Assembly: GCA_963804995.1 (NCBI GenBank)
Contig: CAWDSK010000005.1
Span: forward strand, 1,056,001-1,120,000
Direction of reading: 5' to 3'
DNA from: an uncultured Acidobacteriota bacterium
GTDB taxonomy: Bacteria > Acidobacteriota > Terriglobia > UBA7540
Length of the DNA stretch: 64,000 nt
Shown: piece after piece, positions 1-64,000 of the stretch
How the letters are laid out: each line of letters opens with the position of its first letter
Position numbering within the stretch: position 1 is the first letter of the stretch
Translations under genes and position numbers: made by a program
The notes under the pieces: generated by a model
Seen by the model: the letters and a program-made list of their open reading frames with translations, nothing else
Told to the model about the DNA's origin: nothing
The model's database searches: none

Positions 1-469
1 GGGCGCAATGGCAGGGTCAGCGGTCGGCGGCACGTTAGACCTGGAGAACTCCCGGGTGGGGGTCGATTTCGTTGATGATGTAAAGCAACAACTGCAACCG
101 AACAAGTTCTCAGTCGTGGCGGAGATTCAAGAGGATTGGACGACCCCCGTCGACAGCCGCATGGAAGCGATCGGCGGGACCGTTTCCCGGCGCGCGCTGT
201 CCGAAGTAAAACACCAGGTCGATGATGCGGACGTCGCCGCCATGAAAGCCGATCTCGCCCAATTAAAGGCCGAACGCGCCAAGGCGCACGCCGACCGGAA
301 AGCAAAGCTCCAGGAGAAAATCCACCAGCTCAACTCCAAGATCCAAGCGTGGTTGGAAAAGGCCAAGGAGCGACGCCAGGCGGCGGAGGCCCAGGCGAAA
401 GCCAAGGTCGAAGTCCTTAAGGCCAAGGCAGCCGCCTTGAAGACCAAGGCGATGGAGACACATAAGTAG
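1..469 (+). CDS. DUF1269-family membrane protein with C-terminal coiled coil (5' truncated by window edge), array copy 1
   Basis: Paralogous to the downstream copies (RVGVDFVDDVKQQLQPNKFSVVAEIQEDWTTPVDSRMEAIGGTV.RR, then an A/K/E/Q-rich helix). Confidence 0.85.
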   Translation, partial: GAMAGSAVGGTLDLENSRVGVDFVDDVKQQLQPNKFSVVAEIQEDWTTPVDSRMEAIGGTVSRRALSEVKHQVDDADVAAMKADLAQLKAERAKAHADRKAKLQEKIHQLNSKIQAWLEKAKERRQAAEAQAKAKVEVLKAKAAALKTKAMETHK

Positions 470-588
470 CACCTGAGGCACTATCGATCGCGTGCTCCAA
501 CCGGCGTGATTGAAGGGGGATGGCAAATCAGTTGGTAGTGTCCTCTGATGATTCGTTGATACCCTTGACCATCACCCCACATTATTTT

Positions 589-682
589 TTAGCGAACTTT
601 GTGAATTCGCGAAGGTATTCCGACTCTGCGATGCGCTAATCCCTCCGCTTTGAGGGGCTTGCCATTTGGCGTTTGCATTGCA
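589..682 (+). promoter_or_regulatory. sigma54 promoter cassette 1 (palindromic UAS + IHF-like site + -24/-12)
   Basis: TTAGCGAA-c-TTTGTGAATTCGCGAA (598-613); TTTGAGGGGCTTG 649-661; TTGGCGTTTGCATTGCA with GG 668-669 and GC 680-681 (10-nt spacer). Confidence 0.85.
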
Positions 683-738
683 TTGAGGAAGCCGAAGGAC
701 TGTTATGAAGAGTGGAGAAAATGTAAAGGAGCAAGGCC

Positions 739-1452
739 ATGGACAGAATGCTGGTGGTTGTCTTTGACTCGGAACCCAAAGCATCCGAAGGAAAGAAGGC
801 GCTGCAGCAATTGGAAAACGAGGGCAGCATTGTGGTCTACTCCGACGCCGTGGTGTGCAGGCATGCAGATGGCACCACAACGGTGGGGCAAAGGGAAGAC
901 CCTGGATACCCAGGGATTTTGGTCGGAACCTCGTTGGGAGCCCTCATCGGTCTTCTGGGTGGGCCGCCCGGCTTCGTGATTGGCGCTCTTGCGGGTTTGG
1001 CTGCCGGCGGCACGGTGGACCTGAACAACGCCAGGATCGGGGAGGACTTCATTGAGGACGTGAGACAGCAACTCCTGCCGAACCGGTTTGCACTCGTCGC
1101 GGAGATTCAAGAGGATTGGACAGCCCCCGTCGATAGCCGCATGGAAGCTATCGGCGGAACGGTATTCCGGCGGGCGCTGTCAGCAGTGAAGCACACGGTC
1201 AACGAAGAAGAGATCGCCGCCATTAAAGCCGACCTCGCGCAATTGAAGGCAGAGCATGCCATGGCTCACGCTGAACGGAAGGCCAAGCTCCATGAAAAGA
1301 TCAACCAGCTCGAGTCCAAGATACAGGCGCAGCTCGAAAAATCCAAGCAGCGGCGCCAGGCATCGGACGCCCAGGCCAAAGCCAAGGTTGAGGTCATTAA
1401 GGCCAGGGCCGCCGCGTTGAAAGCCAAGGCGACAGGGACCCCCACCAGTTAG
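739..1452 (+). CDS. DUF1269-family glycine-zipper protein with coiled-coil tail, copy 2
   Basis: MDRMLVVVFD start, GxLVGTSLGALIGLLGGPxG zipper, AAGGAG RBS. Confidence 0.88.
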   Translation: MDRMLVVVFDSEPKASEGKKALQQLENEGSIVVYSDAVVCRHADGTTTVGQREDPGYPGILVGTSLGALIGLLGGPPGFVIGALAGLAAGGTVDLNNARIGEDFIEDVRQQLLPNRFALVAEIQEDWTAPVDSRMEAIGGTVFRRALSAVKHTVNEEEIAAIKADLAQLKAEHAMAHAERKAKLHEKINQLESKIQAQLEKSKQRRQASDAQAKAKVEVIKARAAALKAKATGTPTS

Positions 1453-1507
1453 CACCCCTCCAGGACTTGCAGCTCAAGCTTTCTCCGCTCAGAAGCCCAG
1501 CTGGGTT

Positions 1508-1601
1508 TTCACGAACTTCGCGAATTCGCGAAAGTATTCCGACTCTGCGATGCGCTAATCCCTCTGTTTTGAGGGGCTTGCCATTTGGCGCTTGCATTGC
1601 A
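1508..1601 (+). promoter_or_regulatory. sigma54 promoter cassette 2
   Basis: TTCACGAA-c-TTCGCGAATTCGCGAA (1517-1532); GG 1587-1588 and GC 1599-1600 in TTGGCGCTTGCATTGCA. Confidence 0.9.
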
Positions 1602-1657
1602 TTGAGGAAGCCGAACGACTGTTATGAAGAGTGGAGAAAATGAAAAGGAGCAATACC

Positions 1658-2371
1658 ATGGACAGAATGCTTGTGGTGGTCTTTGATACGGAAAACAAAG
1701 CCTATGAAGGATGGAAAACGCTTCATCAATTGGAAAGCGAGGGAAGCATCGTAGTCTATGCCTACGCCGTAGTTGCCAAGAATGCAGACGGCACCACAAC
1801 GGTAAAGCAAGGTCAAGATACGGGAGTGGTCGGGACTCTGGTGGGAACCTCACTGGGAGCCCTCATCGGTCTTCTCGGCGGGCCTGCGGGCGTCGTGATT
1901 GGCGCTGGTGTGGGGTTAGTTGCCGGCGGCACGGTGGACATTGACAGAACCAGGGTTGCGCAGGACTTTCTTGAGGATGTGAAAAAGGAACTGCTGCCGA
2001 ACAAGTTCGCAGTGGTCGCGGAGATTAAAGAAGACGAGACCCAGCCGGTGGACACTCGCATGGAAGCGATCGGTGGAACGGTATTTCGCCGGGCGCTGAG
2101 CGAAGTGAAGCACGTGGTGAACGACGAGGAGGTTGCCGCCATGAAAGCCGACCTCGCGCAATTGAAGGCAGAGCACGCCAAGGTACGTGCCGACCGGAAA
2201 GCCAAGCTGCATAAGAAGATCAACCAGCTTGAATCCAAGATCCAGGCTCGGCTGGAGAAGAACAAGCAGCAACGCCAGGCAGCGGAGGCACAGGAAAAGG
2301 CAAAGGTGGAGGTCCTTAAGGCCAAGGCTGCGGCTTTGAAGGCCAAGGCGGCAGGGACCCACACTTCTTAG
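1658..2371 (+). CDS. DUF1269-family glycine-zipper protein with coiled-coil tail, copy 3
   Basis: Same architecture as copy 2; start set at MDRML after AAGGAG. Confidence 0.88.
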   Translation: MDRMLVVVFDTENKAYEGWKTLHQLESEGSIVVYAYAVVAKNADGTTTVKQGQDTGVVGTLVGTSLGALIGLLGGPAGVVIGAGVGLVAGGTVDIDRTRVAQDFLEDVKKELLPNKFAVVAEIKEDETQPVDTRMEAIGGTVFRRALSEVKHVVNDEEVAAMKADLAQLKAEHAKVRADRKAKLHKKINQLESKIQARLEKNKQQRQAAEAQEKAKVEVLKAKAAALKAKAAGTHTS

Positions 2372-2446
2372 CGCCCCATGTGCTATGGAACTTAGGATTC
2401 AACCGGGGTGGGCAGACTCGCTCCGCTCAAAAATCCAACTTGGGTT

Positions 2447-2540
2447 TTCACGAACTTCGCGAATTCGCGAAAATATTCCGAATCTGTGATGCGCTAATCG
2501 ACCTGTTCTAAAGGGCTTACTAATTGGCTCTTGCATTGCA
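2447..2540 (+). promoter_or_regulatory. sigma54 promoter cassette 3
   Basis: TTCACGAA-c-TTCGCGAATTCGCGAA (2456-2471); GG 2526-2527 and GC 2538-2539 in TTGGCTCTTGCATTGCA. Confidence 0.9.
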
Positions 2541-2596
2541 ATGATGAAACCGAAGGCCTGCTACGACGAGAGGACAAAATGAAAAGGAGCAAAGCC

Positions 2597-3307
2597 ATGG
2601 ATAGAATGCTGGTGGTTACTTTCGATACGGAACCGAAAGCTTACGAAGGAAAGAAAGCGCTTATGCAATTGGAAGGCGAAGGCAGCATCGTAGTTTACGC
2701 CTACGCCGTGGTCGGCAGGAATGCCGATGGCACGACAACCGTAAGGCAAAGTGATGACCCGGGACCGCTCGGGACTCTAGTGGGAACGTCGGTGGGAGCC
2801 CTCATCGGTCTCCTCGGCGGGCCGGTCGGTTTGGCGGTTGGCACTGTTACCGGGATGTTTGCCGGCAGCACGGTGGACATCAACAACGCCAGGATTGGTG
2901 AAGACTTCATTGATGACGTGAAACAGCAACTCCAACCAAACAAGTTCGCCGTGGTGGCGGAGATCCAAGAAGACTGGACGACTCCGGTGGACACTCGCAT
3001 GGAAGCGATCGGGGGAACGGTCATCCGGCGTGCCCTGTCAGAAGTGAAGCAAACGGTTGACAACGAAGACGTCGCCGCCATGAAAGCCGACCTGGCGCAA
3101 ATGAAGGCTGAGCAAGCCAAGGCTCACGCCGACCGGAAAATCAAGCTCCTGGAAAAGATCAACCAGCTTGAGTCCAAGATCCAGGCGCAGCTCGAAAAAT
3201 CCAAGCAGCAGCGCCAGGCTGCGGAGGCCCAGGCGAAGGCCAAAGTCGAGGTCCTTAAGGCCAAGGCCGCGGCGTTGAAGGCCAAGGCGATGGAGACGCA
3301 CAACTAG
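2597..3307 (+). CDS. DUF1269-family glycine-zipper protein with coiled-coil tail, copy 4
   Basis: Same architecture; RBS AAGGAG. Confidence 0.88.
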   Translation: MDRMLVVTFDTEPKAYEGKKALMQLEGEGSIVVYAYAVVGRNADGTTTVRQSDDPGPLGTLVGTSVGALIGLLGGPVGLAVGTVTGMFAGSTVDINNARIGEDFIDDVKQQLQPNKFAVVAEIQEDWTTPVDTRMEAIGGTVIRRALSEVKQTVDNEDVAAMKADLAQMKAEQAKAHADRKIKLLEKINQLESKIQAQLEKSKQQRQAAEAQAKAKVEVLKAKAAALKAKAMETHN

Positions 3308-3741
3308 CACCCGGTGCGCTGTTGAACCCTGACTTCAACCAGAGTGGTTGCGGGGGTTGGGCTTCCAACAGGTTCAGCCTTCGTGGCCTGAGGATTTCGT
3401 GTCTGCCCAAGGGGGCATGATCGCGAGATACAAAGGCGACGAAGGCAGAACACGGAGCGCCGCTACCTGGGAGGTGGCTTATGGGGCTGAGAGGCGATGA
3501 CCATAACTTTTGTCCGACCATCCCGCCTTTCAGCATCGCGTTAATTCACTCGAGTGGCATTTTCGCGCACATCCATTGGTCTTAAAGAAGTTCAGCGCTG
3601 ATCCCAAGTCCGCGAGGCCGATTTTAGTTTCGAAAAACGCCTCGGAGGTGTTCTTGCACTGAAGGTGGGAAAAGCGCACCTCAGGATCGGGCTGCCAGGA
3701 GCGACAGGCAGATTCGAAAATATTCAGTATGCGAAGGGAGC

Positions 3742-4329
3742 ATGACAATGACGAAACTTTCTGATGTGTTTATGGCGGGGATAGAAGAAATTAGAAAATC
3801 ATGGGGCTGGTTCCTCGTGTTGGGGATCCTGCTGATGATTCTTGGCGTAGTGTGCATCGGCAAAGCGCAGACTGCAACCACTTTTTCAATCCTGGCGTTG
3901 GGCTGGGTTCTTGCGATCAGCGCGGTGTTCTGGCTCATTGGTTCGTTTCAAGCGCTGGGCTGGGGCGGGTTCTTCATATACCTGCTGAACGCGATCATTC
4001 GCGGAGTGACCGGATACCTCCTGATTCGTCACCCGGACGCCGGCGCGGCAGGGGTGACCATGCTGCTCGCGGTACTCTTCATCGTAGGCGGGCTGTTCCG
4101 CACCGCTGGCGCGAGCGTTATCCGATTCCCTTGGTGGGGGTGGACGGCCTTTGCGGGACTCATCTCCATCGGTCTCGGTGTCTACCTGTTGGCCATTTGG
4201 GCTACCGCGAGCACCTTTTTTATTGGTATCGCCATCGGCGTGGACCTGATCTTCGACTCCGCGGCCCTGATAGCCTTTGCCGCCGCGATTCACAGTTTGC
4301 CTTCGGCGCAAAGCTACAAGGCCGCCTGA
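3742..4329 (+). CDS. hdeD: HdeD/DUF308 family membrane protein
   Basis: WGWFLVLGILLMILG start, ~6 TM segments, IGIAIGVDLIF motif. Confidence 0.85.
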   Translation: MTMTKLSDVFMAGIEEIRKSWGWFLVLGILLMILGVVCIGKAQTATTFSILALGWVLAISAVFWLIGSFQALGWGGFFIYLLNAIIRGVTGYLLIRHPDAGAAGVTMLLAVLFIVGGLFRTAGASVIRFPWWGWTAFAGLISIGLGVYLLAIWATASTFFIGIAIGVDLIFDSAALIAFAAAIHSLPSAQSYKAA

Positions 4330-4398
4330 TCGCCCACTGGGCACATGGCGTGTAAGGGGCGGGATAGCGCAGACGGTGAAACGTGGGAGTAGAGGAGT

Positions 4399-5481
4399 AT
4401 GTTTTCGCTCGACAATCGTGCCGGGAATGTAATCACCACGGTGGCGGTCTACATGATCGCGGCGGCGGTCCTCTATATCGGACGTGGGGCGTTCCTCATT
4501 TTGCTGCTGTCCCTGCTCTTTGCGTACTTGCTGGAACCGGCGGTCACGTGGCTGCAGCAGCATTCATGGGTGGGCCGGAAGAACCGCACTGGGGCGATTG
4601 CACAGGTCTATCTGATCGGGATTCTTGTGCTAGGTAGCGTGGGGTACAAGTTAGGTCCGCATGTTGCGGCGCAAATAAAGAACCTGAATGCGGCGGTGCC
4701 CGAGATCTTGCAAGACCTTTCCAGTGGCAGGCCTCCTACGGGTCTGGGAGGCAAGCACGCCTTGAGCGACGCCCAGCAACAACAGATACAAGACTTATTG
4801 GCTCGTAACCGTGATTTCATCGCCCGTGCTTTCGAGCGCGGTGCGGCCTCCATAGGGTACATCGCCGCGAGCGCGATATGGCTTTTCCCCATCCCCATTC
4901 TGGCCGCCTTCATCTTACGGGACGGACGGCAGATGGCGGAGGCAATGCTGGAAGCCGCTGCACCGGGTCAGGAGGAAACACCGTTCAAGAGGATTGTGCG
5001 GCGGGTTGATACGATGCTGGGCAAGTACATTCGCGCCCAACTGGCCCTGGCGGGCCTCTCCTTCGGCTTCTACAGCATCTCCATGCTGGTCCTGGGATTC
5101 CCCTATGCGATTGCGCTGGGCTTGCTGGGAGGCGCTCTGGAATTCCTTCCCGTGGTGGGATGGATCATTTCGGCCCTAGCCTTTCTAACGGTCGGTTTCC
5201 TGACCCACTCCCACTGGATCTGGATGGCAGGATTGGTGGTGGCGTGGAGGCTAGTGCAGGATTATGTGAACTCGCCGCGCATTATGGGTAACAGCTTGGA
5301 GCTACGACCCCTGACCGTGGTGTTTGCGCTCATGGTGGGAGGTCAGGTGGGTGGAATTGCGGGCGTGTACCTTTCGGTGCCTGCCGTCGCCGTGCTCCGA
5401 ATCGTGTGGCTGGAATGTCTCGCGGCCCGGAAGTCCTCGACGGTCGTCGCCGAGCCGTCGCTCATGCAGGTGAAGGCATGA
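4399..5481 (+). CDS. AI-2E family transporter (PerM/TqsA-like)
   Basis: AYLLEPAV, YIRAQL, SPRIMG.SLELRP, GGIAGVYLSVP motifs. Confidence 0.9.
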   Translation: MFSLDNRAGNVITTVAVYMIAAAVLYIGRGAFLILLLSLLFAYLLEPAVTWLQQHSWVGRKNRTGAIAQVYLIGILVLGSVGYKLGPHVAAQIKNLNAAVPEILQDLSSGRPPTGLGGKHALSDAQQQQIQDLLARNRDFIARAFERGAASIGYIAASAIWLFPIPILAAFILRDGRQMAEAMLEAAAPGQEETPFKRIVRRVDTMLGKYIRAQLALAGLSFGFYSISMLVLGFPYAIALGLLGGALEFLPVVGWIISALAFLTVGFLTHSHWIWMAGLVVAWRLVQDYVNSPRIMGNSLELRPLTVVFALMVGGQVGGIAGVYLSVPAVAVLRIVWLECLAARKSSTVVAEPSLMQVKA

Positions 5482-5541
5482 ATTGCGGTAAGCGCCGGAG
5501 CGGTCTTGTCTTGGCGGCAGCGCAGCGTTTAAGGAGCTAAG

Positions 5542-5736
5542 GTGATCACCATAACTTTAATCGGGCCCGACAAGGCGCAGTCCATAATCGAGATAAGTAA
5601 GGACACCACCGTGCGCGACGTGGCGACTTCCAAGTACCACTTGTTTTGGCGGACCACTAAAAGAAACGGTATAAGCGTTATTCCATTCACGACGACAGTT
5701 GTGGAAGGCGATACCGTGACCGTGGAAAACGCCTGA
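5542..5736 (+). CDS. small protein, possible ubiquitin-like beta-grasp fold
   Basis: AAGGAG RBS before GTG; pattern ITLIG..IEISKDTTVRDV...VVEGDTVTV. Confidence 0.45.
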   Translation: MITITLIGPDKAQSIIEISKDTTVRDVATSKYHLFWRTTKRNGISVIPFTTTVVEGDTVTVENA

Positions 5737-5738
5737 TT

Positions 5739-5930
5739 ATGCTTGAATCGAGAACGCGGACACGCTACTTCGCTGGAGTCTCAAGGGATACTTCTTCTGG
5801 CATTCACCGAATCGGCCATGCGGCCGTGTTTTATTACGGCGCAGCCTTTGCCGTAGCGGGGATTATCGGATTGCTACTCTTGATTCCAGGGAAACATAAC
5901 AATCAACCTGCCGCTGAAAATCCGAGCTGA
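5739..5930 (+). pseudogene. MFS transporter remnant (N-terminus joined to last TM helix)
   Basis: RYFAGVSRDT then LLAF in a shifted frame, followed directly by RIGHAAVFYYGAAFAVAGIIGLLLLIP, typical of an MFS C-terminus. Confidence 0.5.
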
Positions 5931-5948
5931 CAATCACTCCCCATTATT

Positions 5949-6041
5949 TTCACGAGCTTCGCGAATTCGCGAAGAGATGACGAGTTTTTGATTCGCCTGT
6001 CGAAGTGTTTTCAAGGGCTTAGGTTTGGCCTTCGTATTGCC
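5949..6041 (+). promoter_or_regulatory. sigma54 promoter cassette 4
   Basis: TTCACGAG-c-TTCGCGAATTCGCGAA (5958-5973); IHF-like TTTCAAGGGCTTA 6009-6021; GG 6027-6028, GC 6039-6040. Confidence 0.88.
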
Positions 6042-6130
6042 CAACCCTACGGAGAGATCGAGGAGAAGAGTCACCGGGGTGACGAAGACTCACGATCAAA
6101 TCAAAGGGCAAGCAGTCCAAAGGAGGACTT

Positions 6131-6658
6131 ATGGCCGACAAAGCGAACAAAACGGTTTTTGTCTACGTTGCGAGTTACGCGAATCTCGATAACGCGAAGG
6201 CAGACTATGCGGGGGTGAAGCAGCTTTATTTTGACGGCGTCATCGGCGTGTATGATGCCGCAGTTATCAGCAAAGACGCGACTGGTCAGGTGAAGATCAA
6301 CAAGACCGAGATGCCGACGCAGTATGGGGCATGGGGTGGCTTGGCAGTGGGAGCTCTGGTTGGCATCTTCTTCCCGCCGTACCTGGTGTGGGAACTCGCG
6401 GCCGGGGCTGGCGCTGGATCTCTGATTGGGCACTTTTGGGGAGGAATGTCGCGTTCCGATCTGAAGGAGATTGGGGACACCCTTCAGGCGAGCACGGCGG
6501 CCCTGATCGTAATCGGCCGGTCGAGGCTGGAAGAGGCTTTGGCGGGAGCTACCAAGCACGCTGTGAAGCAGTTTGAAAAGGAACTGAGCACCGACGTCGA
6601 CGCCTTTAACAAGGAACTGACGAAGGCCGTCAGCCAATCGCTGAAGGCCACCTCATGA
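6131..6658 (+). CDS. DUF1269-family protein (short form, no long coiled coil)
   Basis: YDAAVISKDATGQVKI, GAWGGLAVGALVGIFFPP, GMSRSDLKEIG motifs; AGGAGG RBS. Confidence 0.85.
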   Translation: MADKANKTVFVYVASYANLDNAKADYAGVKQLYFDGVIGVYDAAVISKDATGQVKINKTEMPTQYGAWGGLAVGALVGIFFPPYLVWELAAGAGAGSLIGHFWGGMSRSDLKEIGDTLQASTAALIVIGRSRLEEALAGATKHAVKQFEKELSTDVDAFNKELTKAVSQSLKATS

Positions 6659-6695
6659 AAGACCTGAACTCCAATGAATAAGGCGAAAGACCGTC

Positions 6696-7406
6696 ATGGA
6701 CAGAATGCTGGTAGTGGTTTTTGATGACGAGAGCAAAGCCTACGAAGGAAAGAAGGTGCTTGAGCAACTGGATGGCGACGGCAGCATCTGTGTTTACGGC
6801 CACGCGGTGGTGGTGAAAAATCCAGACGGCACAACAACAGTAAGGCAAAGTGATGACCGGGGCCCCCTCGGGACCCTGGTCGGAACCCTGCTGGGAAGCC
6901 TGATCGGTCTACTAGGCGGGCCGACCGGTTCCGCCGTCGGCGCTGCTGTGGGGTTTGTTGGCGGCGCTGCGGCGGACCTGAACAAGGCCAGGATTGGTGA
7001 CGACTTTATTGTTGATGTGGCCAAGGTTCTGCTGCCAAACCGGGCGGCAGTAGTGGCGGAGATTGAAGAAGACTCGACTACGGCCGTGGACACCCGTATG
7101 GAGGCGATCGGCGGCACTACATTCCGCAGGGCCGTCTCAGGGGTTAAACACACGATCCACGACGAGAACCTTGCCGCCATCAAAGCCGAACTAGCCCAGA
7201 GGACGGCAGAGCTTGCCAAGGCTCATGCGGACCGAAAAGCCAAGCTCCAGGAAAAGATCAACCAGCTTGAATCCAAGCTACAAGCTTGGCTGGAGGAAGA
7301 CCAAGAGCGACGTCAGGCGGCGGAGCACGAAGCCCAGGCAAAAGCCCTGATACTCAAGGCTAAGGCAGCAGTCGCCAAGGCTAGGGCGGCGGAGACACAC
7401 ATTTAG
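6696..7406 (+). CDS. DUF1269-family glycine-zipper protein with coiled-coil tail, copy 5
   Basis: MDRMLVVVFD paralog of copies 1-4. Confidence 0.88.
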   Translation: MDRMLVVVFDDESKAYEGKKVLEQLDGDGSICVYGHAVVVKNPDGTTTVRQSDDRGPLGTLVGTLLGSLIGLLGGPTGSAVGAAVGFVGGAAADLNKARIGDDFIVDVAKVLLPNRAAVVAEIEEDSTTAVDTRMEAIGGTTFRRAVSGVKHTIHDENLAAIKAELAQRTAELAKAHADRKAKLQEKINQLESKLQAWLEEDQERRQAAEHEAQAKALILKAKAAVAKARAAETHI

Positions 7407-7435
7407 TTGTATCGGTTCTACTGAGGAGGCCGCGG

Positions 7436-8552
7436 ATGCAATCCAACATTAAACTGGGAAGAATCCACGGAATCGAGATTGGGCTTCACTATAGCTGGTT
7501 CATCATCGCGGCCCTGATCATGTTCTCCCTCGGCGAGCACTTCCGTCTCGTTTACCCGAACTGGGGCACAAACCAGATCTGGATCACGGCATTGTTCACC
7601 GCTGTCCTGTTTTTCGTCAGCTTGCTGTTACACGAACTCTCCCATTCATTGGTGGCACAGGCCCGCGGGTTGAAAGTCAAGGCGATCACTCTGTTTGCGC
7701 TCGGCGGTGTTTCTCAAATCGAGAGCGACGCCACTGATGCGAAGACAGAATTCTGGGTCGCGATTGCCGGGCCGATCGCCAGCCTGATTATCGGATTTGG
7801 TTGCCTCGGCATTGCTTCCGGTCTGGGATGGCGGCGTCCGGCCGAACCCGCGGACCGCGGTGACCGCGGTCCTGGTGTGGCTGGGATATATCAACGTGGC
7901 TCTCGCGGTCTTCAACATGATTCCTGGCTTTCCACTCGATGGCGGCCGGGTGCTGCGCGCGATCGTGTGGGCGATTACCAAGAACCCAGACAGGTCCACC
8001 CGCATCGCCGCGCGCGTCGGCCAAGTCGTGGCCTTTCTATTCATTCTCTATGGAATATGGCAGTTCTTTGGTGGCGCCGGCTTTGGGGGGCTGTGGATCG
8101 CATTCATCGGCTGGTTTCTCATGGATGCGGCCAAAGCCAGTTACGGTCAGGCGGAGATTACGACGGCGTTTCAGGGCGTGCGAGTCTCTTCGGTGATGTC
8201 ACGTGATTGCGTTATTGTGAACCGCGGCATGAGTTTGCAGGAGTTTGTGGATTCGTACCTTCTAAGGACCGGCCAGCGCTGCTACGCCGTGGAGGACCAG
8301 GGCCGGCTGGTGGGCCTCATTACCCCACGCGATGTTGGCGCCATAGCGCGCGAGCGTTGGGACATGACCACCGTGCGCGAAGCCATGCGACCGCTGGAAA
8401 AGTTGCACATCATTACTCCTGACACGCAGGTTTTGGATGCCCTAAAACTCATGGCCGGCAATGATGTCAACCAACTACCGGTGGTTGCGAATGGCACTTT
8501 GCAAGGCGTTGTCTCTCGTTCCCAGCTTATGCAATTACTACAGATTGCTTAA
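7436..8552 (+). pseudogene. site-2 protease (M50) with CBS pair, frameshifted near 7848 (real or sequencing error)
   Basis: HELSH zinc motif in the first frame; [13 protein letters not shown] and CBS domains in the second; one extra C in the CCC run restores the frame. Confidence 0.85.
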
Positions 8553-8630
8553 GGGTAGAAGGAGAATCGAGGAGGAATGTTAGCGGCGTGAGGAAATCTC
8601 GCGGTCAAACCAATTCAAAGGAGAACGATC

Positions 8631-8921
8631 ATGGCAGACGAGACAAAGACATTCGAAGAGAACGTCAGGGCGCAGTTGGAGAAAAGCAAATCGCAGTTGC
8701 AAGAGATCGAAGCTCTTACCAAAGGAAGAGCCTCACAAGCGGTGAACGATGCAATCAACGGCCTCAAGAATAAGAGCCAAGAGATCGATAAGAAGTATCA
8801 AGGACTGAAGACCTCGGCCGACACAAAGGTTAAGGCTGAGATCCAGGAAGACCTGGAAAAATTCAACGTCACATTAGGACAAGTCGCTGCGAAGCTGAAG
8901 ACCCCAGCGCCCTCGAAGTAA
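8631..8921 (+). CDS. small coiled-coil protein
   Basis: AAGGAG RBS; all-helical K/E/Q-rich 96 aa. Confidence 0.75.
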   Translation: MADETKTFEENVRAQLEKSKSQLQEIEALTKGRASQAVNDAINGLKNKSQEIDKKYQGLKTSADTKVKAEIQEDLEKFNVTLGQVAAKLKTPAPSK

Positions 8922-9065
8922 GTGAAACTCGGGATCAACGACCGCCCGCGGAATGATTAGATCCATCGCCCAAGGGGCTCGAATCCTTCCGGGCTTCCCC
9001 GGGCGGTCGCGTTTGAGCATTCTGAGCCGCGTCCTCGTGTCTGCTTTAAAGTCGTTTGCAAAAAA

Positions 9066-9356
9066 ATGCGGACATTAACCGCATGCGGTACAAGAGAACC
9101 TTGCGATGCCGTCCTCTCACGGCAGTTCGTGATTGTAGTTGCCCTTTTCTTCGCGACCAATCTTGGGGCATGGGCCCAAGCCATTCCCTCTGGCCGCACA
9201 AAGGGGCCTCGTCGATTGGCTGCCTTGCGCATGCATCATAAACCCAGACGCAGCGGGGGCGGTTGGGGTGGTGGGGGTTTTGGGGGAGGTGGCGGAGGTT
9301 TCGGGGGTTTTGGTGGAGGTTCCTCGGGTGGGGGTGGCGCCGGCGGAGGCTGGTGA
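9066..9356 (+). pseudogene. TPM-domain (YgcG-like) protein remnant: signal peptide joined to Gly-rich tail
   Basis: Signal-like FVIVVALFFATNLGAWAQ, then GGGGFGGFGGGSSGGGGAGGGW, the typical tail of TPM partners of LemA; the middle is missing. Confidence 0.65.
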
Positions 9357-9394
9357 CAGATCCTCATACAGAGAAAATTTAGAGGAGGAAGGTC

Positions 9395-9976
9395 ATGAAA
9401 ATACTATTGGCGGTGGTGGGATTCCTGGCGCTGATGGCACTCATTATTGGAGGAGCTTACGTCAGCAGCCGAAACGAAATGGTCCGCAAAAATGAGGCTA
9501 TCAAACAGGCATGGGCGCAGGTAGATGTGGTGCTGCAACGGCGCGCCGACCTGATTCCGAACCTCGTGGCAACCGTGAAAGGTTATGCGCAACAAGAGGT
9601 GAAAGTGTTCGGAGATGTCGACAATGCCCGCGCCGCATTGTTGAGTGCCCGGACGCCGGCGGACAAGATTGCTGCGAATGGCCAATTGGATGGCGCCTTG
9701 GGCAAGCTGCTGGCCATCGTCGAGAACTATCCCAATCTCAAATCCAATCAGAACTTTCTGGCCTTGCAGGACGAATTGGCCGGAACCGAAAACCGCATTG
9801 CCGTCGAACGCCGCCGGTATAACGAGGCCATTCAGGATTACAATACCTACATCGGCCTTTTCCCCAATAACATCTTCGCCGGATGGGCTGGATTCCAGCG
9901 GAATAACGACTACTTCGCTGCTTCCGAGCCCGCGCGCCAAGCGCCTAAAGTGGATTTCAGCGCGCCCAAGCAGTGA
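9395..9976 (+). CDS. lemA: LemA family protein
   Basis: LQRRADLIPNLV.TVKGY, ENYPNLKSNQNF, ENRIAVERRRYN. Confidence 0.95.
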   Translation: MKILLAVVGFLALMALIIGGAYVSSRNEMVRKNEAIKQAWAQVDVVLQRRADLIPNLVATVKGYAQQEVKVFGDVDNARAALLSARTPADKIAANGQLDGALGKLLAIVENYPNLKSNQNFLALQDELAGTENRIAVERRRYNEAIQDYNTYIGLFPNNIFAGWAGFQRNNDYFAASEPARQAPKVDFSAPKQ

Positions 9977-9989
9977 TCCCATTATTTTT

Positions 9990-10082
9990 TTATCGAGATT
10001 CGCGAATTCGCGAAGAGATTGCGGCTCTATGGTTCATGTGTCGAAGTGTTTTCAAGCGTTTAGCTTTGGCCTTCGTCTTGCC
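9990..10082 (+). promoter_or_regulatory. sigma54 promoter cassette 5
   Basis: TTCGCGAATTCGCGAA (9999-10014); IHF-like TTTCAAGCGTTTA 10050-10062; GG 10068-10069, GC 10080-10081; long similarity to the cassette 4 leader. Confidence 0.88.
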
Positions 10083-10173
10083 CAACCAAAAGGGGAGATC
10101 GAGGAGGACCGCCACAGGCCTGACAAACGTTCACGATCAAATCAATACGCCCGACACTGTGAGCAGAACAATT

Positions 10174-10262
10174 ATGGCAGAGCTGATGGTGATGGATTTC
10201 AAGCAAGACATATGGCGCGCATCGGAGGTGCTCAACCAGTTGCTGGAACTGAACGATGATGC
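10174..10262 (+). pseudogene. DUF1269-like N-terminal remnant
   Basis: MAELMVMDFKQDIWRASEVLNQLLELNDD resembles a DUF1269 N-terminus, then similarity stops. Confidence 0.5.
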
Positions 10263-10394
10263 GGGGGGGGACAGGCCAAGGGGGAGAAAGTTCTTTCCGC
10301 TGGTGCCAGGAGAGCGCGTTCATTTCTCGAGCGTGATCAGAACTTCCGGACTTTGGGCCCCGGAGATCCAACCCCTGACACGAAAGAAGCGGCC

Positions 10395-11531
10395 ATGACC
10401 GGAATCCTCAAGCTCGCCTACAAGCTACTCGTCAATGACAAGGCAAAGTTCTCGGCATTGCTGGTCGGCATCACGTTTGCCGTCTATCTCATGATGTTTG
10501 TTACCTCGATGTTCAGCGGGGTCATGAAGCACGCGTCCGCCAACATCATTAACATTGGAGCACCCCTGTGGGTCATGGACCCGTACGTTGAGACCGTGTC
10601 CAACTCAGTCGGCATGCCCGCATACGTCCTGGACGCGGTTCGCAGCATGCAAGGCGTGAAATATGCCGTTCCTCTTTATTCCGGAGGGGCGCTGGTCAAG
10701 CTTCGCGACGGAAACTATCAAACCGTGACTGTCATCGGGTTGGACGACACCAGCCTGTATGGCCGACCCGAACTCATTGCGGGAAAGATCCAGGATATTT
10801 ACGCGGAGAATGGATTCTTCGTGGTGCATGATGCGGAGTTTTCCAAGCTCGAGAATCCCCATATCGGCTCGGAGTTCGAGTTGAATGATAATCGTGGGGT
10901 CATCGTGGGGATCGCCAAGGTGGCGACTTCCGGCTTGTACGGCATCCCGACTCTGTACACGACGTATGAGCGAGCCATCCAATACATTCCTAATCCCCGG
11001 TTCACGATCTCGTACGTACTGGTTGAACCGAAGAGCGCGAGCGACATCCCCCGGATCAAAAAGCAAGTTGAGGCGCTCGGCTACCGCGCAAGAACCAAGG
11101 AAGAGTTTATGCAAAATACCGAGGACTTCTTCCTATACAAGACCGGCGGTGGCACCAACTTGCTCATTATGATGCTGATTAGCTTCACCGTCGGGCTGTC
11201 GCTCTCGGGTCAGACGTTTTACACGTTCATCCTGGAGAACCTGGAACGGTTCGGAGCGCTGAAGGCCATCGGCGCGAAGAGTCGCGACCTTATCGCTATG
11301 ATTCTATTTCAGGCCACGTTTACCGCATTCACCGGCTTTGGCCTGGGGATCGGGCTGTGTCTGCTCTTGATCATCTTCGCCAGGCTAAGGCTTCCCAGCT
11401 ACGCGGCCATGGTTACCTTCGGCAATCTAGCGATTTCGTTTGGAATGGTCGTGGTGATTGCCGCGGTCTCCAGCTATTTCGCGGTCCGACGGGTTCTCAG
11501 AATTGAGCCCTTCGATATTTTCCGAGGATGA
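10395..11531 (+). CDS. ABC exporter permease (MacB/FtsX/DevC-like)
   Basis: N-terminal TM, periplasmic domain, FGALKAIGA motif, 3 C-terminal TMs. Confidence 0.9.
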   Translation: MTGILKLAYKLLVNDKAKFSALLVGITFAVYLMMFVTSMFSGVMKHASANIINIGAPLWVMDPYVETVSNSVGMPAYVLDAVRSMQGVKYAVPLYSGGALVKLRDGNYQTVTVIGLDDTSLYGRPELIAGKIQDIYAENGFFVVHDAEFSKLENPHIGSEFELNDNRGVIVGIAKVATSGLYGIPTLYTTYERAIQYIPNPRFTISYVLVEPKSASDIPRIKKQVEALGYRARTKEEFMQNTEDFFLYKTGGGTNLLIMMLISFTVGLSLSGQTFYTFILENLERFGALKAIGAKSRDLIAMILFQATFTAFTGFGLGIGLCLLLIIFARLRLPSYAAMVTFGNLAISFGMVVVIAAVSSYFAVRRVLRIEPFDIFRG

Positions 11532-11532
11532 G

Positions 11533-12228
11533 ATGGAGAAAACAGCCATTCAGGCGAACGGACTGGTCAAGTGGTTTGGCGAAGGTGAGGCCAAGACCAT
11601 GGCCCTCCGCGAAGTCAGCCTGGAAGCTCAATTCGGGGAGATGGTTTATGTCGTGGGGCCCTCCGGGAGCGGGAAAACGACCTTGCTCAGCGTTCTCACC
11701 GGCATCCTCAAACCGAATGCTGGCAAGGTCTTGTTGGATGGGACCGACATTTGGGGATTGAATTCCGACCAGCTTGCAGATTTCCGCCTGGGGAGAATCG
11801 GTTTCGTATTTCAGGACTACCACCTCTTCCCCCGCCTGACCACTGCGGAGAATGCAGCGATTCCGCTGATCCTCAAGCGAAAGCCGTGGAATGAAGCCGT
11901 CCACGAAGCAGAGAAGTACCTCGATATCGTGGGACTGAAGAGTCGTGCCGAATTGCCTCCCGTGAAGTTGAGCGGAGGAGAGCAGCAGCGCGTGGCCATC
12001 GCCCGGGCCATGGCCAGCCAGCCGGATATTCTGATTATGGATGAACCGACTGCCTCGTTGGATGGAGACACGGGCGTATCGATTTTGAGTTTCGTCCAGA
12101 AAAACGTCCTCAACCAGGATCGCTGCATTATCGTCGTGACCCACGATGACCGGATTTATCCGTTCGCGACACGGATCTTGAACATGGAAGACGGTCGCCT
12201 GAAGAGGTCAGAAAAGAGTACGGCATGA
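11533..12228 (+). CDS. ABC exporter ATP-binding subunit (LolD/DevA-like)
   Basis: [30 protein letters not shown]. Confidence 0.95.
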
Positions 12229-13307
12229 AAAATAAGATGATTTTCATCATCTCCTTCATAGGAGCCCTCGGGGGGATTGCAGCCGCAATCCTCTCCGGCA
12301 TTACGGAACCTCCGCTGCCTCCGGCCTACAATCCCGCGGCGAGTCCCTATTCGAACGCCATCTATGCCGAAGGCATTGTGGAGAGCGCACAAACCAGCGG
12401 GGTGAATAGCAACATCTATCCGGAAGTGGCGGGCACGGTCAAAGAAATCCTCGTTTCGGAAGGTCAGCAAGTCAAAGCGGGCCAGCCCCTGCTCCGGATT
12501 GACGATTCGATCCAAAGAGCGACGGCGGAGCAGCAGGGTTCATCGGCCGAGGCTGCCGCGGCGCTCCTGCGAGAACTGAAAGCGGAGCCGAGAAAAGAAA
12601 CCCTCGATGTCGCCGACGCGCAAGTGGTCGCTGCCGAAGCCTCCTTGAAAACCGCCCAGGACACGCTGCAGAAAGATCAAGCGGCTTATGAGGCTGATCC
12701 ACGTTCGGTGAGCAAAGATGCGTTAGACAGTGCCCTCAATGCCGCCGCCGTGGCGAAAGCGAATCTTATAGTTGCCAAAAAGCAGGACGATTTGATCAAG
12801 GCGGGAGCTTGGGTCTACGACATTCAAAATCAGGAACGACAGCAGCACGCATTGGCGAAGGCCTATGCGGCCTCCAGCGCGCTGCTCGGCAAGTATACCT
12901 TGCGAGCACCGCGGGATGGCGTTGTGCTCGCCATCAACACCATCGTCGGGAACTATGTATCCCCACAGGGGTCCTATGACTCCTACACGCAGGGCGCGGA
13001 TCCCGTTATTACCTTGGGGAGTCTGCCGTCCTCTCTCCATGTGCGCTGCTACGTCGATGGAATTCTGGTTCCGAGATTGCGTTTAGGCTCCAAAATGATG
13101 GCGCAAATGTCCATTCGCGGGTCGGATGTCAAGATTCCTTTGGAATTCGTGAGAGTGCAGCCGTATGTGTCACCGAAAATTGAGCTCTCGAATCAACGTC
13201 AGGAGCGCGTGGATGTCCGCGTTCTGCCCGTGATTTTCAAGATCGGGCAGCGCGCGAATGTGAATCTCTATCCCGGTGAGCTGGTGGATGTCTACATCAG
13301 CGAATGA
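12225..13307 (+). CDS. HlyD/membrane fusion periplasmic adaptor
   Basis: Lipoyl halves GTVKEILVSEGQQVKAGQPL and LRAPRDGVV; ERVDVRVLPVIF. Confidence 0.92.
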   Translation: MKNKMIFIISFIGALGGIAAAILSGITEPPLPPAYNPAASPYSNAIYAEGIVESAQTSGVNSNIYPEVAGTVKEILVSEGQQVKAGQPLLRIDDSIQRATAEQQGSSAEAAAALLRELKAEPRKETLDVADAQVVAAEASLKTAQDTLQKDQAAYEADPRSVSKDALDSALNAAAVAKANLIVAKKQDDLIKAGAWVYDIQNQERQQHALAKAYAASSALLGKYTLRAPRDGVVLAINTIVGNYVSPQGSYDSYTQGADPVITLGSLPSSLHVRCYVDGILVPRLRLGSKMMAQMSIRGSDVKIPLEFVRVQPYVSPKIELSNQRQERVDVRVLPVIFKIGQRANVNLYPGELVDVYISE

Positions 13308-14440
13308 GACCAGACAAGGCAGCGGCCGATTACCCGATTTCCTCGCTAAAGCCGGACGGCCGCGGGGGAAGGTCGAACCTCCACGCCAAGAGACCGATTG
13401 AGAGAGGGACACTACATGGAACGCTACATGAGGATGGGTCAGACTGCTTTGGTAGTCGCGCTCGCCGCGATTTTCCTGCTGGCTACGGGTTGCAGCGTTG
13501 GCCCCAAGTATGTGCGTCCACCGGTCCAGAGCCCGCCGGCCTACAAGGAGATTTCGCGGGGCGCGGCGAACGGATCGGAAATCTGGCGCGCGACTCAGCC
13601 GCGAGACGGCACAAACCGGGGGAACTGGTGGAAGGTCTTCAACGATCCGCAATTGGACGAACTGGAAGTGAAGGCGAGTTCTTCCAACCAGGAAATCGCC
13701 GCGGCGGCAGCCAACTTTCTGGCGGCGCGGGCGCTGGTTCGGGAAGCTCGCTCGCAGTATTTCCCGACCGTCACCGCCAATCCGAGCATCCTCAATTCAC
13801 GGCCCTCGCCAGGACAATTCGGCGGGCTTCAGGCGGGAATGGCCGCGGGGGCCGGGTTGACCGTCAAATCGTACACCGACTATTCGCTGCCTTTTGATGC
13901 CTCATGGGAACCCGATTTCTGGGGACGCGTTCGGAACAGCATGCGGGCCAATGCTTATGCGGCACAGGCTAGCGCCGCGGATCTTCAGAACGTTCGCCTG
14001 AGCGTACAGGCGGAGCTCGCGGCCGATTATTATGAGCTACGCGCCCAGGACGCGCTGAAAGAGCTGTTTGATTCTACCGTCGTTGCCTATCAGGATGCCC
14101 TCAGTCTCACGCGGGCCCAGTACAAGGCGGGCCTCAACTCCGATGAAGCGGTGGCACAGGCTGAGGCTCAGCTAAAATCTGCACAAGCTCAGGACACGAA
14201 CCTGGGAATCCTGCGCGCCCAGTATGAACACGCTATCTCCGTGCTGATTGGCCAACCTGCCTCAACATTCTCCCTGCCGCCGAACGCTTTGGCGGCAAAT
14301 TCGCCCGCAATTCCGGCAGGGATTCCGTCTGAGCTTCTTGAAAGACGCCCGGACATTGCGGCGGCGGAGCGTTCCGTCGCCCAGGCGAACGCGCAAATTG
14401 GGGTGGCTAAAGCTGCCTATTTCCCGGCGATCCTGCTTAG

Positions 14441-16456
14441 CCGAACTTTCGCACTTCAGGGTGTTGAGTTGGGTTAACTCGCTTCTTTTCAGTACAGGCA
14501 TTGCCAAGGTCTGGCCTACAAACGCAGCATTCCAGCAGGAAAGATTTCCGGCTGGACCGTGATCCTGGGCGGTGGCTGAGTGGGGAGCACGAGCTGCAGT
14601 TCGTGCAACAGGAGCTTTTGTTCGGGTGTCGGCTCGGTGTAGCGGGGCATCACTAATCGGCGCCCATCCGTGGTCGGGAAAGACACATCGAGCATCTGCA
14701 TGCCCGCCAGCTTCTCCAGCACCGCTTTCGGCGTCAGGCCCGGAGCGTGGGCCTGCAGACGCTGTTTCAGCGTCACCCACAAGCCGTACGCCAGAAAGGC
14801 AATGAGGATGTGGGCCTCGACGCGATGTTCTATTTGATGATAAATCGGCCGAATTCCCAGCTCACTCTTCAAACACTTAAAGGCCGCTTCGATCTGCGCC
14901 AGTTGCATGTAGCGGTCCCACAACACCTCGGGATTTTCCCCCGTCAGATTGGTGCGCAACAGATAATGTCCATCGCGCCGCTCCGCTTCCTCCAACTTGC
15001 TGCGCTCGAGCCGGAACTGGAAGGTCTGGCGAGTCACTTCTTCCTGGGCCTTGGGCACGCTGATCTTCACGAAACCGAAGGCCCGTCCGGCTTCACTCTT
15101 GGCTGCTCCGATCTTCATCAGCAACGCATCACGCGTCGGACACACGCGCCGCAAGGCCCGCAGCCTCCACAACAGCCGTGCCAGCTTGCGTCGACGGATG
15201 GCCATCTCTTTCGCCTGGCGGCCTGCGCTCTTCGCCAGCACATACAACTCGCCTTCCTCCGCGAACAGTTTCACCTCTACCGACTCGCGCACCTTCCGCC
15301 ACGGCAGTTCCGTCCACTTCGCTTCGTACTGCCGGATCTTGCCCCGTGGCGTCCCCACCAGGTAAAACATCTCCCGCCCCGGGGTGCGCATCTCCGCCAG
15401 CAGTTCTTCACTGGGAACTCCCCGATCCATCATCCACACCCGCCGTGCCTTGCCGTACACGCTCTCGATCTTGTCCAGAAAACCGCGCAAGCTGTTCCGG
15501 TCGGAAGTATTCCCCTCCATCACTTCGTAGGCCAGCGGGAAACCTTCCGGCGTCAGCACCAGGGCGATCACCACCTGCCGACAGTCGAACCGCCCGTCCC
15601 GGCTGTAACCGTGGCGGGCTTTGGGAATCGCTTCCGCCTCTCCTTCCACATAGGTGCTGGTGAGATCGTAGAGGAGCAGATCAAAGCGCGCCGCAAAGAG
15701 GTCTTGCCACCGCAGCCGCAGGTGCTGGAACAACTCCGCCTTGTGCGCCAGTATTCGATCCAGACAACGATAGAGCCGGTCCTTCTCGGCCACCGCGAAG
15801 TTCACTGCCAGCAACTCGGCCATGGCGGTCTGATCGAACCAGTGCCGATGCACACGGAATTCGCTGCCCGGCTCGATCAACCGGTTCACCACCAGCAGCC
15901 GTAGCACCTTCTCCCACGGAACTCCCTCGCGCCCTTCCGGCAACCTCGCCTGCCAGAACTCGTCCAGCTTCAACTGGCGCCACAGCTCGCAGCCCAACCA
16001 ACAGCCACCGAAGGTGCGCGGCCGCTCAACGCGCATTTCACTCAACTTCACTTGTACGCCGTCCACAGCATCCGCAGGAAGTTCGCGGTCCTCCGGGAAG
16101 AGGCTCAGGGACGCGAGGACGCGACGGTCCTCGTCAAAAACCTCCAGCGTCTTGCGCCACGCGGATTGTTGGCTGTCGTTGATTTCGCCCAGATACAGCA
16201 CCGTCCGATGCACGACCTTCGAGCGCGACACGCGCCGACTCTCGAACGATGCTGAAATAACGATGTTCCTTGCCGTCCTTTTTGCGTCGATGAATCTTCA
16301 GGTGCACGCCCCAGAATGCCAGACCTTCGCGCCCCAGAAAAGAGGGTAGGTCGGGCCTACAAGCACTCTTCAACCCGCGCCCATTGAAGGCAAAGACCTT
16401 GTGCACCGCAAGCTGCCAAAATCAGCCCGGTAGCGGGTGGAAGTGCGAAAGGCAGG
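14441..16456 (-). mobile_element. IS1634-family insertion sequence, 2016 bp
   Basis: Terminal IRs CCgaaCTTTCGCACTTC / GAAGTGCGAAAGgcaGG (14/17); 4-bp target duplication TTAG at 14437-14440 and 16457-16460. Confidence 0.92.
14516..16307 (-). CDS. IS1634-family DDE transposase (GTG start; +1 frameshift near 16245)
   Basis: HLKIHRRKKDGKEHRYFSIV N-terminus, YDLTSTYVEG, GYSRDGR, MDRG, IEAAFKCLKSELGIRPIYH. Confidence 0.9.
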
Positions 16457-17105
16457 TTAGCGCCTCCGGGGGATTCGGAAATTCGTCGGCCGCTAACTGG
16501 CTTACCTGGCCAAGCCGCTTTTGGTCAGTGGGTCCCAGTCTCGTCGAAACCATTTTTGACGCCGGATTGCGCAAAGCGACCGTCCAGCAGTACCGCGCCA
16601 CCTACGACCAAACCGTGGCCAACTATCAGCAAACCGTACTAACGGCGTTTCAGCAGGTCGAGGACAACCTCGCGGCCCTCCGAATATTGTCGCAAGGATA
16701 TCGACCAACAGGATGCCGCCGTGCAAGCGGCCGCGCGGAGCCTTCAGGAAGCTGAGGTCCGGTACAAGGCCGGCCTCGATCCTTATCTGAATGTGATCTC
16801 GGCCCAAACCGTTTTGCTGACCGACCAGCAAGTGAAGGTGAATTTTCGCATGCAACAAATGGTGGCGAGCGTTCAGTTGATCAAAGCGCTGGGCGGCGGA
16901 TGGGATTCCTCGCAGATTCCCTCTGAGAAAGAAGTGGGAAGCAAGGCCCAGGATGGACTGAGTGCCAGACGCTAAACCGTTCGCTAACGCTGGGACAGGG
17001 GGTGCGAACTGAACACACCCTGTGTCCGGTCGACACTTCGAAATTGTCGGCGAAGGCTTACCGCTAGCTTCCCAAACACATTTTCGCTGATTGCCACGGG
17101 CCATT

Positions 17106-17198
17106 TTCACGAACTTCGCGAATTCGTGAAGGAATTGTGACCTCCTGATCCGTATACCCCAACGTTTTCAATGGGTTACATGTGGCCTTTGCATTGCA
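17106..17198 (+). promoter_or_regulatory. sigma54 promoter cassette 6
   Basis: TTCACGAA-c-TTCGCGAATTCGTGAA (17115-17130); IHF-like TTTCAATGGGTTA 17166-17178; GG 17184-17185, GC 17196-17197. Confidence 0.9.
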
Positions 17199-17264
17199 CT
17201 ATCACAGGATGTGGTTGCAAAACAATCGCACCGGAAAGCAAATGGAAAATCCAGGGAGGTTCGC

Positions 17265-17510
17265 ATGAGCGTCGTTACCAACGTGGCAAGGCAGGCAATC
17301 CGCGATAAGTTCGCGGCCGAAATCAAGACCGTCGAGGCAAAGCTGGAGACACTCAAAGCAGAAGCCGAGACCGCAAAAGCCGACATCGAGATCAAGGCGA
17401 TCACAGAACTACTGGCCAAGCAGCGCGAGATCCTCCACAAACTACTGGGACCGAGGAAGTAGAACGGCGCCCGTGGGAGCTGGCGAAAGCTGATCTCGAA
17501 CCTTGGGACT
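17265..17510 (+). pseudogene. small coiled-coil protein, disrupted
   Basis: GGAGG RBS; AKLETLKAEAETAKADIEI helix stops at 17462; PWELAKADLE continues in another frame. Confidence 0.55.
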
Positions 17511-17555
17511 GCTTGCTGTTCAGTGGAATCACCGTCCGATGAATTGGAGGGCATC

Positions 17556-18173
17556 ATGAACATGAACATCTCTGAAATTGCGTCGCGGATCGCCATGTTG
17601 GAAGGGGAACTCGAACGTCAAATTGAGCTGGACATTGAGGAGAAGCGTCGCAAACTCCGCTACAGCATCGAGAAGGGCAAGATTACCTTTGAGTCCGAGA
17701 CATCTGCGCTCCACAAGAAGCTGCATCAGGGCGTAGTGGCCTTTCTTTGGGAAGCGCCCGTGGCGAGCTTGCTGGTTGCCCCGATGATCTATTCGCTGAT
17801 CGTCCCACTTTTCCTGTTGGACCTCTGGGTCCAGTTGTACCAGGCGGTGTGCTTCCCTGTATACCGGATTGCCAAGGTGGACCGCTCGCGCTACGTGTTG
17901 CTTGACCGGGGTCATCTCCAGTACCTCAACTGGATCGAGCGGCTCAACTGCAACTACTGCGGCTACGCCAACGGATTGGTCGCTTACGCGCGGGAGATCG
18001 CCGCCCGCACGGAACAGTACTTTTGCCCGATCAAACACGCCTTCCGCTGTTCCGGAGCGCACTTACACTACGACGAGTTTTTCGACTTCGGCGACGCTCG
18101 TGCCTACAAGGAGGATTTGGCCAAGCTCCGAGCGGAGTTGCGGCCTGAAGAGGTAGACAGCTCGAAGACTTGA
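17556..18173 (+). CDS. hypothetical membrane protein with CxxC and CPIKH motifs
   Basis: GGAGG RBS; one hydrophobic segment; NCNYCGYANG...RTEQYFCPIKH. Confidence 0.8.
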   Translation: MNMNISEIASRIAMLEGELERQIELDIEEKRRKLRYSIEKGKITFESETSALHKKLHQGVVAFLWEAPVASLLVAPMIYSLIVPLFLLDLWVQLYQAVCFPVYRIAKVDRSRYVLLDRGHLQYLNWIERLNCNYCGYANGLVAYAREIAARTEQYFCPIKHAFRCSGAHLHYDEFFDFGDARAYKEDLAKLRAELRPEEVDSSKT

Positions 18174-18310
18174 GCGTTCGAGAACTCAACTAGCTGGCAG
18201 GCAAGTTACTCATTGGTGCTCAGTAGCAGTCTCGTTGTAAACCCAGCCAATACCACAGCTTTTTTGTTGGCCGCCCCTGGGGAGCCGCCCAGAACTCACG
18301 GAAAGGAGAG

Positions 18311-18874
18311 ATGAAAATGTTAGGTCAGATCGATGTGATGGTAATTCAAGTTACCCAGGAGATGATTCACAACTGGGGATGGTTTCTCGCGTTCGGCATC
18401 GCGTTGATGCTGCTTGGCATCACCGCCGTCATTCGGTCGGTCACCGCCACGGTGGCCTCGATGCTGTTTTTGGGATGGTTGATGGTGTTTGCAAGCATCA
18501 TCGACCTGGTCAATGCGTTCATGGTGGGGAAGTGGGCAGGGTTTTTCCTGCACCTGCTGCTCGCGATTCTCTTCGGAATAACCGGGGTAATATTCCTGAC
18601 CCATCCTACGATTAGCGCCGAAGTTGCGACCTTGATCATGTCCATGTTCTTTCTGCTCGCCGGACTGTATCAGTTGGTGCTGGCATTGTGGACTCACCTG
18701 CCGGGCTACGGTTGGCATGCCTTGAACGGAGTCATCACCACGGTTCTGGGATTTCTCCTGCTGGCGCAATGGCCGCTCTCGGGGCTTTATGCGATCGGTC
18801 TTTTCGTGGGGATTGACCTGATTCTTTACGGTTGGGTCTGGGCCGCTCTGGCACTTGACCTGCGCAAAATGTGA
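18311..18874 (+). CDS. hdeD: HdeD/DUF308 family membrane protein, second copy
   Basis: WGWFLAFGIALMLLG, QWPLSGLYAIGLFVGIDLI. Confidence 0.88.
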   Translation: MKMLGQIDVMVIQVTQEMIHNWGWFLAFGIALMLLGITAVIRSVTATVASMLFLGWLMVFASIIDLVNAFMVGKWAGFFLHLLLAILFGITGVIFLTHPTISAEVATLIMSMFFLLAGLYQLVLALWTHLPGYGWHALNGVITTVLGFLLLAQWPLSGLYAIGLFVGIDLILYGWVWAALALDLRKM

Positions 18875-18961
18875 GCGCTGGGAATAACGGCGGCCGGGGG
18901 ACAGTAATCAAAAGCCCGACCGGCCACAACTCAAAAATGCAAGCACAAAAGGAGAACAGCA

Positions 18962-19561
18962 GTGTCAGGAAAACTAAGAAATGAGCATCACCTGGAAAAA
19001 GTCAGTGCACAACCTTATTTCCATCAAGCGGCGCGCGAGATTCAGCCTTACGGAACGGTGAGTCACTTGCTGCCACTCGGACTTGAGGAGCCTGTTCGTC
19101 TGGAAATGACCGAGCAACTCAACCTCTTGCTTGCCGATACCATGACTCTCCGCGACCTGTACAAGAAATCCCATTGGCAAGTGGCGGGTCCCACTTTCTA
19201 TCAGCTCCATCTGCTCTTTGACAAGCATTATGGCGAGCAAGCGGAACTTGTCGACGCCATCGCTGAGCGGGTTCAGTTGCTTGGGGGAGTCAGCATTGCC
19301 ATGGCCGCCGACGTTGCGGAGACCACACGAATCACGCGCCCTCCGCGCGGTCGGGAGGAAGTACCTGTGCAAATATCCCGGTTGCTGGATGCGCACCAGG
19401 TCATCATTCTTGCAACCCGAGAACTGGCACGGCGCGCCAGTCAAATTGGCGACGATGGGAGCAATGATTTCCTGATCAGCGAGGTCCTGCGCACCAACGA
19501 GTTGCAGGTTTGGTTTCTGAGCGAGCACCTCGTGAGGGAGCCACTGGCGGAGCCGAAGTAA
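18962..19561 (+). CDS. dps: Dps family DNA-protecting ferritin-like protein
   Basis: KKSHWQVAGPTFYQLHLLFD, DAIAERVQLLGG ferroxidase motifs. Confidence 0.93.
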   Translation: MSGKLRNEHHLEKVSAQPYFHQAAREIQPYGTVSHLLPLGLEEPVRLEMTEQLNLLLADTMTLRDLYKKSHWQVAGPTFYQLHLLFDKHYGEQAELVDAIAERVQLLGGVSIAMAADVAETTRITRPPRGREEVPVQISRLLDAHQVIILATRELARRASQIGDDGSNDFLISEVLRTNELQVWFLSEHLVREPLAEPK

Positions 19562-19606
19562 TTATTGTCCGGTGCCTGCGCGGCCTGGTAAGCGGGCGCC
19601 ACAAAA

Positions 19607-20008
19607 ATGCCAAACGGGGAGCTGGAGATGAAGTCTACCCAAGACCCTGCATTGCCGGAAAAGACAGGCGCCATATCAAATGGGGCGCGCGGATGGACCT
19701 CCGTATTGGACGACAGCGCATTGCCGGAGGGACAGATGGCGCCAGTCTATCCGCTGGGAGTGAATGTCCTACTGACGCGTGTCGGCGGTGCGGTCTTCGC
19801 GGTTTCAGGCAAGTGCGTGCACATGGCGTGTCCACTGTTCATGGGAAGGCCGGAAGGGTACACAATCGTTTGTCCATGCCATGACTGGCGTTTCGATGTT
19901 CGAACCGGCAAGTTTCTCGATGCGCCGGAACTTGGCCTCACTGTGTATCCCACAAAGCTCGAAGCGGGCAAACTGCTCGTTAGCCTCGGTGGAAAGGATA
20001 TGGCATGA
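19607..20008 (+). CDS. Rieske [2Fe-2S] ferredoxin-like protein A
   Basis: CVH...CPCH ligands, WRFDVRTG; start may be 19628. Confidence 0.9.
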   Translation: MPNGELEMKSTQDPALPEKTGAISNGARGWTSVLDDSALPEGQMAPVYPLGVNVLLTRVGGAVFAVSGKCVHMACPLFMGRPEGYTIVCPCHDWRFDVRTGKFLDAPELGLTVYPTKLEAGKLLVSLGGKDMA

Positions 20009-20250
20009 AAAAGGTCACTCTCTATACTCTCTCAACCTGTCCCTGGTGCCGCAAGGCGAGGAAGTTTTTCGCTGAACGAAATATCCCGTTCACTTACATC
20101 GACTACGATCTTGCCGACGATGCGACCCAGGGAACAATTTTGCAGGAGCTCGATGCCGCCGGCGCCACGGGCTTCCCGTTCGCCAAGATCGGCGATGAGG
20201 TCATCTCGGGCTATCGGCCGGATCTCTATGCGAGTGCGCTCAAATCATAG
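20005..20250 (+). CDS. glutaredoxin/NrdH-like redoxin
   Basis: YTLSTCPWC, GFP (cis-Pro position), ISGY. Confidence 0.92.
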   Translation: MKKVTLYTLSTCPWCRKARKFFAERNIPFTYIDYDLADDATQGTILQELDAAGATGFPFAKIGDEVISGYRPDLYASALKS

Positions 20251-20260
20251 GAGGCGTTGA

Positions 20261-20596
20261 ATGGAAGCCGAATCAAGGAAAAAGGCGCTCCACTATTTCT
20301 CCGCCAAGGTCGTCGAGCCGTTGGGCTTCAAGTTCACGCCCGACGCGGAGTTGGTGGATTTTCTGCTCGAACAAGAGGTGACACTGGAGGGCAAGCACGG
20401 CATCCCATTTTGCCCCTGCCAGCCGATCCGCCACGACCGAGCTCGCGACATGCAGATCGTTTGCCCCTGCATCCCCTTCCACCGGGAACATTTCGACGCT
20501 ATGAAACGCTGTTGGTGCGGCCTGTTCGTGCACAAGGATGTCACTGACCCGGACAGCCTCCCCCAACTTTCACCAAAGGACGTGGGCCGTGAGTGA
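20261..20596 (+). CDS. ferredoxin:thioredoxin reductase catalytic-subunit-like protein
   Basis: CPC...CPC...CWC-GLFV pattern of FTR catalytic chains. Confidence 0.88.
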   Translation: MEAESRKKALHYFSAKVVEPLGFKFTPDAELVDFLLEQEVTLEGKHGIPFCPCQPIRHDRARDMQIVCPCIPFHREHFDAMKRCWCGLFVHKDVTDPDSLPQLSPKDVGRE

Positions 20597-20984
20597 CAAG
20601 TTCATCCCCGCAATCAGCACCGATGCGATCGCGCCGGGCGGAATGAAAACCGTCGAACTCGGCGGGAGGGAGATCGTCATCTGCAATTGCGACGGGACTT
20701 ACTACGCCGTCCAGCGACGCTGCGGACACATGAATGCCGCGCTGGAAATGGGGACACTCGACGGCAAGTTCGTCACGTGCGCCATGCACTGTGCTCAATT
20801 CGACGTGACGACCGGCCAGGCCCTCTCCGGCCCGGTTCCAGCGGACTTGGGCAATGAGAGCCTTCCGCCCAGACTGGCCGCATTTATGCAGCATGTGGGC
20901 ATGCAGATGAAGCATGTCCGAACGGAATCCATCCGCACCTATGAGACGAAAGTCGAAGCCGGCTGGGTGCACGTCGCACTGTGA
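20589..20984 (+). CDS. Rieske [2Fe-2S] ferredoxin-like protein B (GTG start overlapping the FTR stop)
   Basis: CGH...CAMH ligands, AQFDVTTG. Confidence 0.9.
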   Translation: MSDKFIPAISTDAIAPGGMKTVELGGREIVICNCDGTYYAVQRRCGHMNAALEMGTLDGKFVTCAMHCAQFDVTTGQALSGPVPADLGNESLPPRLAAFMQHVGMQMKHVRTESIRTYETKVEAGWVHVAL

Positions 20985-21086
20985 TTTCTGCGGAAGTACG
21001 AATCCATGTGACACTGGAATTGTGAGACGGAGTTAAGCGCGGGTTCGGCGATGAATGAGTCTGAAAGAATTTGAGGTATTACATCT

Positions 21087-21857
21087 ATGGGAATGTCGCA
21101 AGCTGTTTCATCTGATTTTGGGTCCATGGTCGGTCCTCCCCCCTTCATAAAGCTGAGGAGCGGAAGCCCGGGGAGGATGGCCTCACCTGCCTCCAGGCCG
21201 GTTAACTCTCCGAGTATTGCCGGCCCACAGGACAGGGGCAACGAGTGGGCGGTCGTCCAGCAAGCCATTGCTGGGAATGCTGACGCGCAAGAGCGTCTCT
21301 TCGCGGGTCACACACGCCGGCTCTATCGGACTGTATTCGCGCTGCTCAACAATATGGAAGACGCCGAGGATGCACTACAGGAGGGCTTGTGCAAGGCGTT
21401 CACCACCCTCCGCTCGTTTCAGGGGCGGTCGTCTTTCTCCACGTGGCTTACCCGCATCGTCATAAACTCGGCGTTGATGGCCCGCCGCAGGAAGAGCGCC
21501 CATCCAGAAGCTTCCTTGGACGAGATGCTGGATTATCAGCCCAATCAGATGCCGCGCGGATTCGTCGATCCGCGGCCCGACCCCGAAAAACTCTACGCCG
21601 AGACCGAGCTCAATGCACGGGTCGAAGAGCATGTCAGCCAACTCCCGCCCGCACTGCAAATGGCCATTCGACTCCATGCTTTATACGGCTTGTCCGCGCC
21701 GCATTCAGCCGAGGTTCTTGGGGTCTCGGCGAGCGCAATCAAATCGCGAATCTTTCGGGCGCGATTGAAGCTGGCCTGTGGGCTGTACCGATCGCTCGAG
21801 GTTAGCGCGATCGGGCTCATGTTGAGAAAACGTGGCAATCTGAGAGTCAGGGGTTAA
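21087..21857 (+). CDS. ECF-type sigma-70 factor
   Basis: DAEDALQE, SFQGRSSFSTWLTRIVIN (region 2), AEVLGVSASAIKSRIFRAR (region 4); start uncertain. Confidence 0.9.
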   Translation: MGMSQAVSSDFGSMVGPPPFIKLRSGSPGRMASPASRPVNSPSIAGPQDRGNEWAVVQQAIAGNADAQERLFAGHTRRLYRTVFALLNNMEDAEDALQEGLCKAFTTLRSFQGRSSFSTWLTRIVINSALMARRRKSAHPEASLDEMLDYQPNQMPRGFVDPRPDPEKLYAETELNARVEEHVSQLPPALQMAIRLHALYGLSAPHSAEVLGVSASAIKSRIFRARLKLACGLYRSLEVSAIGLMLRKRGNLRVRG

Positions 21858-21875
21858 TGGATCGGGGGGTGGACC

Positions 21876-23783
21876 ATGAACGAACAGGAATCGTCACCAA
21901 GAAAACGCGACCGCGACAACGAAAAGAAGCGCCAGGAGCAAAGTCGGCGTCAGCTTCATTTCGGCATCAGCTACCTGATCACGAGCCTGATTGTCTTGTG
22001 GCTGTTCCAGGTATTCGTCTTAGCTCCCGCCCGGAACACAGAAATTCCTTACAGCGAATTCAAGAAAAAACTGGCGGGGGCTCAAATCGTAAAGGTAACC
22101 ATTGGCGAAAGGGGCATCATTGGTGAGATGAAAAATCCCCAACCGGGCGGAGCTCCTCCGACCGTACCATTCAGTGCCATACCTGCGCCTGCCCCCGGCG
22201 ACCCCAAGCTGATTGAAGATTTACAAAGCGCCAATGTAACGTACCAATTCGAGCACCCGCCGAGTCCTCTGGGTGGTATTTTGCTGAACCTTCTGCCGCT
22301 GCTCCTACTCGGTGTTTTCTGGTACATGGCCTATCAGCAGGCGGGCGGGGCTGCTGGCGGAGGGATGGGCGCCATCTTTGGGGTCGGGAAGAGCAAAGCG
22401 GTCGAGGTCAAGCCCGAGGATGTTACGGTCACCTACAAAGACGTGGGCGGGGCGGATGAAGCCATTGCCGACCTGCAAGAGATCATTCAATTTCTGAAGG
22501 CGCCCGAGCAATTCGGGCAACTTGGCGGGCATATCCCCAAGGGCGTGCTGCTCGTCGGGCCCCCGGGCACCGGCAAGACGCTGCTGGCTAAAGCCACGGC
22601 CGGGGAGGCCCAGGTCTCGTTCTTCGAGACCAGTGGCTCCGAGTTTGTCGAGATGTTCGTGGGCGTGGGCGCCGCACGCGTGCGCGACCTGTTCGAGCAG
22701 GCGCGCAAGGCTGCTCCGGCGATCATTTTCATTGACGAGATTGATGCCATCGGTCAGAGCCGGGGAGGCGCGATACGCATGGGCACCAATGACGAGCGTG
22801 AGCAGACCCTCAACCAGTTGCTGGCGGAGATTGACGGCTTCAAAACTGACACTAGCGCCCCCGTGATTATTATGGCTGCCACCAACCGCCCGGAGGTGCT
22901 CGACCCGGCACTTCTGCGCGCGGGCCGCTTTGATCGGCAGGTCGCCATTGGCAATCCGGATCTCATTGGCCGGGCTCAAATCCTGCGGATTCACAGCAAG
23001 GGTATAAAGCTGGCGGCAGATTTTGACATGGACCAGGCCGCCCGGATGACGGCAGGCTTCAGCGGAGCTGATCTGGAGAATGCCATGAATGAGGCGGCAC
23101 TAGGCGCTGCCCGGCGCAAGGCCGCGAATGTCACGTTGAATGATTTCGAGGCGGCGATCGAACGGGTGATTGCGGGTTCCGAGAAAAAGAGCCGGGTGAT
23201 GAACCCGCTGGAACGCACTACGGTTGCCTACCACGAGTCCGGCCACGCACTGGTGGCGGAACTGGTGCCCCATGGTGAACCGGTCACCAAGATCAGCATC
23301 GTCCCGCACAGCCGTGGCGCCTTGGGCTACACTATCCAAACGCCAACCGAAGACCGCTATCTGCTTTCGGTCGACGAACTGAAGGACAGGATTGCGGTCA
23401 TGCTGGGCGGGCGTGCCGGCGAAAGGGTGGAGTTCGGGACCATCAGCACGGGGGCCAGTGACGACATTATGCGGGCAACTGACTTGGCCCGCCGTATGGT
23501 CACAGAGTTTGGCATGAGTGATAAGCTCGGCTCGGTGCGCTACGCGGGTCAACAACTCCAATACCTGGGGGGATCGGTGGAGGACAATAGCCAGATCAGT
23601 CCGGAGACGCGTCAAGTGATCGACGGGGAAGTCCAGCGTCTCGTGACTGAACAGTACGAGCGTGCTCAGGCCCTGCTGAAGGAGCACCGGGCGGCCCATA
23701 AAACATTGGCCCAGAAACTGCTGAAGCAAGAGACGGTGAGCGGTAGTGACGTGAAAGAGGCACTGGGAAACGGAGGTAAATAG
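21876..23783 (+). CDS. ftsH: ATP-dependent zinc metalloprotease FtsH
   Basis: 2 TMs, [40 protein letters not shown]. Confidence 0.97.
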
Positions 23784-23784
23784 C

Positions 23785-24441
23785 ATGGGGGGTATGATCC
23801 CATTATCGGACGCGTCTCGGGAGCCTCGGAGTTTCCCTGTCGCCACCATGGCTATCATCGTCGCGAACTCGATTGTATTTGTTATGGAACTCATGGGTGG
23901 GGACGCATTTGTAATGAAGTGGTCGGAGATCCCCGCCAACATCGTTGCAGGTCACCACTGGATCACCATCCTGACGGCGATGTTCATGCACGCCGGTTGG
24001 ATGCACATAATCGGCAACATGGTGTTTCTGTGGGCATTTGGCCCAGAAGTCGAAGACGCCATGGGGGTGCCAAAGTACCTGGCGTTTTACCTGCTCAGCG
24101 GTCTGGCGGCTTCTCTGGCGCAGACCGCCATCATGCCCAGTTCCACCGTCCCCAATCTCGGCGCCAGTGGCGCCATTGCCGGTGTGATGGGTGCCTTTCT
24201 GGTTACCTACCCTCATGATGAGATACGCACCGTGCTTCTGTTGGGCTGGTTCACCCGTATAACTTTTATTCCTGCGGCGCTCCTGATCGGATTCTGGTTT
24301 CTCATTCAGCTCTTCAATCAGGTCGGCGCTGTGGCGGACGTGCAGGGGGGTGGCGTCGCTTATGCCGCTCACGTGGGTGGCTTTATCTTTGGGGCAGTTA
24401 CCGCTCGACTTTTTGAGGGCTCCGGGGCCGCCTCCGATTAG
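23785..24441 (+). CDS. rhomboid intramembrane serine protease
   Basis: FMHAGWMHIIGNM, GASG, AHVGG. Confidence 0.95.
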   Translation: MGGMIPLSDASREPRSFPVATMAIIVANSIVFVMELMGGDAFVMKWSEIPANIVAGHHWITILTAMFMHAGWMHIIGNMVFLWAFGPEVEDAMGVPKYLAFYLLSGLAASLAQTAIMPSSTVPNLGASGAIAGVMGAFLVTYPHDEIRTVLLLGWFTRITFIPAALLIGFWFLIQLFNQVGAVADVQGGGVAYAAHVGGFIFGAVTARLFEGSGAASD

Positions 24442-24452
24442 GGATATTCGTC

Positions 24453-26975
24453 ATGTTGTCCGATGCTGCCGCGACCCAGGTTGCGATTACCGGTTTGACG
24501 CCACAAGAAGCTCAGGCTCGGCTCGACCAGTTCGGGCCCAATGAGCCTGCGGCGACAAAGCACCATTCTTTTCTCTCTGATCTCCTGCATGTATTTATGA
24601 ATCCGCTGGCGTTGATTCTGCTGATTGCCGCCATTGTATCGGCATTCACGGGAGACGCGGTAGATGCGGGAATCATCGGCGTTATTGTTCTGCTGAGCGG
24701 GGCTATCGACTTAAGTCAGACGTATCGTTCCCAGCGCGCCGTTGAAGAACTGCGCGATCAGGTTGCCCCGACAGCAACCGTCCTGCGCGGCGGGGAGTGG
24801 AAAGAAATGCCACGGCGTGACGTGGTGCCGGGAGACATCATCCGGCTTTCCGCGGGAGATCTGGTTCCCGCTGACGCACGGCTCTTGATTGCGCGCGACA
24901 TCTATGTCCAGCAAGGAATGCTAACCGGCGAATCGCTCCCCGTCGATAAAGAAGCGACCGGAGAGCCCGCCTCGACCAAAGCGGATGCGCACAACATGGT
25001 CTTTCTCGGCACCTCCATCGTGAGCGGAACCGCAACCGCCGAGGTCGTCGCCACGGGTGCGCGGACCGCCTTTGGCGATATTGCGGCTCGCCTGGCCGCA
25101 CGCCCGGAAGAGACAGCCTTCGATAAGGGCTTGACAAATTTCAGCCATCTCATTGCGCGAACGGTATTCTTCCTCGTTCTCTTCCTGCTTGTCACCAGCA
25201 TTATTCGCCACCGTGATCCGCTTCAATCCCTGATGTTTGCAGTTTCACTAGCCGTGGGCTTGACCCCCGAGTTCCTGCCCATGATTACGTCGGTGACGCT
25301 TTCGAAAGGCGCCGTCGCCATGGCCCATAAGAAGGTCATCGTCAAGCATCTGTCCTCGATTCAGAACCTCGGCAGTGTGGATGTGCTTTGCAGTGATAAA
25401 ACCGGAACGCTCACCGTGGGAACCATGACGCTCGACCGCTCGCTCGATCCCTTCGGGAATCCATCCCTGCGCGCGCTGGAACTCGCCTATCTCAACAGCA
25501 AGTTCGAGACAGGTATCCGCAGTCCGCTGGATGATGTCATCCTTCATCAGTCTCCGTCCAAGATTGACGACTACACCAAGTGCGACGAGATTCCGTTCGA
25601 ATTCGAGCGGCGGCGGCTTTCGGTGGTGGTGGAGCGGCAGGCCCTGAGGGTTCTCATCACGAAAGGTGCTCTGGAAGGAATTTTCCCACTACTCTCCGGT
25701 TGCGAGGTCGAAGGCAAAACAGAACCCATCAGCAAGGACGCTGCCCAGCGCATCCAACAGACGAGCGATGAGCTGAATAGCCAGGGATTCCGCTCTCTGG
25801 CGGTGGCTTACGTGGAAGTTCCTGCACGCCCGGACTACTCCATTGCGGACGAGCGCAATCTCATCCTGGCAGGCTTTTTGAGCTTTGCTGATCCGCCGTT
25901 GCCGGACGCCGCCCAGGTTCTGGCTTCTCTAAAGCAGGATGGGGTTGAGGTCAAGGTCATCTCCGGTGACAACGACCGCGTCACTGCCCATGTTTGCGCG
26001 CAGGTGGGAATCGAACCCGGCCACGTCGTCACGGGCGACGAATTGGACCACACGACGGACCCGGCGCTGGCGCACCTCGCCGCTGAAACGCGGGCCTTCG
26101 CCCGCATTTCCCCGGTGCAGAAGAACCGCATCCTCTTGGCTCTCAAACACAACGGCCACGCCGTGGGGTTCATGGGCGATGGCATCAATGACGCGCCATC
26201 GTTGCACGCGGCTGATGTAGGCATATCCGTGTCCAGCGCTGCGGACGTGGCTCGCGAGTCTGCCGACGTTATTCTCATTGAGCCTGGCCTGCGGGTTCTG
26301 CATGATGGCATCATCGAGGGGCGCAAAGCCTTTGGCAACGTGATGAAGTATTTGCTGATGGGCACCAGCTCGAACTTTGGAAATATGCTCAGCATGGCCG
26401 GGGCTTCGGTCTTCCTCCCGTTCTTGCCCATGCTGCCCACGCAAATCCTGCTGAATAACCTTCTTTACGACGTAGGCCAACTCACCATTCCCACGGATAA
26501 TGTTGACGAGACTTACCTCGCTAAGCCCCAACGATGGGATATCAGCCTGATTCGCAATTTCATGGTGTTCATCGGGCCGATCAGTTCCATCTTCGACTTT
26601 CTAACTTTCTATGTGTTGCTGCATTTCTTCCATGCGAGCGAAGCACAGTTTCATACCGGTTGGTTTGTCGAATCACTTGCAACCCAGACGCTGGTGCTGT
26701 TCGTCATCCGTACATCCAAAAATCCATTCCACAGCCGTCCGAGTAATCCCTTAACCGCAACATGCCTGGCGGTTGTGGCGATCGGGATCTATTTGCCGTT
26801 CAGCCCGGTGGCCGGCATGCTCGGCTTCACGCCCTTGCCCGGGTCATATTTTGCTTTTGTGGCTGTCGCGACGGGAGTCTATCTCTTGCTGGTGGAAGCC
26901 GGAAAACGGGTCCTTCTCCATGGGGCAGATCAGAAGAATTCGGTCAAGCATGGAGATGCCTTAGCGGTCGCCTAA
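24453..26975 (+). CDS. mgtA: Mg2+-importing P-type ATPase
   Basis: TGES, AVGLTPEFLP, DKTGT, GDGINDAP, SSNFGN, WFVESLATQ. Confidence 0.93.
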   Translation: MLSDAAATQVAITGLTPQEAQARLDQFGPNEPAATKHHSFLSDLLHVFMNPLALILLIAAIVSAFTGDAVDAGIIGVIVLLSGAIDLSQTYRSQRAVEELRDQVAPTATVLRGGEWKEMPRRDVVPGDIIRLSAGDLVPADARLLIARDIYVQQGMLTGESLPVDKEATGEPASTKADAHNMVFLGTSIVSGTATAEVVATGARTAFGDIAARLAARPEETAFDKGLTNFSHLIARTVFFLVLFLLVTSIIRHRDPLQSLMFAVSLAVGLTPEFLPMITSVTLSKGAVAMAHKKVIVKHLSSIQNLGSVDVLCSDKTGTLTVGTMTLDRSLDPFGNPSLRALELAYLNSKFETGIRSPLDDVILHQSPSKIDDYTKCDEIPFEFERRRLSVVVERQALRVLITKGALEGIFPLLSGCEVEGKTEPISKDAAQRIQQTSDELNSQGFRSLAVAYVEVPARPDYSIADERNLILAGFLSFADPPLPDAAQVLASLKQDGVEVKVISGDNDRVTAHVCAQVGIEPGHVVTGDELDHTTDPALAHLAAETRAFARISPVQKNRILLALKHNGHAVGFMGDGINDAPSLHAADVGISVSSAADVARESADVILIEPGLRVLHDGIIEGRKAFGNVMKYLLMGTSSNFGNMLSMAGASVFLPFLPMLPTQILLNNLLYDVGQLTIPTDNVDETYLAKPQRWDISLIRNFMVFIGPISSIFDFLTFYVLLHFFHASEAQFHTGWFVESLATQTLVLFVIRTSKNPFHSRPSNPLTATCLAVVAIGIYLPFSPVAGMLGFTPLPGSYFAFVAVATGVYLLLVEAGKRVLLHGADQKNSVKHGDALAVA

Positions 26976-27033
26976 CCATTGTTCCGATGGGCGCTCCGAG
27001 AGCGATGCAGCGGAATGGGTGGGGTAAAGTAGC

Positions 27034-28081
27034 CATGATGCGAAAAGTCATGCCTGCTGCCGCATTGCTGGCCATGATGGCTGTGGCCGCATTGCCCGGC
27101 TTTTCTCGGTCGAATCCTGACCTTGAAACATTCTTTCGGCAGAACATTGGACTGAGTGAGGATCAAATCGCCGCCATCCGAAATGGACATCCGGTCGCGA
27201 AGGCTCTTCCGCCCCGCGTGCCGGCCGAGGTCCTGTTGTTTGGCGCGGTCTTCATCCATGCTGCTCCCGAGGCCTACTTCCAGTTGGCCCGCAATTTCGA
27301 CAGCCTTCGCAAGGTTCCCGGCTTTTTGGCGCTTGTAGTATTCACCGATCCTCCGCAGCTTACTGACTTGCGCGGTTTTGCATTCGACAGCAATGAAATC
27401 AAGGACTTGAAAAGTTGCCAACCCGGCGACTGTCGGATTCAGATGCCTGCGACCTCCATCGAAGAACTCCATCGGTCCGTCGATTGGTCTGCCGACGATG
27501 TGGGTGAACAAGTCAATCAACTCCTGCAGAAGACGGCATTAGAGCTTCTGCTTGCCTATCAGCGCGAGGGCAATCAGGCCCTGGGGATTTATAACGATAA
27601 ACGTGACCCGACCGCGGTTCCCGAGCAGTTCGCATACCTGCTCAGCTACGGCAAGGCCTTGTCAGAGCATGTGCCGGATTTCTACCATTACCTTCTCGTC
27701 TACCCCCATGCGAAGCCCGCGAACTACGAGGAGACGTTCTATTGGGCAAGGGTGCAATTCGGACTAAAGCCGACGTTGCGCATTGTGCACATGGTGAGCA
27801 TGCGTGGGAGCCCCACCGACCCTATAGCATGTGCCATCGCCCAAAAGCAGCTCTATTCGAGCCATTACTTCCAGACCGCGTTGGACCTTTCCATCTGCGT
27901 CCGCGAAGGTGGCGACCGGAAGCGATCCGGCTTCTATCTGATCAAGGCCTTGGGTTCTGAGCAGGCGGGCCTAAGCGGCGCCAAGGGATCGATGGTTCGA
28001 AAGGCTGCGGTGGGCCGGGCGGTTTCAAATCTCCAAAATGGCCTCGCGGTTATCAGGGACACGCTGCAAGGTGACCAGTAG
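27034..28081 (+). CDS. exported hypothetical protein
   Basis: Signal peptide MMRKVMPAAALLAMMAVAALPG; long co-oriented ORF. Confidence 0.75.
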
Positions 28082-28171
28082 GCTCCCGGAGATCGGCCAG
28101 TACGCCATGAACTCGGAATGTAGCAGGTTGGTTCGGTGTTGATATGCCAGTAGCTTACTTCGAGGTGCAAA

Positions 28172-29062
28172 ATGAATCAGTTGGATACCAAGAGCCCCAT
28201 TGCGCCGAAGAAAATCTTGTTGGCCACAGATTTTTCCCCCGCGTCAGAGGCGACGTTACCTTACGCATTGACGATCGCTCACCATTATGGCTCAGAGCTT
28301 TGCGTTGCCCACGTGATCTGCCCGGAGTTCGCAGAACTCATAGCACCTGAGTTGATACCGACGATCCGCCAGGAGGCCCACCGATTCGCACAACAAAACA
28401 TGGAGCGTTTACTCAGTGCCGGACGCCAACGGGGCGTTTCGTGCCACGCGTTAATTGGGGAGGGTGCGATCTGGGATGTTCTTCAGGATATGATTCAACA
28501 AAACGGCCTCGATCTGATTGTTTTGGGGACTCACGGACGTCGAGGACTGCGCAAGTTACTGCTCGGCTCCGTGGCGGAGGAGGTCTTTCGAATGGCGCCG
28601 TGTCCGGTACTCACCGTAGGCCCGAAAACCTCGGAGATACGGTCGATGGATGTTCATCTGGACCACATCCTTTACCCGCTGGAGTTCGTCCCCGATAGAA
28701 GCGATGCCGCGGCATACGCTGTCTCATTAGCTGAGGAATACCATGCCAGGCTGACCATCATGAAGATCTTTGCGGAGATGGTTCCGCCTCCGGACGTGAA
28801 TGCCGCAGTCGAGGAGCCTGTCAGGCACTGGATGGATGATCATATCCCGATGGAATCAGACCTGCACCAGCGCACGAGCTTTGCGCCAGGGTTCGGCCCG
28901 GCGGCGGAAGCAATTCTTAAATTCGCCAGTGATCGCGAGGTAGACTTGATCGTGATGGGCGTGTGCCGTTTGGATCCGGTCATGGCTGCTCACCTTCCCA
29001 AACCTGACACTGCCTACGAGGTGGTCCGCACCGCACCCTGCCCGGTGCTCACCGTGCGTTGA
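28172..29062 (+). CDS. tandem-domain universal stress protein
   Basis: KILLATDFS, DLIVLGTHGRRG..LLLGSVAEEV, APCPVLTV twice. Confidence 0.93.
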   Translation: MNQLDTKSPIAPKKILLATDFSPASEATLPYALTIAHHYGSELCVAHVICPEFAELIAPELIPTIRQEAHRFAQQNMERLLSAGRQRGVSCHALIGEGAIWDVLQDMIQQNGLDLIVLGTHGRRGLRKLLLGSVAEEVFRMAPCPVLTVGPKTSEIRSMDVHLDHILYPLEFVPDRSDAAAYAVSLAEEYHARLTIMKIFAEMVPPPDVNAAVEEPVRHWMDDHIPMESDLHQRTSFAPGFGPAAEAILKFASDREVDLIVMGVCRLDPVMAAHLPKPDTAYEVVRTAPCPVLTVR

Positions 29063-29801
29063 GGTTTAACCAATAGCTAAATTGCAGAGGCCAGCTTTAC
29101 CGGGGCCTATTGTGGATAGCCCGCAAATCCCCATTACTGCCCGAAAGTTCTCAAGAAATCCATAGTAAGCGGTCTAATTTCAATAAGTTAAAAAGATAGC
29201 AATGTTCTCTCAATTTGTTTTCAGCGGTCTATCAAGACGGACGTTGATGTTTGCCATCTTTTAGCCAGCAAACTCCCCAAGTGGAGCCAGAACCTGCCAA
29301 TTCCGTTAGGTCAAAGGTTGACAGATTGGGTGGGCCCGAACAATCCCCTGAACTCATAGCTCATAGCATGTATTTTCAATGATGTTTTCGAATGGCGGGC
29401 CATTTTCGCCTTTTCCAAACTCCCCCGCTTGACATTGAGCACTCAGCGATCGGTCTGAGACTTCGGACCATTAAGCATGCGGGGTCAAGCTTCCTTGGCG
29501 CGCGAACTGGGGGGTTCGCAGGAGCCCAGAATCTTGCGAATTATCGGCGCGGAGAGAAATAACTGTCGAAGTGGTTCATCCGCGGGCAGGGAGTTCGCCA
29601 GCTTCATAATCGTCCCGCGGCTGAGTGCCAAATGGCGTTTCGTCAACTCTCTTGATTTCATCCCCCGCTCGGGGCGCACAGTTTCTGCCTAAAAGAGCAG
29701 ACGTGCTTCGGTTGGTGTATGATGCGCGCTATGGCCTCTCCAGGACGCGAATCGGAGCCCGTGTACGTTTTCACCATGCCCGGCAAAGGTGAGGATGCTT
29801 G

Positions 29802-32800
29802 ATGATGGATAAACGAATCTCTGGATCCTGGCGCACAGCCTGGGAATGCCTGTTGGCCAGTATGGCGCTGGCCGTGTTGACCTTGGTCAGCTTTCGGCTC
29901 CATGCCGGTCCTGCCATGGCCGCCCTCCTCTTCTTTTTTTTGGTCGTATTGATTTCCCTGTGGGCAGGGTTTCTTTCGACGGTCTTTGCCTGCGCCGTGG
30001 CCGCTTTATGCTTTGTCTACTTCTTTACTCAACCGCTTTACCATCTTTGGATGAGCGAGCCCGTGGAAATTGCCGCGACGATTGCGTTCTCGAGTACCGC
30101 CCTAATCATTAGCCGCCTGTTGTCAAGGGTAAGAGAGCGGACCGCCGAGCTCCAGCAGGCCAACGAGCAGTTGCAGGCGGAAATCGCCGAGCGCAGGCGT
30201 GCGGAAGAAGGGGTTCGGCAAAGGGAAGCGGAGCTTCGGCAGCTTATCGACGCCATCCCTCAGCATGTCGTCGTCCTGGATCCGGATGGAAGTTTTCTTT
30301 ACTTGAATCAGGTTGCCCTCGAATACAGCGGTCTAACCCTGGAAGGCAGTTTGGCGAAGGAGTGTGTCCAGCAAAGGCTGGTATGTTCAGTGGGAGTTAG
30401 TCCCACCAAGGCAAGAGTCAGGAGCCTTGTAGCTTGGGTCGCATCCGTGGAGGAAACGAAGCGGATGAAGCTGACCGACAAAGCCATCCAAGGGATGGTG
30501 AGCGAGTCACCGGGCCGTAACGCAAGTGAACCCATAGGTGGCCTCGACAAAAAAATAGATCCGGAGGCCGAGCCCTCTCCTTCGGGGCGAAGGCAGCATG
30601 GCATGACGTGGGCTGACCGAGACGACATGTCACTCCGGCGGGGTGGTAGGGGCAGCACGGTGGCAAGGGCATGTCAAGCAACTGGAGAAACCGTCCTCGT
30701 CCCATCGAGAGATCGGTGGAGCAGGGTAGGCCGTATAACCGGAGACAACGGGAAATCGGCTGACGGCGAGACGGTGGCGGTTAGGCTCGAAGTAGCGACG
30801 AAGTGGGGTAACGCCCATGGAGCGAAGGGGCCTTGCTGCACAGCAAGTCTTGGCCAACATGGGAGGCAGGGGTGAAATGATAAAAGCGCCCTTTAAGCTG
30901 CAAGACCTGCGGCGAAGACTTTACGTCAAGGCGAAGGCTGAACCGACTTGGCGATTCTGGGGGTTGTATGTCCACGTCTGCAAACGAGAAACTCTCTGGG
31001 AAGCGTATCAGCTAGCTAAGGAGAACAAGGGAGCCCCAGGAGTAGATGGGGTCACGTTCCAGGCAATCGAGGCTGAAGGCTTGCAGGGATTTCTCGAACA
31101 GCTTCGCGAGGAGCTGGTGCAGCGGAGATATCGACCTCGACGGCTGCGGAAGGTAGGGATTCCGAAGGAGGGCGGAAAGGTTCGCCAACTTTCGATTCCT
31201 TGCATTCGCGACCGAGTGGTCCAGGGAGCGTTGAAGCTGATCCTGGAACCGATCTTTGAGGCCGATTTCCAACCGGGATCGTTTGGCTACCGGCCGAAGA
31301 AGTCAGCCCACGCTGCGATTCAACGCGTCTCGGAGGCAATCGTGCGGCACATGACCTTTGTCGTTGATCTCAACTTGCGTTCCTACTTCGATACGGTTCG
31401 ACATTCCCTCGTACTGGAGAAGGTGGCACGGCGAGTGAACGACACCGAGGTCCTAGGGCTGCTCAAACTGCTGCTGAAGGCGTCGGGGAAGCAGGGTGTT
31501 CCGCAAGGCGGGGTGATTTCGCCCTTGCTCAGTAACGTGTACCTCAATGAGGTGGACAAGATGCTGGAAAAGGCGAAGGAAGTCACCCGCGAGGGGCGGT
31601 GGATGAACGTCGAATATGCCAGATTCGCCGATGATCTGGTGGTTCTGGTGAACGCTCATCCCCGGCAGGCCTGGCTTCGCAAGGCAGTGGAAAAGCGGCT
31701 ACGGGAGGAGTTGGCCAAGCTGCAGGTTGAGGTGAACGAGGAGAAAAGCCGGAGGGTGGATCTTCAGCAAGGAGAGAGTTTCGGATTTCTGGGGTTTGAG
31801 TTCCGTCGCATCCGCAGTCGGCGGGGCCGATGGATGCCGCTGCGTACGCCGCGGGGCAAGAAGCGGACGGCATTGCTACGCAAGCTCAAGCTAGTTTTCC
31901 GGAGCTATCGCTCTCAGCCTGTGAGGGGGTTGATCGAGCAGATCAATCCCATTCTGCGCGGCTGGGTGAACTACTTTGCGGTCGGGCACTCCAGCCGGTG
32001 CTTCTCGTATATCCGCGACTGGGTAGAGAAGAAGATTCGGTGCCACTTGGCGAGGGCCAGACAACGCCCAGGCTTCGGATGGAAGCGGTGGCGTAAGGAG
32101 TGGCTGTATGGCACGCTCGGGCTCTTCCACGAGTACCGCGTGGTCCATCAGTCATCCTCCTGGGCAGCCGCCCCGACCCGATAGGCCCCATAACCCTTGC
32201 CGTGAAGTGTGCAGGAACGCGTAGTGCGGGAAATCCGCACGCTACGTGTGATGTGGCGGGAGCTGGAAACGGGGCTCGGAGCTTTCTCGGAGCCGCCGCG
32301 CCAGTTCCCGACCCTACCTCTCTGACGAAGCTCTTTCACCCCGACGATCTGGAAAGAGTAGTGGGGGAACGCCAGCAGACGATTTCACGCGGCGTGCCAT
32401 GGGATGCGGAAGTGCGGATACGCGGAAAAGACGGCGACTACCGCTGGTTCATAATCCGTCTCAACCCTCTGCGGGACGAGCAGGGACGCATCCTTCGGTG
32501 GTATGGCACAAGTACCGACATCGAGGATCGCAAGCGGGCCGAAGAAACCTTGCGGGGGCAGGCAGATCTTCTCAATCTCACGCACGACGCCATTTTTGTA
32601 GCGGATATGGAGGGGGTGATCAAGTACTGGAATCATGGCAGCGAGGAGCGGTACGGCTGGACCGCCGAGCAAGCGGTGGGCACAGTTGTTCACGACCTGC
32701 TGAAGACAGTCTTCCCGGCGCCGCTGGAGCAAATCAAAACGGAAGTGATACGTAAAGGTCGCTGGGATGGCGAACTTGTGCATACCAAGAAGGACGGAAC

Positions 32801-35699
32801 CCGGGTAGTGGTGGCGAGCCGTTGGTCTTTGCAGCGGGACAAGCAAGGCGCGCCAGTTGCCATCCTGGAAACCAACAACGATATCACGGACCGCAAGCGG
32901 GCGGAGGAGGCGTTGCGTCGTTTGAACCGCGAACTGCGAGCGATCAGCAACTGTAACCAGATCCTCCTGCGCGCCACTGACGAGCAGAGCTTGCTCGAAG
33001 AAATCTGCCGGATCGTCTGCCAGGAGGCCGGTTACCGCATGGCGTGGGTGGCCTATGCCGAGCACGACGAGGCCAAGAGCGTGCGCCCTGCCGCGTGGAC
33101 CGGGACCGAGGAGGGATATCTCGCAAACCTCGGCATTACTTGGGCCGACACGGAGCGCGGGTGGAGCCCTACCGGGACAGCCATCCGCAGCGGGAAAAGT
33201 TGCTGCATTCAGGATTTCGCCACGGATCCCCGCCTGGCGCCCTGGCGGGAGAGCGTTTTGCAGCACGTTTTTCTTTCCGGCATCGCCCTGCCGCTTAAGG
33301 ACGAACACGCGAGCGCCTTCGGCAGTCTTAGCATTTATTCCGCACAGCCCAACGCTTTTACGTCGGAAGAGATTCGGCTGCTGGAGGAACTGGCTGGCGA
33401 CCTGGCGTTCGGCATCATCACCCTGCGATCGCGGGCCACTGGCGAACGGGCAGAGCTGGCTCTGCGGCAGAGTGAGGCTTATTTAGCGGAATCGCAGAGG
33501 CTGACCCACACGGGTAGTTGGGCTTTGGATTTGGCCAGCGACAAGTATGTCTACGTTTCGGAGGAGGACTTTAGACTTTGGGGATTTGATGCGCAAGAGG
33601 GTTTACCGTCGCGGGAAGCAGTTTTCCGACGAATCCACCCGGAGGATCGGGACAAGATGAGAGCGAGCTTTGAGAAGTCGCTTCGCGAAAAAGTAGATTC
33701 CTCCGACGAGTACAGGATCGTGCTGCCCGACGGAACGGTCAAACATGTTCACACCATCCGCCACCCTGTCCTGAATGGCGCGGGAGACCTCGTTAAATTG
33801 GTGGGCACATCAGTGGATATCACGGAACGCAAACAGGCGGAGGAAGCGCTGCGCGAGAGCGAGACGCGCTTTCGCACCTTTGTGGACCACGCCGCGGACG
33901 CCTTCTTCATCCTGGACTTCGAGCAAGGAACCATTATTGATGTGAACCGGAGCGCCTGCGAGAGCCTTGGTTATACGCGGCAGGAACTGATCGGGACGAT
34001 GGGGCTTGCCTTCGACCAGAACGTGGATCGAGCGGTTACGGAATCGATCGCGGAGCGGACGGCGGCGGGCGAAACCGTGATCGACACGCACTGGCATCAG
34101 CGCAAGGACGGGACGCTGTTCCCTGTGGAAGTACACACCAGCCAGTATTGGCGGGGAGGCCGTCGCTTCCTGCTGAAGGTAGCCCGGGACACCAGTGACC
34201 GTTTGCGGGCCGAGGAAGCGCGCGCCTACCTCGCCTCCATCGTGGAGTCCTCCGACGACGCGATAATCGGAAGATCCATGGAGGGGATCATTCAATCCTG
34301 GAACCGGGGCGCGGAGAGGCTCTATGGGTATACGGCCCAGGAGGCGATTGGCCAGCCGATCACCCTGGTGATTCCACCCGACCGTGCCCAAGAATTCGTG
34401 AGTAGCGACCGCCTCAAACGGGGAGAGCCGATTCAGGAGTTCGAAACCGTTCGGGTGGGGAAAGATGGCCGGCGAATCGATGTGTCAGTCATTATCTCCC
34501 CTATGAAGGACGCCGCCGGTCGCGTGCTCGGCGCCGCGACGGTCGCCCGCGACATCACCGAGCGCAAGCGCGCTCAGGAGGCACTGCGGAGAAGCGAGGC
34601 TTATCTGGCGGAAGGGCAGCGGCTGAGTCACACAAGCAGTTGGGCTTTCGATTTGGCCAGCAACAAGTATATCTACGTTTCGGAGGAAAACTTCCGAATT
34701 TTTGAAATGGATGCACAAGAGGGTCTACCGAACAGGGAAGCGATTTCCCGACTTATCCACCCGGAGGATTGGGACAGGGTGAACGAGGCCTTTGAGAAGT
34801 CGCTCCGCGAAAAAGTAGATGCCTCGAGCGAGTTCAGGATCGTGCTGCCCAGCGGAACGGTCAAACATCTTCAGGCGATCCGGCACCCAGTCCTGAATGA
34901 TGCGGGAGACGTCGTTGAACTGGTGGGTAGCGTGATCGATATTACGGAACGCAAGCGCGCCGAACAAGAGCGCGAGAGGCTGCGCCAACTCGAGGCGGAT
35001 CTCGCGCACCTCGACCGCGTAAGCATGATGGGGGAACTGGCAGCCTCCATCGCCCACGAAGTCAACCAGCCGCTTTCGGGCGTCGTGGTCAACGCCAATG
35101 CCTGCTTGCGTTGGCTGGCGGGAGATTCGCCCAATCTTGACGAAGCCCGGGAGACTGTCCGGCGTATCGTCCGCGACGGGAAGCGGGCGGGAGACGTGAT
35201 CGCCCGCATTCGGGCTCTGGCGACGAAAACAGCCACCACCAAGGAACGGCTGGATATGAACGAGGCCATTCGGGAGGTCGTGGCTTTTGCCCAGGACGAA
35301 GTCCGCAGGAATCGTGTGACCCTGCGAACCGAATTCGCGCCTGATCTCTCCCTGGTGTGGGGCGATCGAGTGCAGCTTCAGCAGGTGGCCCTTAACCTGG
35401 TCATGAACGCGGTCGAAGCCATGAGCAGCGTGGAAGAGCGGCCGCGAGAGCTGATCGTCAGAACGCAAAACGATGATGCCGGCCAGGTGCGGGTTACCGT
35501 CCAAGACTCGGGGATGGGGCTTGACCCGCAGAGCATGGAACGGATTTTTGATGCTTTCTACACCACCAAGCACGGGGGAATGGGCATGGGGCTCTCGATT
35601 AGTCGTTCCATTATCCAGAATCACGGGGGCAAGCTATGGGCGGTGGCGAATGACGGGCCAGGCATAAGCGTTCAGTTTACTATTCCCAAGTACCAATAG
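29802..35699 (+). CDS. multi-sensor histidine kinase (DUF4118-like TM, 6 PAS, GAF, HisKA, HATPase) split by a group II intron; join(29802..30361,32318..35699), ~1313 aa
   Basis: Spliced junction reads LAK-D-SLTKLFHPDD in frame; IAHEVNQP H-box, QVALNLVMNA, DSGMG, FYTTK.GGMGMGL. Confidence 0.92.
30362..32317 (+). mobile_element. group II intron, 1956 nt
   Basis: 5' GTGTG, 3' CCCTAC; domain V GAACGCGTAGTGCGGGAAATCCGCACGCTACGT at ~32215-32250; EBS1 TCCTTC (30578-30583) in a GCCC/GGGC loop complements exon IBS1 GAAGGA (30356-30361). Confidence 0.93.
30877..32184 (+). CDS. ltrA: group II intron RT/maturase without endonuclease domain
   Basis: GAPGVDG, IPCIRDRVVQ, SFGYRP, PQGGVISPLLSN, RFADD, maturase INPILRGWVNYF. 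Confidence 0.95.
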   Translation: MIKAPFKLQDLRRRLYVKAKAEPTWRFWGLYVHVCKRETLWEAYQLAKENKGAPGVDGVTFQAIEAEGLQGFLEQLREELVQRRYRPRRLRKVGIPKEGGKVRQLSIPCIRDRVVQGALKLILEPIFEADFQPGSFGYRPKKSAHAAIQRVSEAIVRHMTFVVDLNLRSYFDTVRHSLVLEKVARRVNDTEVLGLLKLLLKASGKQGVPQGGVISPLLSNVYLNEVDKMLEKAKEVTREGRWMNVEYARFADDLVVLVNAHPRQAWLRKAVEKRLREELAKLQVEVNEEKSRRVDLQQGESFGFLGFEFRRIRSRRGRWMPLRTPRGKKRTALLRKLKLVFRSYRSQPVRGLIEQINPILRGWVNYFAVGHSSRCFSYIRDWVEKKIRCHLARARQRPGFGWKRWRKEWLYGTLGLFHEYRVVHQSSSWAAAPTR

Positions 35700-35708
35700 G
35701 AGTCCCCT

Positions 35709-36338
35709 TTGCCGGAGCCTGACGCATTAGTCTTGGTTGTGGACGACGACGTGTCGGTGCGCGAGGCTTTGGAAGGTTTGATTCGGTCCGCGGGATTGAG
35801 GGCCGAGACCTTTCGCTCGGCGCAGGAGTTTTTGGCTCGCCCGAGGGCCGATGTGCCAAGCTGCTTGGTATTGGATGTTCGGCTGCCGGGTCTGAGCGGG
35901 CTCGAGCTTCAGAAGCGCATGGCCGAGGCCAACCTGGAGATTCCGATTATTTTTATTACCGGCCACGGCAATGTTCCGGCTGCGGTGCAGGCCATGAAAG
36001 CGGGTGCGCAGGAGTTTCTTACCAAGCCCTTCACGGACCGGGACCTGTTAGACGCGATTCAAAAGGCGATAAATTGCGATCGGGTGGCGCGCCGGCATCA
36101 GGCAGAAATGCGCGAGTTGCGCGGCCGGTATGAATCCTTAACGCCGCGCGAACGAGAGGTTATGGAGCTGGTGGTCTCCGGGTTGCTGAATAAACAAGTG
36201 GCCGCTGAACTGGGGACCAGCGTGATTACGGTTAAAATTCAGCGCGGCCAGGTTATGCGCAAGATGCGGGCCGACTCTTTGGCCGACCTGGTGAGAATGT
36301 CCGAGAGCCTGGGGATACGGCGCGTGAAGAAATTGTAG
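35709..36338 (+). CDS. FixJ/NodW-type response regulator (REC + LuxR HTH)
   Basis: [37 protein letters not shown]. Confidence 0.93.
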
Positions 36339-36424
36339 GTCCGGGCCGCCCTCCTCCCCCCAGACGAACTTAATACCAAGGTGTGATAGACAAGGCCACT
36401 TGCCAGGGTGCTAAATGAACCTGT

Positions 36425-36814
36425 ATGGCGAAGGTTCCTCTAATTACGGTAGTTGATGACGACGAGTCGGTCCGTGAATCCCTGGACGGTTTATTGAGGT
36501 CCGTGGGGTTTGCGGCGAAGGTATTTGCTTCGGCCGAAGAGTTCTTGAATTCGGACCATCTGAGCGATATCGACTGCCTGTTGCTGGATGTGCGCCTGCC
36601 GGGCATGAACGGGATCGAACTCCACCATCACTTGGTGGCCAATCGCAGTGAGGTACCCGTTATCTTCATCACAGCCCATGGATCTGAGGAAGGGGTGCGC
36701 TCCCAGGCTTTGCGGAACGGCGCGGTGGATTATCTGATCAAGCCACTCAGTGAAGATACGGTGTTGAATGCGGTCCAGAAGGCTCTGAGCGCGAAGCAAC
36801 ATACCCAGGGATAA
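36425..36814 (+). CDS. single-domain response regulator
   Basis: VDDD, LDVRLPG, ITAH, IKP; no output domain. Confidence 0.92.
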   Translation: MAKVPLITVVDDDESVRESLDGLLRSVGFAAKVFASAEEFLNSDHLSDIDCLLLDVRLPGMNGIELHHHLVANRSEVPVIFITAHGSEEGVRSQALRNGAVDYLIKPLSEDTVLNAVQKALSAKQHTQG

Positions 36815-36915
36815 TCTTAATTCAAGAACCTATAACCATAGGTTATTGCGGGATTGATTAAACGCAGTGAGGTTTTCCTGTCAAACCCATTGGACAATCG
36901 TAGGGAGGCTTTCCC

Positions 36916-38394
36916 ATGAGTGACAGAGGCGCTCCAATCTACTTGGTAGACGACGATGTATCGGTGCGGGAATCGGTGGGAAGTCTGATTCGCTCCGCAG
37001 GATTCCGGGCGAAAACGTTCGCGTCGGCGCAGGAGTGTTTAGCCGGCCTGCAAGCTGAACAGCCGAGCTGTTTGGTACTGGATGTGCAGCTCCCGGGGCT
37101 AAGCGGACTCGATCTTCAACAAGAGCTTGCCAAGGCGGATGTGCAACTCCCGATTATTTTCCTGACCGGCCACGGCGACATTCCCATGTCCGTACGCGCC
37201 ATGAAAGCCGGCGCCCTGGAGTTCTTGACCAAGCCCTGTGACGGTGAAGATCTACTGAATGCTATCCGGCAGGGTATCGCTCGTCATCAGGCAGCCCGGC
37301 AGCCAAGTCAAAACCTGGCGCAGCATAGTTTTGACGGCAGCATCGGTGCGAGGGCAGAATCAAGCGATAAACTCGCGCCGGAAAAGCTCTACCTGGGGGA
37401 AGAAATCTGTCGGGAGGCGAACTTCGAAGGCATCGTGGGACAGAGTCCAGCCCTCCGGGAGGTGCTGAAACTCGTCGAAGTGGTGGCGGCAAGCGATTCG
37501 ACCGTGCTCGTGTTGGGAGAGACGGGCACCGGCAAGGAACTCATTGCGCGCGCTATTCACAATCGCAGCCTGCGCAAGCAACGAGGTTTTGTCAAGCTCA
37601 ACTGCGCCGCGGTGCCCAGCGGCTTGCTTGAGAGTGAACTGTTTGGCCACGAGCGCGGCGCCTTCACGGGCGCCATCACGCAAAGGGCCGGGCGGCTCGA
37701 AGTTGCAGATCAGGGTACGCTGTTCCTGGATGAGGTCGGGGACATCCCTTTGGAAATCCAACCGAAACTGCTGCGCGTATTGCAGGAGCGGGAATTCGAG
37801 CGATTGGGCAGTACGCGGACGAAGAAAGTTGACGTTCGGGTCGTGGCGGCAACCCATCGTGCCCTGGAAGAAATGATCGTGGAGAAGCAGTTTCGCCTCG
37901 ATCTCTACTACCGTCTGAATGTTTTCCCCATTCATATTCCACCCTTGCGCGAACGTCCGGAAGACATTCCGCTGCTCGTTTGTCATTTCGTCCGGCAATT
38001 CGCCCAGCGAATGAACAAGACCATTGATGGGATTTCTTGCGACACGATGGAGGCGCTGATTCGATACTCATGGCCGGGGAACATCCGGGAGCTGCAAAAC
38101 GTTATCGAACGATCAGTGATTGTTCACGTAAAAGGGAACCTCTCAGTCAAGCAGAGCTGGCTTGCTCACGAATGCCTCGCCACCGGATCGGCAACAGCGT
38201 CGTCCTTCAGAAAGTCGGTGAGGGAGGAGCGAAAAGTGATTGGCGCGGCCTTGGCCGAGACGCGCGGCCGAGTGTCGGGACCGTTGGGCGCGGCCGCCAA
38301 GCTGGGCATTCCTCCTTCGACTCTGGAATCGAAGATCCGAGCGATGAAGATCAACAAGCATAGCTTCAAGACCTTCAGTGCCGTTCCAAGCTAA
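36916..38394 (+). CDS. sigma54-dependent enhancer-binding response regulator (REC + AAA+ + Fis-like HTH, FhlA-like C-terminus)
   Basis: [57 protein letters not shown]. Confidence 0.96.
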
Positions 38395-38576
38395 TGAATC
38401 TCGGGGCGTTTGACTTTATTGCCTACCCGTATCGGGCGGAGGATGTGTGGATTCTAGGCACAGCGCTCCGCAGACGCCCTGAGCCTGCGCGGAAACCCAA
38501 GACTAACTCGGGGCGCGGAACCTCCGCCCAACCTTACTCGCCCAACCTTACTCCCCCCAGCTATCCAATCTAGGTA

Positions 38577-38669
38577 TTCGCGAACTTCGTGAATTCGCGA
38601 GAAGATTGCGGCGGTGAGATGCGCGAACCTTAGCGTTTTCAAGAGGTTGCAATTGGCGCTTGCATTGCA
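38577..38669 (+). promoter_or_regulatory. sigma54 promoter cassette 7
   Basis: TTCGCGAA-c-TTCGTGAATTCGCGAG (38586-38601); IHF-like TTTCAAGAGGTTG 38637-38649; GG 38655-38656, GC 38667-38668. Confidence 0.9.
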
Positions 38670-38741
38670 TTGATGAAGCTGAGGGACTGCCAGGAAGGTG
38701 TGAAGTGGGTTGTCCAGTTTTTAGCTAGCGAGGAGAAAAAC

Positions 38742-39506
38742 ATGTTACGCAAGTTAAGATACATTGTGGTGTTGGTCGTAGTTATGGCCGCCGTGCTTCT
38801 AGTGGGCGCGTGCAAGAAGAAGGTGGCAGCGCCACCTCCGCCGCCGCCCCCGCCGCCCGCACCGCCAGCCCCCACCGTCACACTGACTGCCGAGCCCAGC
38901 ACTATCGAACGTGGACAATCCGTCACCCTGAGCTGGACTTCGGAGAACGCCACCGACTTGGACCTGCAACCCGGGATCGGCAAGGTTCAAGCCCAGGGGT
39001 CACAGACCGCCACACCACAGGACTCAACCACTTATACCCTGACGGCCACCGGTCCGGGTGGAACCAATACCGCCACGGCGCGTGTGACGGTCACCATTCC
39101 GCCTCCGCCTCCGCCACCACCGCCGGCACCCAAGCCCGCGGAGTTGAGCGAGGAGCAGTTGTTTGAACAGTTCATCAAACCTGCGTACTTTGATTTTGAC
39201 AAGGCTGACATCCGCTCGGATGCGCAAGCAGCACTTACCTCCGACGGCGATTTCCTGAAAGAGCACACGAGTATCAAATTCACCATTGAAGGGAATTGCG
39301 ACGAGCGCGGGAGCGAAGAATACAACCTGGGCTTAGGCGATAGGCGCGCGACTTCGGCCAAGAATTTCCTGGTCAACCTCGGGGTGACAGCCGATCGGAT
39401 TTCCACCATTTCCTATGGAAAGAGCCGGCCGGTCTGTAGCGAGAGCACCGAGGAGTGCTGGCAGAAGAACCGCCGAGCAGGGTTCAGGCCCGGCACCAGT
39501 CAGTAG
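38742..39506 (+). CDS. pal: peptidoglycan-associated OmpA/Pal-like lipoprotein with poly-Pro linkers and an Ig-like domain
   Basis: Lipobox VGAC, YFDFDK, IEGNCDERGSEEYNLGLGDRRA, NRR. Confidence 0.9.
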   Translation: MLRKLRYIVVLVVVMAAVLLVGACKKKVAAPPPPPPPPPAPPAPTVTLTAEPSTIERGQSVTLSWTSENATDLDLQPGIGKVQAQGSQTATPQDSTTYTLTATGPGGTNTATARVTVTIPPPPPPPPPAPKPAELSEEQLFEQFIKPAYFDFDKADIRSDAQAALTSDGDFLKEHTSIKFTIEGNCDERGSEEYNLGLGDRRATSAKNFLVNLGVTADRISTISYGKSRPVCSESTEECWQKNRRAGFRPGTSQ

Positions 39507-39536
39507 GACTCAACCTTTCACCAAAGGAGAGACCAT

Positions 39537-40064
39537 ATGAAGAAGCAGTCAGAGTCAATAACGCAGCCGGTAAAGGAAGCCATGCCCATGAAGTTGCTCC
39601 CTGCCAGCAATCTGTTGCATCGTATCGAGGATCTGTCCAACTCGATTGCCCGGCGTGCCTTCGAGATCTTTGACGGCCGCGGGCGCGGGCATGGGCACGA
39701 CCTTGAAGATTGGCTCCGGGCAGAGTCCGAGCTGTTTCATCCGGTGCATCTCGACATCGCCCAATCGGATTATGCCTACACCGTTCATCTGGAGGTGCCG
39801 GGCTTCAGCGCCAAAGATCTCGCGGTCGGCGTAGAGCCCCATCGTCTTACCGTCAGTGGCACGCGTGAAGTCAACGAAGAACGTAAAAGCAAAAAGACCA
39901 TCTACTCGGAACACTGCCTGAACCAAATCTTCCGCACGATTGACTTGCCTGGCGACGTTGACTCGTCGAAGGTCACGGCCACACTCGAGGATGGAGTGCT
40001 GGAACTCTCGATGCCGAAGACCGCCAAGGCGGAGAAGGTCCGGGTGGAAGAAAAGCCGGCGTAA
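39537..40064 (+). CDS. Hsp20/alpha-crystallin small heat shock protein
   Basis: EVPGF, FRTIDLP, ATLEDGVLELSMPK; N-terminal IARRAFEIF..RG..HGHDLEDWLRAE segment. Confidence 0.92.
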   Translation: MKKQSESITQPVKEAMPMKLLPASNLLHRIEDLSNSIARRAFEIFDGRGRGHGHDLEDWLRAESELFHPVHLDIAQSDYAYTVHLEVPGFSAKDLAVGVEPHRLTVSGTREVNEERKSKKTIYSEHCLNQIFRTIDLPGDVDSSKVTATLEDGVLELSMPKTAKAEKVRVEEKPA

Positions 40065-40144
40065 GGTTCCAAGTGCACCGAGCGTGCTTGGGTCAATCCA
40101 CCTCAGCCAAGGTGTGTACTTATGAAAGGAGAGGTCGATAAACC

Positions 40145-40472
40145 ATGCCGAAAATTGAACGGATTCTCTGTCCCATTGATTTCTCAGAATTTTCCGAGAA
40201 GGCTTATGACTATGCGCAGTCGCTGGCTTGGCATTACAAGGCAACTCGACAAACTGATTCCGCCGGAGGCAGCCAACGCCAAGAAGGTTAGAACCGTGGT
40301 GCGAATTGGCAGAGCCTACGAACAGATCATCCAACATGCCTCGGAGATTCAAGCCGACTTACTGATCATGGCAGTGCGTGGGCGCAACGCCTTGGATCTT
40401 GCGGTGTTTGGTTCCACAACCTATCGGGCGATCCAGTTAGGATCTTGCTCGGTGTTAGCAGTTCGCGTTTGA
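40145..40472 (+). pseudogene. universal stress protein with large internal deletion
   Basis: MPKIERILCPIDFSEFSEKAYDYAQSLAWHYKA joins out of frame near 40240 to QLDKLIP...AVFGSTTYRAIQLGSCSVLAV. Confidence 0.85.
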
Positions 40473-40616
40473 AAGCGCTGCGCACCGGTTGGGCAGGCAC
40501 GGTGTCCTGATGCCTATCTCCGGAATCAATCCCGGTGTTTGGAGACCTCCAGCCAAAAACGACATGAGGGAAAGGCTAACGATAAGGAAACAACTCAGCC
40601 CGGAGGGCAAGGATAA

Positions 40617-41050
40617 ATGATAAGTATTAGAAAAATCGGCGTCATGGGTCGCACGTATCGGCATGCCAAACGATACGCAGAAATACTCAACATTCTTATT
40701 AAATACGGCTTTGGGGATCTGGTTGACGATCTGAACATAAAACAGTACATCGAAATCGGCATTGAAAAGGTTACCGGAAAAGAGCCGGAGCGAATTGCAA
40801 AATTGTCCCGGCCGGACAGGGTCAGGATGACTTTGGAAGAGCTTGGACCGACCTTCGTCAAACTAGGCCAATTACTCTCCACGCGACCGGATCTTATTCC
40901 GTTGGAATATGTGCAGGAACTTTCCAAGCTCCAGGACAATGTACCACCCTTTCCTTATGACGAGGTAAGGGCGGCTGTCAAAGCGGAGACGGGCAAGTTC
41001 CCGGAAGAAATCTTTCACTCCATCCACAAAACGCCTATCGCCGCCGCCGC
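40617..41050 (+). pseudogene. ABC1/UbiB kinase N-terminal fragment
   Basis: LEELGPTFVKLGQLLSTRPDL, LQDNVPP; stops at PIAAA before the kinase core. Confidence 0.85.
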
Positions 41051-41154
41051 GCTTCTCGGTGGATGGGCGCGCCAATGGAAATCATGACGCCGGAGATGCT
41101 TGCCGAATTGTACGGGGCTCCGCCCAAATACTACGGGCACATCCAGGAGCATTG
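41051..41154 (+). pseudogene. metal ABC ATPase (ZnuC-like) C-terminal remnant
   Basis: One frame reads GAPMEIMTPEMLAELYGAPPKYYGHIQEH-stop, directly before a ZnuB-like permease. Confidence 0.6.
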
Positions 41155-41202
41155 AACGAAGCGTGGGCGGTTTGCTCATGGAAAGAAAAGGACAAATCCA
41201 GA

Positions 41203-41973
41203 ATGGACGCGAGCCAAATTTACGCGATAATGCTTGCCGGGCTTTTTGCCATCGCGGCGGGCCTGGTTGGATCTGTTGCCTTGATGAAGCGAATGGTGCT
41301 TGCCAGTGACGTAATGTCGCACTTGGCACTTCCCGGGCTCGGAATAGCTTTTCTTCTCAAAAGCAACCCGCTGGTTGGCGGGGGAGCGACTCTATTGCTG
41401 GGAACGCTCCTCGTTTGGCAACTCCAAAAGAAGACGGAACTGGCGACAGACGCTTTGATCGGTGTAATATTCGCCGCATGTCTCGGAATCGGCGCGCTCG
41501 TCACCCCGAATGAAGACCTGCTGGAAGCCCTCTTTGGCAATTTCCAGAAGTTGTCACTTGCCGGTTTCCTTCTCGGGGTAGCAGCCGTCATTCTGGTTGT
41601 CGCCTTCATCGCTGCCATGAAGGATCGATTGATCCTGGATCTTTTCTCTCACGACCTGGCTGCGGCAACCGGAGTGAAGGTGGCGTACCTGGACCTGGGG
41701 TTCTTGCTCGTGTTCAGCCTCACGATATTGGTCGGCCTGCGTTTTATGGGAGCATTACTGTCGAGTGCCTTGATTATCATTCCGGCCGCAACGGCGCGCC
41801 AGCTTACGGGCAGAATGGCACAATTTGTGGTTCTCGCCTCTGCGGTGAGCTTGATCTCAGTGGCAGCGGGGTTCCTCATCAGCACGCTGATTTTCAAGAC
41901 GTCGACAGTGGGCCCGACTATCGTGATCGTTTCCGTGCTCCTTTTTGTTATGAGCCTGGCTAAGAAGAAGTGA
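41203..41973 (+). CDS. Zn/Mn ABC permease (ZnuB/ABC-3 family)
   Basis: DVMSHLALPG, DLAAATGV, GALLSSALIIIPAATA. Confidence 0.9.
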   Translation: MDASQIYAIMLAGLFAIAAGLVGSVALMKRMVLASDVMSHLALPGLGIAFLLKSNPLVGGGATLLLGTLLVWQLQKKTELATDALIGVIFAACLGIGALVTPNEDLLEALFGNFQKLSLAGFLLGVAAVILVVAFIAAMKDRLILDLFSHDLAAATGVKVAYLDLGFLLVFSLTILVGLRFMGALLSSALIIIPAATARQLTGRMAQFVVLASAVSLISVAAGFLISTLIFKTSTVGPTIVIVSVLLFVMSLAKKK

Positions 41974-42027
41974 ACTGCGGGTACCCAGGCTCAAATTTAT
42001 CATTGGGTCGAGGGGTAGCGGCTGAAG

Positions 42028-42269
42028 GTAGTGGTGTCATTTGGAAGTGCCACGGGCGTCCGAAGGTGTGAAAAAATACCATTTTCACCGCTGAGACGCT
42101 GAGACGCGGAGAAATGACCCTTTGTTTTCAAACCTCTGCGCCTCCGCGTCTCCGCGGTGAAAGGTTTGATGGGATTTTTTCACAGCTTCTCCCGCCCGTG
42201 AAGGGTCACGGCCAAGACCCCGATGGATCGGGGCAAGGTCGGCCGTGCCACACCAAATGACACCACTAC
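42028..42269. repeat. nested inverted-repeat element (REP/MITE-like)
   Basis: Outer perfect 17-bp IR 42028-42044 / 42253-42269; middle 20-bp IR 42062-42081 / 42170-42189 (18/20); inner TTTCACCGC-TGAGACGC... / ...GCGTCTCCGCGGTGAAA. Confidence 0.85.
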
Positions 42270-42328
42270 ACGGAAATTCAGGCGAAGGAAGACGGCAAGG
42301 GATGCTTTGACTCAAGGGGTTTGGCGCA

Positions 42329-43195
42329 ATGTTGAATATTAATAAAATTCTATTGCCGGTTGATTTCCCGGTTGCTTCATTCGGTTTGGCTCATCAGGCT
42401 GCCACATTGGCGCGCCGTTTCCATTCTGAGATCGTGATACTGCACGTCATGACAGCGCGAAGCCATGCCGCCGGTGTGCCGGAGGACAGCCGCGAGCTGT
42501 CTCGCTGGGACTTGCTCGCGGCGATCATCCGGCAGGCGGAGAATCAGCAGGACACGTCTCTCGGGCCGGAGCTCGAGGGCCTCACCATTCGTCGCAAGTT
42601 GGCCAATGGCGACGTGGCCGCGGCCATTGTGCAAACGGCTCAGGAGGAAAAAGCCGACCTGATCATGATGCCGTCATATAGCTTTACCTTCTACCAGTTT
42701 CTGTTGGGCTCAGTGACCGCAAAAGTGTTACACGGGTCCGAATGTCCCGTTTGGACTGGTGCGCACGTGGAAGAACCGCCAGGGCAGAAGTTTGCGATCC
42801 ACAACGTCCTAGGCGCGGTCGAATTCGGCCCCCGTGCTGACATAACGGTGTCATGGGCCGCCCAAATGGCCGCCGAATTTGGTGCGCGTCTCACGCTTGC
42901 TAATGTCACTGCCAGCGTGGAATTTTGGGGGCCCGGCGGCAGCTACGTCAATGAAAAGTGGAAAGAGGAACTAGTCGGCAACGCGTCTGAGCAAATGGCC
43001 AAGCTCCAGCAAGAAAAGGGCATCAAGGCAGATGTATTCATCGGCAGTGGGGACGTTCCCAAGGCGCTGAGCCAAGCGGTAAAGGAGACGAAGGCGGATT
43101 TGCTGGTTACCGGGTGCTACCCTTATGGCGGTCACTTGCGGACCCACGGCTACGGAATCATTTGCGCGGTGCCGATTCCAGTTCTGAGCGTGTGA
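42329..43195 (+). CDS. tandem-domain universal stress protein
   Basis: KILLPVDF, ADLIMMP, LLGSVTAKVL..SECPVWT. Confidence 0.92.
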   Translation: MLNINKILLPVDFPVASFGLAHQAATLARRFHSEIVILHVMTARSHAAGVPEDSRELSRWDLLAAIIRQAENQQDTSLGPELEGLTIRRKLANGDVAAAIVQTAQEEKADLIMMPSYSFTFYQFLLGSVTAKVLHGSECPVWTGAHVEEPPGQKFAIHNVLGAVEFGPRADITVSWAAQMAAEFGARLTLANVTASVEFWGPGGSYVNEKWKEELVGNASEQMAKLQQEKGIKADVFIGSGDVPKALSQAVKETKADLLVTGCYPYGGHLRTHGYGIICAVPIPVLSV

Positions 43196-43231
43196 GGGCG
43201 AATCGTTCTTTAGTGCTGGATATGATTCGTT

Positions 43232-43918
43232 ATGAAAATCGACGAATACCGAAAGAAGCGTAATTTCGGTGTGACGCCCGAGCCACGGGGCGCAAGCCAT
43301 GCTCAGGAAAAGGGCAATGAATCGCTTATTTATGCTCTGCAGAAGCACATGGCCTCGCATCTGCACTACGACTTTCGTCTGGAATGGCGCGGCGTACTTC
43401 TCTCCTGGGCGGTGCCCAAGGGTCCCTCGCTCGACCCTTCGGTGAAGCGCCTCGCGATGCAGACAGAGGATCACCCCATCGAGTATTCCGACTTCGAAGG
43501 AGTGATTCCCGTCGGTCAATATGGTGCGGGAACCGTGATGCTTTGGGACAAAGGCACCTGGCAACCGGAAAGCGCTGATGTAGACGCTTCATTGGAGGCG
43601 GGAGAGATCAAATTCACGCTTCACGGGGCGAAGCTCCAAGGCTCGTGGGTCTTGGTTCACACCCGGGGCTTGGGGAGCAATCCTGCTCGATCTGCATGGC
43701 TGCTAATCAAACATCGCGATCAGTACGCATCCACGAAGGATGTGACGCAGGAAGAGCCGCGGTCCGTAGCGAGCCACCGTCTTCTAGCAGAGATCGCACG
43801 GGACGGAGGGGGCGACATCGAAAGAGCTTCGGTGGGTGATCCGGCTGTCAAAGAGAGGCGCAAAACGAGCGTGAAGCCGGCGCCAGGACGTGTTCGGCGG
43901 AGAAAGCGGGTGTTGTGA
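43232..43918 (+). CDS. ligD: LigD 3'-phosphoesterase domain, stand-alone
   Basis: KRNFGVTPEP, QKH.ASHLHYDFRLE, SWAVPKGPS, EDHP. Confidence 0.93.
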   Translation: MKIDEYRKKRNFGVTPEPRGASHAQEKGNESLIYALQKHMASHLHYDFRLEWRGVLLSWAVPKGPSLDPSVKRLAMQTEDHPIEYSDFEGVIPVGQYGAGTVMLWDKGTWQPESADVDASLEAGEIKFTLHGAKLQGSWVLVHTRGLGSNPARSAWLLIKHRDQYASTKDVTQEEPRSVASHRLLAEIARDGGGDIERASVGDPAVKERRKTSVKPAPGRVRRRKRVL

Positions 43919-44838
43919 CGGACAGGATCCCATTTCGCGTCCAACCGATGCTGGCAACGCTCGTCACCCAGCCCTTCCACAAACCTGGTTGGGTCTACGA
44001 AGAGAAATACGACGGTTTTCGCATCCTTGCTTACAAGGAAAGGGCCAGCGTCAGCCTTCTATCCCGAAATGGCAAGGACCGCACCCAGACATACCCGAAC
44101 ATCGCGGCTGCGGTCTCCAAGCTTCCAGATCGCGCGCTGCTCCTCGACGGCGAGGTAGTCGCCTTCGATAACCGCCGAGTCTCCCGCTTCCAGCTTCTCC
44201 AGGAAGGTATGGTTCCGCCGCTTTATGCGGTCTTCGATTGCCTTTACCAAAACGGGCGTGACCTGCGTGCCGAGCCACTTTCCACACGGCGCGGCCCCAT
44301 GGAAGCGGCGATTCGGGGAAGCGAGCGTCTTCTCCCGGCTCACCGTCTGGCCGAAAACGGGCTCGAGGCCTTCCGGGTGGCGAAAACAAAAGGTTACGAG
44401 GGAATGGTCGCCAAAGACCTCACGTCGCCCTACATCGAAGGGCGCTCCCGGAAGTGGCTGAAATGCAAGGTCCATCAGGAGGACGAGTTTGTCATTGCGG
44501 GCTACACCGCCCCGGCGGGCTCACGCACGCATTTCGGCGCTCTTCTGCTGGGCGCCTATCATCGAGGACAGTTGCACTATGTGGGCAAGGTGGGCACGGG
44601 GTTTGATACGAAGTTGCTCGCCTCACTGTATCAAGAGTTCCAGCCTTTGGTGCGAAAACAGGCTGCTTTCGTCGATCCGCCGCCGGAGAAGGGGGTGACG
44701 TATCTCGTCCCGCAGCTCGTGGCCCAGATCGCTTATGAGGAGTTGACGGCTGACAAAAAGTTGCGACAGCCCGTCTTTCTGGGGCGGCGCGACGATAAGA
44801 GCGCAAAAGAATGTTTTCTCCCAGGAAAAACGGGATGA
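43915..44838 (+). CDS. ligD: LigD/LigC-type ATP-dependent DNA ligase domain, stand-alone
   Basis: EKYDGFR, DGEVV, EGMVAK, WLKCK, GKVGTGF. Confidence 0.93.
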   Translation: MTDRIPFRVQPMLATLVTQPFHKPGWVYEEKYDGFRILAYKERASVSLLSRNGKDRTQTYPNIAAAVSKLPDRALLLDGEVVAFDNRRVSRFQLLQEGMVPPLYAVFDCLYQNGRDLRAEPLSTRRGPMEAAIRGSERLLPAHRLAENGLEAFRVAKTKGYEGMVAKDLTSPYIEGRSRKWLKCKVHQEDEFVIAGYTAPAGSRTHFGALLLGAYHRGQLHYVGKVGTGFDTKLLASLYQEFQPLVRKQAAFVDPPPEKGVTYLVPQLVAQIAYEELTADKKLRQPVFLGRRDDKSAKECFLPGKTG

Positions 44839-45752
44839 CAAGCGCAAAACGTGATCATGCGGTCTCGAGTCAGTTGCCGATCGCCGTATTGCATCCGGAC
44901 AAGGTCTTCTGGCCTGAGGAAGGCTACACGAAGCTGGATTTGGTCGAGTATTATCACGCGATTTTCTCAAAGCTCTCACCCTACTTGAAGGATCGCATCC
45001 TGACGCTGGAGCGCTGCCCCGATGGGATGCGCGGCGAGTGCTTCTTTCAAAAACAGTTGCCTAAGGGCATGCCTCCCGGAACGCCCACCAAGCGGATCGT
45101 GCATGAAGCCAACGCCAGCGAGTTCACCGATTATGTGGTGGGCGGGTCCTTGACCACACAGCTCGCACTTGTCAATTTGGGTTGCATTGCCGTACACGTT
45201 ATGGCGAGCCGCGCCAGTTCGCCCCGGCAGCCGGACTGGGTTTGTTTTGATCTTGATCCCGAGTCGGGAAAGTTCGCAGATGCTGCGCGCGCGGGCTTGC
45301 ATGTCAAAGCCGCCCTGGACGCTTTGAAGCTGGTATCCTTCGCCAAGACTTCGGGTAGCCGGGGCATGCACGTCCTGGTGCCGATCCGTACGGGACCGGA
45401 TGCGGACGAAGTTCTCGCCTTCGCCGAGTCGTTCGTGGCACGCGTGGCGGCTGCGCACCCGGATGAATTGACGGTCGAACATTCGCTCACGGCGCGGCGG
45501 GGACGCGTCTACCTGGATCCCTTTCGAAATGGTTTTGGTCAAACCGTGGTGGCGCCTTATTCCGTCCGGCGACGGGAGAAAGCTCCCATTTCGACACCCT
45601 TGCAATGGTCGGAGGTCAAACCCACGCTGATTCCCTCCGATTTCAACATCGGCAACTTCCACAAACGTCTCGAAAGGTCGGACCCCTGGGAAACCTTCTT
45701 TCGGGCCCGCCTGTCGCTGAAGGATGCCATGGCCGCATTAAAGAGGTTGTAA
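44835..45752 (+). CDS. ligD: LigD primase-polymerase (PolDom) domain, stand-alone
   Basis: HPDKVFWP, RCPDG..G..FFQK, FDLDP, KTSGSRGMH, VAPYSVR. Confidence 0.93.
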   Translation: MTSAKRDHAVSSQLPIAVLHPDKVFWPEEGYTKLDLVEYYHAIFSKLSPYLKDRILTLERCPDGMRGECFFQKQLPKGMPPGTPTKRIVHEANASEFTDYVVGGSLTTQLALVNLGCIAVHVMASRASSPRQPDWVCFDLDPESGKFADAARAGLHVKAALDALKLVSFAKTSGSRGMHVLVPIRTGPDADEVLAFAESFVARVAAAHPDELTVEHSLTARRGRVYLDPFRNGFGQTVVAPYSVRRREKAPISTPLQWSEVKPTLIPSDFNIGNFHKRLERSDPWETFFRARLSLKDAMAALKRL

Positions 45753-45852
45753 AGCGGAGGGTTGTCCTGGCAGGTTTTAGGACGTTAGATTCAAGTCTGC
45801 TGTGTGGACTTGACCATACTCTCTCAGCGGCGCCGGACCCAAAGGAAAAACC

Positions 45853-48399
45853 ATGAGCGAACAAACTCGCGTCAGCCACCCGATGTACAACCTTCTACCC
45901 ACCGAAATCGAGGGGTTCGATTCCCTGGCGGAGCTTGCCCTGAATCTGCGCTGGTCGTGGAATCATGCCACCGACGAGATATGGCGGCAGCTTGATCCCA
46001 AACTCTGGGAGATCACGCATAACCCCTGGGTCGTCCTGCAAACGGTCTCGCGCGACAAGATCGAGCGCGTATTGGCCGACCCCGTTTTTCGCAAAAACGT
46101 GGATAGCTTGGTACAGACCCGGCGGAAAGCGCTGGCGTCGCCCGCGTGGTTTCAGCAGAATTATGCACGAAGTCCCCTGACCTGCGCCGCCTATTTCAGC
46201 ATGGAATTCATGTTGAGTGAAGGTTTGCCCATCTACTCGGGCGGGCTTGGCAATGTGGCCGGTGATCAACTCAAAGCTGCCAGCGATCTGGGTGTACCGG
46301 TGGTCGGGGTGGGCCTGCTCTATCAGCAGGGCTATTTTCGCCAGGAGATTGACAAGGACGGAGCGCAACACGCCCTCTATCCCTATAACGATCCCGGACA
46401 GTTGCCCATCACGCCCTTGCGCCAACCCAACGGGGAGTGGCTACGTCTGGAACTTAAGTTGCCAGGTTACTCGATCTGGTTTCGCGCCTGGCAGGTTCTG
46501 GTCGGTAGGGTAAAGCTTTACCTGCTGGACAGCAATGATGCGGCGAACCTCCCTGTCGATCGGGGGATTACCAGCGAGCTCTACGGGGGCGGCTCGGATT
46601 TGCGCCTCGAACAGGAACTGCTCCTCGGGATCGGTGGATGGCGGCTGCTCCGCGCCCTGGGGTTGCAACCGGAGGTTTGCCACCTGAATGAAGGGCACGC
46701 GGCGTTCGCGGTTCTGGAACGTGCCCGCAACTTCATGGAAGATACCGGGCAGCCCTTCGAAGTGGCTTTGGCGGCTACTCGTGCCGGCAATCTCTTCACC
46801 ACTCACACGGCCGTGGCCGCCGGTTTTGACCGTTTCGATCCTGCCCTCATGGAACAACACGTTAGGGGGCATGCCGAACAGGATCTCGGCATTTCGTTTC
46901 ACGATTTGATGGCTCTGGGGCGCCAGAACCCGGACAACTCGTCGGAGCCCTTCAACATGGCGCATTTGGCCATCCGCGGGAGCGGCGCAGTGAATGGTGT
47001 AAGCCGATTGCACGGGGAGGTCAGCCGGCGCCTCTTTCTGCCTCTATTCCCACGCTGGCCGGAAGACGAAATCCCCGTCGGACACGTAACCAACGGAGTC
47101 CACGTGCCCACTTGGGACTCGGCCCCGGCCGATGATCTTTGGACAGAAGCCTGTGGAAAGCAACGCTGGCTGGGGACGACGAAAGACCTGGAACAAAAGA
47201 TCCGCCAGATTTCTGACGCTACGCTCTGGCAATTTCGGACCGCGGCCACCAAGTCTTTCGTGGAGTACGTACGAGATCGATTGTCGCTCAACATGGAGAT
47301 AAGACACGCTCCGCCCGAGGAGGTCGAAGCGGCGAAGCATCTCTTTGATCCGAACGCCCTCACGCTGGGCTTTGCCCGCCGCTTTGCGACCTACAAGCGA
47401 CCGAACTTACTGCTCCATGACCCTCCGCGGCTGCTCCGCCTCTTGACTAATCCGCAGCGCCCCGTGCAACTTATCATCGCCGGCAAGGCGCATCCTGCGG
47501 ACCAGGCGGGACAGGCCATGATTCGGGAATGGATGCATTTCATCTGGCAGCCCGCGGCGCGTCCCCACGTGATCTTCCTCAGTGACTATGACATGCTCCT
47601 GACCGAGCAACTGGTGCAAGGCGTGGACGTCTGGATCAACACGCCACGGAGGCCCTGGGAAGCCTGCGGGACGAGCGGCATGAAGGTGCTGGTGAATGGC
47701 GGCATCAATCTTTCAGAATTGGACGGCTGGTGGGCGGAAGCCTACACGCCGGAAGTCGGCTGGGCGTTGGGGGATGGCCGGGAGCATGGCGACGATCCGG
47801 GTTGGGACGCGGCCGAAGCTGAAGCGCTCTATGACCTGCTCGAACGGGAAGTGATTCCCGAGTTTTATGCCCGCGACGCGCAAGGAATCCCCACGGCCTG
47901 GGTGGCGCGGATGCGGAACAGCATGGCAAGCTTGACGCCCCGCTTTTCCGCGAACCGCGCCGTGGGCGAGTACACCGAGCAACATTACCTCCCGGCTGCA
48001 GCCGCATACCGTAAACGCGCTGCTGACAAAGGTGCAGTCGGCAAGAGCATCGCCGATTGGGAAAGTGCTCTGAAGGAGAAATGGGCCACCGTTCGCTTCG
48101 GCGAGGTGAAGGTACAGACCAGCGCGGTCCAGCACATCTTTGAGGCAGAGGTGTATCTCAATGGCCTCGACCCGAAGGCTGTGCGAGTCGAGCTGTATGC
48201 CGAGGGGATCAATGGCAGTAGCCCGATCCGAGAGGAGATGACGCGCGTCCGCCAATTGGCAGGTAGTGACAGCAGCCACGCTTATGTCGCCCAGGTGCCC
48301 GCGACCCGTACGGCTACCGACTACACGGCGCGAGTGATCCCGCACTGCGACGGTGTTGCGATCCCACTGGAAGACGCCCGAATCCTGTGGGAACGGTGA
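45853..48399 (+). CDS. glgP: alpha-glucan (glycogen) phosphorylase
   Basis: YSGGLG, HLNEGH, FARRFATYKR, EACGTSGMK (PLP lysine). Confidence 0.96.
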   Translation: MSEQTRVSHPMYNLLPTEIEGFDSLAELALNLRWSWNHATDEIWRQLDPKLWEITHNPWVVLQTVSRDKIERVLADPVFRKNVDSLVQTRRKALASPAWFQQNYARSPLTCAAYFSMEFMLSEGLPIYSGGLGNVAGDQLKAASDLGVPVVGVGLLYQQGYFRQEIDKDGAQHALYPYNDPGQLPITPLRQPNGEWLRLELKLPGYSIWFRAWQVLVGRVKLYLLDSNDAANLPVDRGITSELYGGGSDLRLEQELLLGIGGWRLLRALGLQPEVCHLNEGHAAFAVLERARNFMEDTGQPFEVALAATRAGNLFTTHTAVAAGFDRFDPALMEQHVRGHAEQDLGISFHDLMALGRQNPDNSSEPFNMAHLAIRGSGAVNGVSRLHGEVSRRLFLPLFPRWPEDEIPVGHVTNGVHVPTWDSAPADDLWTEACGKQRWLGTTKDLEQKIRQISDATLWQFRTAATKSFVEYVRDRLSLNMEIRHAPPEEVEAAKHLFDPNALTLGFARRFATYKRPNLLLHDPPRLLRLLTNPQRPVQLIIAGKAHPADQAGQAMIREWMHFIWQPAARPHVIFLSDYDMLLTEQLVQGVDVWINTPRRPWEACGTSGMKVLVNGGINLSELDGWWAEAYTPEVGWALGDGREHGDDPGWDAAEAEALYDLLEREVIPEFYARDAQGIPTAWVARMRNSMASLTPRFSANRAVGEYTEQHYLPAAAAYRKRAADKGAVGKSIADWESALKEKWATVRFGEVKVQTSAVQHIFEAEVYLNGLDPKAVRVELYAEGINGSSPIREEMTRVRQLAGSDSSHAYVAQVPATRTATDYTARVIPHCDGVAIPLEDARILWER

Positions 48400-48799
48400 T
48401 TTGACTTTCAGTGGCGGACAGGTATGTTTCGAATGCAAACTTCCCGGAGAGCTAGTTGAGGAATTCCATGCCGGGTCATGGCGGCGGACAGGTCCAATCT
48501 GTCTTTCCCCCTTCCTTCGGTATGGGCGCATCTACCACCGCCGTCCGAACCGCCGCCCGAGCCGCAGGTTACGGCAAGCGCTATGGCGCGACCTTTCAGC
48601 AAGAGATGACGCCCCGCGTGGCCGCAGCGCGTCCCTATTCGATGGTGCGCAGGATAAGTGACTATGTATGGTCATCTGACCGGATGATGTGACCGCAAAG
48701 CGTCAGATTGGGTCAGGTAATACCGATTACTCAAACTCATTCCCCACCCTAACCTCCCTATTCCTTGGGGATTGCGCACCTTCTGCCATGCTCCGAAAT

Positions 48800-48816
48800 T
48801 TGGCAACGCGGATGCT
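48800..48816 (+). promoter_or_regulatory. sigma54 -24/-12 element without the TTCGCGAA UAS
   Basis: TTGGCAACGCGGATGCT: GG 48802-48803, GC 48814-48815; precedes GAGGAG RBS and TTG start 48846. Confidence 0.6.
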
Positions 48817-48845
48817 ATCTCCTTGGTGACAGAGGAGCGACGAGG

Positions 48846-49892
48846 TTGCTCAGAATCACCATCCAAAAGGGTTCCGGTCCGGCAACTCTGAAGTTGGAAG
48901 GCAAACTGGCCGGGCCATGGGTGGAAGAGTTGAAGGACATCTGCCGTTCCGGGAGTGCCGCCGAGGCCGTTTTAGTCGATTTGATTGGCGTAAGTTTTGT
49001 GGACGCTTCGGGAAAAGATCTCCTGGCGCAGATGTACCAGGGAGGCGCTGATTTCATAGCGGATTCGCCTCTGATGAAGCAGGTCGTCGATTTCGGTCTT
49101 CCTCCCTATGAGTATTACACTCCAGCGGTCGACTTCGACGAGGTTTTCCGGAAGACTCGCGCCGACGCTCGCGAGCAGTTGCAAGAGTTCGCGAAGTCGC
49201 AAACGAGAAGTAGCGTTGAGCCCGTGTGCTTCGTGCAAGAGGGTGCGGTGGCGGACTCGATCCTCTACTTTGCCGAAGCGGAAGGAGTGGACCTCATTGT
49301 CATGGGGACCCACGGGCGCAAAGGATTTGACCGTGTTACACTGGGGTCGGTCGCGGAAAAGGTGCTGCGGAAAGCTCCCTGTCCTGTGCTGGTGGTCCGG
49401 AAGCCGAAGCCCGAGGCTGTCGCCCCGGAAGGTGCGCAGAGTTCGTTTGAGCTGCGAAGAGTTATTTTCTGCACGGACTTTTCCGATCCCTCCCAGCGGG
49501 CTCTGGAATATGCGCTCTCGGCAGCGGCGGAGTTCGACGCCGAACTCACCCTGCTCCACGTGTTGGACGATATCCCAAGGTCGGCCAACATTGAAGAAGC
49601 AATCGCGGCAGCGACCAAGTAACTCGATGAGCTGATTCCAGCGGAAGGGGTCAAACTCGGCAAGATTAAGACCGTGGTACGAATCGGCAGGGCCTACCTA
49701 CAGATCATTGAGCTTGCGTTGGAAATACAAGCCGATTTGGTGATCATGGCAGTACGTGGGCGCAATGCCTTGGATCTTGCGGTGTTTGGTTCGACAACCT
49801 ATCGCGTGATCCAGTTAGGACCCTGCCCGGTCTTGGCAGTTCATGTCTTGAAGGCGGGAAGCACGAGTAGTGCAGGCATTGTCCAGCCCTGA
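48846..49892 (+). pseudogene. STAS-like domain fused (probably by deletion) to an N-truncated tandem USP with an internal stop
   Basis: LRITI..LKLEGKLAGPWVEEL..VDLIGVSFVD STAS-like; then DLIVMGTHGRKG..LGSVAEKVL; TAA at 49620-49622 where the 40 kb paralog has CAA. Confidence 0.75.
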
Positions 49893-49952
49893 TTTCATGT
49901 GGTGGCAGCGACACGGGCTTGGAGGCCAAATTTTGTTGCCCAGGGAGCGTTC

Positions 49953-50685
49953 ATGAGAGCCATGGTATTACGAAAGCGCGCTCCGGTGGAAACGTCTCCT
50001 CTAGAACTGGTTGATCTGCCGATCCCCGAACCGGGAAAAGGCGAGGTATTGATTCGGGTCGAAGTGTGTGGCGTATGCCGCACGGACCTCCATGTTGTCG
50101 AAGGCGATTTGCCGCCTCACAAAGAAAGCGTTGTTCCCGGGCATCATTGGCTATCGTGCATTACGCCGCAGCAATCTTAAGAAAGGGGAGACGCTGGGTC
50201 TCTATGGATTCGGAGCATCGGCGCACATTGTCATCCAAATAGCTCTGCACTGGGGATGCAAGGTCTACGTGTGCACTCGAGACGAGCGGCACCAGGAGAT
50301 GGCACACCGCATGGGAGCAACCTGGGTCGGCTCGGAAGCCGCCACCCCACCCGTGAAACTCAATAGCAGCATTCTCTTCGCTCCGGCGGGAGAACTCGTC
50401 ACAGTGGCACTGGCAGCGCTGGACCGAGGCGGCACGCTGGCTCTGGCCGGCATCCACATGACACCCATACCCGCGATGGACTATCAGCAATATCTTTTTC
50501 TGGAGCGCAACCTGCGGAGCGTCACCGCCAACACCCGGGAAGACGGCCGCTCCCTCCTGGATCTGTCGGTGTGCGTCCCGTTACATACAACGACCCAGGA
50601 GTTCCCCTTGGCTCAGGCAAACGATGCCCTTCAGATGCTGAAGCACGATCGGATAAACGGGGCTGCTGTGCTGCGAGTCAGGTGA
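49953..50685 (+). pseudogene. zinc-dependent alcohol dehydrogenase-family gene with internal deletion
   Basis: CGVCRTDLH..VVPGH joins out of frame at ~50140 to GIIGYRAL..GLYGFGASA; structural-zinc region absent. Confidence 0.85.
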
Positions 50686-50768
50686 AAAGGGCCGATCCGT
50701 CGCTTATGTGCTATCCATCTCGCAGCTAAACTTCAGGCCAAGGGCGAGGTTAAGAGGAGGTCTAGTCC

Positions 50769-51158
50769 ATGCCACGTTGCAAATCAAACGTCAAGTCAAA
50801 GAGGAAGGAGAAGCTCAGCACGAATCGCAAAGATTTGACTTTCGCTGTGGGAGATACAATCCAATTCCAGGATGTGAACACCGGCGAGTTTCAGTATGGA
50901 TGCGTTGAAGGCACGATTGAAGGGAACCCGATAATCAGGAAAATAACAAAGGAAGGAGCTGGGCCAAACCCCAAGCGGTTCACTCCGCGTTTGCCGTGCA
51001 GTATCGATCGTAGCGTAACCGGAAGCCTCATCCGTTCCTCCCATGGAGAGGATCTCATCGGAATAATCACGAGTGGCGAGGCCGAGTCTCCGCTACCTGG
51101 GCACGTCACGTCTTGGCTATGCCCCGTATCTAATGAGGAACTCTTTGAGGATAGTTAG
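50769..51158 (+). CDS. hypothetical protein
   Basis: AGGAGG before ATG; no recognisable motif. Confidence 0.35.
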   Translation: MPRCKSNVKSKRKEKLSTNRKDLTFAVGDTIQFQDVNTGEFQYGCVEGTIEGNPIIRKITKEGAGPNPKRFTPRLPCSIDRSVTGSLIRSSHGEDLIGIITSGEAESPLPGHVTSWLCPVSNEELFEDS

Positions 51159-51258
51159 ATTGTGGCCTTGGGGCACGTCGGGAGGTTGACCTGCATCCAG
51201 TTGTTGTCTCTCGTTCCGCGTTATACGACACGCCAGGGATGTGTGCGCCCTTTCGAAG

Positions 51259-53304
51259 TCACTTACGAATGAGCACCACAACGGACCGCGGTCCGACACG
51301 GTAATCGAGGCTTTGGAGCTTTTGCTCCGTCTCCGGCTCACAGATGTCGGCAGGAGTGGCAAGACTAGTGTCTACCACGCGGAACCACCCTTGCGGCTCT
51401 CCCTCTTGGACAACGAAGGTCAAGGCTTGCCAGTAAGCGTTGATCATCACGTAGATGTCGTTGTCGTTCTGGGATGCACCGTGCAGACAAAAGGCAAGAG
51501 TGTGCGAGTCAAAGGAAAGGTCCGGCGCTTCGTCAACTCCATACCAGCGCACATCGTTGCGCCAGAACCGGCTGCGTCCGAGAGAGGGGTGAGACTTGCG
51601 GAAGGCAATCATGTTTTTGAAAAAGCGAAAAATGTCCTGGTTTTTGCCGAGCAGGTCCCAGTCGAGCCACGTTGTTTCATTATTCTGATTGTAAGGGTTA
51701 TTGTTGCCCTTCTGCGTATTCAGGAATTCATCCCCGGCGCTGAACATGGGAGTACCGTTGGAGAGAAACAGGAGACAGCAGAAGTTTTTCACCTGACGCT
51801 TGCGGAGGTCCATAACCTCGGCTGGAACGTTTTGGTCGCCCTCCCAACCGCAATTCCAGCTCAGGTTGTAATCCGATCCGTCGGTATTGGAGTGGCCGTT
51901 GGCTTCGTTGTGCTTCTGGTTGTAGGAGACGAGATCATAGAGGCAGAAGCCATCGTGGCAGGTGATGAAGTTCACGCTCTGATAGGCGTGGTAGGCATTC
52001 ATGATGTCGTCCGGGAAGAGGTCACTACTGCCGTAGATGCGGGTCATGGCGGCGGGAACCATTCCCGGGTCGCCTTTGACGAAGGCCCGCAAGTCATCTC
52101 GGAATTTGCCGTTCCACTGCAACCAGGGGAGGCCCGGGTAGCTTCGCCCCAACTCGTAGCTGGCGAGATCCCAGGCTTCCGCAATCAAACGCCTCGCTGC
52201 CAGCGCCGGAAAATCCCCGATTTCCGCAATCACGGGAGGGTCGTAAAGGTTGACGGAGCCGTCTTCATTGCGGGTGAAAATCGAGGCCAAGTCAAAGCGG
52301 AATCCGTCTACGTGCATTTCTCTCACCCAGAAGTTCAGGCTATCGACGATCATTTTGCGGACATAACGGTTGGCGCAATTCAGGGTGTTTCCTGCTCCGG
52401 TATCCTTGCGATAGTGGATTCGGTCAGGCTGCAGCAGGTAATAGGTGTCATTATCAATCCCTCGGTAACTGTACGTGGGCCCATTCTCGTCTCCTTCCGC
52501 CGTGTGGTTATAAACAGCGTCGAGGATCACCTCAATGTCCGCCGCGTGCATCGCCTTGACCATGCCCCGGAATTCACTGCACACCTCTTCTGAGGATTGG
52601 GCAACCGCATACTCGTGGTGCGGAGAGAAGAAGTTCAGCGGCATATATCCCCAGTAACTGCCTTCCTGGGAATCCTGCTGGAACACCGGGAGCAACTCGA
52701 TCGCCGTAATTCCGAGCTCTTTCAGGTACGGGATCTTCTGAGTCAGTCCCGCATAAGTCCCCCTTTGTTCCGCGCTCACCCCGGAGTTCGCCCGCATCGT
52801 GAAGCCCCTTACGTGCAACTCGTAGATAATGGTATCCGAGGTATGAATGGGCCGTCGATCCCCGGTCCAGTCAAACCCCTGGTCGGTGACGATCACCCCG
52901 AGTGGCGCGCGACCGGCGTTGCTCCCTGGAAACCGCGCTGCCTCGCGGCTGAAGTGCGGTGGGCGGAACAAAGCTCGAACATAGGGGTCAAAGAGTATCT
53001 TCTCATCGTCGAAGCGGTGGCCCGCTCCTGGCTCATTGGCCCCGGCCACCCGGTAAGCATAGTATCGCGCCCCGGAGATAGCTGCGGCCTTCAGCCTGCA
53101 GTGCCATACTCGCCCGGATTTATTGGTAAGGGGGTTGAGTCGATATTCATGAAGCGGCTCAAAGTACTCGTTGGATGAATACAGAAGGAGCGTAACATCG
53201 GTTGCATACTTGGAATATAGGGCAAAGTTGAAAGCTTCCTCTTCCTCGATCCATGTTACTCCTAGCGGAGCCGGCGAACCTTCTTTTGAGTACCATTCGT
53301 CCAT
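51259..53304 (-). CDS. glgX: glycogen debranching enzyme / isoamylase (GH13)
   Basis: YELHVRGFT, YWGYMPLNFF, VYNHTAEG, DGFRFDLA, EAWD, CHDGF. Confidence 0.95.
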   Translation of the reverse strand: MDEWYSKEGSPAPLGVTWIEEEEAFNFALYSKYATDVTLLLYSSNEYFEPLHEYRLNPLTNKSGRVWHCRLKAAAISGARYYAYRVAGANEPGAGHRFDDEKILFDPYVRALFRPPHFSREAARFPGSNAGRAPLGVIVTDQGFDWTGDRRPIHTSDTIIYELHVRGFTMRANSGVSAEQRGTYAGLTQKIPYLKELGITAIELLPVFQQDSQEGSYWGYMPLNFFSPHHEYAVAQSSEEVCSEFRGMVKAMHAADIEVILDAVYNHTAEGDENGPTYSYRGIDNDTYYLLQPDRIHYRKDTGAGNTLNCANRYVRKMIVDSLNFWVREMHVDGFRFDLASIFTRNEDGSVNLYDPPVIAEIGDFPALAARRLIAEAWDLASYELGRSYPGLPWLQWNGKFRDDLRAFVKGDPGMVPAAMTRIYGSSDLFPDDIMNAYHAYQSVNFITCHDGFCLYDLVSYNQKHNEANGHSNTDGSDYNLSWNCGWEGDQNVPAEVMDLRKRQVKNFCCLLFLSNGTPMFSAGDEFLNTQKGNNNPYNQNNETTWLDWDLLGKNQDIFRFFKNMIAFRKSHPSLGRSRFWRNDVRWYGVDEAPDLSFDSHTLAFCLHGASQNDNDIYVMINAYWQALTFVVQEGEPQGWFRVVDTSLATPADICEPETEQKLQSLDYRVGPRSVVVLIRK

Positions 53305-53374
53305 ATAAACCTCATTACGAACGCGGCGATAACCTTCATCCAACCGAGAAAATCACTGATCGGCAATACGAAGG

Positions 53375-55115
53375 CTAGCGCATCATGTCTGGGGAGAATT
53401 CATAGCGCTCCTGAATGGTTTCTGCGAGCGCTGGATAGAGATCGCGTATGTGGCCGAGTCGATATCGTTGCTCGAACTTTCCGGACGTCCGATGCGAGGG
53501 GATGATCGTGGAACACGTCCGCAATCCATCGCGAGAAATCTCCCCGACGCGCATGCCCGTCAAGCACGGCGGGCGGGGAACTCGGCATTAACGCGACCAG
53601 CTCCTTCAGAGTCCGGGCTGGAGTTTCAATGGGTTTTCCGTTGTCCGTGAACACGAATTCCTTTCCCGCGGCAATTGGCACATCAAGATACTTCGCCCTA
53701 TGACGAACATGTGGGGTTAATCGGGGCAGGAGCTTGAATTTCTGCAATTTCCCTCCTGCTTCCCCAATCCCCGGCAAAAGGATGGCCTCGTTAACATCCA
53801 GCCCGCCGAGGATAGTCTGCCATTCAGATTCGACGTTCTTGTTGCCATACATTGCTAAAAGCGCCTGCACCTCGTGCGGATCGGTCGTACGCTTGACGAT
53901 GATTGTATCCATGGCTTTGTGAAGCTCGGGGTGGAGGTCGGAGACGCGATACGTGACAAGCGTGTATGCGGCCGAGTCGAGATCCAACAATTCCCGGGCG
54001 TGCGGCGCCTGAAGGAAGTAATGGGCCTCATCGACGATGATGCGGTGTGGCAGACCGGTGGATTGCCTGAGTGATGCCAGCATCGGCAAGAGTGCATTCA
54101 GGTAATCGACCTTCTCATTGTAAGGCGCGTGGGAGAGATCGACCACCACACTCCTGTCGGGATGCCGCAAGGCTTCAGAGAGATCGCGCAGCGGAGGCGG
54201 GGGGCCATCACCTCCGAATGCGACCACGCCCGGCAGGGCTTCCAATTCCACGTAATCTCCCTCGGGATCGATGACGCACACACAATAGCCTTGAAGAATC
54301 AGTTGCTCGCAGAAAAGCCCCGTGGCCCAGGACTTGCCGGATTGGGGATCTCCTGCTAAGAGCCCATTGCGGCCGCGAATGGCCAGGGCGAGCGGACTCC
54401 CGTCGTCCCTTACACCGAGCATGATTTGGCGCCGACCAAGGTCATCTGGGGGCAATGTCCTTTTCTTCACCGCTTGCCGAATGTAAGCGGCTACAGCGCC
54501 GGGACCATCTCCCTGGAGAACTTCCTCCGCGTCCTTCTGGAGAGCTCGACTGCCCCAACTAACAGCCACGCCAACCTCGCACACCCCCAGGAGCTCATGG
54601 TCATTCTCGGCGTCTCCGATCGCGATGGCGTTGTGAACCGAGAGACGGAACGCATTAAGAACTTCGCGCAGCCCGGTGGCTTTGCTGATGGCCTGCGGAA
54701 GTACCATTAGGCGGCTGCGGTTGAACAACAGCACGAGCGGCAGTTCTAGCTCCCTGATCACGGCTAGGATCCGCGGGGCCGATGTTGCGTCGGTCTCCAC
54801 GATGCACTGGCCTGCAGTGAAACCGATCCCCCGGCGGCGAAGTTCTTCAACGAAGACTGCGGGTGGCGGATGACCAAGCAACCTTGAGCGGCCACTGGGG
54901 AAGGCGAGCACTGCACCGTTTTCCGCTACCACCGCGTCCACAAACTGGAGGTTCCCCGCCACCTGCCTCAGGTCAGACAGGATTCGCCCCGTTACGAGAA
55001 TCACCACGATCCCGCTCGCACGCGCTTCCGTGATAGCGGCCCTTGCCTCAGAACTCAGTTTCCCGTCTTGGGCGATAGTTCCGTCGTAGTCAAGTGCTAG
55101 CACACTAAACTTCAT
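53375..55115 (-). CDS. HAD-IIB hydrolase fused to a P-loop ATPase (HerA/DUF87-like); +1 frameshift near 53479
   Basis: DYDGT, TGR, GDAEND; GDPQSGKS, IDPEGDY, VDEAH; C-terminus EQRYRL..QERYEF continues in another frame. Confidence 0.85.
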
Positions 55116-55340
55116 GATCGCCTTTCTGTGCCTGCCTAATGTGGGCAGCGAATTCCGATTGACCTGCCCGGGATTTTCTACAACGGCAACGGGGAGAGTT
55201 TACTCGATCTTGGCCTCACCACATGAACTTCCGAAGCTGCTGCTTCCCTGAGCAGGTCGTGGTACACTCCATGGCCATTCGCAAGAATGTGGGGTGCGGG
55301 GCTGAATTCCACCCGGCATAGGCGCGAGGGCATCCATCCA

Positions 55341-55690
55341 ATGAAAACTTCCTCTCTTGTTCGCCAAGTGAACGAGTTCCCCCCTGTTCGTTGTCTTCTC
55401 CGTTCTCGCTGCAGCAGTTGCCAGGGCCGTGTCGCCTTCCGCGCTGCAGCTTCCACCTTCTGGTCAGCAAGCGTTGCGTAGCCTCATTGAGGTGGGAACG
55501 CTCGCGGACCTGCGCTGGCCCGATTTTACGGATTACCGCGATCACATCAAGCGCTTCTGCGAGTCCTCGAACTACTCGATCGCATGGCTAAAGGATGGAC
55601 ATCCCACCAGCCCGGCATTGGCCGCAATCAGAGCCTTGGAACAGGCGGACCAGGTGGCACTCAGCCCCCAGGATTACGATGGTCCGCGCT
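55341..55690 (+). pseudogene. murein L,D-transpeptidase (YcbB-like) scaffold N-terminal fragment
   Basis: LRWPDFTDY..AW..ADQVALSPQDYD resembles the YcbB scaffold start; no catalytic domain follows. Confidence 0.55.
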
Positions 55691-55917
55691 GCCAAACCTC
55701 TGGGGTACCCCCGCAGAATCAACTTGACTACGCGGGTCCCTGCGCTCAAAGTACGCAGCCAGAGGAATTGAGGCTGGCAGGCAGGAGCGCTCACTGCGTG
55801 GCCGTTGCCAGCGATTGGCTTCCGAAGCATACGATTCTTCCGGTGCGAGCGCCGCCGGGGACCTATGCATCCATTGCAACGCTGTTCCCCTGAAATCAGG
55901 GGAGAGAGGGTGGCTCT

Positions 55918-57225
55918 ATGAATCGCAGGGATTTTATCAGTATGGCCGGCGCGGGTCTGGCGCTTGCAAGTACCGGTTTTGGAGCCGGGAAGCGCGTGCG
56001 TTTGGGCGTGATTGGAACGGGAGGCCGCGGCACCAGCCTGCTCGGAATCGCGACTTTATTTGAAGACGTGGACATTCCCGCGCTGTGCGACATCAACAAG
56101 GAAAACCTCGCGAAGGCGCAGGAGGTGGTTGTCGCCTCGGGCCGGAAAAAGCCGCAGGGCTACTCGGCGGGCGATGAGGACTACAAGAATTTGGTGGATC
56201 GCGACGACATCGACGCGGTGCTGATTGCCACGCCCTGGGAGTGGCACGTGCGCATGTCGGTGTACGCCATGAAGGCGAAGAAATACGTCGGCTGCGAGGT
56301 ACCGATCGCCAACACCGTCGACGAGTGCTGGGAAATGATCAACGTGCAGGAGCAAACGCAGACGCCCTGCATGATGCTCGAGAATTGGAGCTTCCGCCGC
56401 GATAATCTCGCCGTGTTGAATATGATCCGAAAGGGCATGTTCGGTGATATCAACTACGCCCACTGCGCATACGCGCATGATTGCAACTACTGGTTTTTCC
56501 CGGATTACAGCATCCACGATTGGAAGGGCGCGCACATCATGAATCGCAATGCCGACCAGTACCCGACGCACGGCCTGGGTCCGGTGGTGAGCTGGATGGA
56601 TATCAACTGCGGCGATTACCCCGCCTATCTCACCTCGACCGCCTCTCGCGCCCTGGGCGTGAACCGGTATTTCCGCAAGAAGTTCGGGCCGGACCATCCC
56701 ATGGCCAAGAAACCGATCATGCAAGGCGACATCGTCACGACGGTGATCAAAACGATCAAGGGCAAAACCATCGTGGTCTACAACGACATGGTATCACCAC
56801 GGCCGTATGACAACCGCTGGCAGCTATCAGGAACCGAGGGCATTTACAGTCACGAGCACAACGCCCTTTATATCGAAGGCGTCACCCCCACCGCCCACGA
56901 CGAACACGCTTGGGAACCCTTCGAGCCCTATCAGGAGAAGTACGATCACGTCTGGCACCGCGAGGTCCGCCGGATCACCGACAAGCTGAAAACCGATATG
57001 ATCTCGCACGGCGCTCCTGATTATCTGGAAATCAAAATGTTCCTCGAAGCGGCCCGGGACAAAGGAACGCTGCCGCTCGATATCTATGACTCGGTCATCA
57101 TGAGCGCGCCCGTGGCGTTGTCGGATATTTCCATTGCCAAAGGCAGCGCCCCCGTACCGTTCCCGGATTTCACCCGCGGACGGTGGAAGACGCGGAAGCC
57201 GTACTTTGCGGTTGAACAGTCGTAA
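55918..57225 (+). CDS. Tat-exported Gfo/Idh/MocA oxidoreductase-fold glycosidase (GH109-like)
   Basis: NRRDF Tat motif, GTGGRG, ATPWEWH, MMLEN, YPTHGLGP, FPDFTRG. Confidence 0.88.
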   Translation: MNRRDFISMAGAGLALASTGFGAGKRVRLGVIGTGGRGTSLLGIATLFEDVDIPALCDINKENLAKAQEVVVASGRKKPQGYSAGDEDYKNLVDRDDIDAVLIATPWEWHVRMSVYAMKAKKYVGCEVPIANTVDECWEMINVQEQTQTPCMMLENWSFRRDNLAVLNMIRKGMFGDINYAHCAYAHDCNYWFFPDYSIHDWKGAHIMNRNADQYPTHGLGPVVSWMDINCGDYPAYLTSTASRALGVNRYFRKKFGPDHPMAKKPIMQGDIVTTVIKTIKGKTIVVYNDMVSPRPYDNRWQLSGTEGIYSHEHNALYIEGVTPTAHDEHAWEPFEPYQEKYDHVWHREVRRITDKLKTDMISHGAPDYLEIKMFLEAARDKGTLPLDIYDSVIMSAPVALSDISIAKGSAPVPFPDFTRGRWKTRKPYFAVEQS

Positions 57226-60200
57226 CCGAGCGACCCGTCGCTGGTTGCGGCTCTAACTCGTGTGTGAAGCGTCGGCGGGTGAAAGCGCCAACTGCGGTCG
57301 ACGCTCTCTCCCCGGACAGGGCCATTACGGGTGATTCGTGCCTAACAGAAGGGGCTATTGCCGGAGGGCGCAGGCTGGCCGCGAGCCAGGCATGAGCCCT
57401 CCGGATTTACTGCTCAAGTCCTGCTTCACGCAGTTCTGATTCCGGCCGTCCCAACCTTCCTCGTCTCAGAACTCCACTCGGCCGCGCATCTCAATCACCC
57501 GCGCTCCACTTTTCTCCCCGGAGAAATACCGATCGTGCTGGCCGGTGATTTCGCCTGCACCGGGTACGTCGATCGTGGCGTTGGGGGGCGAGAAGTTTGG
57601 ATGGTTGAAGAGGTTTCCGCAGGTCGCCATCAGGTCAAAGTGCAACCGTTCGGTAATCCGGAAACGCTTGCGCAGCGTCAGGTTCTGCGTATTCAAGCCC
57701 GGCCCTTCCAGGATGTTGATTCCGGAATCCCCAAACCTTCCGATGTTAGCCGGATTCGCGCAGGCAGGATCGTTGTCGGGACATCCGGGAATCTTGAAGG
57801 CGCTGGTATCGAACCACCTGTCGAGCGTGCGTTGGCCTTTAGGCAGATTGCCGTTGGCGATGCGATCCGGCAAGCCGCCGTAGGAATTGGTGTTCGAGGG
57901 GTCCGTGGTGGAGAAGTATGGAGTGAACCACTGACCGGTCTGGAGGAACCCGATCCAATTGGCTGTCCATCCGCCTAAGACTTTGTCTACGATGCCAGGA
58001 GCGTTAGCCAGATACCGGCGTTCGCGCCCTACGGGGATCGTCCACGTGACATTCAATACCACGCGGTGGTGAGGTGTGACGTGGTCATGGTTCCAGAGCA
58101 GCGGTGCGTAAGGATTCTCATCGCTGAAGGCGCCGTTTCCAGGCCCGTACAGAGTGCCGTATCCGCTGGCGAGCATTTCATAGTTATCCACACTGTCGGC
58201 CCAGGTCCAGAAACTATCGAGAACGACCTGTCCCATTTTGCGCTTGACTTCAAAGGTGAGCGAGTTGTAGTTGGCAGCCAGATCTCGGCGGAGGTATGAG
58301 ATGCCCGAAAACTCCGGATGAGGCCGTCGATCGGGTGTCCAGGGGATGGTGCTCGGCTCCGGTTTATCCGTTGAGTAGAAGCCATTAAGTCCCCGCGACC
58401 GCGACCCGACGTAAGACAGCCGAAAGCCGATATCCTTGACCTGGTGTTCGGCGGTGACATTGAACTGATGGATCTTGCCGTCCTTCTGGTCGATGGGATA
58501 GCCGCTGACGGACTGCGAAGGAATCTGCGCAAAGCTCAGGGTAGATGGGAACGGGTCAGGGAAGGCAAATAGCGGCTGGCCATTTTGGATCAGATTGGTG
58601 TAGTTTTCGGCGATCTGAAATGGCCCTCCTCCATTGACAAGGGAGTAAGTTCCCAGTCCCCGCGAAGTGTAGATACCATACCCGCCCCGGATGACCGTTT
58701 TCTCGGTGAGCAGATAAGCGACACCGATACGCGGTACAAAATTGGCATGAGAAGGATGGGGGAAAACGCTCCCTGTTACCAGCTTGATATTGGGGTCGAA
58801 TAGAGGACTAACCTGGCCCGTGGCCGCCTGTGGAATCACCACGGCGTCCTGGGTGGGATCATAGTTGTACTGGAGCCCGTCATCATACCGAAACGCTCCA
58901 AAGTAGTCCCAACGTATACCGTAGTCCAGGGTCAGCTTCCGATTCACTTTGAAAGTATCGGTGGCGAATAAGCCGATTTCTTTGCCTCCCTCCGTCCTGC
59001 CTAATAAGGGGTCATACCGCGTACTCCCAAAAGGCACTCCCAGCAGAAAGTCGGCGTAGTCGAACCCCGTGACGGATCCGTTAAAGGAGAAATCGCCGTA
59101 GGCGCCATCCGAGAGTTGCGTGCTGTAGTACTTGAACGTCCGGACCTCTTCTCCAGCCTTAATCACGTGCCGGCCCTTGGACCAAGTCACCGAATCAGTG
59201 ATATTCCAGTTCTCATTTAACTGTGCCGCCTTGCCTTTGGGGCCGCCCCACTCACTGGCATAGAGGCTAGTGATGTCGTTGAAATACATAGCCGGGAACC
59301 CTTGGGCGACGAGATTGCTGGGGTTAACTCCCTGCAGCCCGATCGACAACACGACCTGGTCACCGGTAGACGGCGTGAAGCCGTTCAACGTGGTTCCGTA
59401 GGTCTGCCGGTCGCGGTTTCCCCCCAGCGTGAAGCTGTTGATCAGGCTGGGCGTGAAGGTCTGGGTGTCGGTGAAAGCCCACGAGTGGCTTTGACGGAGT
59501 TTCGTTTCATCAAGCAGCGGGTAGGTTCCAGGGTTCAGGACGTAACGAGGCCAGTAGCCGGAATATCGGGCATAGAGGAGATTCTTTTCCGAAATCTTGT
59601 GGTCGATGCGGAAGCAAAGAACATCGGCCCGATATTGGTCCTCCGGATAGGGGAAAAGCCAGCCGTAGTTGCTGACCAGGTTTCCCGGCCCGCCGATGTT
59701 GGGCATAGGAATATAGGTGTTCTGAACCTTCAACGCCAGCGTACTAAGAGGGTCTGTAATGATGTTTTTCCAATAGGGATTGCCGCTGAGGTCGGTGATT
59801 TGAATGGCCGGGGATGCCGTGAGCAAGTCCGAGAAGTCGCCATTGCGCATTTTTGCTGTAGGCACAGTGGCCAGGAAGAATGACTGCTCATGCACGCGCT
59901 CACCGTTCCACAAACCGTAAAAGAAGGTGCGGTTCTTGCGGATGGGACCGGAAGCGCTGAGATTGAAGGTGTTGTAGATCACGTGCGGCTTCTCAGTCTC
60001 GAAGAACCCCCGCGCCCCCAAGGCGGAATTACGGTCGTAGTAGGAGGCTTCCGCGTGGTAGGCGTTAGTGCCGTGCTTGGTGATGGTGTCAAACATGCCG
60101 ACGCGGGCGTACTCCGCGCTGTTGTTTACGGCATTAACCTTGACTTCCTCCACGTCCTCCATGTTCACCGTCTGAGTGTTGGTGCTCTCCTCTTTGACGC

Positions 60201-60714
60201 CGTCCATGGCCATGTGAATCTCATTGCCGCCTTGACCGGCCATGGTGACGCCGAATTCGTTGCCGCCGTCCGTTTGAATTTGCGGCACGATGGCAATCAC
60301 GGGGAGCGGGGAAGAGTAAGCATTGGCGGGCATGGGGGCAAGCCAATATTCGCTGCCGGAAACCTCTCCGCCGATCTTGGCGCCTTCGGTCTCGATGACC
60401 TGCGCTCTGCCGTTTACGGTAACTTCCTGAGTTGCCGCACCCATGTGCAGGGACACATCAACGCGCTTGGTTTCATTCGCTGTCAACTGGATGTCGCTTA
60501 CCACGGAAGTTTCGAAGCCAGTCATTTCGATGCGCATCCTATAAGTCGACAGCTTCAGAGCTGGGATCTCATAGTTACCCTGCGCGTCGGTAGTAACCTT
60601 TCTTGCCAGGACGCCTGTTTCCTGTTCCAAAATGCTTACGTTGGCTTTCGGCACGACCGCGCCTGAAGGGTCAGTCACTGTGCCGCGTATTGTGGACAGG
60701 CCTTGCTGTGCTAA

Positions 60715-61623
60715 GAGCTTATCCGTAAATAATAATTGTCTGTCGCCAGCAGATCATGGCCGCGGCTAAGGTTAGTAGGGCGACGTAGCTTTCCTCGGTC
60801 TTTTCAAAGCTCACCAACACCTTGCGGTATCGGTTGAGCCAGGAATGGGTCCGCTCGACCACCCATCGGCGAGCCTTGTAACCGGGGACGATACGTTTTG
60901 CTTCCATCTCTTCTCGCTGTTGCTTGATATGCGGCCGGTAGTGGCGGTTCGTGGCCGCTTGCCGAGCGCGGGATCCCTTGTAACCGGCATCGGCACAAAG
61001 GTGCTGGGGCTTTCTCGGTCGCGGTGCCGGTCGCGCTCTCACCACCTGGTCGAGGGTGGTGGCCAGCAGCTTCACATCATGCAGGTTGGCTCCGCTGACG
61101 GCGAGCGATAGTGGGACGCCACGCCCGTCGACTAACAAACTTCGCTTGCGCCCATTTTTTTCCCCGATCGGTGGGATTGGGTCCCACGCAAGTCAAGGCC
61201 AGCGGGGCTTTCACCATCGCTCCGTCGATGCTTTGCCAGTCCCAGGCAATGCCCTCCAGCTCATCGTACTCGGCCAGCCCCGACCGCCAGAGCGCCAGAA
61301 AGAAACCCGCCCGGTGCCACTGTTGAAAATGCTTGTGGACCGCGCTGGCGCTGCCGAATTCCTTGGGCAAGGCCTTCCACTGACATCCCGTGCGCAGCAC
61401 ATACACAATGGCCGAGAAGATCCGGCGCGCCGGCATTGGCTTCCTCCCACCCCCCGGCTTCCGCCTATACTTTCGGCCTTTCGACCGCTGTCGAACCGGA
61501 ATCAGCGGTTCGACTTTCACCCAAAACTCGTCGGATACTTCCCAAGATTTTATCTGCGGCATCTTGGGTCATAATCATGCATCAAATTGCAGCAGACTTC
61601 AATAAGTATTTACGGATAAGCTC
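60715..61623 (-). mobile_element. IS5-family element (IS1031/IS427-like), 909 bp
   Basis: Perfect 17-bp IR GAGCTTATCCGTAAATA; TAA target duplication at 60712-60714 and 61624-61626. Confidence 0.95.
60719..61562 (-). CDS. IS5-family transposase in two ORFs joined by a probable programmed frameshift
   Basis: YVLRTGCQW, SIDG, GPNPTDRGK / ADAGY, RWVVERTHSW; GGGGAAAAAAA run at ~61154-61165. Confidence 0.92.
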
Positions 61624-62023
61624 TAAGAGCGAAACAGAAAAAAGCAGTCCGGTTGAAAAAAGCAATAGGCCCAACTTCGCCCCCCGCAAGGGACGGCGAT
61701 TGCGACGCTCACTGAACATTTTGTCCTCCTTCGATTTGTGACCCAAGACTACCCAAACTTCAGTTGCGCTTCAAACCTTGGAAAGGGACACAACCCCTGG
61801 CTGGATTACCCAGCCCGCGTCGTGCAGGCAGATTTGCGCGCAAACAAGCTTCCACGCCGCCCCTGCTACCACGCTCCGTGCGCTATGTCAAGAAAAATTT
61901 CGTAAGATGTCGTTAACATATGAAACGTCATTAGTAAAATTGAGGTTATGCAAGGCTCGACAGAGTTTTCCCTCCGTTCCAGTGGTTGTCCGCGGACTCC
62001 CGTCATGGACCTGGATTCGCACC

Positions 62024-64000
62024 CTAGAAGAGCACTTTGAGGGAGAACTGAATCTGGCGGGAATTGCCGCGCGTACTGCTGATCAAGCCGAAGCCCGACC
62101 CGCGGAGGATGTTGGCGGGGGAACCGAAATTGACCAGGTTGAAGGCGTTAAAGAACTCCGCGCGGAACTGTAGCGTTACTGGGTCGCTCTGACGGCGCCG
62201 CCCCAGCGGAGTGTCTTTCAATAGCGCGAAATCGAAGTTGTGGTACGCAGGGCCTCGAAAGGTGCCGCGGCCCAGACTGCCAAACCTTCCCTGGTTGGGC
62301 CCGGTACCGCCGGGAACGTTGATCGGAATCGAAAAGAAGGATCCGTTGTTCGCATCGAGGCCGAAATAATCTTCCCTTACCTTCCGGCGCGTGGAAAACA
62401 CTGGGACGCCGACTTGGTCCGGCTCGTCCCCGCCTCCGGCGCCAAAGCCCGTCTGCTGAATTCCCGAAAACACGGAGAAGGGCGCACCGCTGGTTAGAGT
62501 GGTGACATTCAGCAGTTGCCAGCCCGTGGCCAAGAGCCGTCCGCCCCGCCGAAACGCGGCCAGGCGTTCGAGAGCCGGTACATAGATCACCGTCATGCCG
62601 AAGGTGTGGCGCAGGTCGAAAGTGGAGGGAGCTTTTTCCGAGCCGGGATTCCGCGGGTCCTGGGGCCAGCTTGAAAGGAGCGCGCCGGAACTGAGCGGAG
62701 AAAACCCCGCCAGCGCGCTGCTGGTGTCATCGAGAGATTTACTCAGCGTGTAGCTTACTTGAACTCCCAAGCCGGCTCGCGAAGAGGTTTTGGCCACGTT
62801 GGCCTGGAGGGCGTGGTAAGTGGAGTGTGAACCGCTCACCAGCAGGTATTCCGGGCCGTAGCCGCCCACCACCTGCCCGCCCGGGCCGAACTCGGTATAC
62901 GGCGCAAAACCGGGGCTGGCACCGCTGTAACCGTTCGGGAAGCTGTTCGCGGCGAGCCTTACGCCCACCGTGGCCACGTAAGCGGCACTCAATTTCACCT
63001 CGCCGAGGTCACGGTCTATCCCCGCCGTGTAGGTCGGTACGTAGCCATTGGCGAAGTTCTTGGCCATGATAACCGCCCCGATGGGTTGAACCTGGTGAGC
63101 CGGGGTGATTTGCGCCAAATCTTGTTGGAAACGGAGCACGTCCATTTCGCTGTTCGGCGGGGCATCGGTGGACCGTCCCGTGGGGTAGAGGGGCTGCCCG
63201 CTGGGCGCGTAAATCGGGGGCAGCGTCACGGTTTGGACCTGGTTCTGGGACAACACCGGGTACTGGGGCACCGCCGTGACCAGTAAGTCGAGCAGGTACG
63301 GTGTGCTATCCACGGTGGCGTCATCCTGCCACGAGAGGGGAAGGAGGGTGGTGATAGCGCCACCTGCATGGAGACTGGTCTTTTCCGTAACGCGCCACTC
63401 GGCGGACAGGCGGGGTCCCCAACCTCCCCAATCCATGTTGTAGGACGGCTGAACATTTACCAGCCACTTCTCCCCTGCTCCGGGCGCCCACACGGGGACG
63501 TCCTTCCCATTCGCGTCGACGAAAACGGCTGATGCGGTCAGGTGATGCACCTCCCGAAAGGGCGTATTGAGCTCGTAGCGCAGGCCGTAATTCAGGGCGA
63601 ATTTCGGCGTGACCTTCCAGGAATCCTCGAAGTAGAGGTTATACGCCTCGTTGTGAATATCGCTTTCTCCCTGATGGCTTCCCTGCGGAAACATGGCGGG
63701 GGCGGTGGTGATTTCGTAGCTGAAGGGTGTGCCGGTAAGCAGCCCCACCAGCGAATCGGGCAGCGGGTCGCCAGCGCGCAAGTTGTGTAACCCGCTCAGG
63801 GAGGGAATGTCCGTCGGCGAGTAGGCCGGACCTCCCCCAAACGTGTACCTGCCATTGGGATACATGCCAAAAATCGTAGTGCCGCGGTTAAGGCGCACTT
63901 CCACGCCGAAATTGAAGGTGTGGCTTCGGCGGAGGTAGCTCAGATTCTCCCGCCACTGGAAGACGTTGCCATAGGCCCCACTACTCTTGCCAGAGGCGGA
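62024..64000 (-). CDS. Oar-like TonB-dependent receptor (5' part outside window)
   Basis: EDSWKVTPKFALNYGLRYE, QFRAEFFNAFN.VNF, RQIQFSLKVLF. Confidence 0.9.
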   Translation of the reverse strand, partial: SASGKSSGAYGNVFQWRENLSYLRRSHTFNFGVEVRLNRGTTIFGMYPNGRYTFGGGPAYSPTDIPSLSGLHNLRAGDPLPDSLVGLLTGTPFSYEITTAPAMFPQGSHQGESDIHNEAYNLYFEDSWKVTPKFALNYGLRYELNTPFREVHHLTASAVFVDANGKDVPVWAPGAGEKWLVNVQPSYNMDWGGWGPRLSAEWRVTEKTSLHAGGAITTLLPLSWQDDATVDSTPYLLDLLVTAVPQYPVLSQNQVQTVTLPPIYAPSGQPLYPTGRSTDAPPNSEMDVLRFQQDLAQITPAHQVQPIGAVIMAKNFANGYVPTYTAGIDRDLGEVKLSAAYVATVGVRLAANSFPNGYSGASPGFAPYTEFGPGGQVVGGYGPEYLLVSGSHSTYHALQANVAKTSSRAGLGVQVSYTLSKSLDDTSSALAGFSPLSSGALLSSWPQDPRNPGSEKAPSTFDLRHTFGMTVIYVPALERLAAFRRGGRLLATGWQLLNVTTLTSGAPFSVFSGIQQTGFGAGGGDEPDQVGVPVFSTRRKVREDYFGLDANNGSFFSIPINVPGGTGPNQGRFGSLGRGTFRGPAYHNFDFALLKDTPLGRRRQSDPVTLQFRAEFFNAFNLVNFGSPANILRGSGFGLISSTRGNSRQIQFSLKVLF

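Follow-up and report, generated by a model that had tools for sequence, protein, structure and literature searches.

A repeated sigma-54-type promoter cassette and its candidate activators in a Terriglobia stress-gene island

The pspA promoter of the phage shock response in E. coli depends on sigma-54 and carries clustered sites for the bEBP PspF within about 130 bp, with an IHF site in between. NifA-dependent nifH and similar IHF-assisted sigma-54 promoters follow the order UAS, IHF bend, –24/–12 element. The sigma-54 consensus reads TGGCAC-N5-TTGCW, with GG and GC 10 bp apart. In Myxococcus xanthus, the bEBP PexR governs a stress regulon from several tandem dyad repeats (CACCG-n6-CGGTG) upstream of a sigma-54 promoter, and combines a metal-binding GAF sensor with peroxide genes as targets (PMC12754779). 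PexR homologs are also reported in Acidobacteriota, where those named belong to the Holophagales and Acanthopleuribacterales, not to Terriglobia (PMC12754779).

Here we describe a cassette that occurs seven times in a 64,000-nucleotide stretch of DNA (the window) from an uncultured soil bacterium of the Terriglobia (Acidobacteriota). It consists of a degenerate octamer, the 16-bp dyad TTCGCGAATTCGCGAA, an IHF-like box and a –24/–12 element, in this order. Judged by sequence, the cassettes are probably (roughly 0.8) enhancer-dependent sigma-54 promoters of one dedicated regulon, with the dyad as the predicted UAS of a clade of bEBPs that we call class-A. Like the PspF/pspA pair, the system combines a predicted membrane-stress regulon with a layout of putative UAS, IHF-like site and sigma-54 promoter, and the class-A bEBP is domain-less, as PspF is, in most other Terriglobia. 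However, the operator is distinct, the bEBP of the window carries a receiver and has a histidine kinase as its partner, the PspF equivalog cut-offs were missed (TIGR02974, 283 versus 443.55 bits; NF008622, 240.7 versus 529) and no PspA domain was found among the proteins scanned. NtrC, ZraR, AtoC, GlrR and FhlA share with this bEBP the REC-AAA+-HTH_8 organisation, a partner kinase and, by prediction, dimer binding to a dyad UAS with oligomerisation on clustered sites, but here the recognition helix and the operator are distinct and the receiver is FixJ-like. No NCBIfam equivalog cut-off was reached for the named bEBPs NtrC, formate hydrogenlyase activator, ZraR, AtoC, NifA, NorR and GlrR; the best match of the AAA+-HTH part was the formate hydrogenlyase activator (NF011958, 423 versus a cut-off of 830 bits), and the NtrC and ZraR models scored 403 versus 558.6 and 363 versus 760 bits. 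Compared with NifA-nifH, the UAS lies much closer to the promoter (centre about –87), at a spacing constant within 1 bp in most copies. With PexR, the system shares, by prediction, a bEBP with dyad sites upstream of a sigma-54 promoter and a stress regulon, but the dyad is a different one and the class-A N-terminus is REC or absent instead of GAF. We found no description of the operator or regulon in the literature, in line with an earlier sequence-only reading of this DNA that had called the regulon apparently undescribed and had not recognised the operator; literature occurrences of the octamer (part of a single AcoR site; inside a primer) were unrelated.

Cassettes of the window and of the genome

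A palindrome search located all seven promoters that had been reported at 589, 1508, 2447, 5949, 9990, 17106 and 38577, with the geometry given for them; the dyad starts 9 bp after each of these positions. The features of the window are as follows.

589..682, + strand: cassette 1, dyad 598-613 with 2 mismatches, degenerate IHF-like box; TGGCGTTTGCATTGC; DUF1269 gene 739-1452 downstream
1508..1601, + strand: cassette 2, exact dyad 1517-1532; DUF1269 gene 1631-2371 downstream
2447..2540, + strand: cassette 3, exact dyad 2456-2471; DUF1269 gene 2579-3307 downstream, followed on the same strand by DUF308 (3742-4329) and an AI-2E transporter (4399-5481)
5949..6041, + strand: cassette 4, exact dyad 5958-5973; downstream DUF1269 6131-6658, DUF1269 6696-7406, M50 peptidase 7436-8206, small ORFs and LemA 9395-9976
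9990..10082, + strand: cassette 5, exact dyad 9999-10014; downstream a 29-codon DUF1269 remnant (10174-10260), then MacB-ABC-HlyD-OEP exporter genes (10353-14477)
17106..17198, + strand: cassette 6, dyad 17115-17130 with 1 mismatch; co-directional array downstream to about 29062 (83-aa ORF, 216-aa ORF, DUF308, Dps/ferritin-like, Rieske, glutaredoxin, FTR-beta, Rieske, ECF sigma, FtsH, rhomboid, P-type ATPase, Usp)
29799..36814, + strand: sensor module with histidine kinase, LuxR-type response regulator and single-domain receiver
29799-30875 and 32100-35699, + strand: DUF4118/PAS/GAF histidine kinase in two pieces
30388-30525 (RF02003) and 30817-32184 (RT/maturase): group II intron between the kinase pieces
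35709-36338, + strand: LuxR-type response regulator
36425-36814, + strand: single-domain receiver
36916..38394, + strand: class-A bEBP with REC, AAA+ with GAFTGA, and HTH_8; proposed binder of the dyad
38577..38669, + strand: cassette 7, dyad 38586-38601 with 2 mismatches, 191 bp past the bEBP stop; downstream Pal/OmpA-like 38700-39506, DUF2934-Hsp20 39537-40064 and Usp 40122-40472

Mismatches to TTCGCGAATTCGCGAA numbered 2, 0, 0, 0, 0, 1 and 2 in copies 1–7, within the claimed range of 0–2. The T of TGG[CT]-N7-TTGC lies 69, 69, 69, 68, 68, 68 and 68 bp past the palindrome start, and the GG at 70, 70, 70, 69, 69, 69 and 69 bp, identical to the distances reported before. The degenerate third octamer, 9 bp upstream of the palindrome, could be read in every copy (TTAGCGAA, TTCACGAA, TTCACGAA, TTCACGAG, TTATCGAG, TTCACGAA and TTCGCGAA in order). 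Likewise, the IHF-like box is found where it had been described: TTTCAA-N4-TTA begins 18 bp before the GG in copies 4–7, and a degenerate TTTGAG/TTCTAA version begins 19 bp before it in copies 1–3. In the cassette, which is about 95 bp long with the dyad centre near –87, this box begins 51 bp and the –24/–12 element 68–69 bp after the dyad start. The spacing GG-N10-GC agrees with the sigma-54 consensus. By inspection, the dyad was rejected as a terminator (6-bp stem, no T-run, constant distance to the –24/–12 box). An Rfam search at the gathering threshold placed no known RNA family in cassettes or leaders and matched only a group II intron.

Allowing up to 3 mismatches, the palindrome matched eight times in the window versus 0.66 expected, a count reached in 0 of 100 shuffles; the eighth match (49188) was dismissed as chance because it lies within a Usp ORF and lacks a –24/–12 box. 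Two further cassettes were found a little upstream of the window, at L001:13697 (= C5:1049697) and L001:19619 (= C5:1055619). The whole-genome motif search that the sequence-only reading had proposed was performed with a profile HMM and returned nine full-length matches (E <= 1.1e-14), which all fall into C5:1049685-1094670 on the + strand, while the best match elsewhere in the genome reached E = 0.026. The 7.55-Mb assembly thus contains nine cassettes, on one strand within 45 kb, so that the count of seven given before holds for the window and not for the genome. All nine read TGG[CT]-N7-TTGC at –24/–12. The palindrome itself has 73 matches in the genome at up to 3 mismatches; nine, including all seven with at most 1 mismatch, have a –24/–12 box at 68–69 bp, and none of the other 64, each with more than 1 mismatch, does. 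Window shuffles, the whole-genome palindrome count and the profile search together rule out a chance occurrence of the cassettes. In a screen of sequencing runs for the stretch, no RNA run was listed, and each of the 19 DNA runs listed contained at most 0.10 of the sampled words.

Candidate activators and conservation in Terriglobia

The genome encodes one rpoN (single Sigma54_DBD match of 189.5 bits in a 491-aa frame). ORF 36916-38394 represents a complete REC-AAA+-HTH_8 bEBP (PF00158, 241 bits; PF02954, 24.8 bits at a cut-off of 22). Its product is 69% identical to that of an upstream paralog, the second class-A bEBP (L001:11515-12936), and GAFTGA is present in both. Class-A proteins are marked by a distinctive recognition helix, which is near-identical in the two island paralogs. 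The single activator proposed before hence corresponds to one bEBP clade, though to two paralogous activators in this genome. In most other Terriglobia, the class-A bEBP comprises AAA+-HTH only.

For a comparison beyond this genome, a type-1 cassette was defined as the TTCGCGAATTCGCGAA dyad plus a box at 65–71 bp. We obtained 54 distinct type-1 cassettes from 32 loci in about 20 Terriglobia genomes of at least four families. The dyad-to-TGG distance was 68 or 69 bp in 46 of the 54, where only the clustering within the range set by the definition is informative. The third octamer had at most 2 mismatches in 43/54 (versus 4/54 at a control position), and the IHF-like core matched its consensus at 7 or more of 9 bases in 47/54, with 37 of these 47 starting 51 bp after the dyad start. 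The boxes carried much information and the spacers little; the pattern that had been read as a sign of selection in copies 6 and 7, in which boxes and spacing persist while the intervening sequence differs, is seen across the 54 copies.

These data also bear on the idea that the boxes are alike merely through recent ancestry, one promoter fragment having been duplicated repeatedly with paralogous genes. Copies 1–3 do precede tandem DUF1269 paralogs with near-identical promoters, and copies 4 and 5 share a leader. Yet near-invariant boxes amid drifting spacers recur in 54 copies from about 20 genomes and at least four families, the downstream genes belong to unrelated families, and sigma-54 promoters would require a bEBP even if duplicated. 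We consider this explanation very improbable. The targets recurring elsewhere are DUF1269, Hsp20-BON-Usp, STAS-MlaE-ABC-MlaD, MacB-ABC, DUF308-ferritin-sigma-FtsH, M48, M50 and LemA-TPM; MlaB/E/F/D-like genes and MacB exporters are thus among the recurring downstream genes, and Dps and ECF sigma occur with DUF308/FtsH. Two gene orders of the window, that after cassette 3 and the series 83 aa-DUF308-ferritin-sigma-FtsH after cassette 6, are also found after cassettes in genome G017.

Among 41 related genomes, class-A orthologs of at least 70% identity reaching the HTH were found only in G000, G002, G017 and G018, which have 7, 5, 9 and 4 palindrome matches, respectively, against 0–2 in the remaining genomes; as related genomes are not independent, this co-occurrence is qualitative only. 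A type-1 cassette lies within 800 bp after the stop in 13 of 22 distinct class-A bEBP genes, and in a further locus (L033) it overlaps the end of the bEBP frame. The ~6-kb flanks of six class-A loci (L040, L041, L044, L045, L046, L055) contain no type-1 cassette. In G011, a true cassette sits on a 3-kb contig, but no high-identity bEBP was found in the assembly, which is 87% complete. Within Terriglobia, the regulon forms an accessory island with a patchy distribution.

Both regulatory modules of the island contain a gene for a LuxR-type regulator, and the dyad could in principle be the operator of such a protein (35709-36338) or of an unlinked repressor, with the bEBP contacting other DNA or acting from solution. 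However, LuxR homologs were not found in the cassette loci L032, L033, L035-L039 and L042, and cassette loci with a domain-less bEBP yielded no LuxR-type neighbour. Conversely, loci L048-L054 have LuxR homologs but lack a cassette, and the HTH of their bEBP is a different one. It is the class-A bEBP gene that goes along with the cassette, and the fixed distance to –24/–12 suits an enhancer; binding by another protein is accordingly improbable. The dyad keeps a fixed distance from the promoter and adjoins and co-occurs with class-A bEBP genes, pointing to a UAS. The UAS, IHF-like site and –24/–12 reading first drawn from the window is thus supported by rpoN, bEBP, co-occurrence and adjacency, that is, by every point that sequence can address.

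Sister operator, IHF-like box and proposed mechanism

A sister clade, class-B, shows a Pro-to-Arg change in the recognition helix. Class-B bEBP genes are followed by a sister dyad, TTCGCCAATTGGCGAA, in a cassette (type-2) of the same geometry as type-1. In other genomes, this sister operator is predicted to drive the class-A bEBP, so that the two would form a cascade. No type-2 cassette was found in the source genome, where the type-1 sites account for every boxed match to TTCGCCAATTGGCGAA with up to 2 mismatches.

The label IHF expresses resemblance only. The core consensus of IHF is WATCAANNNNTTR, from which the box departs at one position. The two HU/IHF-family proteins of the genome match IHF-beta best, at 112 and 88 bits, just under the NCBIfam cut-off of 115. 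Among 83 TTGGY-N7-TTGCW matches in the genome, five have the box, namely four cassettes and a non-cassette site (C1:225738), and it was not observed at the remaining 78, the majority of which are unlikely to be promoters. The box is therefore cassette-specific, not general to sigma-54-like sites of this genome, and could bind something other than IHF. Such a role, be it as the site of a cassette-specific factor, as an extended contact for sigma-54 or alpha-CTD, or as a second one for the bEBP, would also agree with the sub-threshold HU/IHF scores and with the core being unusually near –24 (about –43 to –31). Nevertheless, we regard it as rather unlikely, given the fit to the IHF core, the sharing of the box by type-1 and type-2 cassettes whose bEBPs differ, and a UAS centre so close upstream that a sharp bend would be needed to reach the promoter.

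The predicted mechanism is standard enhancer-dependent sigma-54 activation. The dyad and flanking octamer would form the UAS of both class-A bEBPs. Once the receiver of the bEBP has been phosphorylated by the PAS/GAF histidine kinase encoded next to it, the AAA+ ring would be able to assemble on the clustered half-sites. A sharp bend at TTTCAA-N4-TTA, for which an IHF-like protein is the probable cause, would carry the ring to the sigma-54 holoenzyme held at TGGC-N7-TTGCA, where ATP hydrolysis would open the promoter. The output would be a coordinated set of membrane, envelope and general stress genes, which the ECF sigma factor could extend. We infer the binder's identity, the involvement of IHF, the phosphorylation signal, the TSS position and the inducing stress alike.

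A broader reading, to which we give slightly less than even odds, is that a two-tier sigma-54 cascade of sister bEBPs wires a portable Terriglobia stress island. In other genomes, a PAS-rich class-B bEBP would act on TTCGCCAATTGGCGAA to express a STAS protein and the domain-less class-A bEBP, which would then act on TTCGCGAATTCGCGAA cassettes ahead of stress genes. A single amino-acid exchange, together with one symmetric base-pair change, would insulate the tiers. In the lineage of the window, the FixJ-like receiver may have come from an HK-LuxR-REC-bEBP module and been fused onto the class-A core, and the three clustered half-sites at fixed phase might template the activator ring directly.

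In soil, Acidobacteriota rank among the most abundant bacteria; to our knowledge, almost nothing is known about their gene regulation, and we found no control circuit of this kind described for this little-studied phylum. Most carriers of the cassette are uncultured genomes from metagenomes. The analysis yields a precise operator with its candidate regulator, together with the gene set of a stress response of membrane, envelope and dormancy type; many of the encoded proteins have no known function, and DUF1269 is the most frequent target. Being short and rigid, the cassette could also be put to use as a compact, orthogonal module for sigma-54 expression. The sister operator/regulator pairs, one base pair and one residue apart, represent a natural experiment in the divergence of bEBP specificity. 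If the two-tier reading is true, no stress regulon and operator code would have been defined in Acidobacteriota before this one.

Type-1 cassettes in the window's genome

A search of the window for the 16-bp dyad TTCGCGAATTCGCGAA with up to three mismatches returned eight matches against 0.66 expected, a number reached in none of 100 shuffles. Seven of them recovered the sites of the seven-copy sigma-54 enhancer cassette proposed by the sequence-only reading, whose start positions mark an extra octamer 9 bp upstream of the dyad. The eighth match (49188) lies within a Usp ORF, is not accompanied by a promoter box and was rejected. Alignment and a script placed TGG[CT]-N7-TTGC 69 bp (copies 1-3) or 68 bp (copies 4-7) past the dyad start, in agreement with the 70 and 69 bp previously counted to the GG; the spacing within this element, GG-N10-GC, is that of the sigma-54 consensus. 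An IHF-like box (TTTCAA-N4-TTA) was found, as described, 18 bp ahead of the GG in copies 4-7 and in degenerate form 19 bp ahead in copies 1-3. Since the dyad-to-box distance is 51 bp in both the 68-bp and the 69-bp copies, the extra base falls between the box and the -24 element.

Type-1 cassettes (octamer, dyad, IHF-like box and -24/-12 element; L001 is the locus covering sequence just upstream of the window)
L001:13697, + strand: precedes STAS-MlaE-ABC-MlaD-auxiliary lipoprotein genes
L001:19619, + strand: precedes a DUF1269 gene reaching into the window (3′ part at window 2-469)
Window 589, + strand: cassette 1, dyad at 598, 2 mismatches
Window 1508, + strand: cassette 2, dyad at 1517, 0 mismatches
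Window 2447, + strand: cassette 3, dyad at 2456, 0 mismatches
Window 5949, + strand: cassette 4, dyad at 5958, 0 mismatches
Window 9990, + strand: cassette 5, dyad at 9999, 0 mismatches
Window 17106, + strand: cassette 6, dyad at 17115, 1 mismatch
Window 38577, + strand: cassette 7, dyad at 38586, 2 mismatches

The window corresponds to C5:1056001-1120000 of the assembly. Across the assembly (7.55 Mb, 9 contigs), 73 dyad matches with up to three mismatches were detected. Nine carried a promoter box at 68-69 bp, among them all seven matches with at most one mismatch, and none of the remaining 64 had a box at this distance. The seven proposed copies are all present, and the total is nine, two more lying just upstream of the window. 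A profile HMM trained on natural cassette copies also yielded nine full-length matches in the whole genome (E <= 1.1e-14), all on the + strand within C5:1049685-1094670; the best match outside this island had E = 0.026. An intergenic site on another contig (C6:170735-170769) shows the octamer TTCACGAT, then TTCGCGAATTCGCGGG and immediately TTTTTCAACTTA, with a GG-GC spacing one base too short; from its sequence it resembles a cassette, outside the island, that has collapsed or degenerated.

According to Pfam annotation, the island is almost entirely co-directional.

Gene groups downstream of cassettes
Four intact tandem DUF1269 genes, DUF308, AI-2E transporter
Two DUF1269 genes, M50 peptidase, LemA
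MacB-ABC-HlyD-OEP
83-aa ORF, DUF308, Dps-like ferritin, Rieske, glutaredoxin, FTR, ECF sigma, FtsH, rhomboid, P-type ATPase, Usp
Pal-like OmpA, DUF2934-Hsp20, Usp

After cassette 5, only the first 29 codons of a DUF1269 gene remain (10174-10260), which looks like a deletion because, in the related genome G017, cassette and macB are separated by the complete DUF1269 gene plus one of 96 aa. Copies 4 and 5 have a common leader (6048-6142 and 10089-10185), shared with orthologs at three loci (L021, L035, L039), that contains nested inverted repeats (GATCG..GAG..GTCAC-N4-GTGAC..CTC.CGATC). Its predicted fold has 13 pairs, mostly invariant, with one compensatory change; a search of Rfam gave no match, and the leader could act as a hairpin in the RNA or as a second operator in the DNA. 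A DDE_Tnp_1 insertion sequence occurs twice between cassette-driven operons, each time with the same internal ORF pattern (window 14516-16231 and L001:17583-19472, both - strand). Downstream of the regulon, window 42329-55115 holds tandem Usp genes, a glycogen phosphorylase-like gene, isoamylase, a HAD phosphatase-type gene and a LigD divided among three genes, for phosphoesterase, ligase and primase-polymerase. No cassettes precede genes in this stretch, and the neighbourhood looks dormancy- or desiccation-related.

Conservation in other Terriglobia

The organism is an acidobacterium of the class Terriglobia; its related records, which are MAGs, carry the labels Acidobacteriaceae, Terracidiphilus, Terriglobales or Ca. 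Acidoferrales. Dyad matches with at most one mismatch numbered 7 in the window's genome (G000), 9 in G017, 5 in G002 and 4 in G018, and 0-2 in each of the others among 41 related genomes, which are non-independent samples. Matches in the fetched stretches of related genomes were full cassettes of unchanged layout. The exact 16-mer occurred in 14 of 401 genomes drawn from the class, across four families, and its reversed control in none of them; many carriers are fragmented MAGs, and an absence means that nothing was found in the genomes searched. We fetched the 16 exact sites present in the 13 genomes other than the window's. Ten had TGG-N9-KGC at 64-72 bp, a further four CGG-N9-TGC at 66-68 bp, and two neither element.

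The pooled set comprised 54 distinct copies of the type-1 cassette, drawn from 32 loci. The dyad-to-TGG distance was 68 bp in 31, 69 bp in 15, 70 and 67 bp in three each and 66 bp in two, only the peak being informative as the definition allowed 65-71 bp. The third octamer was present with at most two mismatches in 43/54 cassettes, compared with 4/54 at a control position. At least seven of nine positions of the IHF-like core were matched in 47/54; this core began 51 bp past the dyad start in 37 of these 47, and 18 or 19 bp ahead of the GG in 46. The boxes had nearly the highest possible information content, the spacers a low one. The first genes behind cassettes of other genomes repeat the window's families and add BON, M48, TPM, sortase-DUF4136, DoxX and an MCRA-family (PF06100) protein.

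Candidate activators of the dyad

The genome encodes one rpoN and about 20 full bacterial enhancer-binding proteins (bEBPs), two of them within the island.

Island bEBPs (class A)
Window 36916-38394, + strand: 492 aa; REC, AAA+, HTH_8; stop 191 bp ahead of cassette 7
L001:11515-12936: paralog, 473 aa; stop 760 bp ahead of the first cassette

A single activator had been envisaged. The REC-AAA+-HTH_8 protein at 36916-38394 fits this role, but the second island bEBP is 69% identical, with GAFTGA in both and near-identical recognition-helix regions. Neither reached a named bEBP equivalog cut-off, and the helices of the other bEBPs of this genome are unrelated to class A. Each island bEBP is the final gene of a four-gene module, following a PAS/GAF histidine kinase, a LuxR-type regulator and a single receiver. 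In the window's module, the kinase gene (29799-35699) is split by a group II intron (30388-32184; Rfam RF02003, 125.9 bits; RT/maturase ORF 30817-32184), so that an intact kinase would require splicing. In the upstream module, the kinase (L001:7565-10367, C5:1043565-1046367) comprises an N-terminal ORF (7565-9730) and a C-terminal match in another reading frame (9669-10367), and its PAS repeats are ~260 residues shorter than those of the window copy; it represents a frameshifted pseudogene or else an error of assembly.

Orthologs of the window bEBP with at least 70% identity and reaching through the HTH were confined, among the 41 genomes, to G000, G002, G017 and G018, exactly the cassette-rich ones; the best matches in the other 37 were ordinary paralogs (<= ~66%). 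All loci together contained 22 distinct class-A bEBPs with the helix G[IL]P[PA]STLES[KR]IR. A type-1 cassette lay within 800 bp past the stop for 13, overlapped the frame end for one (locus L033) and occurred within 6 kb for a further two; none was found in the flanks of six.

Many Terriglobia other than the window's have a class-A protein that consists of AAA+-HTH alone (350-420-aa frames), with a large, PAS-rich class-B bEBP with its own helix encoded immediately upstream of this domain-less form. At L033, for example, the class-B gene spans 2403-5432 and the domain-less class-A gene 5920-7077. Past the class-B stop lies a type-2 cassette, composed of TTGTACAG, TTCGCCAATTGGCGAA as its dyad, an additional TTCGCCAT, the T-rich box of type 1 and TTGGA-N7-ATTGC at 67 bp, and followed by genes for an 87-aa STAS protein and the class-A bEBP (L032:5292, L033:5480, L036:5460, L038:5361, L042:5501, L044:5690 and L055:4079; box at L045:5536). 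The type-2 cassette is absent from the window's genome. As class-A and class-B genes each precede their own cassette type, each bEBP gene has its own dyad behind it. Between the dyads a single symmetric position changes (G/C), and between the helices a single residue (Pro/Arg). We regard this paired change as the strongest argument available from sequence for a putative assignment of protein to site. The LuxR-type neighbour would be a poor candidate for the dyad binder, because it accompanies the same kind of module at distant loci (L048-L054) with a different HTH and no cassette, and was not found in cassette loci with the domain-less bEBP. One G017 operon behind a type-1 cassette (DUF1269-VTT-bEBP) encodes a PAS-bEBP whose HTH is of another kind (L019:8532-10025), which hints at a further regulatory tier in this genome.

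Relation to known systems and proposed mechanism

Enhancer-dependent sigma-54 activation by NtrC-family bEBPs is well established. The PspF/pspA promoter is among the closest analogues of the cassettes. Another is PexR of Myxococcus, with tandem dyads of different sequence and a GAF sensor (PMC12754779). Acidobacteria do not figure in the main text of a comparative paper on sigma-54 regulons from 2025. The operator appears undescribed, as first suggested: no description was found for the cassette octamer, DUF1269 or Acidobacteria/Terriglobia together with sigma-54, RpoN or bEBP in the literature searched, which lies outside subscription journals and databases such as RegPrecise. The architecture is textbook; the bEBP, its operator and the regulon, with its interesting two-tier variant, appear to be undescribed.

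We propose that sigma-54 holoenzyme would be held closed at TGGC-N7-TTGCA and that class-A dimers would occupy the dyad (about -94 to -79). A further half-site would span about -103 to -96. Within the dyad, CGCGAATTCGCG is the Dickerson dodecamer with its narrow AATT minor groove, which, speculatively, would fit a Fis-type HTH dimer. A bend at the IHF-like box (about -43 to -31) would bring the AAA+ ring to the promoter, where ATP hydrolysis would drive DNA opening. Assigning this box to IHF is weak, because the two IHF-like genes of the genome, at L060:1501-1845 and L061:1489-1758, score slightly below cut-off and the box is cassette-specific within it. The input to the circuit would come, in the window's genome, as phosphotransfer from the PAS/GAF kinase and, elsewhere in Terriglobia, as transcription of the bEBP gene itself by the class-B tier. 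The ECF sigma within the regulon may broaden its output.

Follow-up and report, generated by a model that had tools for sequence, protein, structure and literature searches.

A four-gene signalling operon

Positions 29802 to 38394 of the window (the whole 64,000-nucleotide stretch of DNA that was analysed) carry genes for a sensor kinase with multiple PAS domains, a FixJ-type response regulator, a single-domain receiver (the lone REC) and a sigma-54 activator, here called bEBP-B, and a promoter cassette, cassette 7, follows (Table 1). The earlier note had described one multi-PAS kinase with three receivers, the kinase being followed by a FixJ-type regulator, a lone REC and a REC-AAA+-HTH protein with an intact GAFTGA loop. 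Pfam assignments and the translation bear out the three receivers and their order, but the kinase frame is split by a group II intron.

Table 1. Features of the kinase operon and of the array-bearing promoters, in window coordinates.
Feature	Position	Strand	Description
Array 598-613 and sigma-54 promoter 667-682	598-682	+	Upstream of DUF1269 gene 739-1452
Array 1517-1532 and sigma-54 promoter 1586	1517-1601	+	Upstream of DUF1269 gene 1631-2371
Array 2456-2471 and sigma-54 promoter 2525	2456-2540	+	Upstream of DUF1269 gene 2531-3307 (ORF as listed)
Array and sigma-54 promoter 6026	5958-6041	+	Upstream of 175-aa membrane protein (6131-6658), DUF1269 gene, M50 peptidase
Array and sigma-54 promoter 10067	9999-10082	+	Upstream of MacB-like permease, ABC ATPase, HlyD-like and OEP genes
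Array and sigma-54 promoter 17183	17115-17198	+	Upstream of small ORFs and DUF308, ferritin/Dps-like, Rieske, glutaredoxin and FTR-beta genes
Kinase exon 1	29802-30361	+	DUF4118 membrane domain, coiled linker, N-terminal half of PAS1; Pfam DUF4118 63.6 bits, PAS_8 22.6 bits
Group II intron, 1,956 nt	30362-32317	+	Ends GTGTG...CTAC; Rfam RF02003, RT/maturase ORF, six copies
Kinase exon 2	32318-35699	+	Remainder of PAS1, more PAS, one GAF, HisKA, HATPase_c (Pfam); FixL-like kinase core
FixJ-type response regulator (REC and GerE/LuxR HTH)	35709-36338	+	Pfam Response_reg 101.5 bits, GerE 62.8 bits
Lone REC, single-domain receiver	36425-36814	+	Pfam Response_reg 90.5 bits
bEBP-B	36916-38394	+	FixJ-type REC, Sigma54_activat AAA+, AAA_lid, HTH_8 (Pfam; translation)
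Cassette 7 array	38577-38601	+	Three 8-bp repeats, TTCGCGAA-C-TTCGTGAA-TTCGCGAG
Cassette 7 sigma-54 promoter, TGGCGC-N5-TTGCA	38654-38669	+	68 nt after array start; then OmpA-family gene (38670-39506 ORF)

The labels "FixL/FixJ-like" and "FhlA-like" given previously are fair as the nearest named families, with all three proteins falling below the NCBIfam cut-offs. As in FixL/FixJ, the kinase core finds its best NCBIfam match in FixL and all three receivers theirs in FixJ. Unlike the named pair, however, the kinase scores 374.4 bits against FixL (NF041777; equivalog cut-off 850), its best stretch being the kinase core only, and the regulator, which has the FixJ architecture, scores 209 bits against FixJ (NF006900; equivalog cut-off 255). 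The lone REC and the receiver of bEBP-B match the FixJ receiver at 111.7 and 124.9 bits, respectively.

bEBP-B shows the sequence features by which bacterial enhancer-binding proteins are recognized. Its AAA+ domain (PF00158; 241.2 bits, cut-off 20.2) covers profile positions 1-168 of 168, and the translation contains an intact GAFTGA loop ("HERGAFTGA") and Walker A and B motifs ("GETGTGKE" and "LFLDEVG"). A C-terminal HTH_8 domain occupies residues 437-476 (24.8 bits, cut-off 22), and the genome supplies both -24/-12 promoters and a single copy of rpoN (189.5 bits). The top named family for residues 151-483 is FhlA (NF011958), with an alignment that runs through the C-terminal HTH at 423.3 bits, covers profile positions 358-690 only and falls short of 830, the cut-off. 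Where FhlA takes its input through a GAF domain at the N-terminus and lacks a receiver, bEBP-B begins with a Response_reg domain (99.4 bits) and not with a GAF domain. Scans of positions 29000-38750 returned three sigma-70 promoters, against 3.0 expected from shuffled sequence, and five terminators, against 11.0; neither yield exceeds that of the shuffles, and the scans are thus uninformative as to operon structure.

The group II intron in the kinase gene

Read from 29799/29802, the kinase frame encodes kinase-like sequence up to 30361, where the last codon of exon 1 is left incomplete with two bases, and kinase-like sequence resumes at 32318 in another frame. The intervening element lies in sense orientation within the first PAS domain. 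Its domains D1-D4 match Rfam RF02003 at 30388-30525 over the full model (125.9 bits, cut-off 49), and an open RT/maturase reading frame at 30817-32184 contains RVT_1 (104.9 bits) and GIIM (57.2 bits) domains and scores 363.7 against TIGR04416 (cut-off 300). No Rfam D5/D6 family was found in 30200-32500 at E values up to 1; the D5 hairpin (about 32217-32249) and D6, with its bulged A (about 32255-32313), are assigned from the fold of the intron 3' end, which has an energy of -64.1 kcal/mol (z -4.2).

The genome holds six near-identical copies of the element, each matching positions 1-1956, with flanking sequence that diverges exactly at both ends; the copy number points to an active element. 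They occupy five distinct sites, one of which, on contig C6, has two copies head to tail. The sequence AGTTTTGGCGA(A/T)GGA is common to three of the five (C5:1125512, the C6 tandem site and C1:25168), the kinase target differs from it by one T, the C4 site has diverged, and a C follows all five. An uninterrupted kinase ortholog in a related genome (G074) aligns through residues 1-191 to 29802-30374 at 90.6% identity and through residues 188-978 from 32319 onward, and across the predicted exon junction it reads ..LAKDSLTK.. without an indel. Public sequencing runs, none of them holding more than 0.38 of the sampled words, were also compared, namely one RNA run and three whose type was guessed as DNA. 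Contigs of the RNA run X15 match the intron in parts only, with no exon-exon joint among them; two contigs of run X2, one of the three, skip the intron, joining 30361 to 32320 and to 32326, and stem from relatives with a likeness of at least 90%.

Ll.LtrB, the group II intron of a lactococcal relaxase gene, likewise combines a mobile ribozyme with an RT/maturase. The element described here resembles introns of that type in its sense orientation within a protein gene whose product would need splicing, and it resembles bacterial group II introns in its multiple identical copies at similar targets. It differs in its host gene, a sensor kinase, in the head-to-tail pair at one genomic site, and in having no endonuclease domain by Pfam in its ORF.

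A paralogous copy of the module, just upstream of the window and so out of sight of the earlier note, shows decay. Its kinase, HK-A, is frameshifted near L001:9640-9657 and interrupted by a TAG codon in frame at L001:10287, and its FixJ partner, FixJ-A, has a frame break near L001:10450. The window's module might be following the same course, the intron disabling or strongly lowering the kinase and leaving the genes downstream of the promoters under other inputs or unphosphorylated activators. The broken paralogs, which demonstrate that decay occurs here, the location of the intron within the PAS-encoding part of a gene and the missing spliced RNA among the X15 contigs, which cover only parts of the intron, would all fit this account. 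We nevertheless regard it as unlikely, as the intron ORF is open, D5 and D6 fold well, the presence of six near-identical copies speaks for activity of the element, and both exons are open and meet at a junction that restores the ortholog sequence exactly. Its sense orientation, moreover, means that the intron is removable from the kinase mRNA. Judged by sequence, the intron was inserted recently and is apparently competent for splicing; an active kinase would need that splicing, and exact restoration of the frame would follow from it.

Kinship of the receivers and age of the module

The earlier note had found the receiver of the activator strikingly similar to that of the adjacent FixJ-type regulator, and indeed the two are 59% identical, as compared with 45% for bEBP-B and the lone REC. 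When the 18,808 ORFs of the genome were ranked with phmmer, the FixJ-type regulator scored 150 bits and the best other sigma-54 activator receiver 70 bits. Among PDB entries, the receiver of bEBP-B matched StyR (130.5 bits), DctD (94.7), FixJ (93.2) and NtrC (75.2). In a tree of 30 receivers, all 17 module receivers fell into one clade (100/99), separate from the comparison rows of the same genome, which comprised 10 other activator receivers and three receivers of GerE regulators. Within the module clade the activator receivers are monophyletic (100/99) and nested inside the FixJ-type group (98/97), and the lone RECs form a clade of their own. The three receivers of the operon are one another's nearest relatives. 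The six FixJ-type receivers of the genome are a closed set, and the kinase core likewise has no near relative in the genome other than HK-A, the broken paralog (310 bits, next best 105).

These relationships support a derivation of the activator receiver from a FixJ-type receiver, which the earlier note had proposed as a duplication joining such a receiver to a sigma-54 activator. The event is an old one, however, the four-gene module being conserved in at least two genera. Kinase, FixJ-type regulator, lone REC and activator, followed by an array, occur in this order in four related genomes (G074, G113, G040 and G081), which makes the architecture ancestral rather than a local event in this genome.

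A sensor kinase that feeds an activator composed of REC, AAA+ and HTH domains is also found in DctB/DctD of rhizobia, where tandem upstream sites precede the sigma-54 promoter. As the receiver of DctD is about as close to that of bEBP-B as is FixJ, there is precedent for a sigma-54 activator that bears a FixJ-like receiver. Unlike DctD, bEBP-B has FhlA as the nearest named family of its AAA+ and HTH portions. Unlike DctB, the kinase has a DUF4118 anchor and cytoplasmic PAS and GAF domains, and its operon includes two further paralogous receivers; moreover, the targets here are envelope and stress genes and not a C4-dicarboxylate transporter. The promoters on which FixJ itself acts are of the sigma-70 class; in this operon, by contrast, a sigma-54 ATPase carries a copy of its type of receiver.

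Enhancer arrays and their candidate activators

The window contains the 8-bp motif TTCGCGAA 13 times, where 2.28 occurrences are expected; 100 shuffles all fell short of 13. Two to three repeats make up an array at about -103 to -79 relative to the start site, and all seven arrays of the window begin 68-69 nt before TGGC-N7-TTGC. In cassette 7 the first repeat lies 183 nt past the stop codon of bEBP-B, in agreement with the ~180 bp given previously. A conserved GTTTTCAAGGGCTTA element, putatively IHF-like, stands between array and promoter. The occurrence of TTCGCGAA at 33682 falls within the kinase coding sequence and was taken as chance.

Genome-wide, only nine of 864 sigma-54-like sites have an array (2 or fewer mismatches), and all nine have it at 68-69 nt. 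These nine array and promoter units, identified as pattern matches, all lie within C5:1049765-1094654, a 45-kb island of plus-strand operons whose products include DUF1269 membrane proteins, Mla-like and MacB-like transporters, a Dps-like ferritin and an OmpA-like protein. Outside the island, six array matches were found in the genome at 2 mismatches, one of them at window position 49188 inside a Usp gene; all six lack a correctly spaced sigma-54 promoter. Given such a compact set of targets, the term "master switch" used in the earlier note is an overstatement.

Could the arrays be conserved merely through recent duplication of promoter-gene cassettes, with no selection for a protein-binding site? 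Paralogy is evident for several cassettes: near-identical promoters, at 598, 1517 and 2456, each stand ahead of a paralogous DUF1269 gene. Array, distance to the -24 element and intervening element are, however, kept in 25 cassettes from 15 genomes in which the flanks and the downstream genes (STAS/Mla, Hsp20, OmpA, MacB and Dps) vary, and across genomes the arrays follow one type of HTH. We therefore consider duplication alone a highly implausible account.

That HTH is characterized by the recognition helix STLESKIR. Among roughly 22 strong PF00158 matches in the genome only two carry a helix of this type, bEBP-B and a second, intact activator, bEBP-A, located 8 kb upstream of the window (G000:C5:1047515-1048936); the third-best activator has an FhlA-like helix, ..KRTTLQSRM.., unlike STLESKIR. 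Activators were sought across the family with the back-translated helix, since ranking by whole-protein identity hid those with a diverged AAA+ domain. The helix was found in 15 of 121 family genomes, with no control hits. When arrays with at most 1 mismatch were counted, 11 of the 121 had at least two, and all 11 encode the helix, with an array within about 1.6 kb of the helix-bearing gene in nine, a co-occurrence counted among relatives that are not independent of each other. The helix tracks the arrays across different input domains: a REC in G074, G113, G040 and G081, none in G084 and G002, and a long N-terminus in G020.

The earlier note had expected the motif to be absent from genomes that lack the activator. 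This holds for multiple arrays, as more than one array is found in none of the 106 family genomes that lack the helix, but not for single cassettes, one of which was found in each of four drafts in which no activator was located (G089, 87% complete; G070, 93%; G063, 96%; G103, 90%). A sigma-54 promoter stands 68-69 nt from the array in G089, G070 and G103, and G063 has CGGC at the -24 position. These four are among six that were looked at out of 17 single-array, helix-less family genomes; the array matches of the other two, G108 and G069, have no promoter. Conversely, G042, G077 and G120 have the helix and no array at 1 mismatch or fewer, G071 has the helix and one array match at that threshold, and in G031 the activator is distant from the single true cassette. 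Outside the family, the exact 16-mer array was absent from all 300 phylum genomes searched; the three 1-mismatch sites that were inspected, in G379 and G355, have no sigma-54 promoter, and the helix is missing from G379, G331 and G355.

Short palindromic repeats are typical targets of NarL/FixJ-type HTH dimers, and the TTCGCGAA palindromes would fit such a binder. The FixJ-type regulator, through its GerE HTH, might accordingly recognize the arrays, the activator being recruited elsewhere or acting from solution; its gene co-occurs with arrays in the present genome (G000) and in G074, G113, G040 and G081. Against this stand the nine arrays of G084, which adjoin a REC-less activator in a genome without a FixJ-type ortholog (best 37% identity; assembly 84% complete), the arrays of G002 and G020, which lie beside activators with no FixJ-type gene alongside, and the constant 68-69 nt to the sigma-54 promoter, a requirement of enhancer-binding proteins. 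We judge binding by the FixJ-type regulator quite improbable.

Recognition of the arrays by an activator with the STLESKIR helix, as the earlier note had proposed for bEBP-B, is thus the reading that the genome comparison favors, although it does not single out bEBP-B. The two activators are 69% identical and have a near-identical HTH, which makes bEBP-A an equal candidate for array binding, and the four drafts with a cassette and no activator likewise weaken the original claim. In G002 the helix is also present in a PAS-type activator, suggesting that the helix alone may not set specificity.

Taken together, we propose, with a probability of roughly 0.65, that the four genes form one copy of a conserved signalling module, which would control a local sigma-54 regulon through TTCGCGAA arrays. 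The membrane-anchored multi-PAS/GAF kinase would phosphorylate all three receivers, and phosphorylated bEBP-B would oligomerize on the repeats and open the sigma-54 promoters. bEBP-A would act on the arrays like bEBP-B, probably in dependence on the window's kinase. Most likely, then, judging from sequence, a small local set of stress genes is switched on by one of the three receiver proteins through the repeated motif. In a bolder and rather unlikely version, the single surviving kinase, its mRNA first repaired by the group II intron, would govern the whole 45-kb envelope and stress island. Splicing would then gate a regulon feeding five receivers, namely both activators, two lone RECs and the FixJ-type regulator, and TTCGCGAA and STLESKIR might be the first recognition pair of enhancer and activator to be defined in Acidobacteriota.

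In the portions available of the literature on the subject, no such pair was found, and the motif or regulon was likewise not found described in the accessible parts of the literature on the motif and sigma54, on Acidobacteria enhancer-binding proteins and on DUF1269 and RpoN; the accessible part of PMC12316311 contains no occurrence of "Acidobacteri". Nothing here amounts to a new kind of system. Regulation in Acidobacteriota is, however, experimentally almost unexplored, and the locus offers a compact test case, with a defined enhancer motif, nine promoters of fixed geometry, two candidate activators, and one kinase type with a closed set of matching receivers. For the evolution of signalling modules, it presents a sigma-54 ATPase that received a copy of a FixJ-type receiver, a DNA-binding module that relatives combine with other inputs or with none, and a duplicated module that lost its kinase and kept its activator. 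The intron in the kinase gene asks, as a natural experiment, whether a regulatory gene can harbor a mobile ribozyme unharmed.

The kinase-receiver operon and its group II intron

A histidine kinase gene in the window is followed by three receiver genes, with gaps of 9, 86 and 101 nt from the kinase through the sigma-54 activator, here called bEBP-B. The earlier note had described one multi-PAS kinase with three receivers, including a REC on a sigma-54 activator with intact GAFTGA. ORFs and domains bear out the receivers, with Walker motifs and GAFTGA intact in bEBP-B, and the kinase is present as well; the description is right except that the kinase reading frame is discontinuous, being split by a group II intron that had been missed. 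Labels likening these proteins to FixL, FixJ and FhlA are fair as resemblance, but none reaches the NCBIfam membership cut-off. The kinase core scores 374 bits against FixL, its nearest named family (cut-off 850); the REC-GerE regulator, lone REC and activator are nearest to FixJ at 209, 111.7 and 124.9 bits (cut-off 255); and the AAA+/HTH part of the activator (residues 151-483) is nearest to FhlA at 423 bits (cut-off 830). A pattern scan of the operon region for terminators and sigma-70 promoters returned nothing useful.

Features of the operon and of the intron that interrupts it (window positions)
Feature	Positions	Strand	Remarks
Histidine kinase gene, then three receiver genes	29802-38394	+	
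REC-GerE regulator	35709-36338	+	
Lone REC	36425-36814	+	
REC + Sigma54_activat + AAA_lid + HTH_8 protein (bEBP-B)	36916-38394	+	
RT/maturase ORF	30817-32184		RVT_1 + GIIM; TIGR04416, 363.7 bits against a cut-off of 300

The intron lies in the sense strand within the first PAS domain of the kinase and spans 1,956 nt, from GTGTG at 30362 to CTAC at 32317, with a complete group II D1-D4 match at 30388-30525 (Rfam, 125.9 bits against a cut-off of 49). Searching the same genome with this exact stretch, we identified six full-length copies, each over positions 1-1956 at ~100% identity, and one further 496-nt 3' fragment at 92% identity. The flanks of the copies diverge exactly at both ends. At three of five distinct sites the intron is preceded by AGTTTTGGCGA(A/T)GGA, from which the kinase site differs by one T, while the site on contig C4 is diverged; a C directly follows the intron at all five. 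Folding the 3' end gives a D5-like hairpin together with a long D6 that has a bulged A (-64.1 kcal/mol, z -4.2); the Rfam D5/D6 family was not detected in the intron. Judged by these features the intron looks competent. Exon 1 closes with the first two bases of a codon, whose third base opens exon 2 at 32318. In the uninterrupted ortholog from genome G074 (1,193 aa), residues 1-191 align to exon 1 and residues from 188 onward to 32319 onward, reading ..LAKDSLTK.. over the predicted junction with no indel. A precise splice, as predicted, would give a normal kinase.

Two intron copies stand head to tail at one site with zero bases between them (G000:C6:293628-297539; loci L004 and L005), as though the first had kept its upstream target and the second had then homed into it. 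A freshwater-sediment contig (run X1, window 32070-32318) leaves the intron at 32318 and carries on with sequence that flanks the C1:25168 copy rather than with the kinase, which places the intron at that other site in an environmental sample.

The stretch just upstream of the window (L001, C5:1036001-1056000) holds a paralogous module consisting of a kinase (HK-A), a FixJ-type remnant (FixJ-A), a lone REC (REC-A) and an activator (bEBP-A). HK-A is 79% identical to the window kinase over 579 residues, and it has a frame change near L001:9640-9657 and an in-frame TAG at L001:10287, inside HATPase_c. FixJ-A has a frame change near L001:10450, whereas the REC-A and bEBP-A frames are open. Sequencing error could account for the frame changes and is less likely for the TAG stop; as read from these frames, the module is half decayed. 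Of the relatives that the kinase core has in the genome, HK-A reaches 310 bits and the runner-up 105. As no close relative exists other than the broken HK-A, the intron-bearing kinase is, to judge from sequence, the only intact one of its type, and five intact receivers of matching type face it. The intron in this kinase is the most unusual feature of the system.

Origin of the activator's receiver

The activator REC is 59% identical to the adjacent FixJ-type REC and 45% identical to the lone REC. In a ranking of the genome's 18,808 ORFs (minimum length 100 aa), it matched bEBP-B itself (259.7 bits), bEBP-A (166), the FixJ-type regulator (150), the broken second FixJ-type gene (98), the lone RECs of the window (95) and of the upstream module (85), and the best other sigma-54 activator (70). 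We then considered a tree of 30 RECs: 17 module RECs from five genomes and, from the window's own genome, those of 10 other activators and 3 GerE regulators, with neither the broken FixJ-A nor the ranking's other REC hits included. The 17 module RECs together make up a single clade (100/99), divided into a subclade of lone RECs (100/96) and one of FixJ-type and activator RECs (98/97), within which the activator RECs are monophyletic (100/99). Two lineages are apparent, B (window, G074, G113) and A (upstream paralog, G040, G081). This topology indicates that the activator receiver is a copy of a FixJ-type receiver and that the copying predates the split of these genera; the REC duplication proposed earlier thus gains phylogenetic support and a relative date. 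The best solved-structure matches to the activator REC were StyR (130.5 bits), DctD (94.7), FixJ (93.2) and NtrC (75.2). DctD is thus a known precedent for joining a FixJ-like receiver to a sigma-54 activator.

Arrays, sigma-54 promoters and their candidate reader

The window contains 13 copies of TTCGCGAA against 2.28 expected, 11 of them in seven arrays that each start 68 or 69 nt before TGGC-N7-TTGC. Two further array-promoter units lie just upstream (L001:13697 and L001:19619). Genome-wide, nine of 864 sigma-54-like sites have an array (at most 2 mismatches) within 130 nt upstream, and all nine units share the 68-69 nt spacing and the + strand (C5:1049765 to C5:1094654). The genome has one copy of rpoN. 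An alignment of 25 array-promoter cassettes from 15 genomes gave a conserved plan of TTTTCaCGAAc-TTCGCGAA-TTCGCGAA, a weaker ATTGCGAC, then GTTTTCAAGGGCTTA, which we take to resemble an IHF site, and the -24/-12 elements. Among the products of the downstream genes are six DUF1269-type membrane proteins, a STAS-MlaEFD set, MacB/ABC/HlyD/OEP, DUF308 together with Dps-like ferritin, Rieske, glutaredoxin and FTR, and an OmpA-family protein, with Hsp20 also present in relatives. The arrays are predicted enhancers of these sigma-54 promoters.

Among about 22 strong sigma-54 activators in the genome, only bEBP-B and bEBP-A (C5:1047515-1048936; 69% identical overall) carry the HTH helix that contains STLESKIR. 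They flank the island, with an array directly after each. We surveyed 121 family genomes (120 sampled relatives and the window's own) for arrays (16-mer, at most 1 mismatch) and for DNA encoding STLESKIR, whose reversed control pattern had no matches in these genomes; eight genomes flagged unpublished enter both tallies only as non-hits, and relatives are non-independent samples. At least two arrays occur in 11 genomes (G000, G031, G074, G084, G113, G002, G020, G040, G081, G095, G115), all of which encode the helix, as do G042, G071, G077 and G120 (15/121). None of the 106 genomes without the helix has two or more arrays; 17 have exactly one match, of which six were examined. In 9 of these 11 genomes the helix-encoding gene has an array within ~1.6 kb. 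Arrays accompany the helix irrespective of the domain preceding it: a FixJ-type REC (G074, G113, G040, G081), a long N-terminus (G020) or no input domain (G084, G002:C39). The GerE-type regulator could instead read the arrays, but G084, with nine arrays, has no FixJ-type ortholog (best 37% identity; assembly 84% complete), which argues against it. In 300 other sampled genomes of the phylum the exact 16-mer is absent; one-mismatch matches are scattered over 27, with no sigma-54 promoter at three sites checked in G379 and G355 and no helix in G379, G331 or G355.

Further copies of the helix-type activator occur at G113:C78:9429-9724 and G074:C10:226557-227738, the latter with an internal TAG; both copies have an array no more than 450 nt away. 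Locus L028 (G002:C39:2135-6813) encodes a multi-PAS sigma-54 activator of 982 aa whose HTH is very similar, then a short STAS protein, a REC-less activator and an array, an order that suggests partner-switching input in place of phosphorylation.

Promoter geometry and co-occurrence support bEBP-B as a candidate for binding the arrays, as the earlier note proposed. bEBP-A, which carries the helix too, is an equal candidate, and four genomes (G089, G070, G063, G103) count against the link: each has one clearly homologous cassette, with CGGC as the -24 element in G063. In these drafts (87-96% complete) a C-terminal protein search and the helix pattern found no matching activator, so that, as it stands, they give ground for doubt of the kind set out in the earlier note, the motif without the activator. 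At three of the four sites a contig end is no more than 2 kb away, and draft assemblies may break at repeated cassettes. In G031 one of three array matches has a promoter and the helix-bearing gene is on another contig, while G042, G077 and G120 have the helix and no array at one mismatch or fewer.

Taken together, the phylogeny, the fixed geometry of the promoters and co-occurrence across genomes support, at the level of sequence, both the duplication and the proposed binding. What emerges is a two-component sigma-54 regulon of familiar kind, in which the enhancer motif is newly defined, the activator subfamily has no name and the receiver set is branched. Since only part of one family has it and it covers nine promoters here, "master switch" goes too far.

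Past the promoter at 17183, nearly all ORFs lie on the + strand for 12 kb (17211-29062), including an ECF-type sigma factor, FtsH, rhomboid, a P-type ATPase and tandem Usp; the enhancer of that promoter could drive them as one long transcription unit or a few. DDE_Tnp_1 transposase ORFs lie between island cassettes at 14516-16231 (-; 571 aa) and L001:17583-19472 (-; 629 aa), and a truncated DDE transposase at 60719-61138. Short ORFs at 40617-41087 and 49674-49892 cover only the start of an ABC1 kinase (1-43/244) and the end of a Usp (86-141/141), respectively, and may be gene fragments. Finally, the LigD functions (phosphoesterase, ATP-dependent ligase, primase-polymerase) are three consecutive ORFs (43232-45752, +) neighboured by several Usp genes, one glycogen phosphorylase-like gene and one isoamylase-like gene, giving this neighbourhood a stress or dormancy flavour.

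Follow-up and report, generated by a model that had tools for sequence, protein, structure and literature searches.

A young mobile group II intron in the first PAS domain of an acidobacterial sensor kinase gene, inserted where the sequence resembles its usual target

The window, that is, the whole 64,000-nucleotide stretch of DNA analysed here, comes from an uncultured soil bacterium of the Terriglobia (Acidobacteriota) and contains a sensor kinase gene interrupted by a group II intron. All features given below lie on the forward (+) strand. Exon 1 of the kinase (29799..30361) encodes a DUF4118 membrane domain (residues 18-120 in Pfam), a coiled linker and the N-terminal part of the first PAS domain, PAS1 (PAS_8 at residues 146-188), and translation likely starts at ATG 29802. 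Exon 2 (32318..35699) supplies the remaining part of PAS1, further PAS domains, GAF, HisKA and HATPase_c (Pfam), so that the architecture reads DUF4118-PAS-GAF-HisKA-HATPase_c. The matches to HisKA (1.8e-10) and HATPase_c (7.1e-23), together with an adjacent response regulator gene, identify the product as a two-component sensor histidine kinase. This LuxR/NarL-type regulator (35709..36338; Response_reg and GerE) begins 10 nt after the kinase stop and is the probable cognate partner of the kinase. Genes around the kinase encode an ECF sigma factor, FtsH, Usp, Hsp20 and three response regulators.

The intron occupies 30362..32317 (1956 nt) and was recognized by matches to Rfam, Pfam and NCBIfam models and by a six-copy match with divergent flanks. 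It starts with GTGTG at 30362 and ends with CCCTAC at 32317, in agreement with the 5' GUGYG and 3' AY boundary motifs. Alignment of the genome's six full-length copies covers positions 1-1956 of the query in every case, with the flanks parting exactly there, which fixes both ends. The core of domain I (30388..30525) matches Rfam family RF02003 (group-II-D1D4-4) with 125.9 bits against a gathering threshold of 49, over model positions 1-138 of 138. Domains V and VI were placed by folding and conservation, not by an Rfam match; the domain V/VI family RF00029 gave no match at E<=1 in the scanned region 30200-32500. Domain V (32217..32249) folds into an 8-bp lower helix with the triad CGC, a 2-nt bulge (CG) and a 5-bp upper helix. 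The triad is AGC in many relatives, and the hairpin is kept with compensatory changes across about 90 related loci. Domain VI (32255..32313) was drawn from the fold with manual pairing of its basal helix, and its inner part varies in length among relatives. By the same fold and pairing, A 32311 is bulged between a C-G and a G-C pair, seven bases upstream of the 3' splice site. The 3' ends of relatives are conserved (...CCAGT(T/C)C(C/T)CGACCCTAC), and the 3' strand of domain VI is kept.

In its domain IV, the intron encodes a reverse transcriptase (RT)/maturase (30817..32184) with matches to RVT_1 (6.3e-30) and GIIM (1.7e-15) in Pfam and to TIGR04416 in NCBIfam (363.7 bits, cutoff 300). Its closest solved relative is the GsI-IIC RT (6ar1, 2.4e-52). 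The start at 30817 is mechanical, and ATG 30877, which stands behind GGGAGG, is the more likely one. No endonuclease domain was detected in this open reading frame (ORF) in the Pfam and NCBIfam searches. The stretch 30362-32317 is a complete and intact group II intron, with all parts of the ribozyme present.

The insertion splits an Asp codon of PAS1 after its second base. The intron is in the sense strand with phase GA|C, in which exon 1, read in the frame of 29799, gives GA and exon 2 gives C. Computed removal of the intron yields a frame of 1314 codons with a single terminal stop. The sequence-only reading had already described a sense-oriented intron at these positions in the first PAS domain, whose precise removal restores the reading frame and on whose splicing the full-length kinase depends. 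This description is upheld by the copies, by the junction inside PAS in an ortholog (see below), by the computed frame and by the geometry of an in-frame sense insertion.

Within the genome, the six copies of the intron differ at 0-3 of 1956 bases, and one is identical to the kinase copy. Another genome of the same genus (G018) has an uninterrupted kinase ortholog on its contig C23, 91.4% identical over nt 3-2465 of the spliced sequence and 93% identical in exon 1. The ortholog is colinear across the junction, with no exon bases lost or duplicated, and its empty site is identical to the kinase site for 16 bases before and 6 bases after the junction. PAS covers residues 145-249 of the ortholog, and the junction falls at residue 188. 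Synteny is conserved, the order kinase-RR-REC-NtrC-type being kept, and matches to the intron in that genome do not exceed 63 nt. A peat metagenome run (X2, labelled 'DNA?') adds contigs in which 30361 connects with 32320 and with 32326, and these contigs are intron-less relatives. Because the six copies are near-identical and the ortholog has an empty site, the insertion into the kinase is, by these comparisons, recent. The earlier remark that both exons are free of stops holds in that they form one 1314-codon frame, but it loses its value as a sign of function, because the copies differ by no more than 3 bases in 1956 and the ortholog differs by 8.6%, which leaves no time for decay.

The choice of the site can be read from the exon-binding sequences (EBS) of the intron and the intron-binding sequences (IBS) of the exon. 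IBS1 (GAAGGA, 30356..30361) comprises the last six bases of exon 1 and is complementary at 6/6 positions to EBS1 (TCCTTC, 30578..30583). This pairing had been proposed from the single sequence, and covariation in relatives now confirms it. Among 54 unique pairs of EBS1 and flank, with 27 distinct EBS1 hexamers that covary with the 5' flanks, 38 show 6/6 pairs. On average 5.63 positions pair, compared with 3.10 for shuffled flanks, and none of 5000 shuffles reached the observed value. The probable EBS2 is CAAAA (30548..30552), in the loop of a hairpin at 30540-30569. The loop is conserved in relatives, and CAAAA(A) can pair with the TTTTG that the usual target sites have in common, which fits the closer relatives; the loops of two relatives (G003 and G022) have no clear IBS2 partner. 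At the kinase site, flank comparison of the copies and the EBS2 loops of relatives point to TTTG (30350..30353) as IBS2, an assignment less firm than that of IBS1. It is one T shorter than the usual TTTTG and offers 4 pairs to EBS2. The sequence-only reading had the right loop for EBS2 (30546-30559), but its register, GACAAA with TTTGGC, is less well supported than CAAAA with TTTTG, which fits the pattern of the family. The intron recognises its target mainly through two pairings, that of EBS1 with the closing six bases of the 5' exon and the probable one of EBS2 with a T-rich stretch two bases further upstream.

The 5' flank common to three of the four other sites is AGTTTTGGCGA(A/T)GGA, followed by C, and the kinase site has the same +1 base. 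When up to one mismatch is allowed, the genome contains 11 occurrences of the target 15-mer, of which 3 are occupied and 8 are empty. The 13-mer of the kinase site is found at two other sites in the genome, both still empty. At C1:140375, homology to the flank of another copy reaches up to the insertion point and no further; 2 nt beyond it, another repeat begins. The antisense ORFs adjoining C1:140375, C6:308631 and the C6:863273-863851 region show recurrent weak matches to HTH_32/HTH_21, and among them only the one at C1:140375 matches rve. These transposase-like Pfam matches are mostly below the curated cutoffs, the exception being HTH_21 at C1:140375 (28.4 against 28.1 bits). The intron's usual target is a recurring motif that lies at the outer end of a repeat of IS-like character. 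Because a search for the motif as one of paired inverted repeats gave no convincing reverse-complement partner within 4 kb, the term 'IS end' is taken solely from repeat boundaries and weak transposase-like matches. A small gene beginning at the motif (ATG GAG TTT TGG...) was another candidate; its frames run for 10-41 codons and are not conserved, and the candidate was rejected.

Of five independent sites in the genome, only the kinase site is deep within a long sense frame. Among 53 relatives for which both flanks are available, the largest sense frame across the junction is 126+206 codons. The kinase would carry a near copy of the usual target motif by chance, with one T fewer. The sequence-only reading was correct about the place of the intron in the gene, and it missed that the element is young and present in six copies, that it usually targets the end of an IS-like repeat, and that the kinase site mimics this target.

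The exon-intron junctions of the kinase come from one assembly, and no independent run bridging them was found; in the search of sequencing runs, no run contained more than 0.32 of the sampled words, and four runs were compared with the locus. A 2-kb repeat present in six copies of a metagenome-assembled genome (9 contigs, 92% complete) could in principle have been misplaced between the two halves of a kinase gene. A chimeric join would not, however, place exact intron ends at a site where IBS1, its spacer and the +1 C of the family target are present together with most of IBS2. Nor have exon bases been lost or duplicated relative to the ortholog. Such an artefact is extremely unlikely.

We therefore favour, with a probability of about three in four, a young mobile intron that inserted into PAS1 of the kinase at a look-alike of its usual target and made the full-length kinase available only from spliced RNA. 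The exon-1 frame runs on for 171 codons into the intron to its first in-frame stop, TGA at 30873..30875, 1 nt before ATG 30877. Unspliced RNA would give a 187-residue N-terminal fragment with 171 residues read from the intron, ending at 30875, and full-length kinase can now come only from precisely spliced RNA. From the sequence we infer that splicing is to be expected, because the kinase copy has the same sequence as copies whose movement required splicing. Output lower than that of an intron-less allele is likewise expected, on account of the weaker IBS2, of ribosomes reading 171 codons into the ribozyme, of the known interference between intron and mRNA, and of possible polarity on the downstream regulator. 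RNA runs X15 and X16 cover only the bins 30335-32366, mostly at 90-95% likeness, and the exons receive nothing save stray matches to PAS repeats. Because the likeness is mostly at this level and confined to intron bins, the runs carry related introns of other organisms and speak neither for nor against splicing here.

It may also be that the intron splices too poorly in the kinase exons, so that the kinase is effectively null and the allele a recent accident, neutral or slightly harmful, which is still to be purged. Intact exons do not speak against this, since decay would not yet show in so young an insertion. Compared with the usual target, IBS2 offers one pair fewer; the 13-mer also stands unoccupied at two other sites, and the exon frame stays open for 171 codons through domains I-III, where translating ribosomes could unfold the ribozyme. 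Bacterial group II introns are, according to the available part of PMC4424553, mostly outside cellular genes. Against this plain knockout, IBS1 pairs fully and the +1 C is that of the other sites, every part of the ribozyme is intact, and the kinase copy equals one other copy and differs from the remainder by no more than 3 nt; some of these copies, at the least, must have spliced in order to move. We consider loss of the kinase rather unlikely.

The position of the TGA just before ATG 30877 raises a further idea, namely that the wiring goes both ways. Kinase output would need splicing, and ribosomes that start at the kinase would, after reading an unusually long open frame through domains I-III, drive the RT/maturase through TGA-A-ATG and with it splicing and mobility. 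If true, this would be a natural feedback between a stress-sensor gene and a retroelement, but we regard it as quite improbable. The 511-nt open frame at the 5' end of the intron was tried as a conserved feature and rejected: among 75 relatives only a 99%-identical copy (G001) has it, and the next closest relatives have a stop at nt 251-254 of the intron. From this comparison, the open frame is probably specific to the lineage and due to chance.

Splicing that depends on conditions might also have been co-opted as a switch that gates the two-component system and its regulon. The stress genes around the kinase would suit such a role, as context only. The insertion is, on the other hand, very recent and known from one genome, the single close ortholog is without the intron, the likeness to the usual target accounts for the site, and there is no sign of selection for the arrangement. 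An adaptive switch is thus very improbable. The earlier suggestion that the whole regulon may be controlled by splicing was an extrapolation, since what is shown is no more than that a LuxR-type response regulator lies next to the kinase.

A soluble kinase without its membrane domain, started in the tail of the intron in the frame of exon 2 and made from unspliced RNA, had also been thought conceivable. The frame is indeed open from GTG 32100 into exon 2. None of the three in-frame starts in the tail (GTG 32100, 32202 and 32253) has, however, a Shine-Dalgarno match at -18 to -4; at 32100, AAGGAG abuts the start codon, whereas 32202 is just before domain V and 32253 is between domains V and VI. 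The product would start in the middle of PAS1 behind up to 73 junk residues, and the open tail is common to every copy of the intron rather than particular to the kinase site. We find such a product hardly credible.

The favoured case, a mobile intron in a kinase whose full-length product depends on splicing, has a few known counterparts. In-frame insertion of a group II intron in a cellular gene is a rare but documented kind of event, and the advance made here is modest. The available part of PMC4424553 cites introns in recA of Geobacillus kaustophilus (Chee and Takami, 2005) and in groEL of Azotobacter vinelandii (Adamidi et al., 2003), and that of PMC12584367 describes an E. coli intron, EcKTE56.groEL, at the stop codon of groEL. 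As in the kinase, the recA and groEL introns lie in the sense strand of a chromosomal non-mobile gene whose product depends on splicing. The groEL introns, however, form a specialised lineage with groEL as regular target and sit at the stop codon, whereas the kinase intron took an accidental look-alike target in mid-domain of an acidobacterial sensor kinase. Our literature searches on an intron in a histidine kinase and on head-to-tail tandem introns found nothing relevant, which is no proof that none is in print.

Bacterial group II introns are seldom in cellular genes, and cost to the host is one proposed reason. Ll.LtrB is a IIA intron with an endonuclease domain. It resides in the ltrB relaxase gene of Lactococcus lactis, and the available part of PMC6003770 reports that it lowers host mRNA via EBS-IBS contacts (spliced-exon reopening). 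Like the kinase intron, it is in frame and makes the output of the host gene dependent on splicing, but its host gene belongs to a mobile element, whereas the kinase intron is in a cellular gene. The present locus offers a clean natural pair, the intron-bearing allele and the empty site of a sister species in the same operon. The family of this intron is plainly active, with a usual target that can be identified. Should the organism or the locus become accessible in the laboratory, the cost of an ectopic in-gene insertion to the host gene and the effects of a weakened IBS2 and of ribosome run-through on splicing could be measured in a native context.

With regard to class, the lack of a detected endonuclease domain narrows the choice to classes A, C, D, E and F, according to the available part of PMC3552965. 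Searches of PDB, NCBIfam and plasmids gave only generic 'group II intron RT/maturase' labels without a class, and a literature search on Bradyrhizobium introns gave nothing useful for the assignment. The probable EBS2 and the homing-type targets argue against class C. The closest likeness is with RmInt1 of Sinorhizobium meliloti, whose homing site lies in the insertion sequence ISRm2011-2. RmInt1-type introns home mostly outside functional genes, as the available part of PMC4181065 states. RmInt1, of bacterial class D, shares with the kinase intron an RT/maturase without endonuclease domain, target choice mainly by EBS/IBS, a usual target in an IS-type repeat and several near-identical copies per genome, a likeness of features. 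Unlike RmInt1, the kinase copy sits in a cellular signalling gene, and the usual target of its family is the outer end of a repeat, antisense to a transposase-like ORF.

A group II intron at 30362-32317 (+), which starts with GTGTG and ends with CCCTAC, divides the coding sequence of a sensor kinase. Exon 1, read in the frame of 29799 and with ATG 29802 as the likely kinase start, supplies the DUF4118 membrane domain and the beginning of a PAS domain. More PAS domains, a GAF domain, HisKA and HATPase_c are encoded in a frame that is open from within the intron and extends to 35699. When the intron is removed computationally, one codon is joined from GA of exon 1 and C of exon 2, and the resulting frame of 1314 codons has only one stop, the terminal one. 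In the uninterrupted ortholog of G018, a genome of the same genus, the junction corresponds to residue 188 of a protein whose first PAS domain occupies residues 145-249. Thus, the intron is inside the first PAS domain, where the sequence-only reading had placed it. A REC-GerE (LuxR/NarL-type) response regulator begins 10 nt 3' of the kinase stop and is followed by a single REC protein and an NtrC-type regulator, and a tandem-Usp protein gene is found upstream of the kinase. The kinase belongs to a same-strand run of stress-type genes at 21087-40064 (+), in the order ECF sigma factor, FtsH, rhomboid protease, P-type ATPase, tandem Usp and kinase, then LuxR-type response regulator, single REC, NtrC-type activator, OmpA-family protein and Hsp20.

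With exon 1 as the query, one close ortholog only was found among 60 relatives, that of G018 (96% complete). It is 93% identical to exon 1 and lies in an open frame of ~1195 codons. The intron-less coding sequence aligns with it at 91.4% identity over nt 3-2465, with 2 gaps and unbroken across the junction, and at the empty site the 16 bases 5' and the 6 bases 3' of the insertion point are all identical. The downstream regulators are syntenic in G018 (83-89% identity), and matches to the intron in that genome do not exceed 63 nt. From these comparisons, the insertion into the kinase gene is recent. Copies of the intron diverge by at most 0.15% and the G018 ortholog by 8.6%, so that exon decay is not yet visible. 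The earlier remark that both exons lack stops therefore stands as a description but not as evidence, since the insertion is too young for decay. The two kinases differ in length, 1314 codons here and about 1194 in G018 (window 33000-35000; locus L022). Spliced nt 2466-2790, about one PAS unit, are skipped by the nucleotide alignment, and the orthologs are therefore one PAS repeat apart. In contigs of a run from a peat metagenome (X2, labelled 'DNA?'; compared at 90% likeness), 30361 is followed by 32320 after two other letters in one case and by 32326 after eight letters in another, and a loose end at 30361 runs on into exon-2-like sequence. These are intron-less homologs from related organisms and not an empty allele of the present strain.

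The intron itself is intact in all its parts. Rfam family RF02003 (group-II-D1D4-4) matches at 30388-30525 over the full model length, with 125.9 bits against a gathering score of 49, and no other Rfam family exceeds its gathering score anywhere in the window. The ORF at 30817-32184 contains RVT_1 (6.3e-30) and the maturase domain GIIM (1.7e-15), passes the NCBIfam equivalog model of group II intron RT/maturases (363.7 bits; cutoff 300), and has the GsI-IIC RT (6ar1) as its closest solved structure (2.4e-52). Its start is more likely ATG 30877, with GGGAGG upstream, than 30817. The Pfam domain search detected no endonuclease domain in this ORF, which leaves A, C, D, E and F among the classes of intron-encoded proteins (PMC3552965). 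The Rfam domain V/VI family gave no match to the intron even at E<=1. Folding of the last 133 nt yielded two hairpins, domain V at 32217-32249 (+), a 33-nt hairpin with a 2-nt bulge and the triad CGC, and domain VI at 32255-32313 (+), a long hairpin with A 32311 bulging from its basal helix, seven bases upstream of the intron 3' end. Both were found again in ~90 related loci, where the domain V stem carries compensatory changes with the triad AGC or CGC, and domain VI differs in the length of its inner part and keeps its 3' strand. As far as can be tested at the sequence level, the intron has the features of a mobile group II intron, with EBS2-IBS2 pairing as a probable one, and splicing is predicted.

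EBS1 (TCCTTC) occupies 30578-30583 (+), within a loop that CCC/GGG closes. It pairs with the final six bases of exon 1 at 6/6 positions, and this pairing, proposed in the sequence-only reading, is confirmed by covariation across relatives. EBS1 of the relatives was read at the same loop position and identical cases were collapsed, with twelve loci excluded for a loop not found by pattern or an atypical 5' end. Among the resulting 54 unique EBS1/flank pairs, which include 27 different EBS1 hexamers, pairing is 6/6 in 38. The mean is 5.63 pairs, against 3.10 with flanks shuffled among introns, and the observed value was reached in 0 of 5000 shuffles. For EBS2, the hairpin loop had been named correctly but in another register (near 30546); by reasoned assignment it is most likely CAAAA at 30548-30552. 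Closer relatives keep an A-rich loop, and their targets keep TTTTG 0-2 bases upstream of IBS1; no convincing EBS2 partner was found in the 70%-identity relatives. All five independent sites begin the 3' exon with C (+1).

The genome (7.55 Mb, 9 contigs, 92% complete) has six full-length copies of the intron, each matching over 1-1956. The kinase copy is identical to one other, and the remaining copies are 1-3 bases off. Additional matches are one 496-nt 3' fragment at 92% and two of 39 nt. This fragment, outside the window at C5:1233825-1234321 (minus), corresponds to the last quarter of the intron, also ends with CCCTAC, and is a truncated older copy of a related intron. The 5' flank AGTTTTGGCGA(A/T)GGA, with C after it, is common to three of the four other sites. 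With at most one mismatch, this 15-mer is present 11 times in the genome (3 occupied, 8 empty). Several empty sites have extended 5'-side similarity and diverge directly after ...GGACA, and at C1:140375 homology to the flank of the C5:1125512 copy stops exactly at the insertion point, with a different repeat 2 nt on. Antisense ORFs next to the motif at C1:140375, C6:308631 and the C6:863273-863851 region show recurrent weak HTH_32 and HTH_21 matches, and rve at C1:140375, mostly below Pfam cutoffs. The usual target is, with moderate confidence, the outer end of an IS-like repeat. Empty motifs at C1:140375-140391 and seven other places lie at ends of repeated segments. A conserved ORF pair (297 aa and 725 aa) adjoins two of them, the 725-aa ORF being a large serine recombinase (Resolvase, Recombinase, Zn_ribbon_recom), and an AbiEi-like ORF begins at the C1:140375 site. 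The kinase site equals the usual target in IBS1, GC spacer and +1 C, with TTTG in place of TTTTG, and is a look-alike of it. Its 13-mer TTTGGCGAAGGAC has two more genomic copies, both unoccupied. An unoccupied near-target within the window at ~45336-45350 (minus; C5:1101350), AGTCTTGGCGAAGGA and then T, has one mismatch in the IBS2 part and +1 T instead of C.

Of the five independent sites in this genome, only the kinase site is deep in a long sense frame; the others are at or past gene ends, one of them antisense at the 3' end of a GntR/FCD gene. Of 84 related loci examined, both ends of the intron and flanks of 300 nt or more were present in 53. The best open frame extended at least 60 codons on both sides of the junction in 16 of these 53 (10 sense, 6 antisense), about the chance level for GC-rich DNA. 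The largest sense frame across a junction was 126+206 codons, in flanks of ~2 kb where very long frames are visible only partly. Bacterial group II introns are described in the review literature as mostly outside housekeeping genes, with exceptions in recA, groEL and cyanobacteria (PMC4424553).

It follows from the geometry that the full kinase can be encoded by precisely spliced RNA only, and that unspliced RNA encodes 187 kinase residues plus 171 intron-read residues, ending at TGA 30873-30875. Splicing is probable, since all parts of the intron are intact and this copy matches, exactly or almost exactly, copies whose movement required excision. Kinase output would nevertheless be below that of the empty allele, because IBS2 is one pair short, because ribosomes from the kinase start would traverse domains I-III, because unspliced transcripts would carry long untranslated exon-2 RNA with possible polarity on the response-regulator gene, and because a resident group II intron was shown in Lactococcus to reduce host mRNA (PMC6003770). 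The first 511 nt of the intron (window 30362-30875) are open in the frame used by the kinase exon, with the TGA only 1 nt upstream of the probable maturase start. An open frame of 171 codons is unusual for the composition: of 20,000 sequences shuffled by mononucleotide, 0.125% were open in a given frame and 0.375% in any frame. Since it is confined to this intron and, in 1 of 75 relatives, to the 99%-identical copy of another genome (G001), it is treated as a lineage accident. A soluble kinase translated from the intron tail, thought conceivable from 32100, gains no support. The tail has three in-frame GTGs; a ribosome-binding match was sought at each and none was found, and two are in or beside the domain V/VI hairpins.

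The homing site of RmInt1 lies in an IS element. The present intron is like RmInt1-type introns in lacking the endonuclease and homing to IS elements (here, probably, the end of an IS-like repeat), and like the recA and groEL introns in its position inside a cellular gene. The kinase intron is a well-documented further case of a known kind of event. Its chief interest is that a conserved two-component operon offers an occupied and an empty allele for comparison, as a clean natural pair.

Of the 28 other genomes in the genus, 6 have matches longer than 500 nt at 80% identity or more, and two of these 6 also contain more distant full-length relatives (69-72%). Relatives of the intron-encoded protein at 64-93% identity are spread across Terriglobia, Bryobacterales, Bradyrhizobium and other soil lineages. 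Outside the window, at C6:293628-297539 (minus; locus L133 3629-7540), one complete copy of the intron is followed head to tail by another, with zero bases between. This tandem may be an assembly artefact; the two copies are distinct, because they differ once, at position 919. The arrangement may plausibly have arisen when the intron inserted again, at the 5' junction of a site already occupied; IBS1 and IBS2 would then be kept and the +1 base alone altered (G for C). In G001, a relative at C230:10866-11592 (locus L026) matches nt 1-589 at 98% and then directly nt 1812-1956, and is an internally deleted derivative without the ORF.
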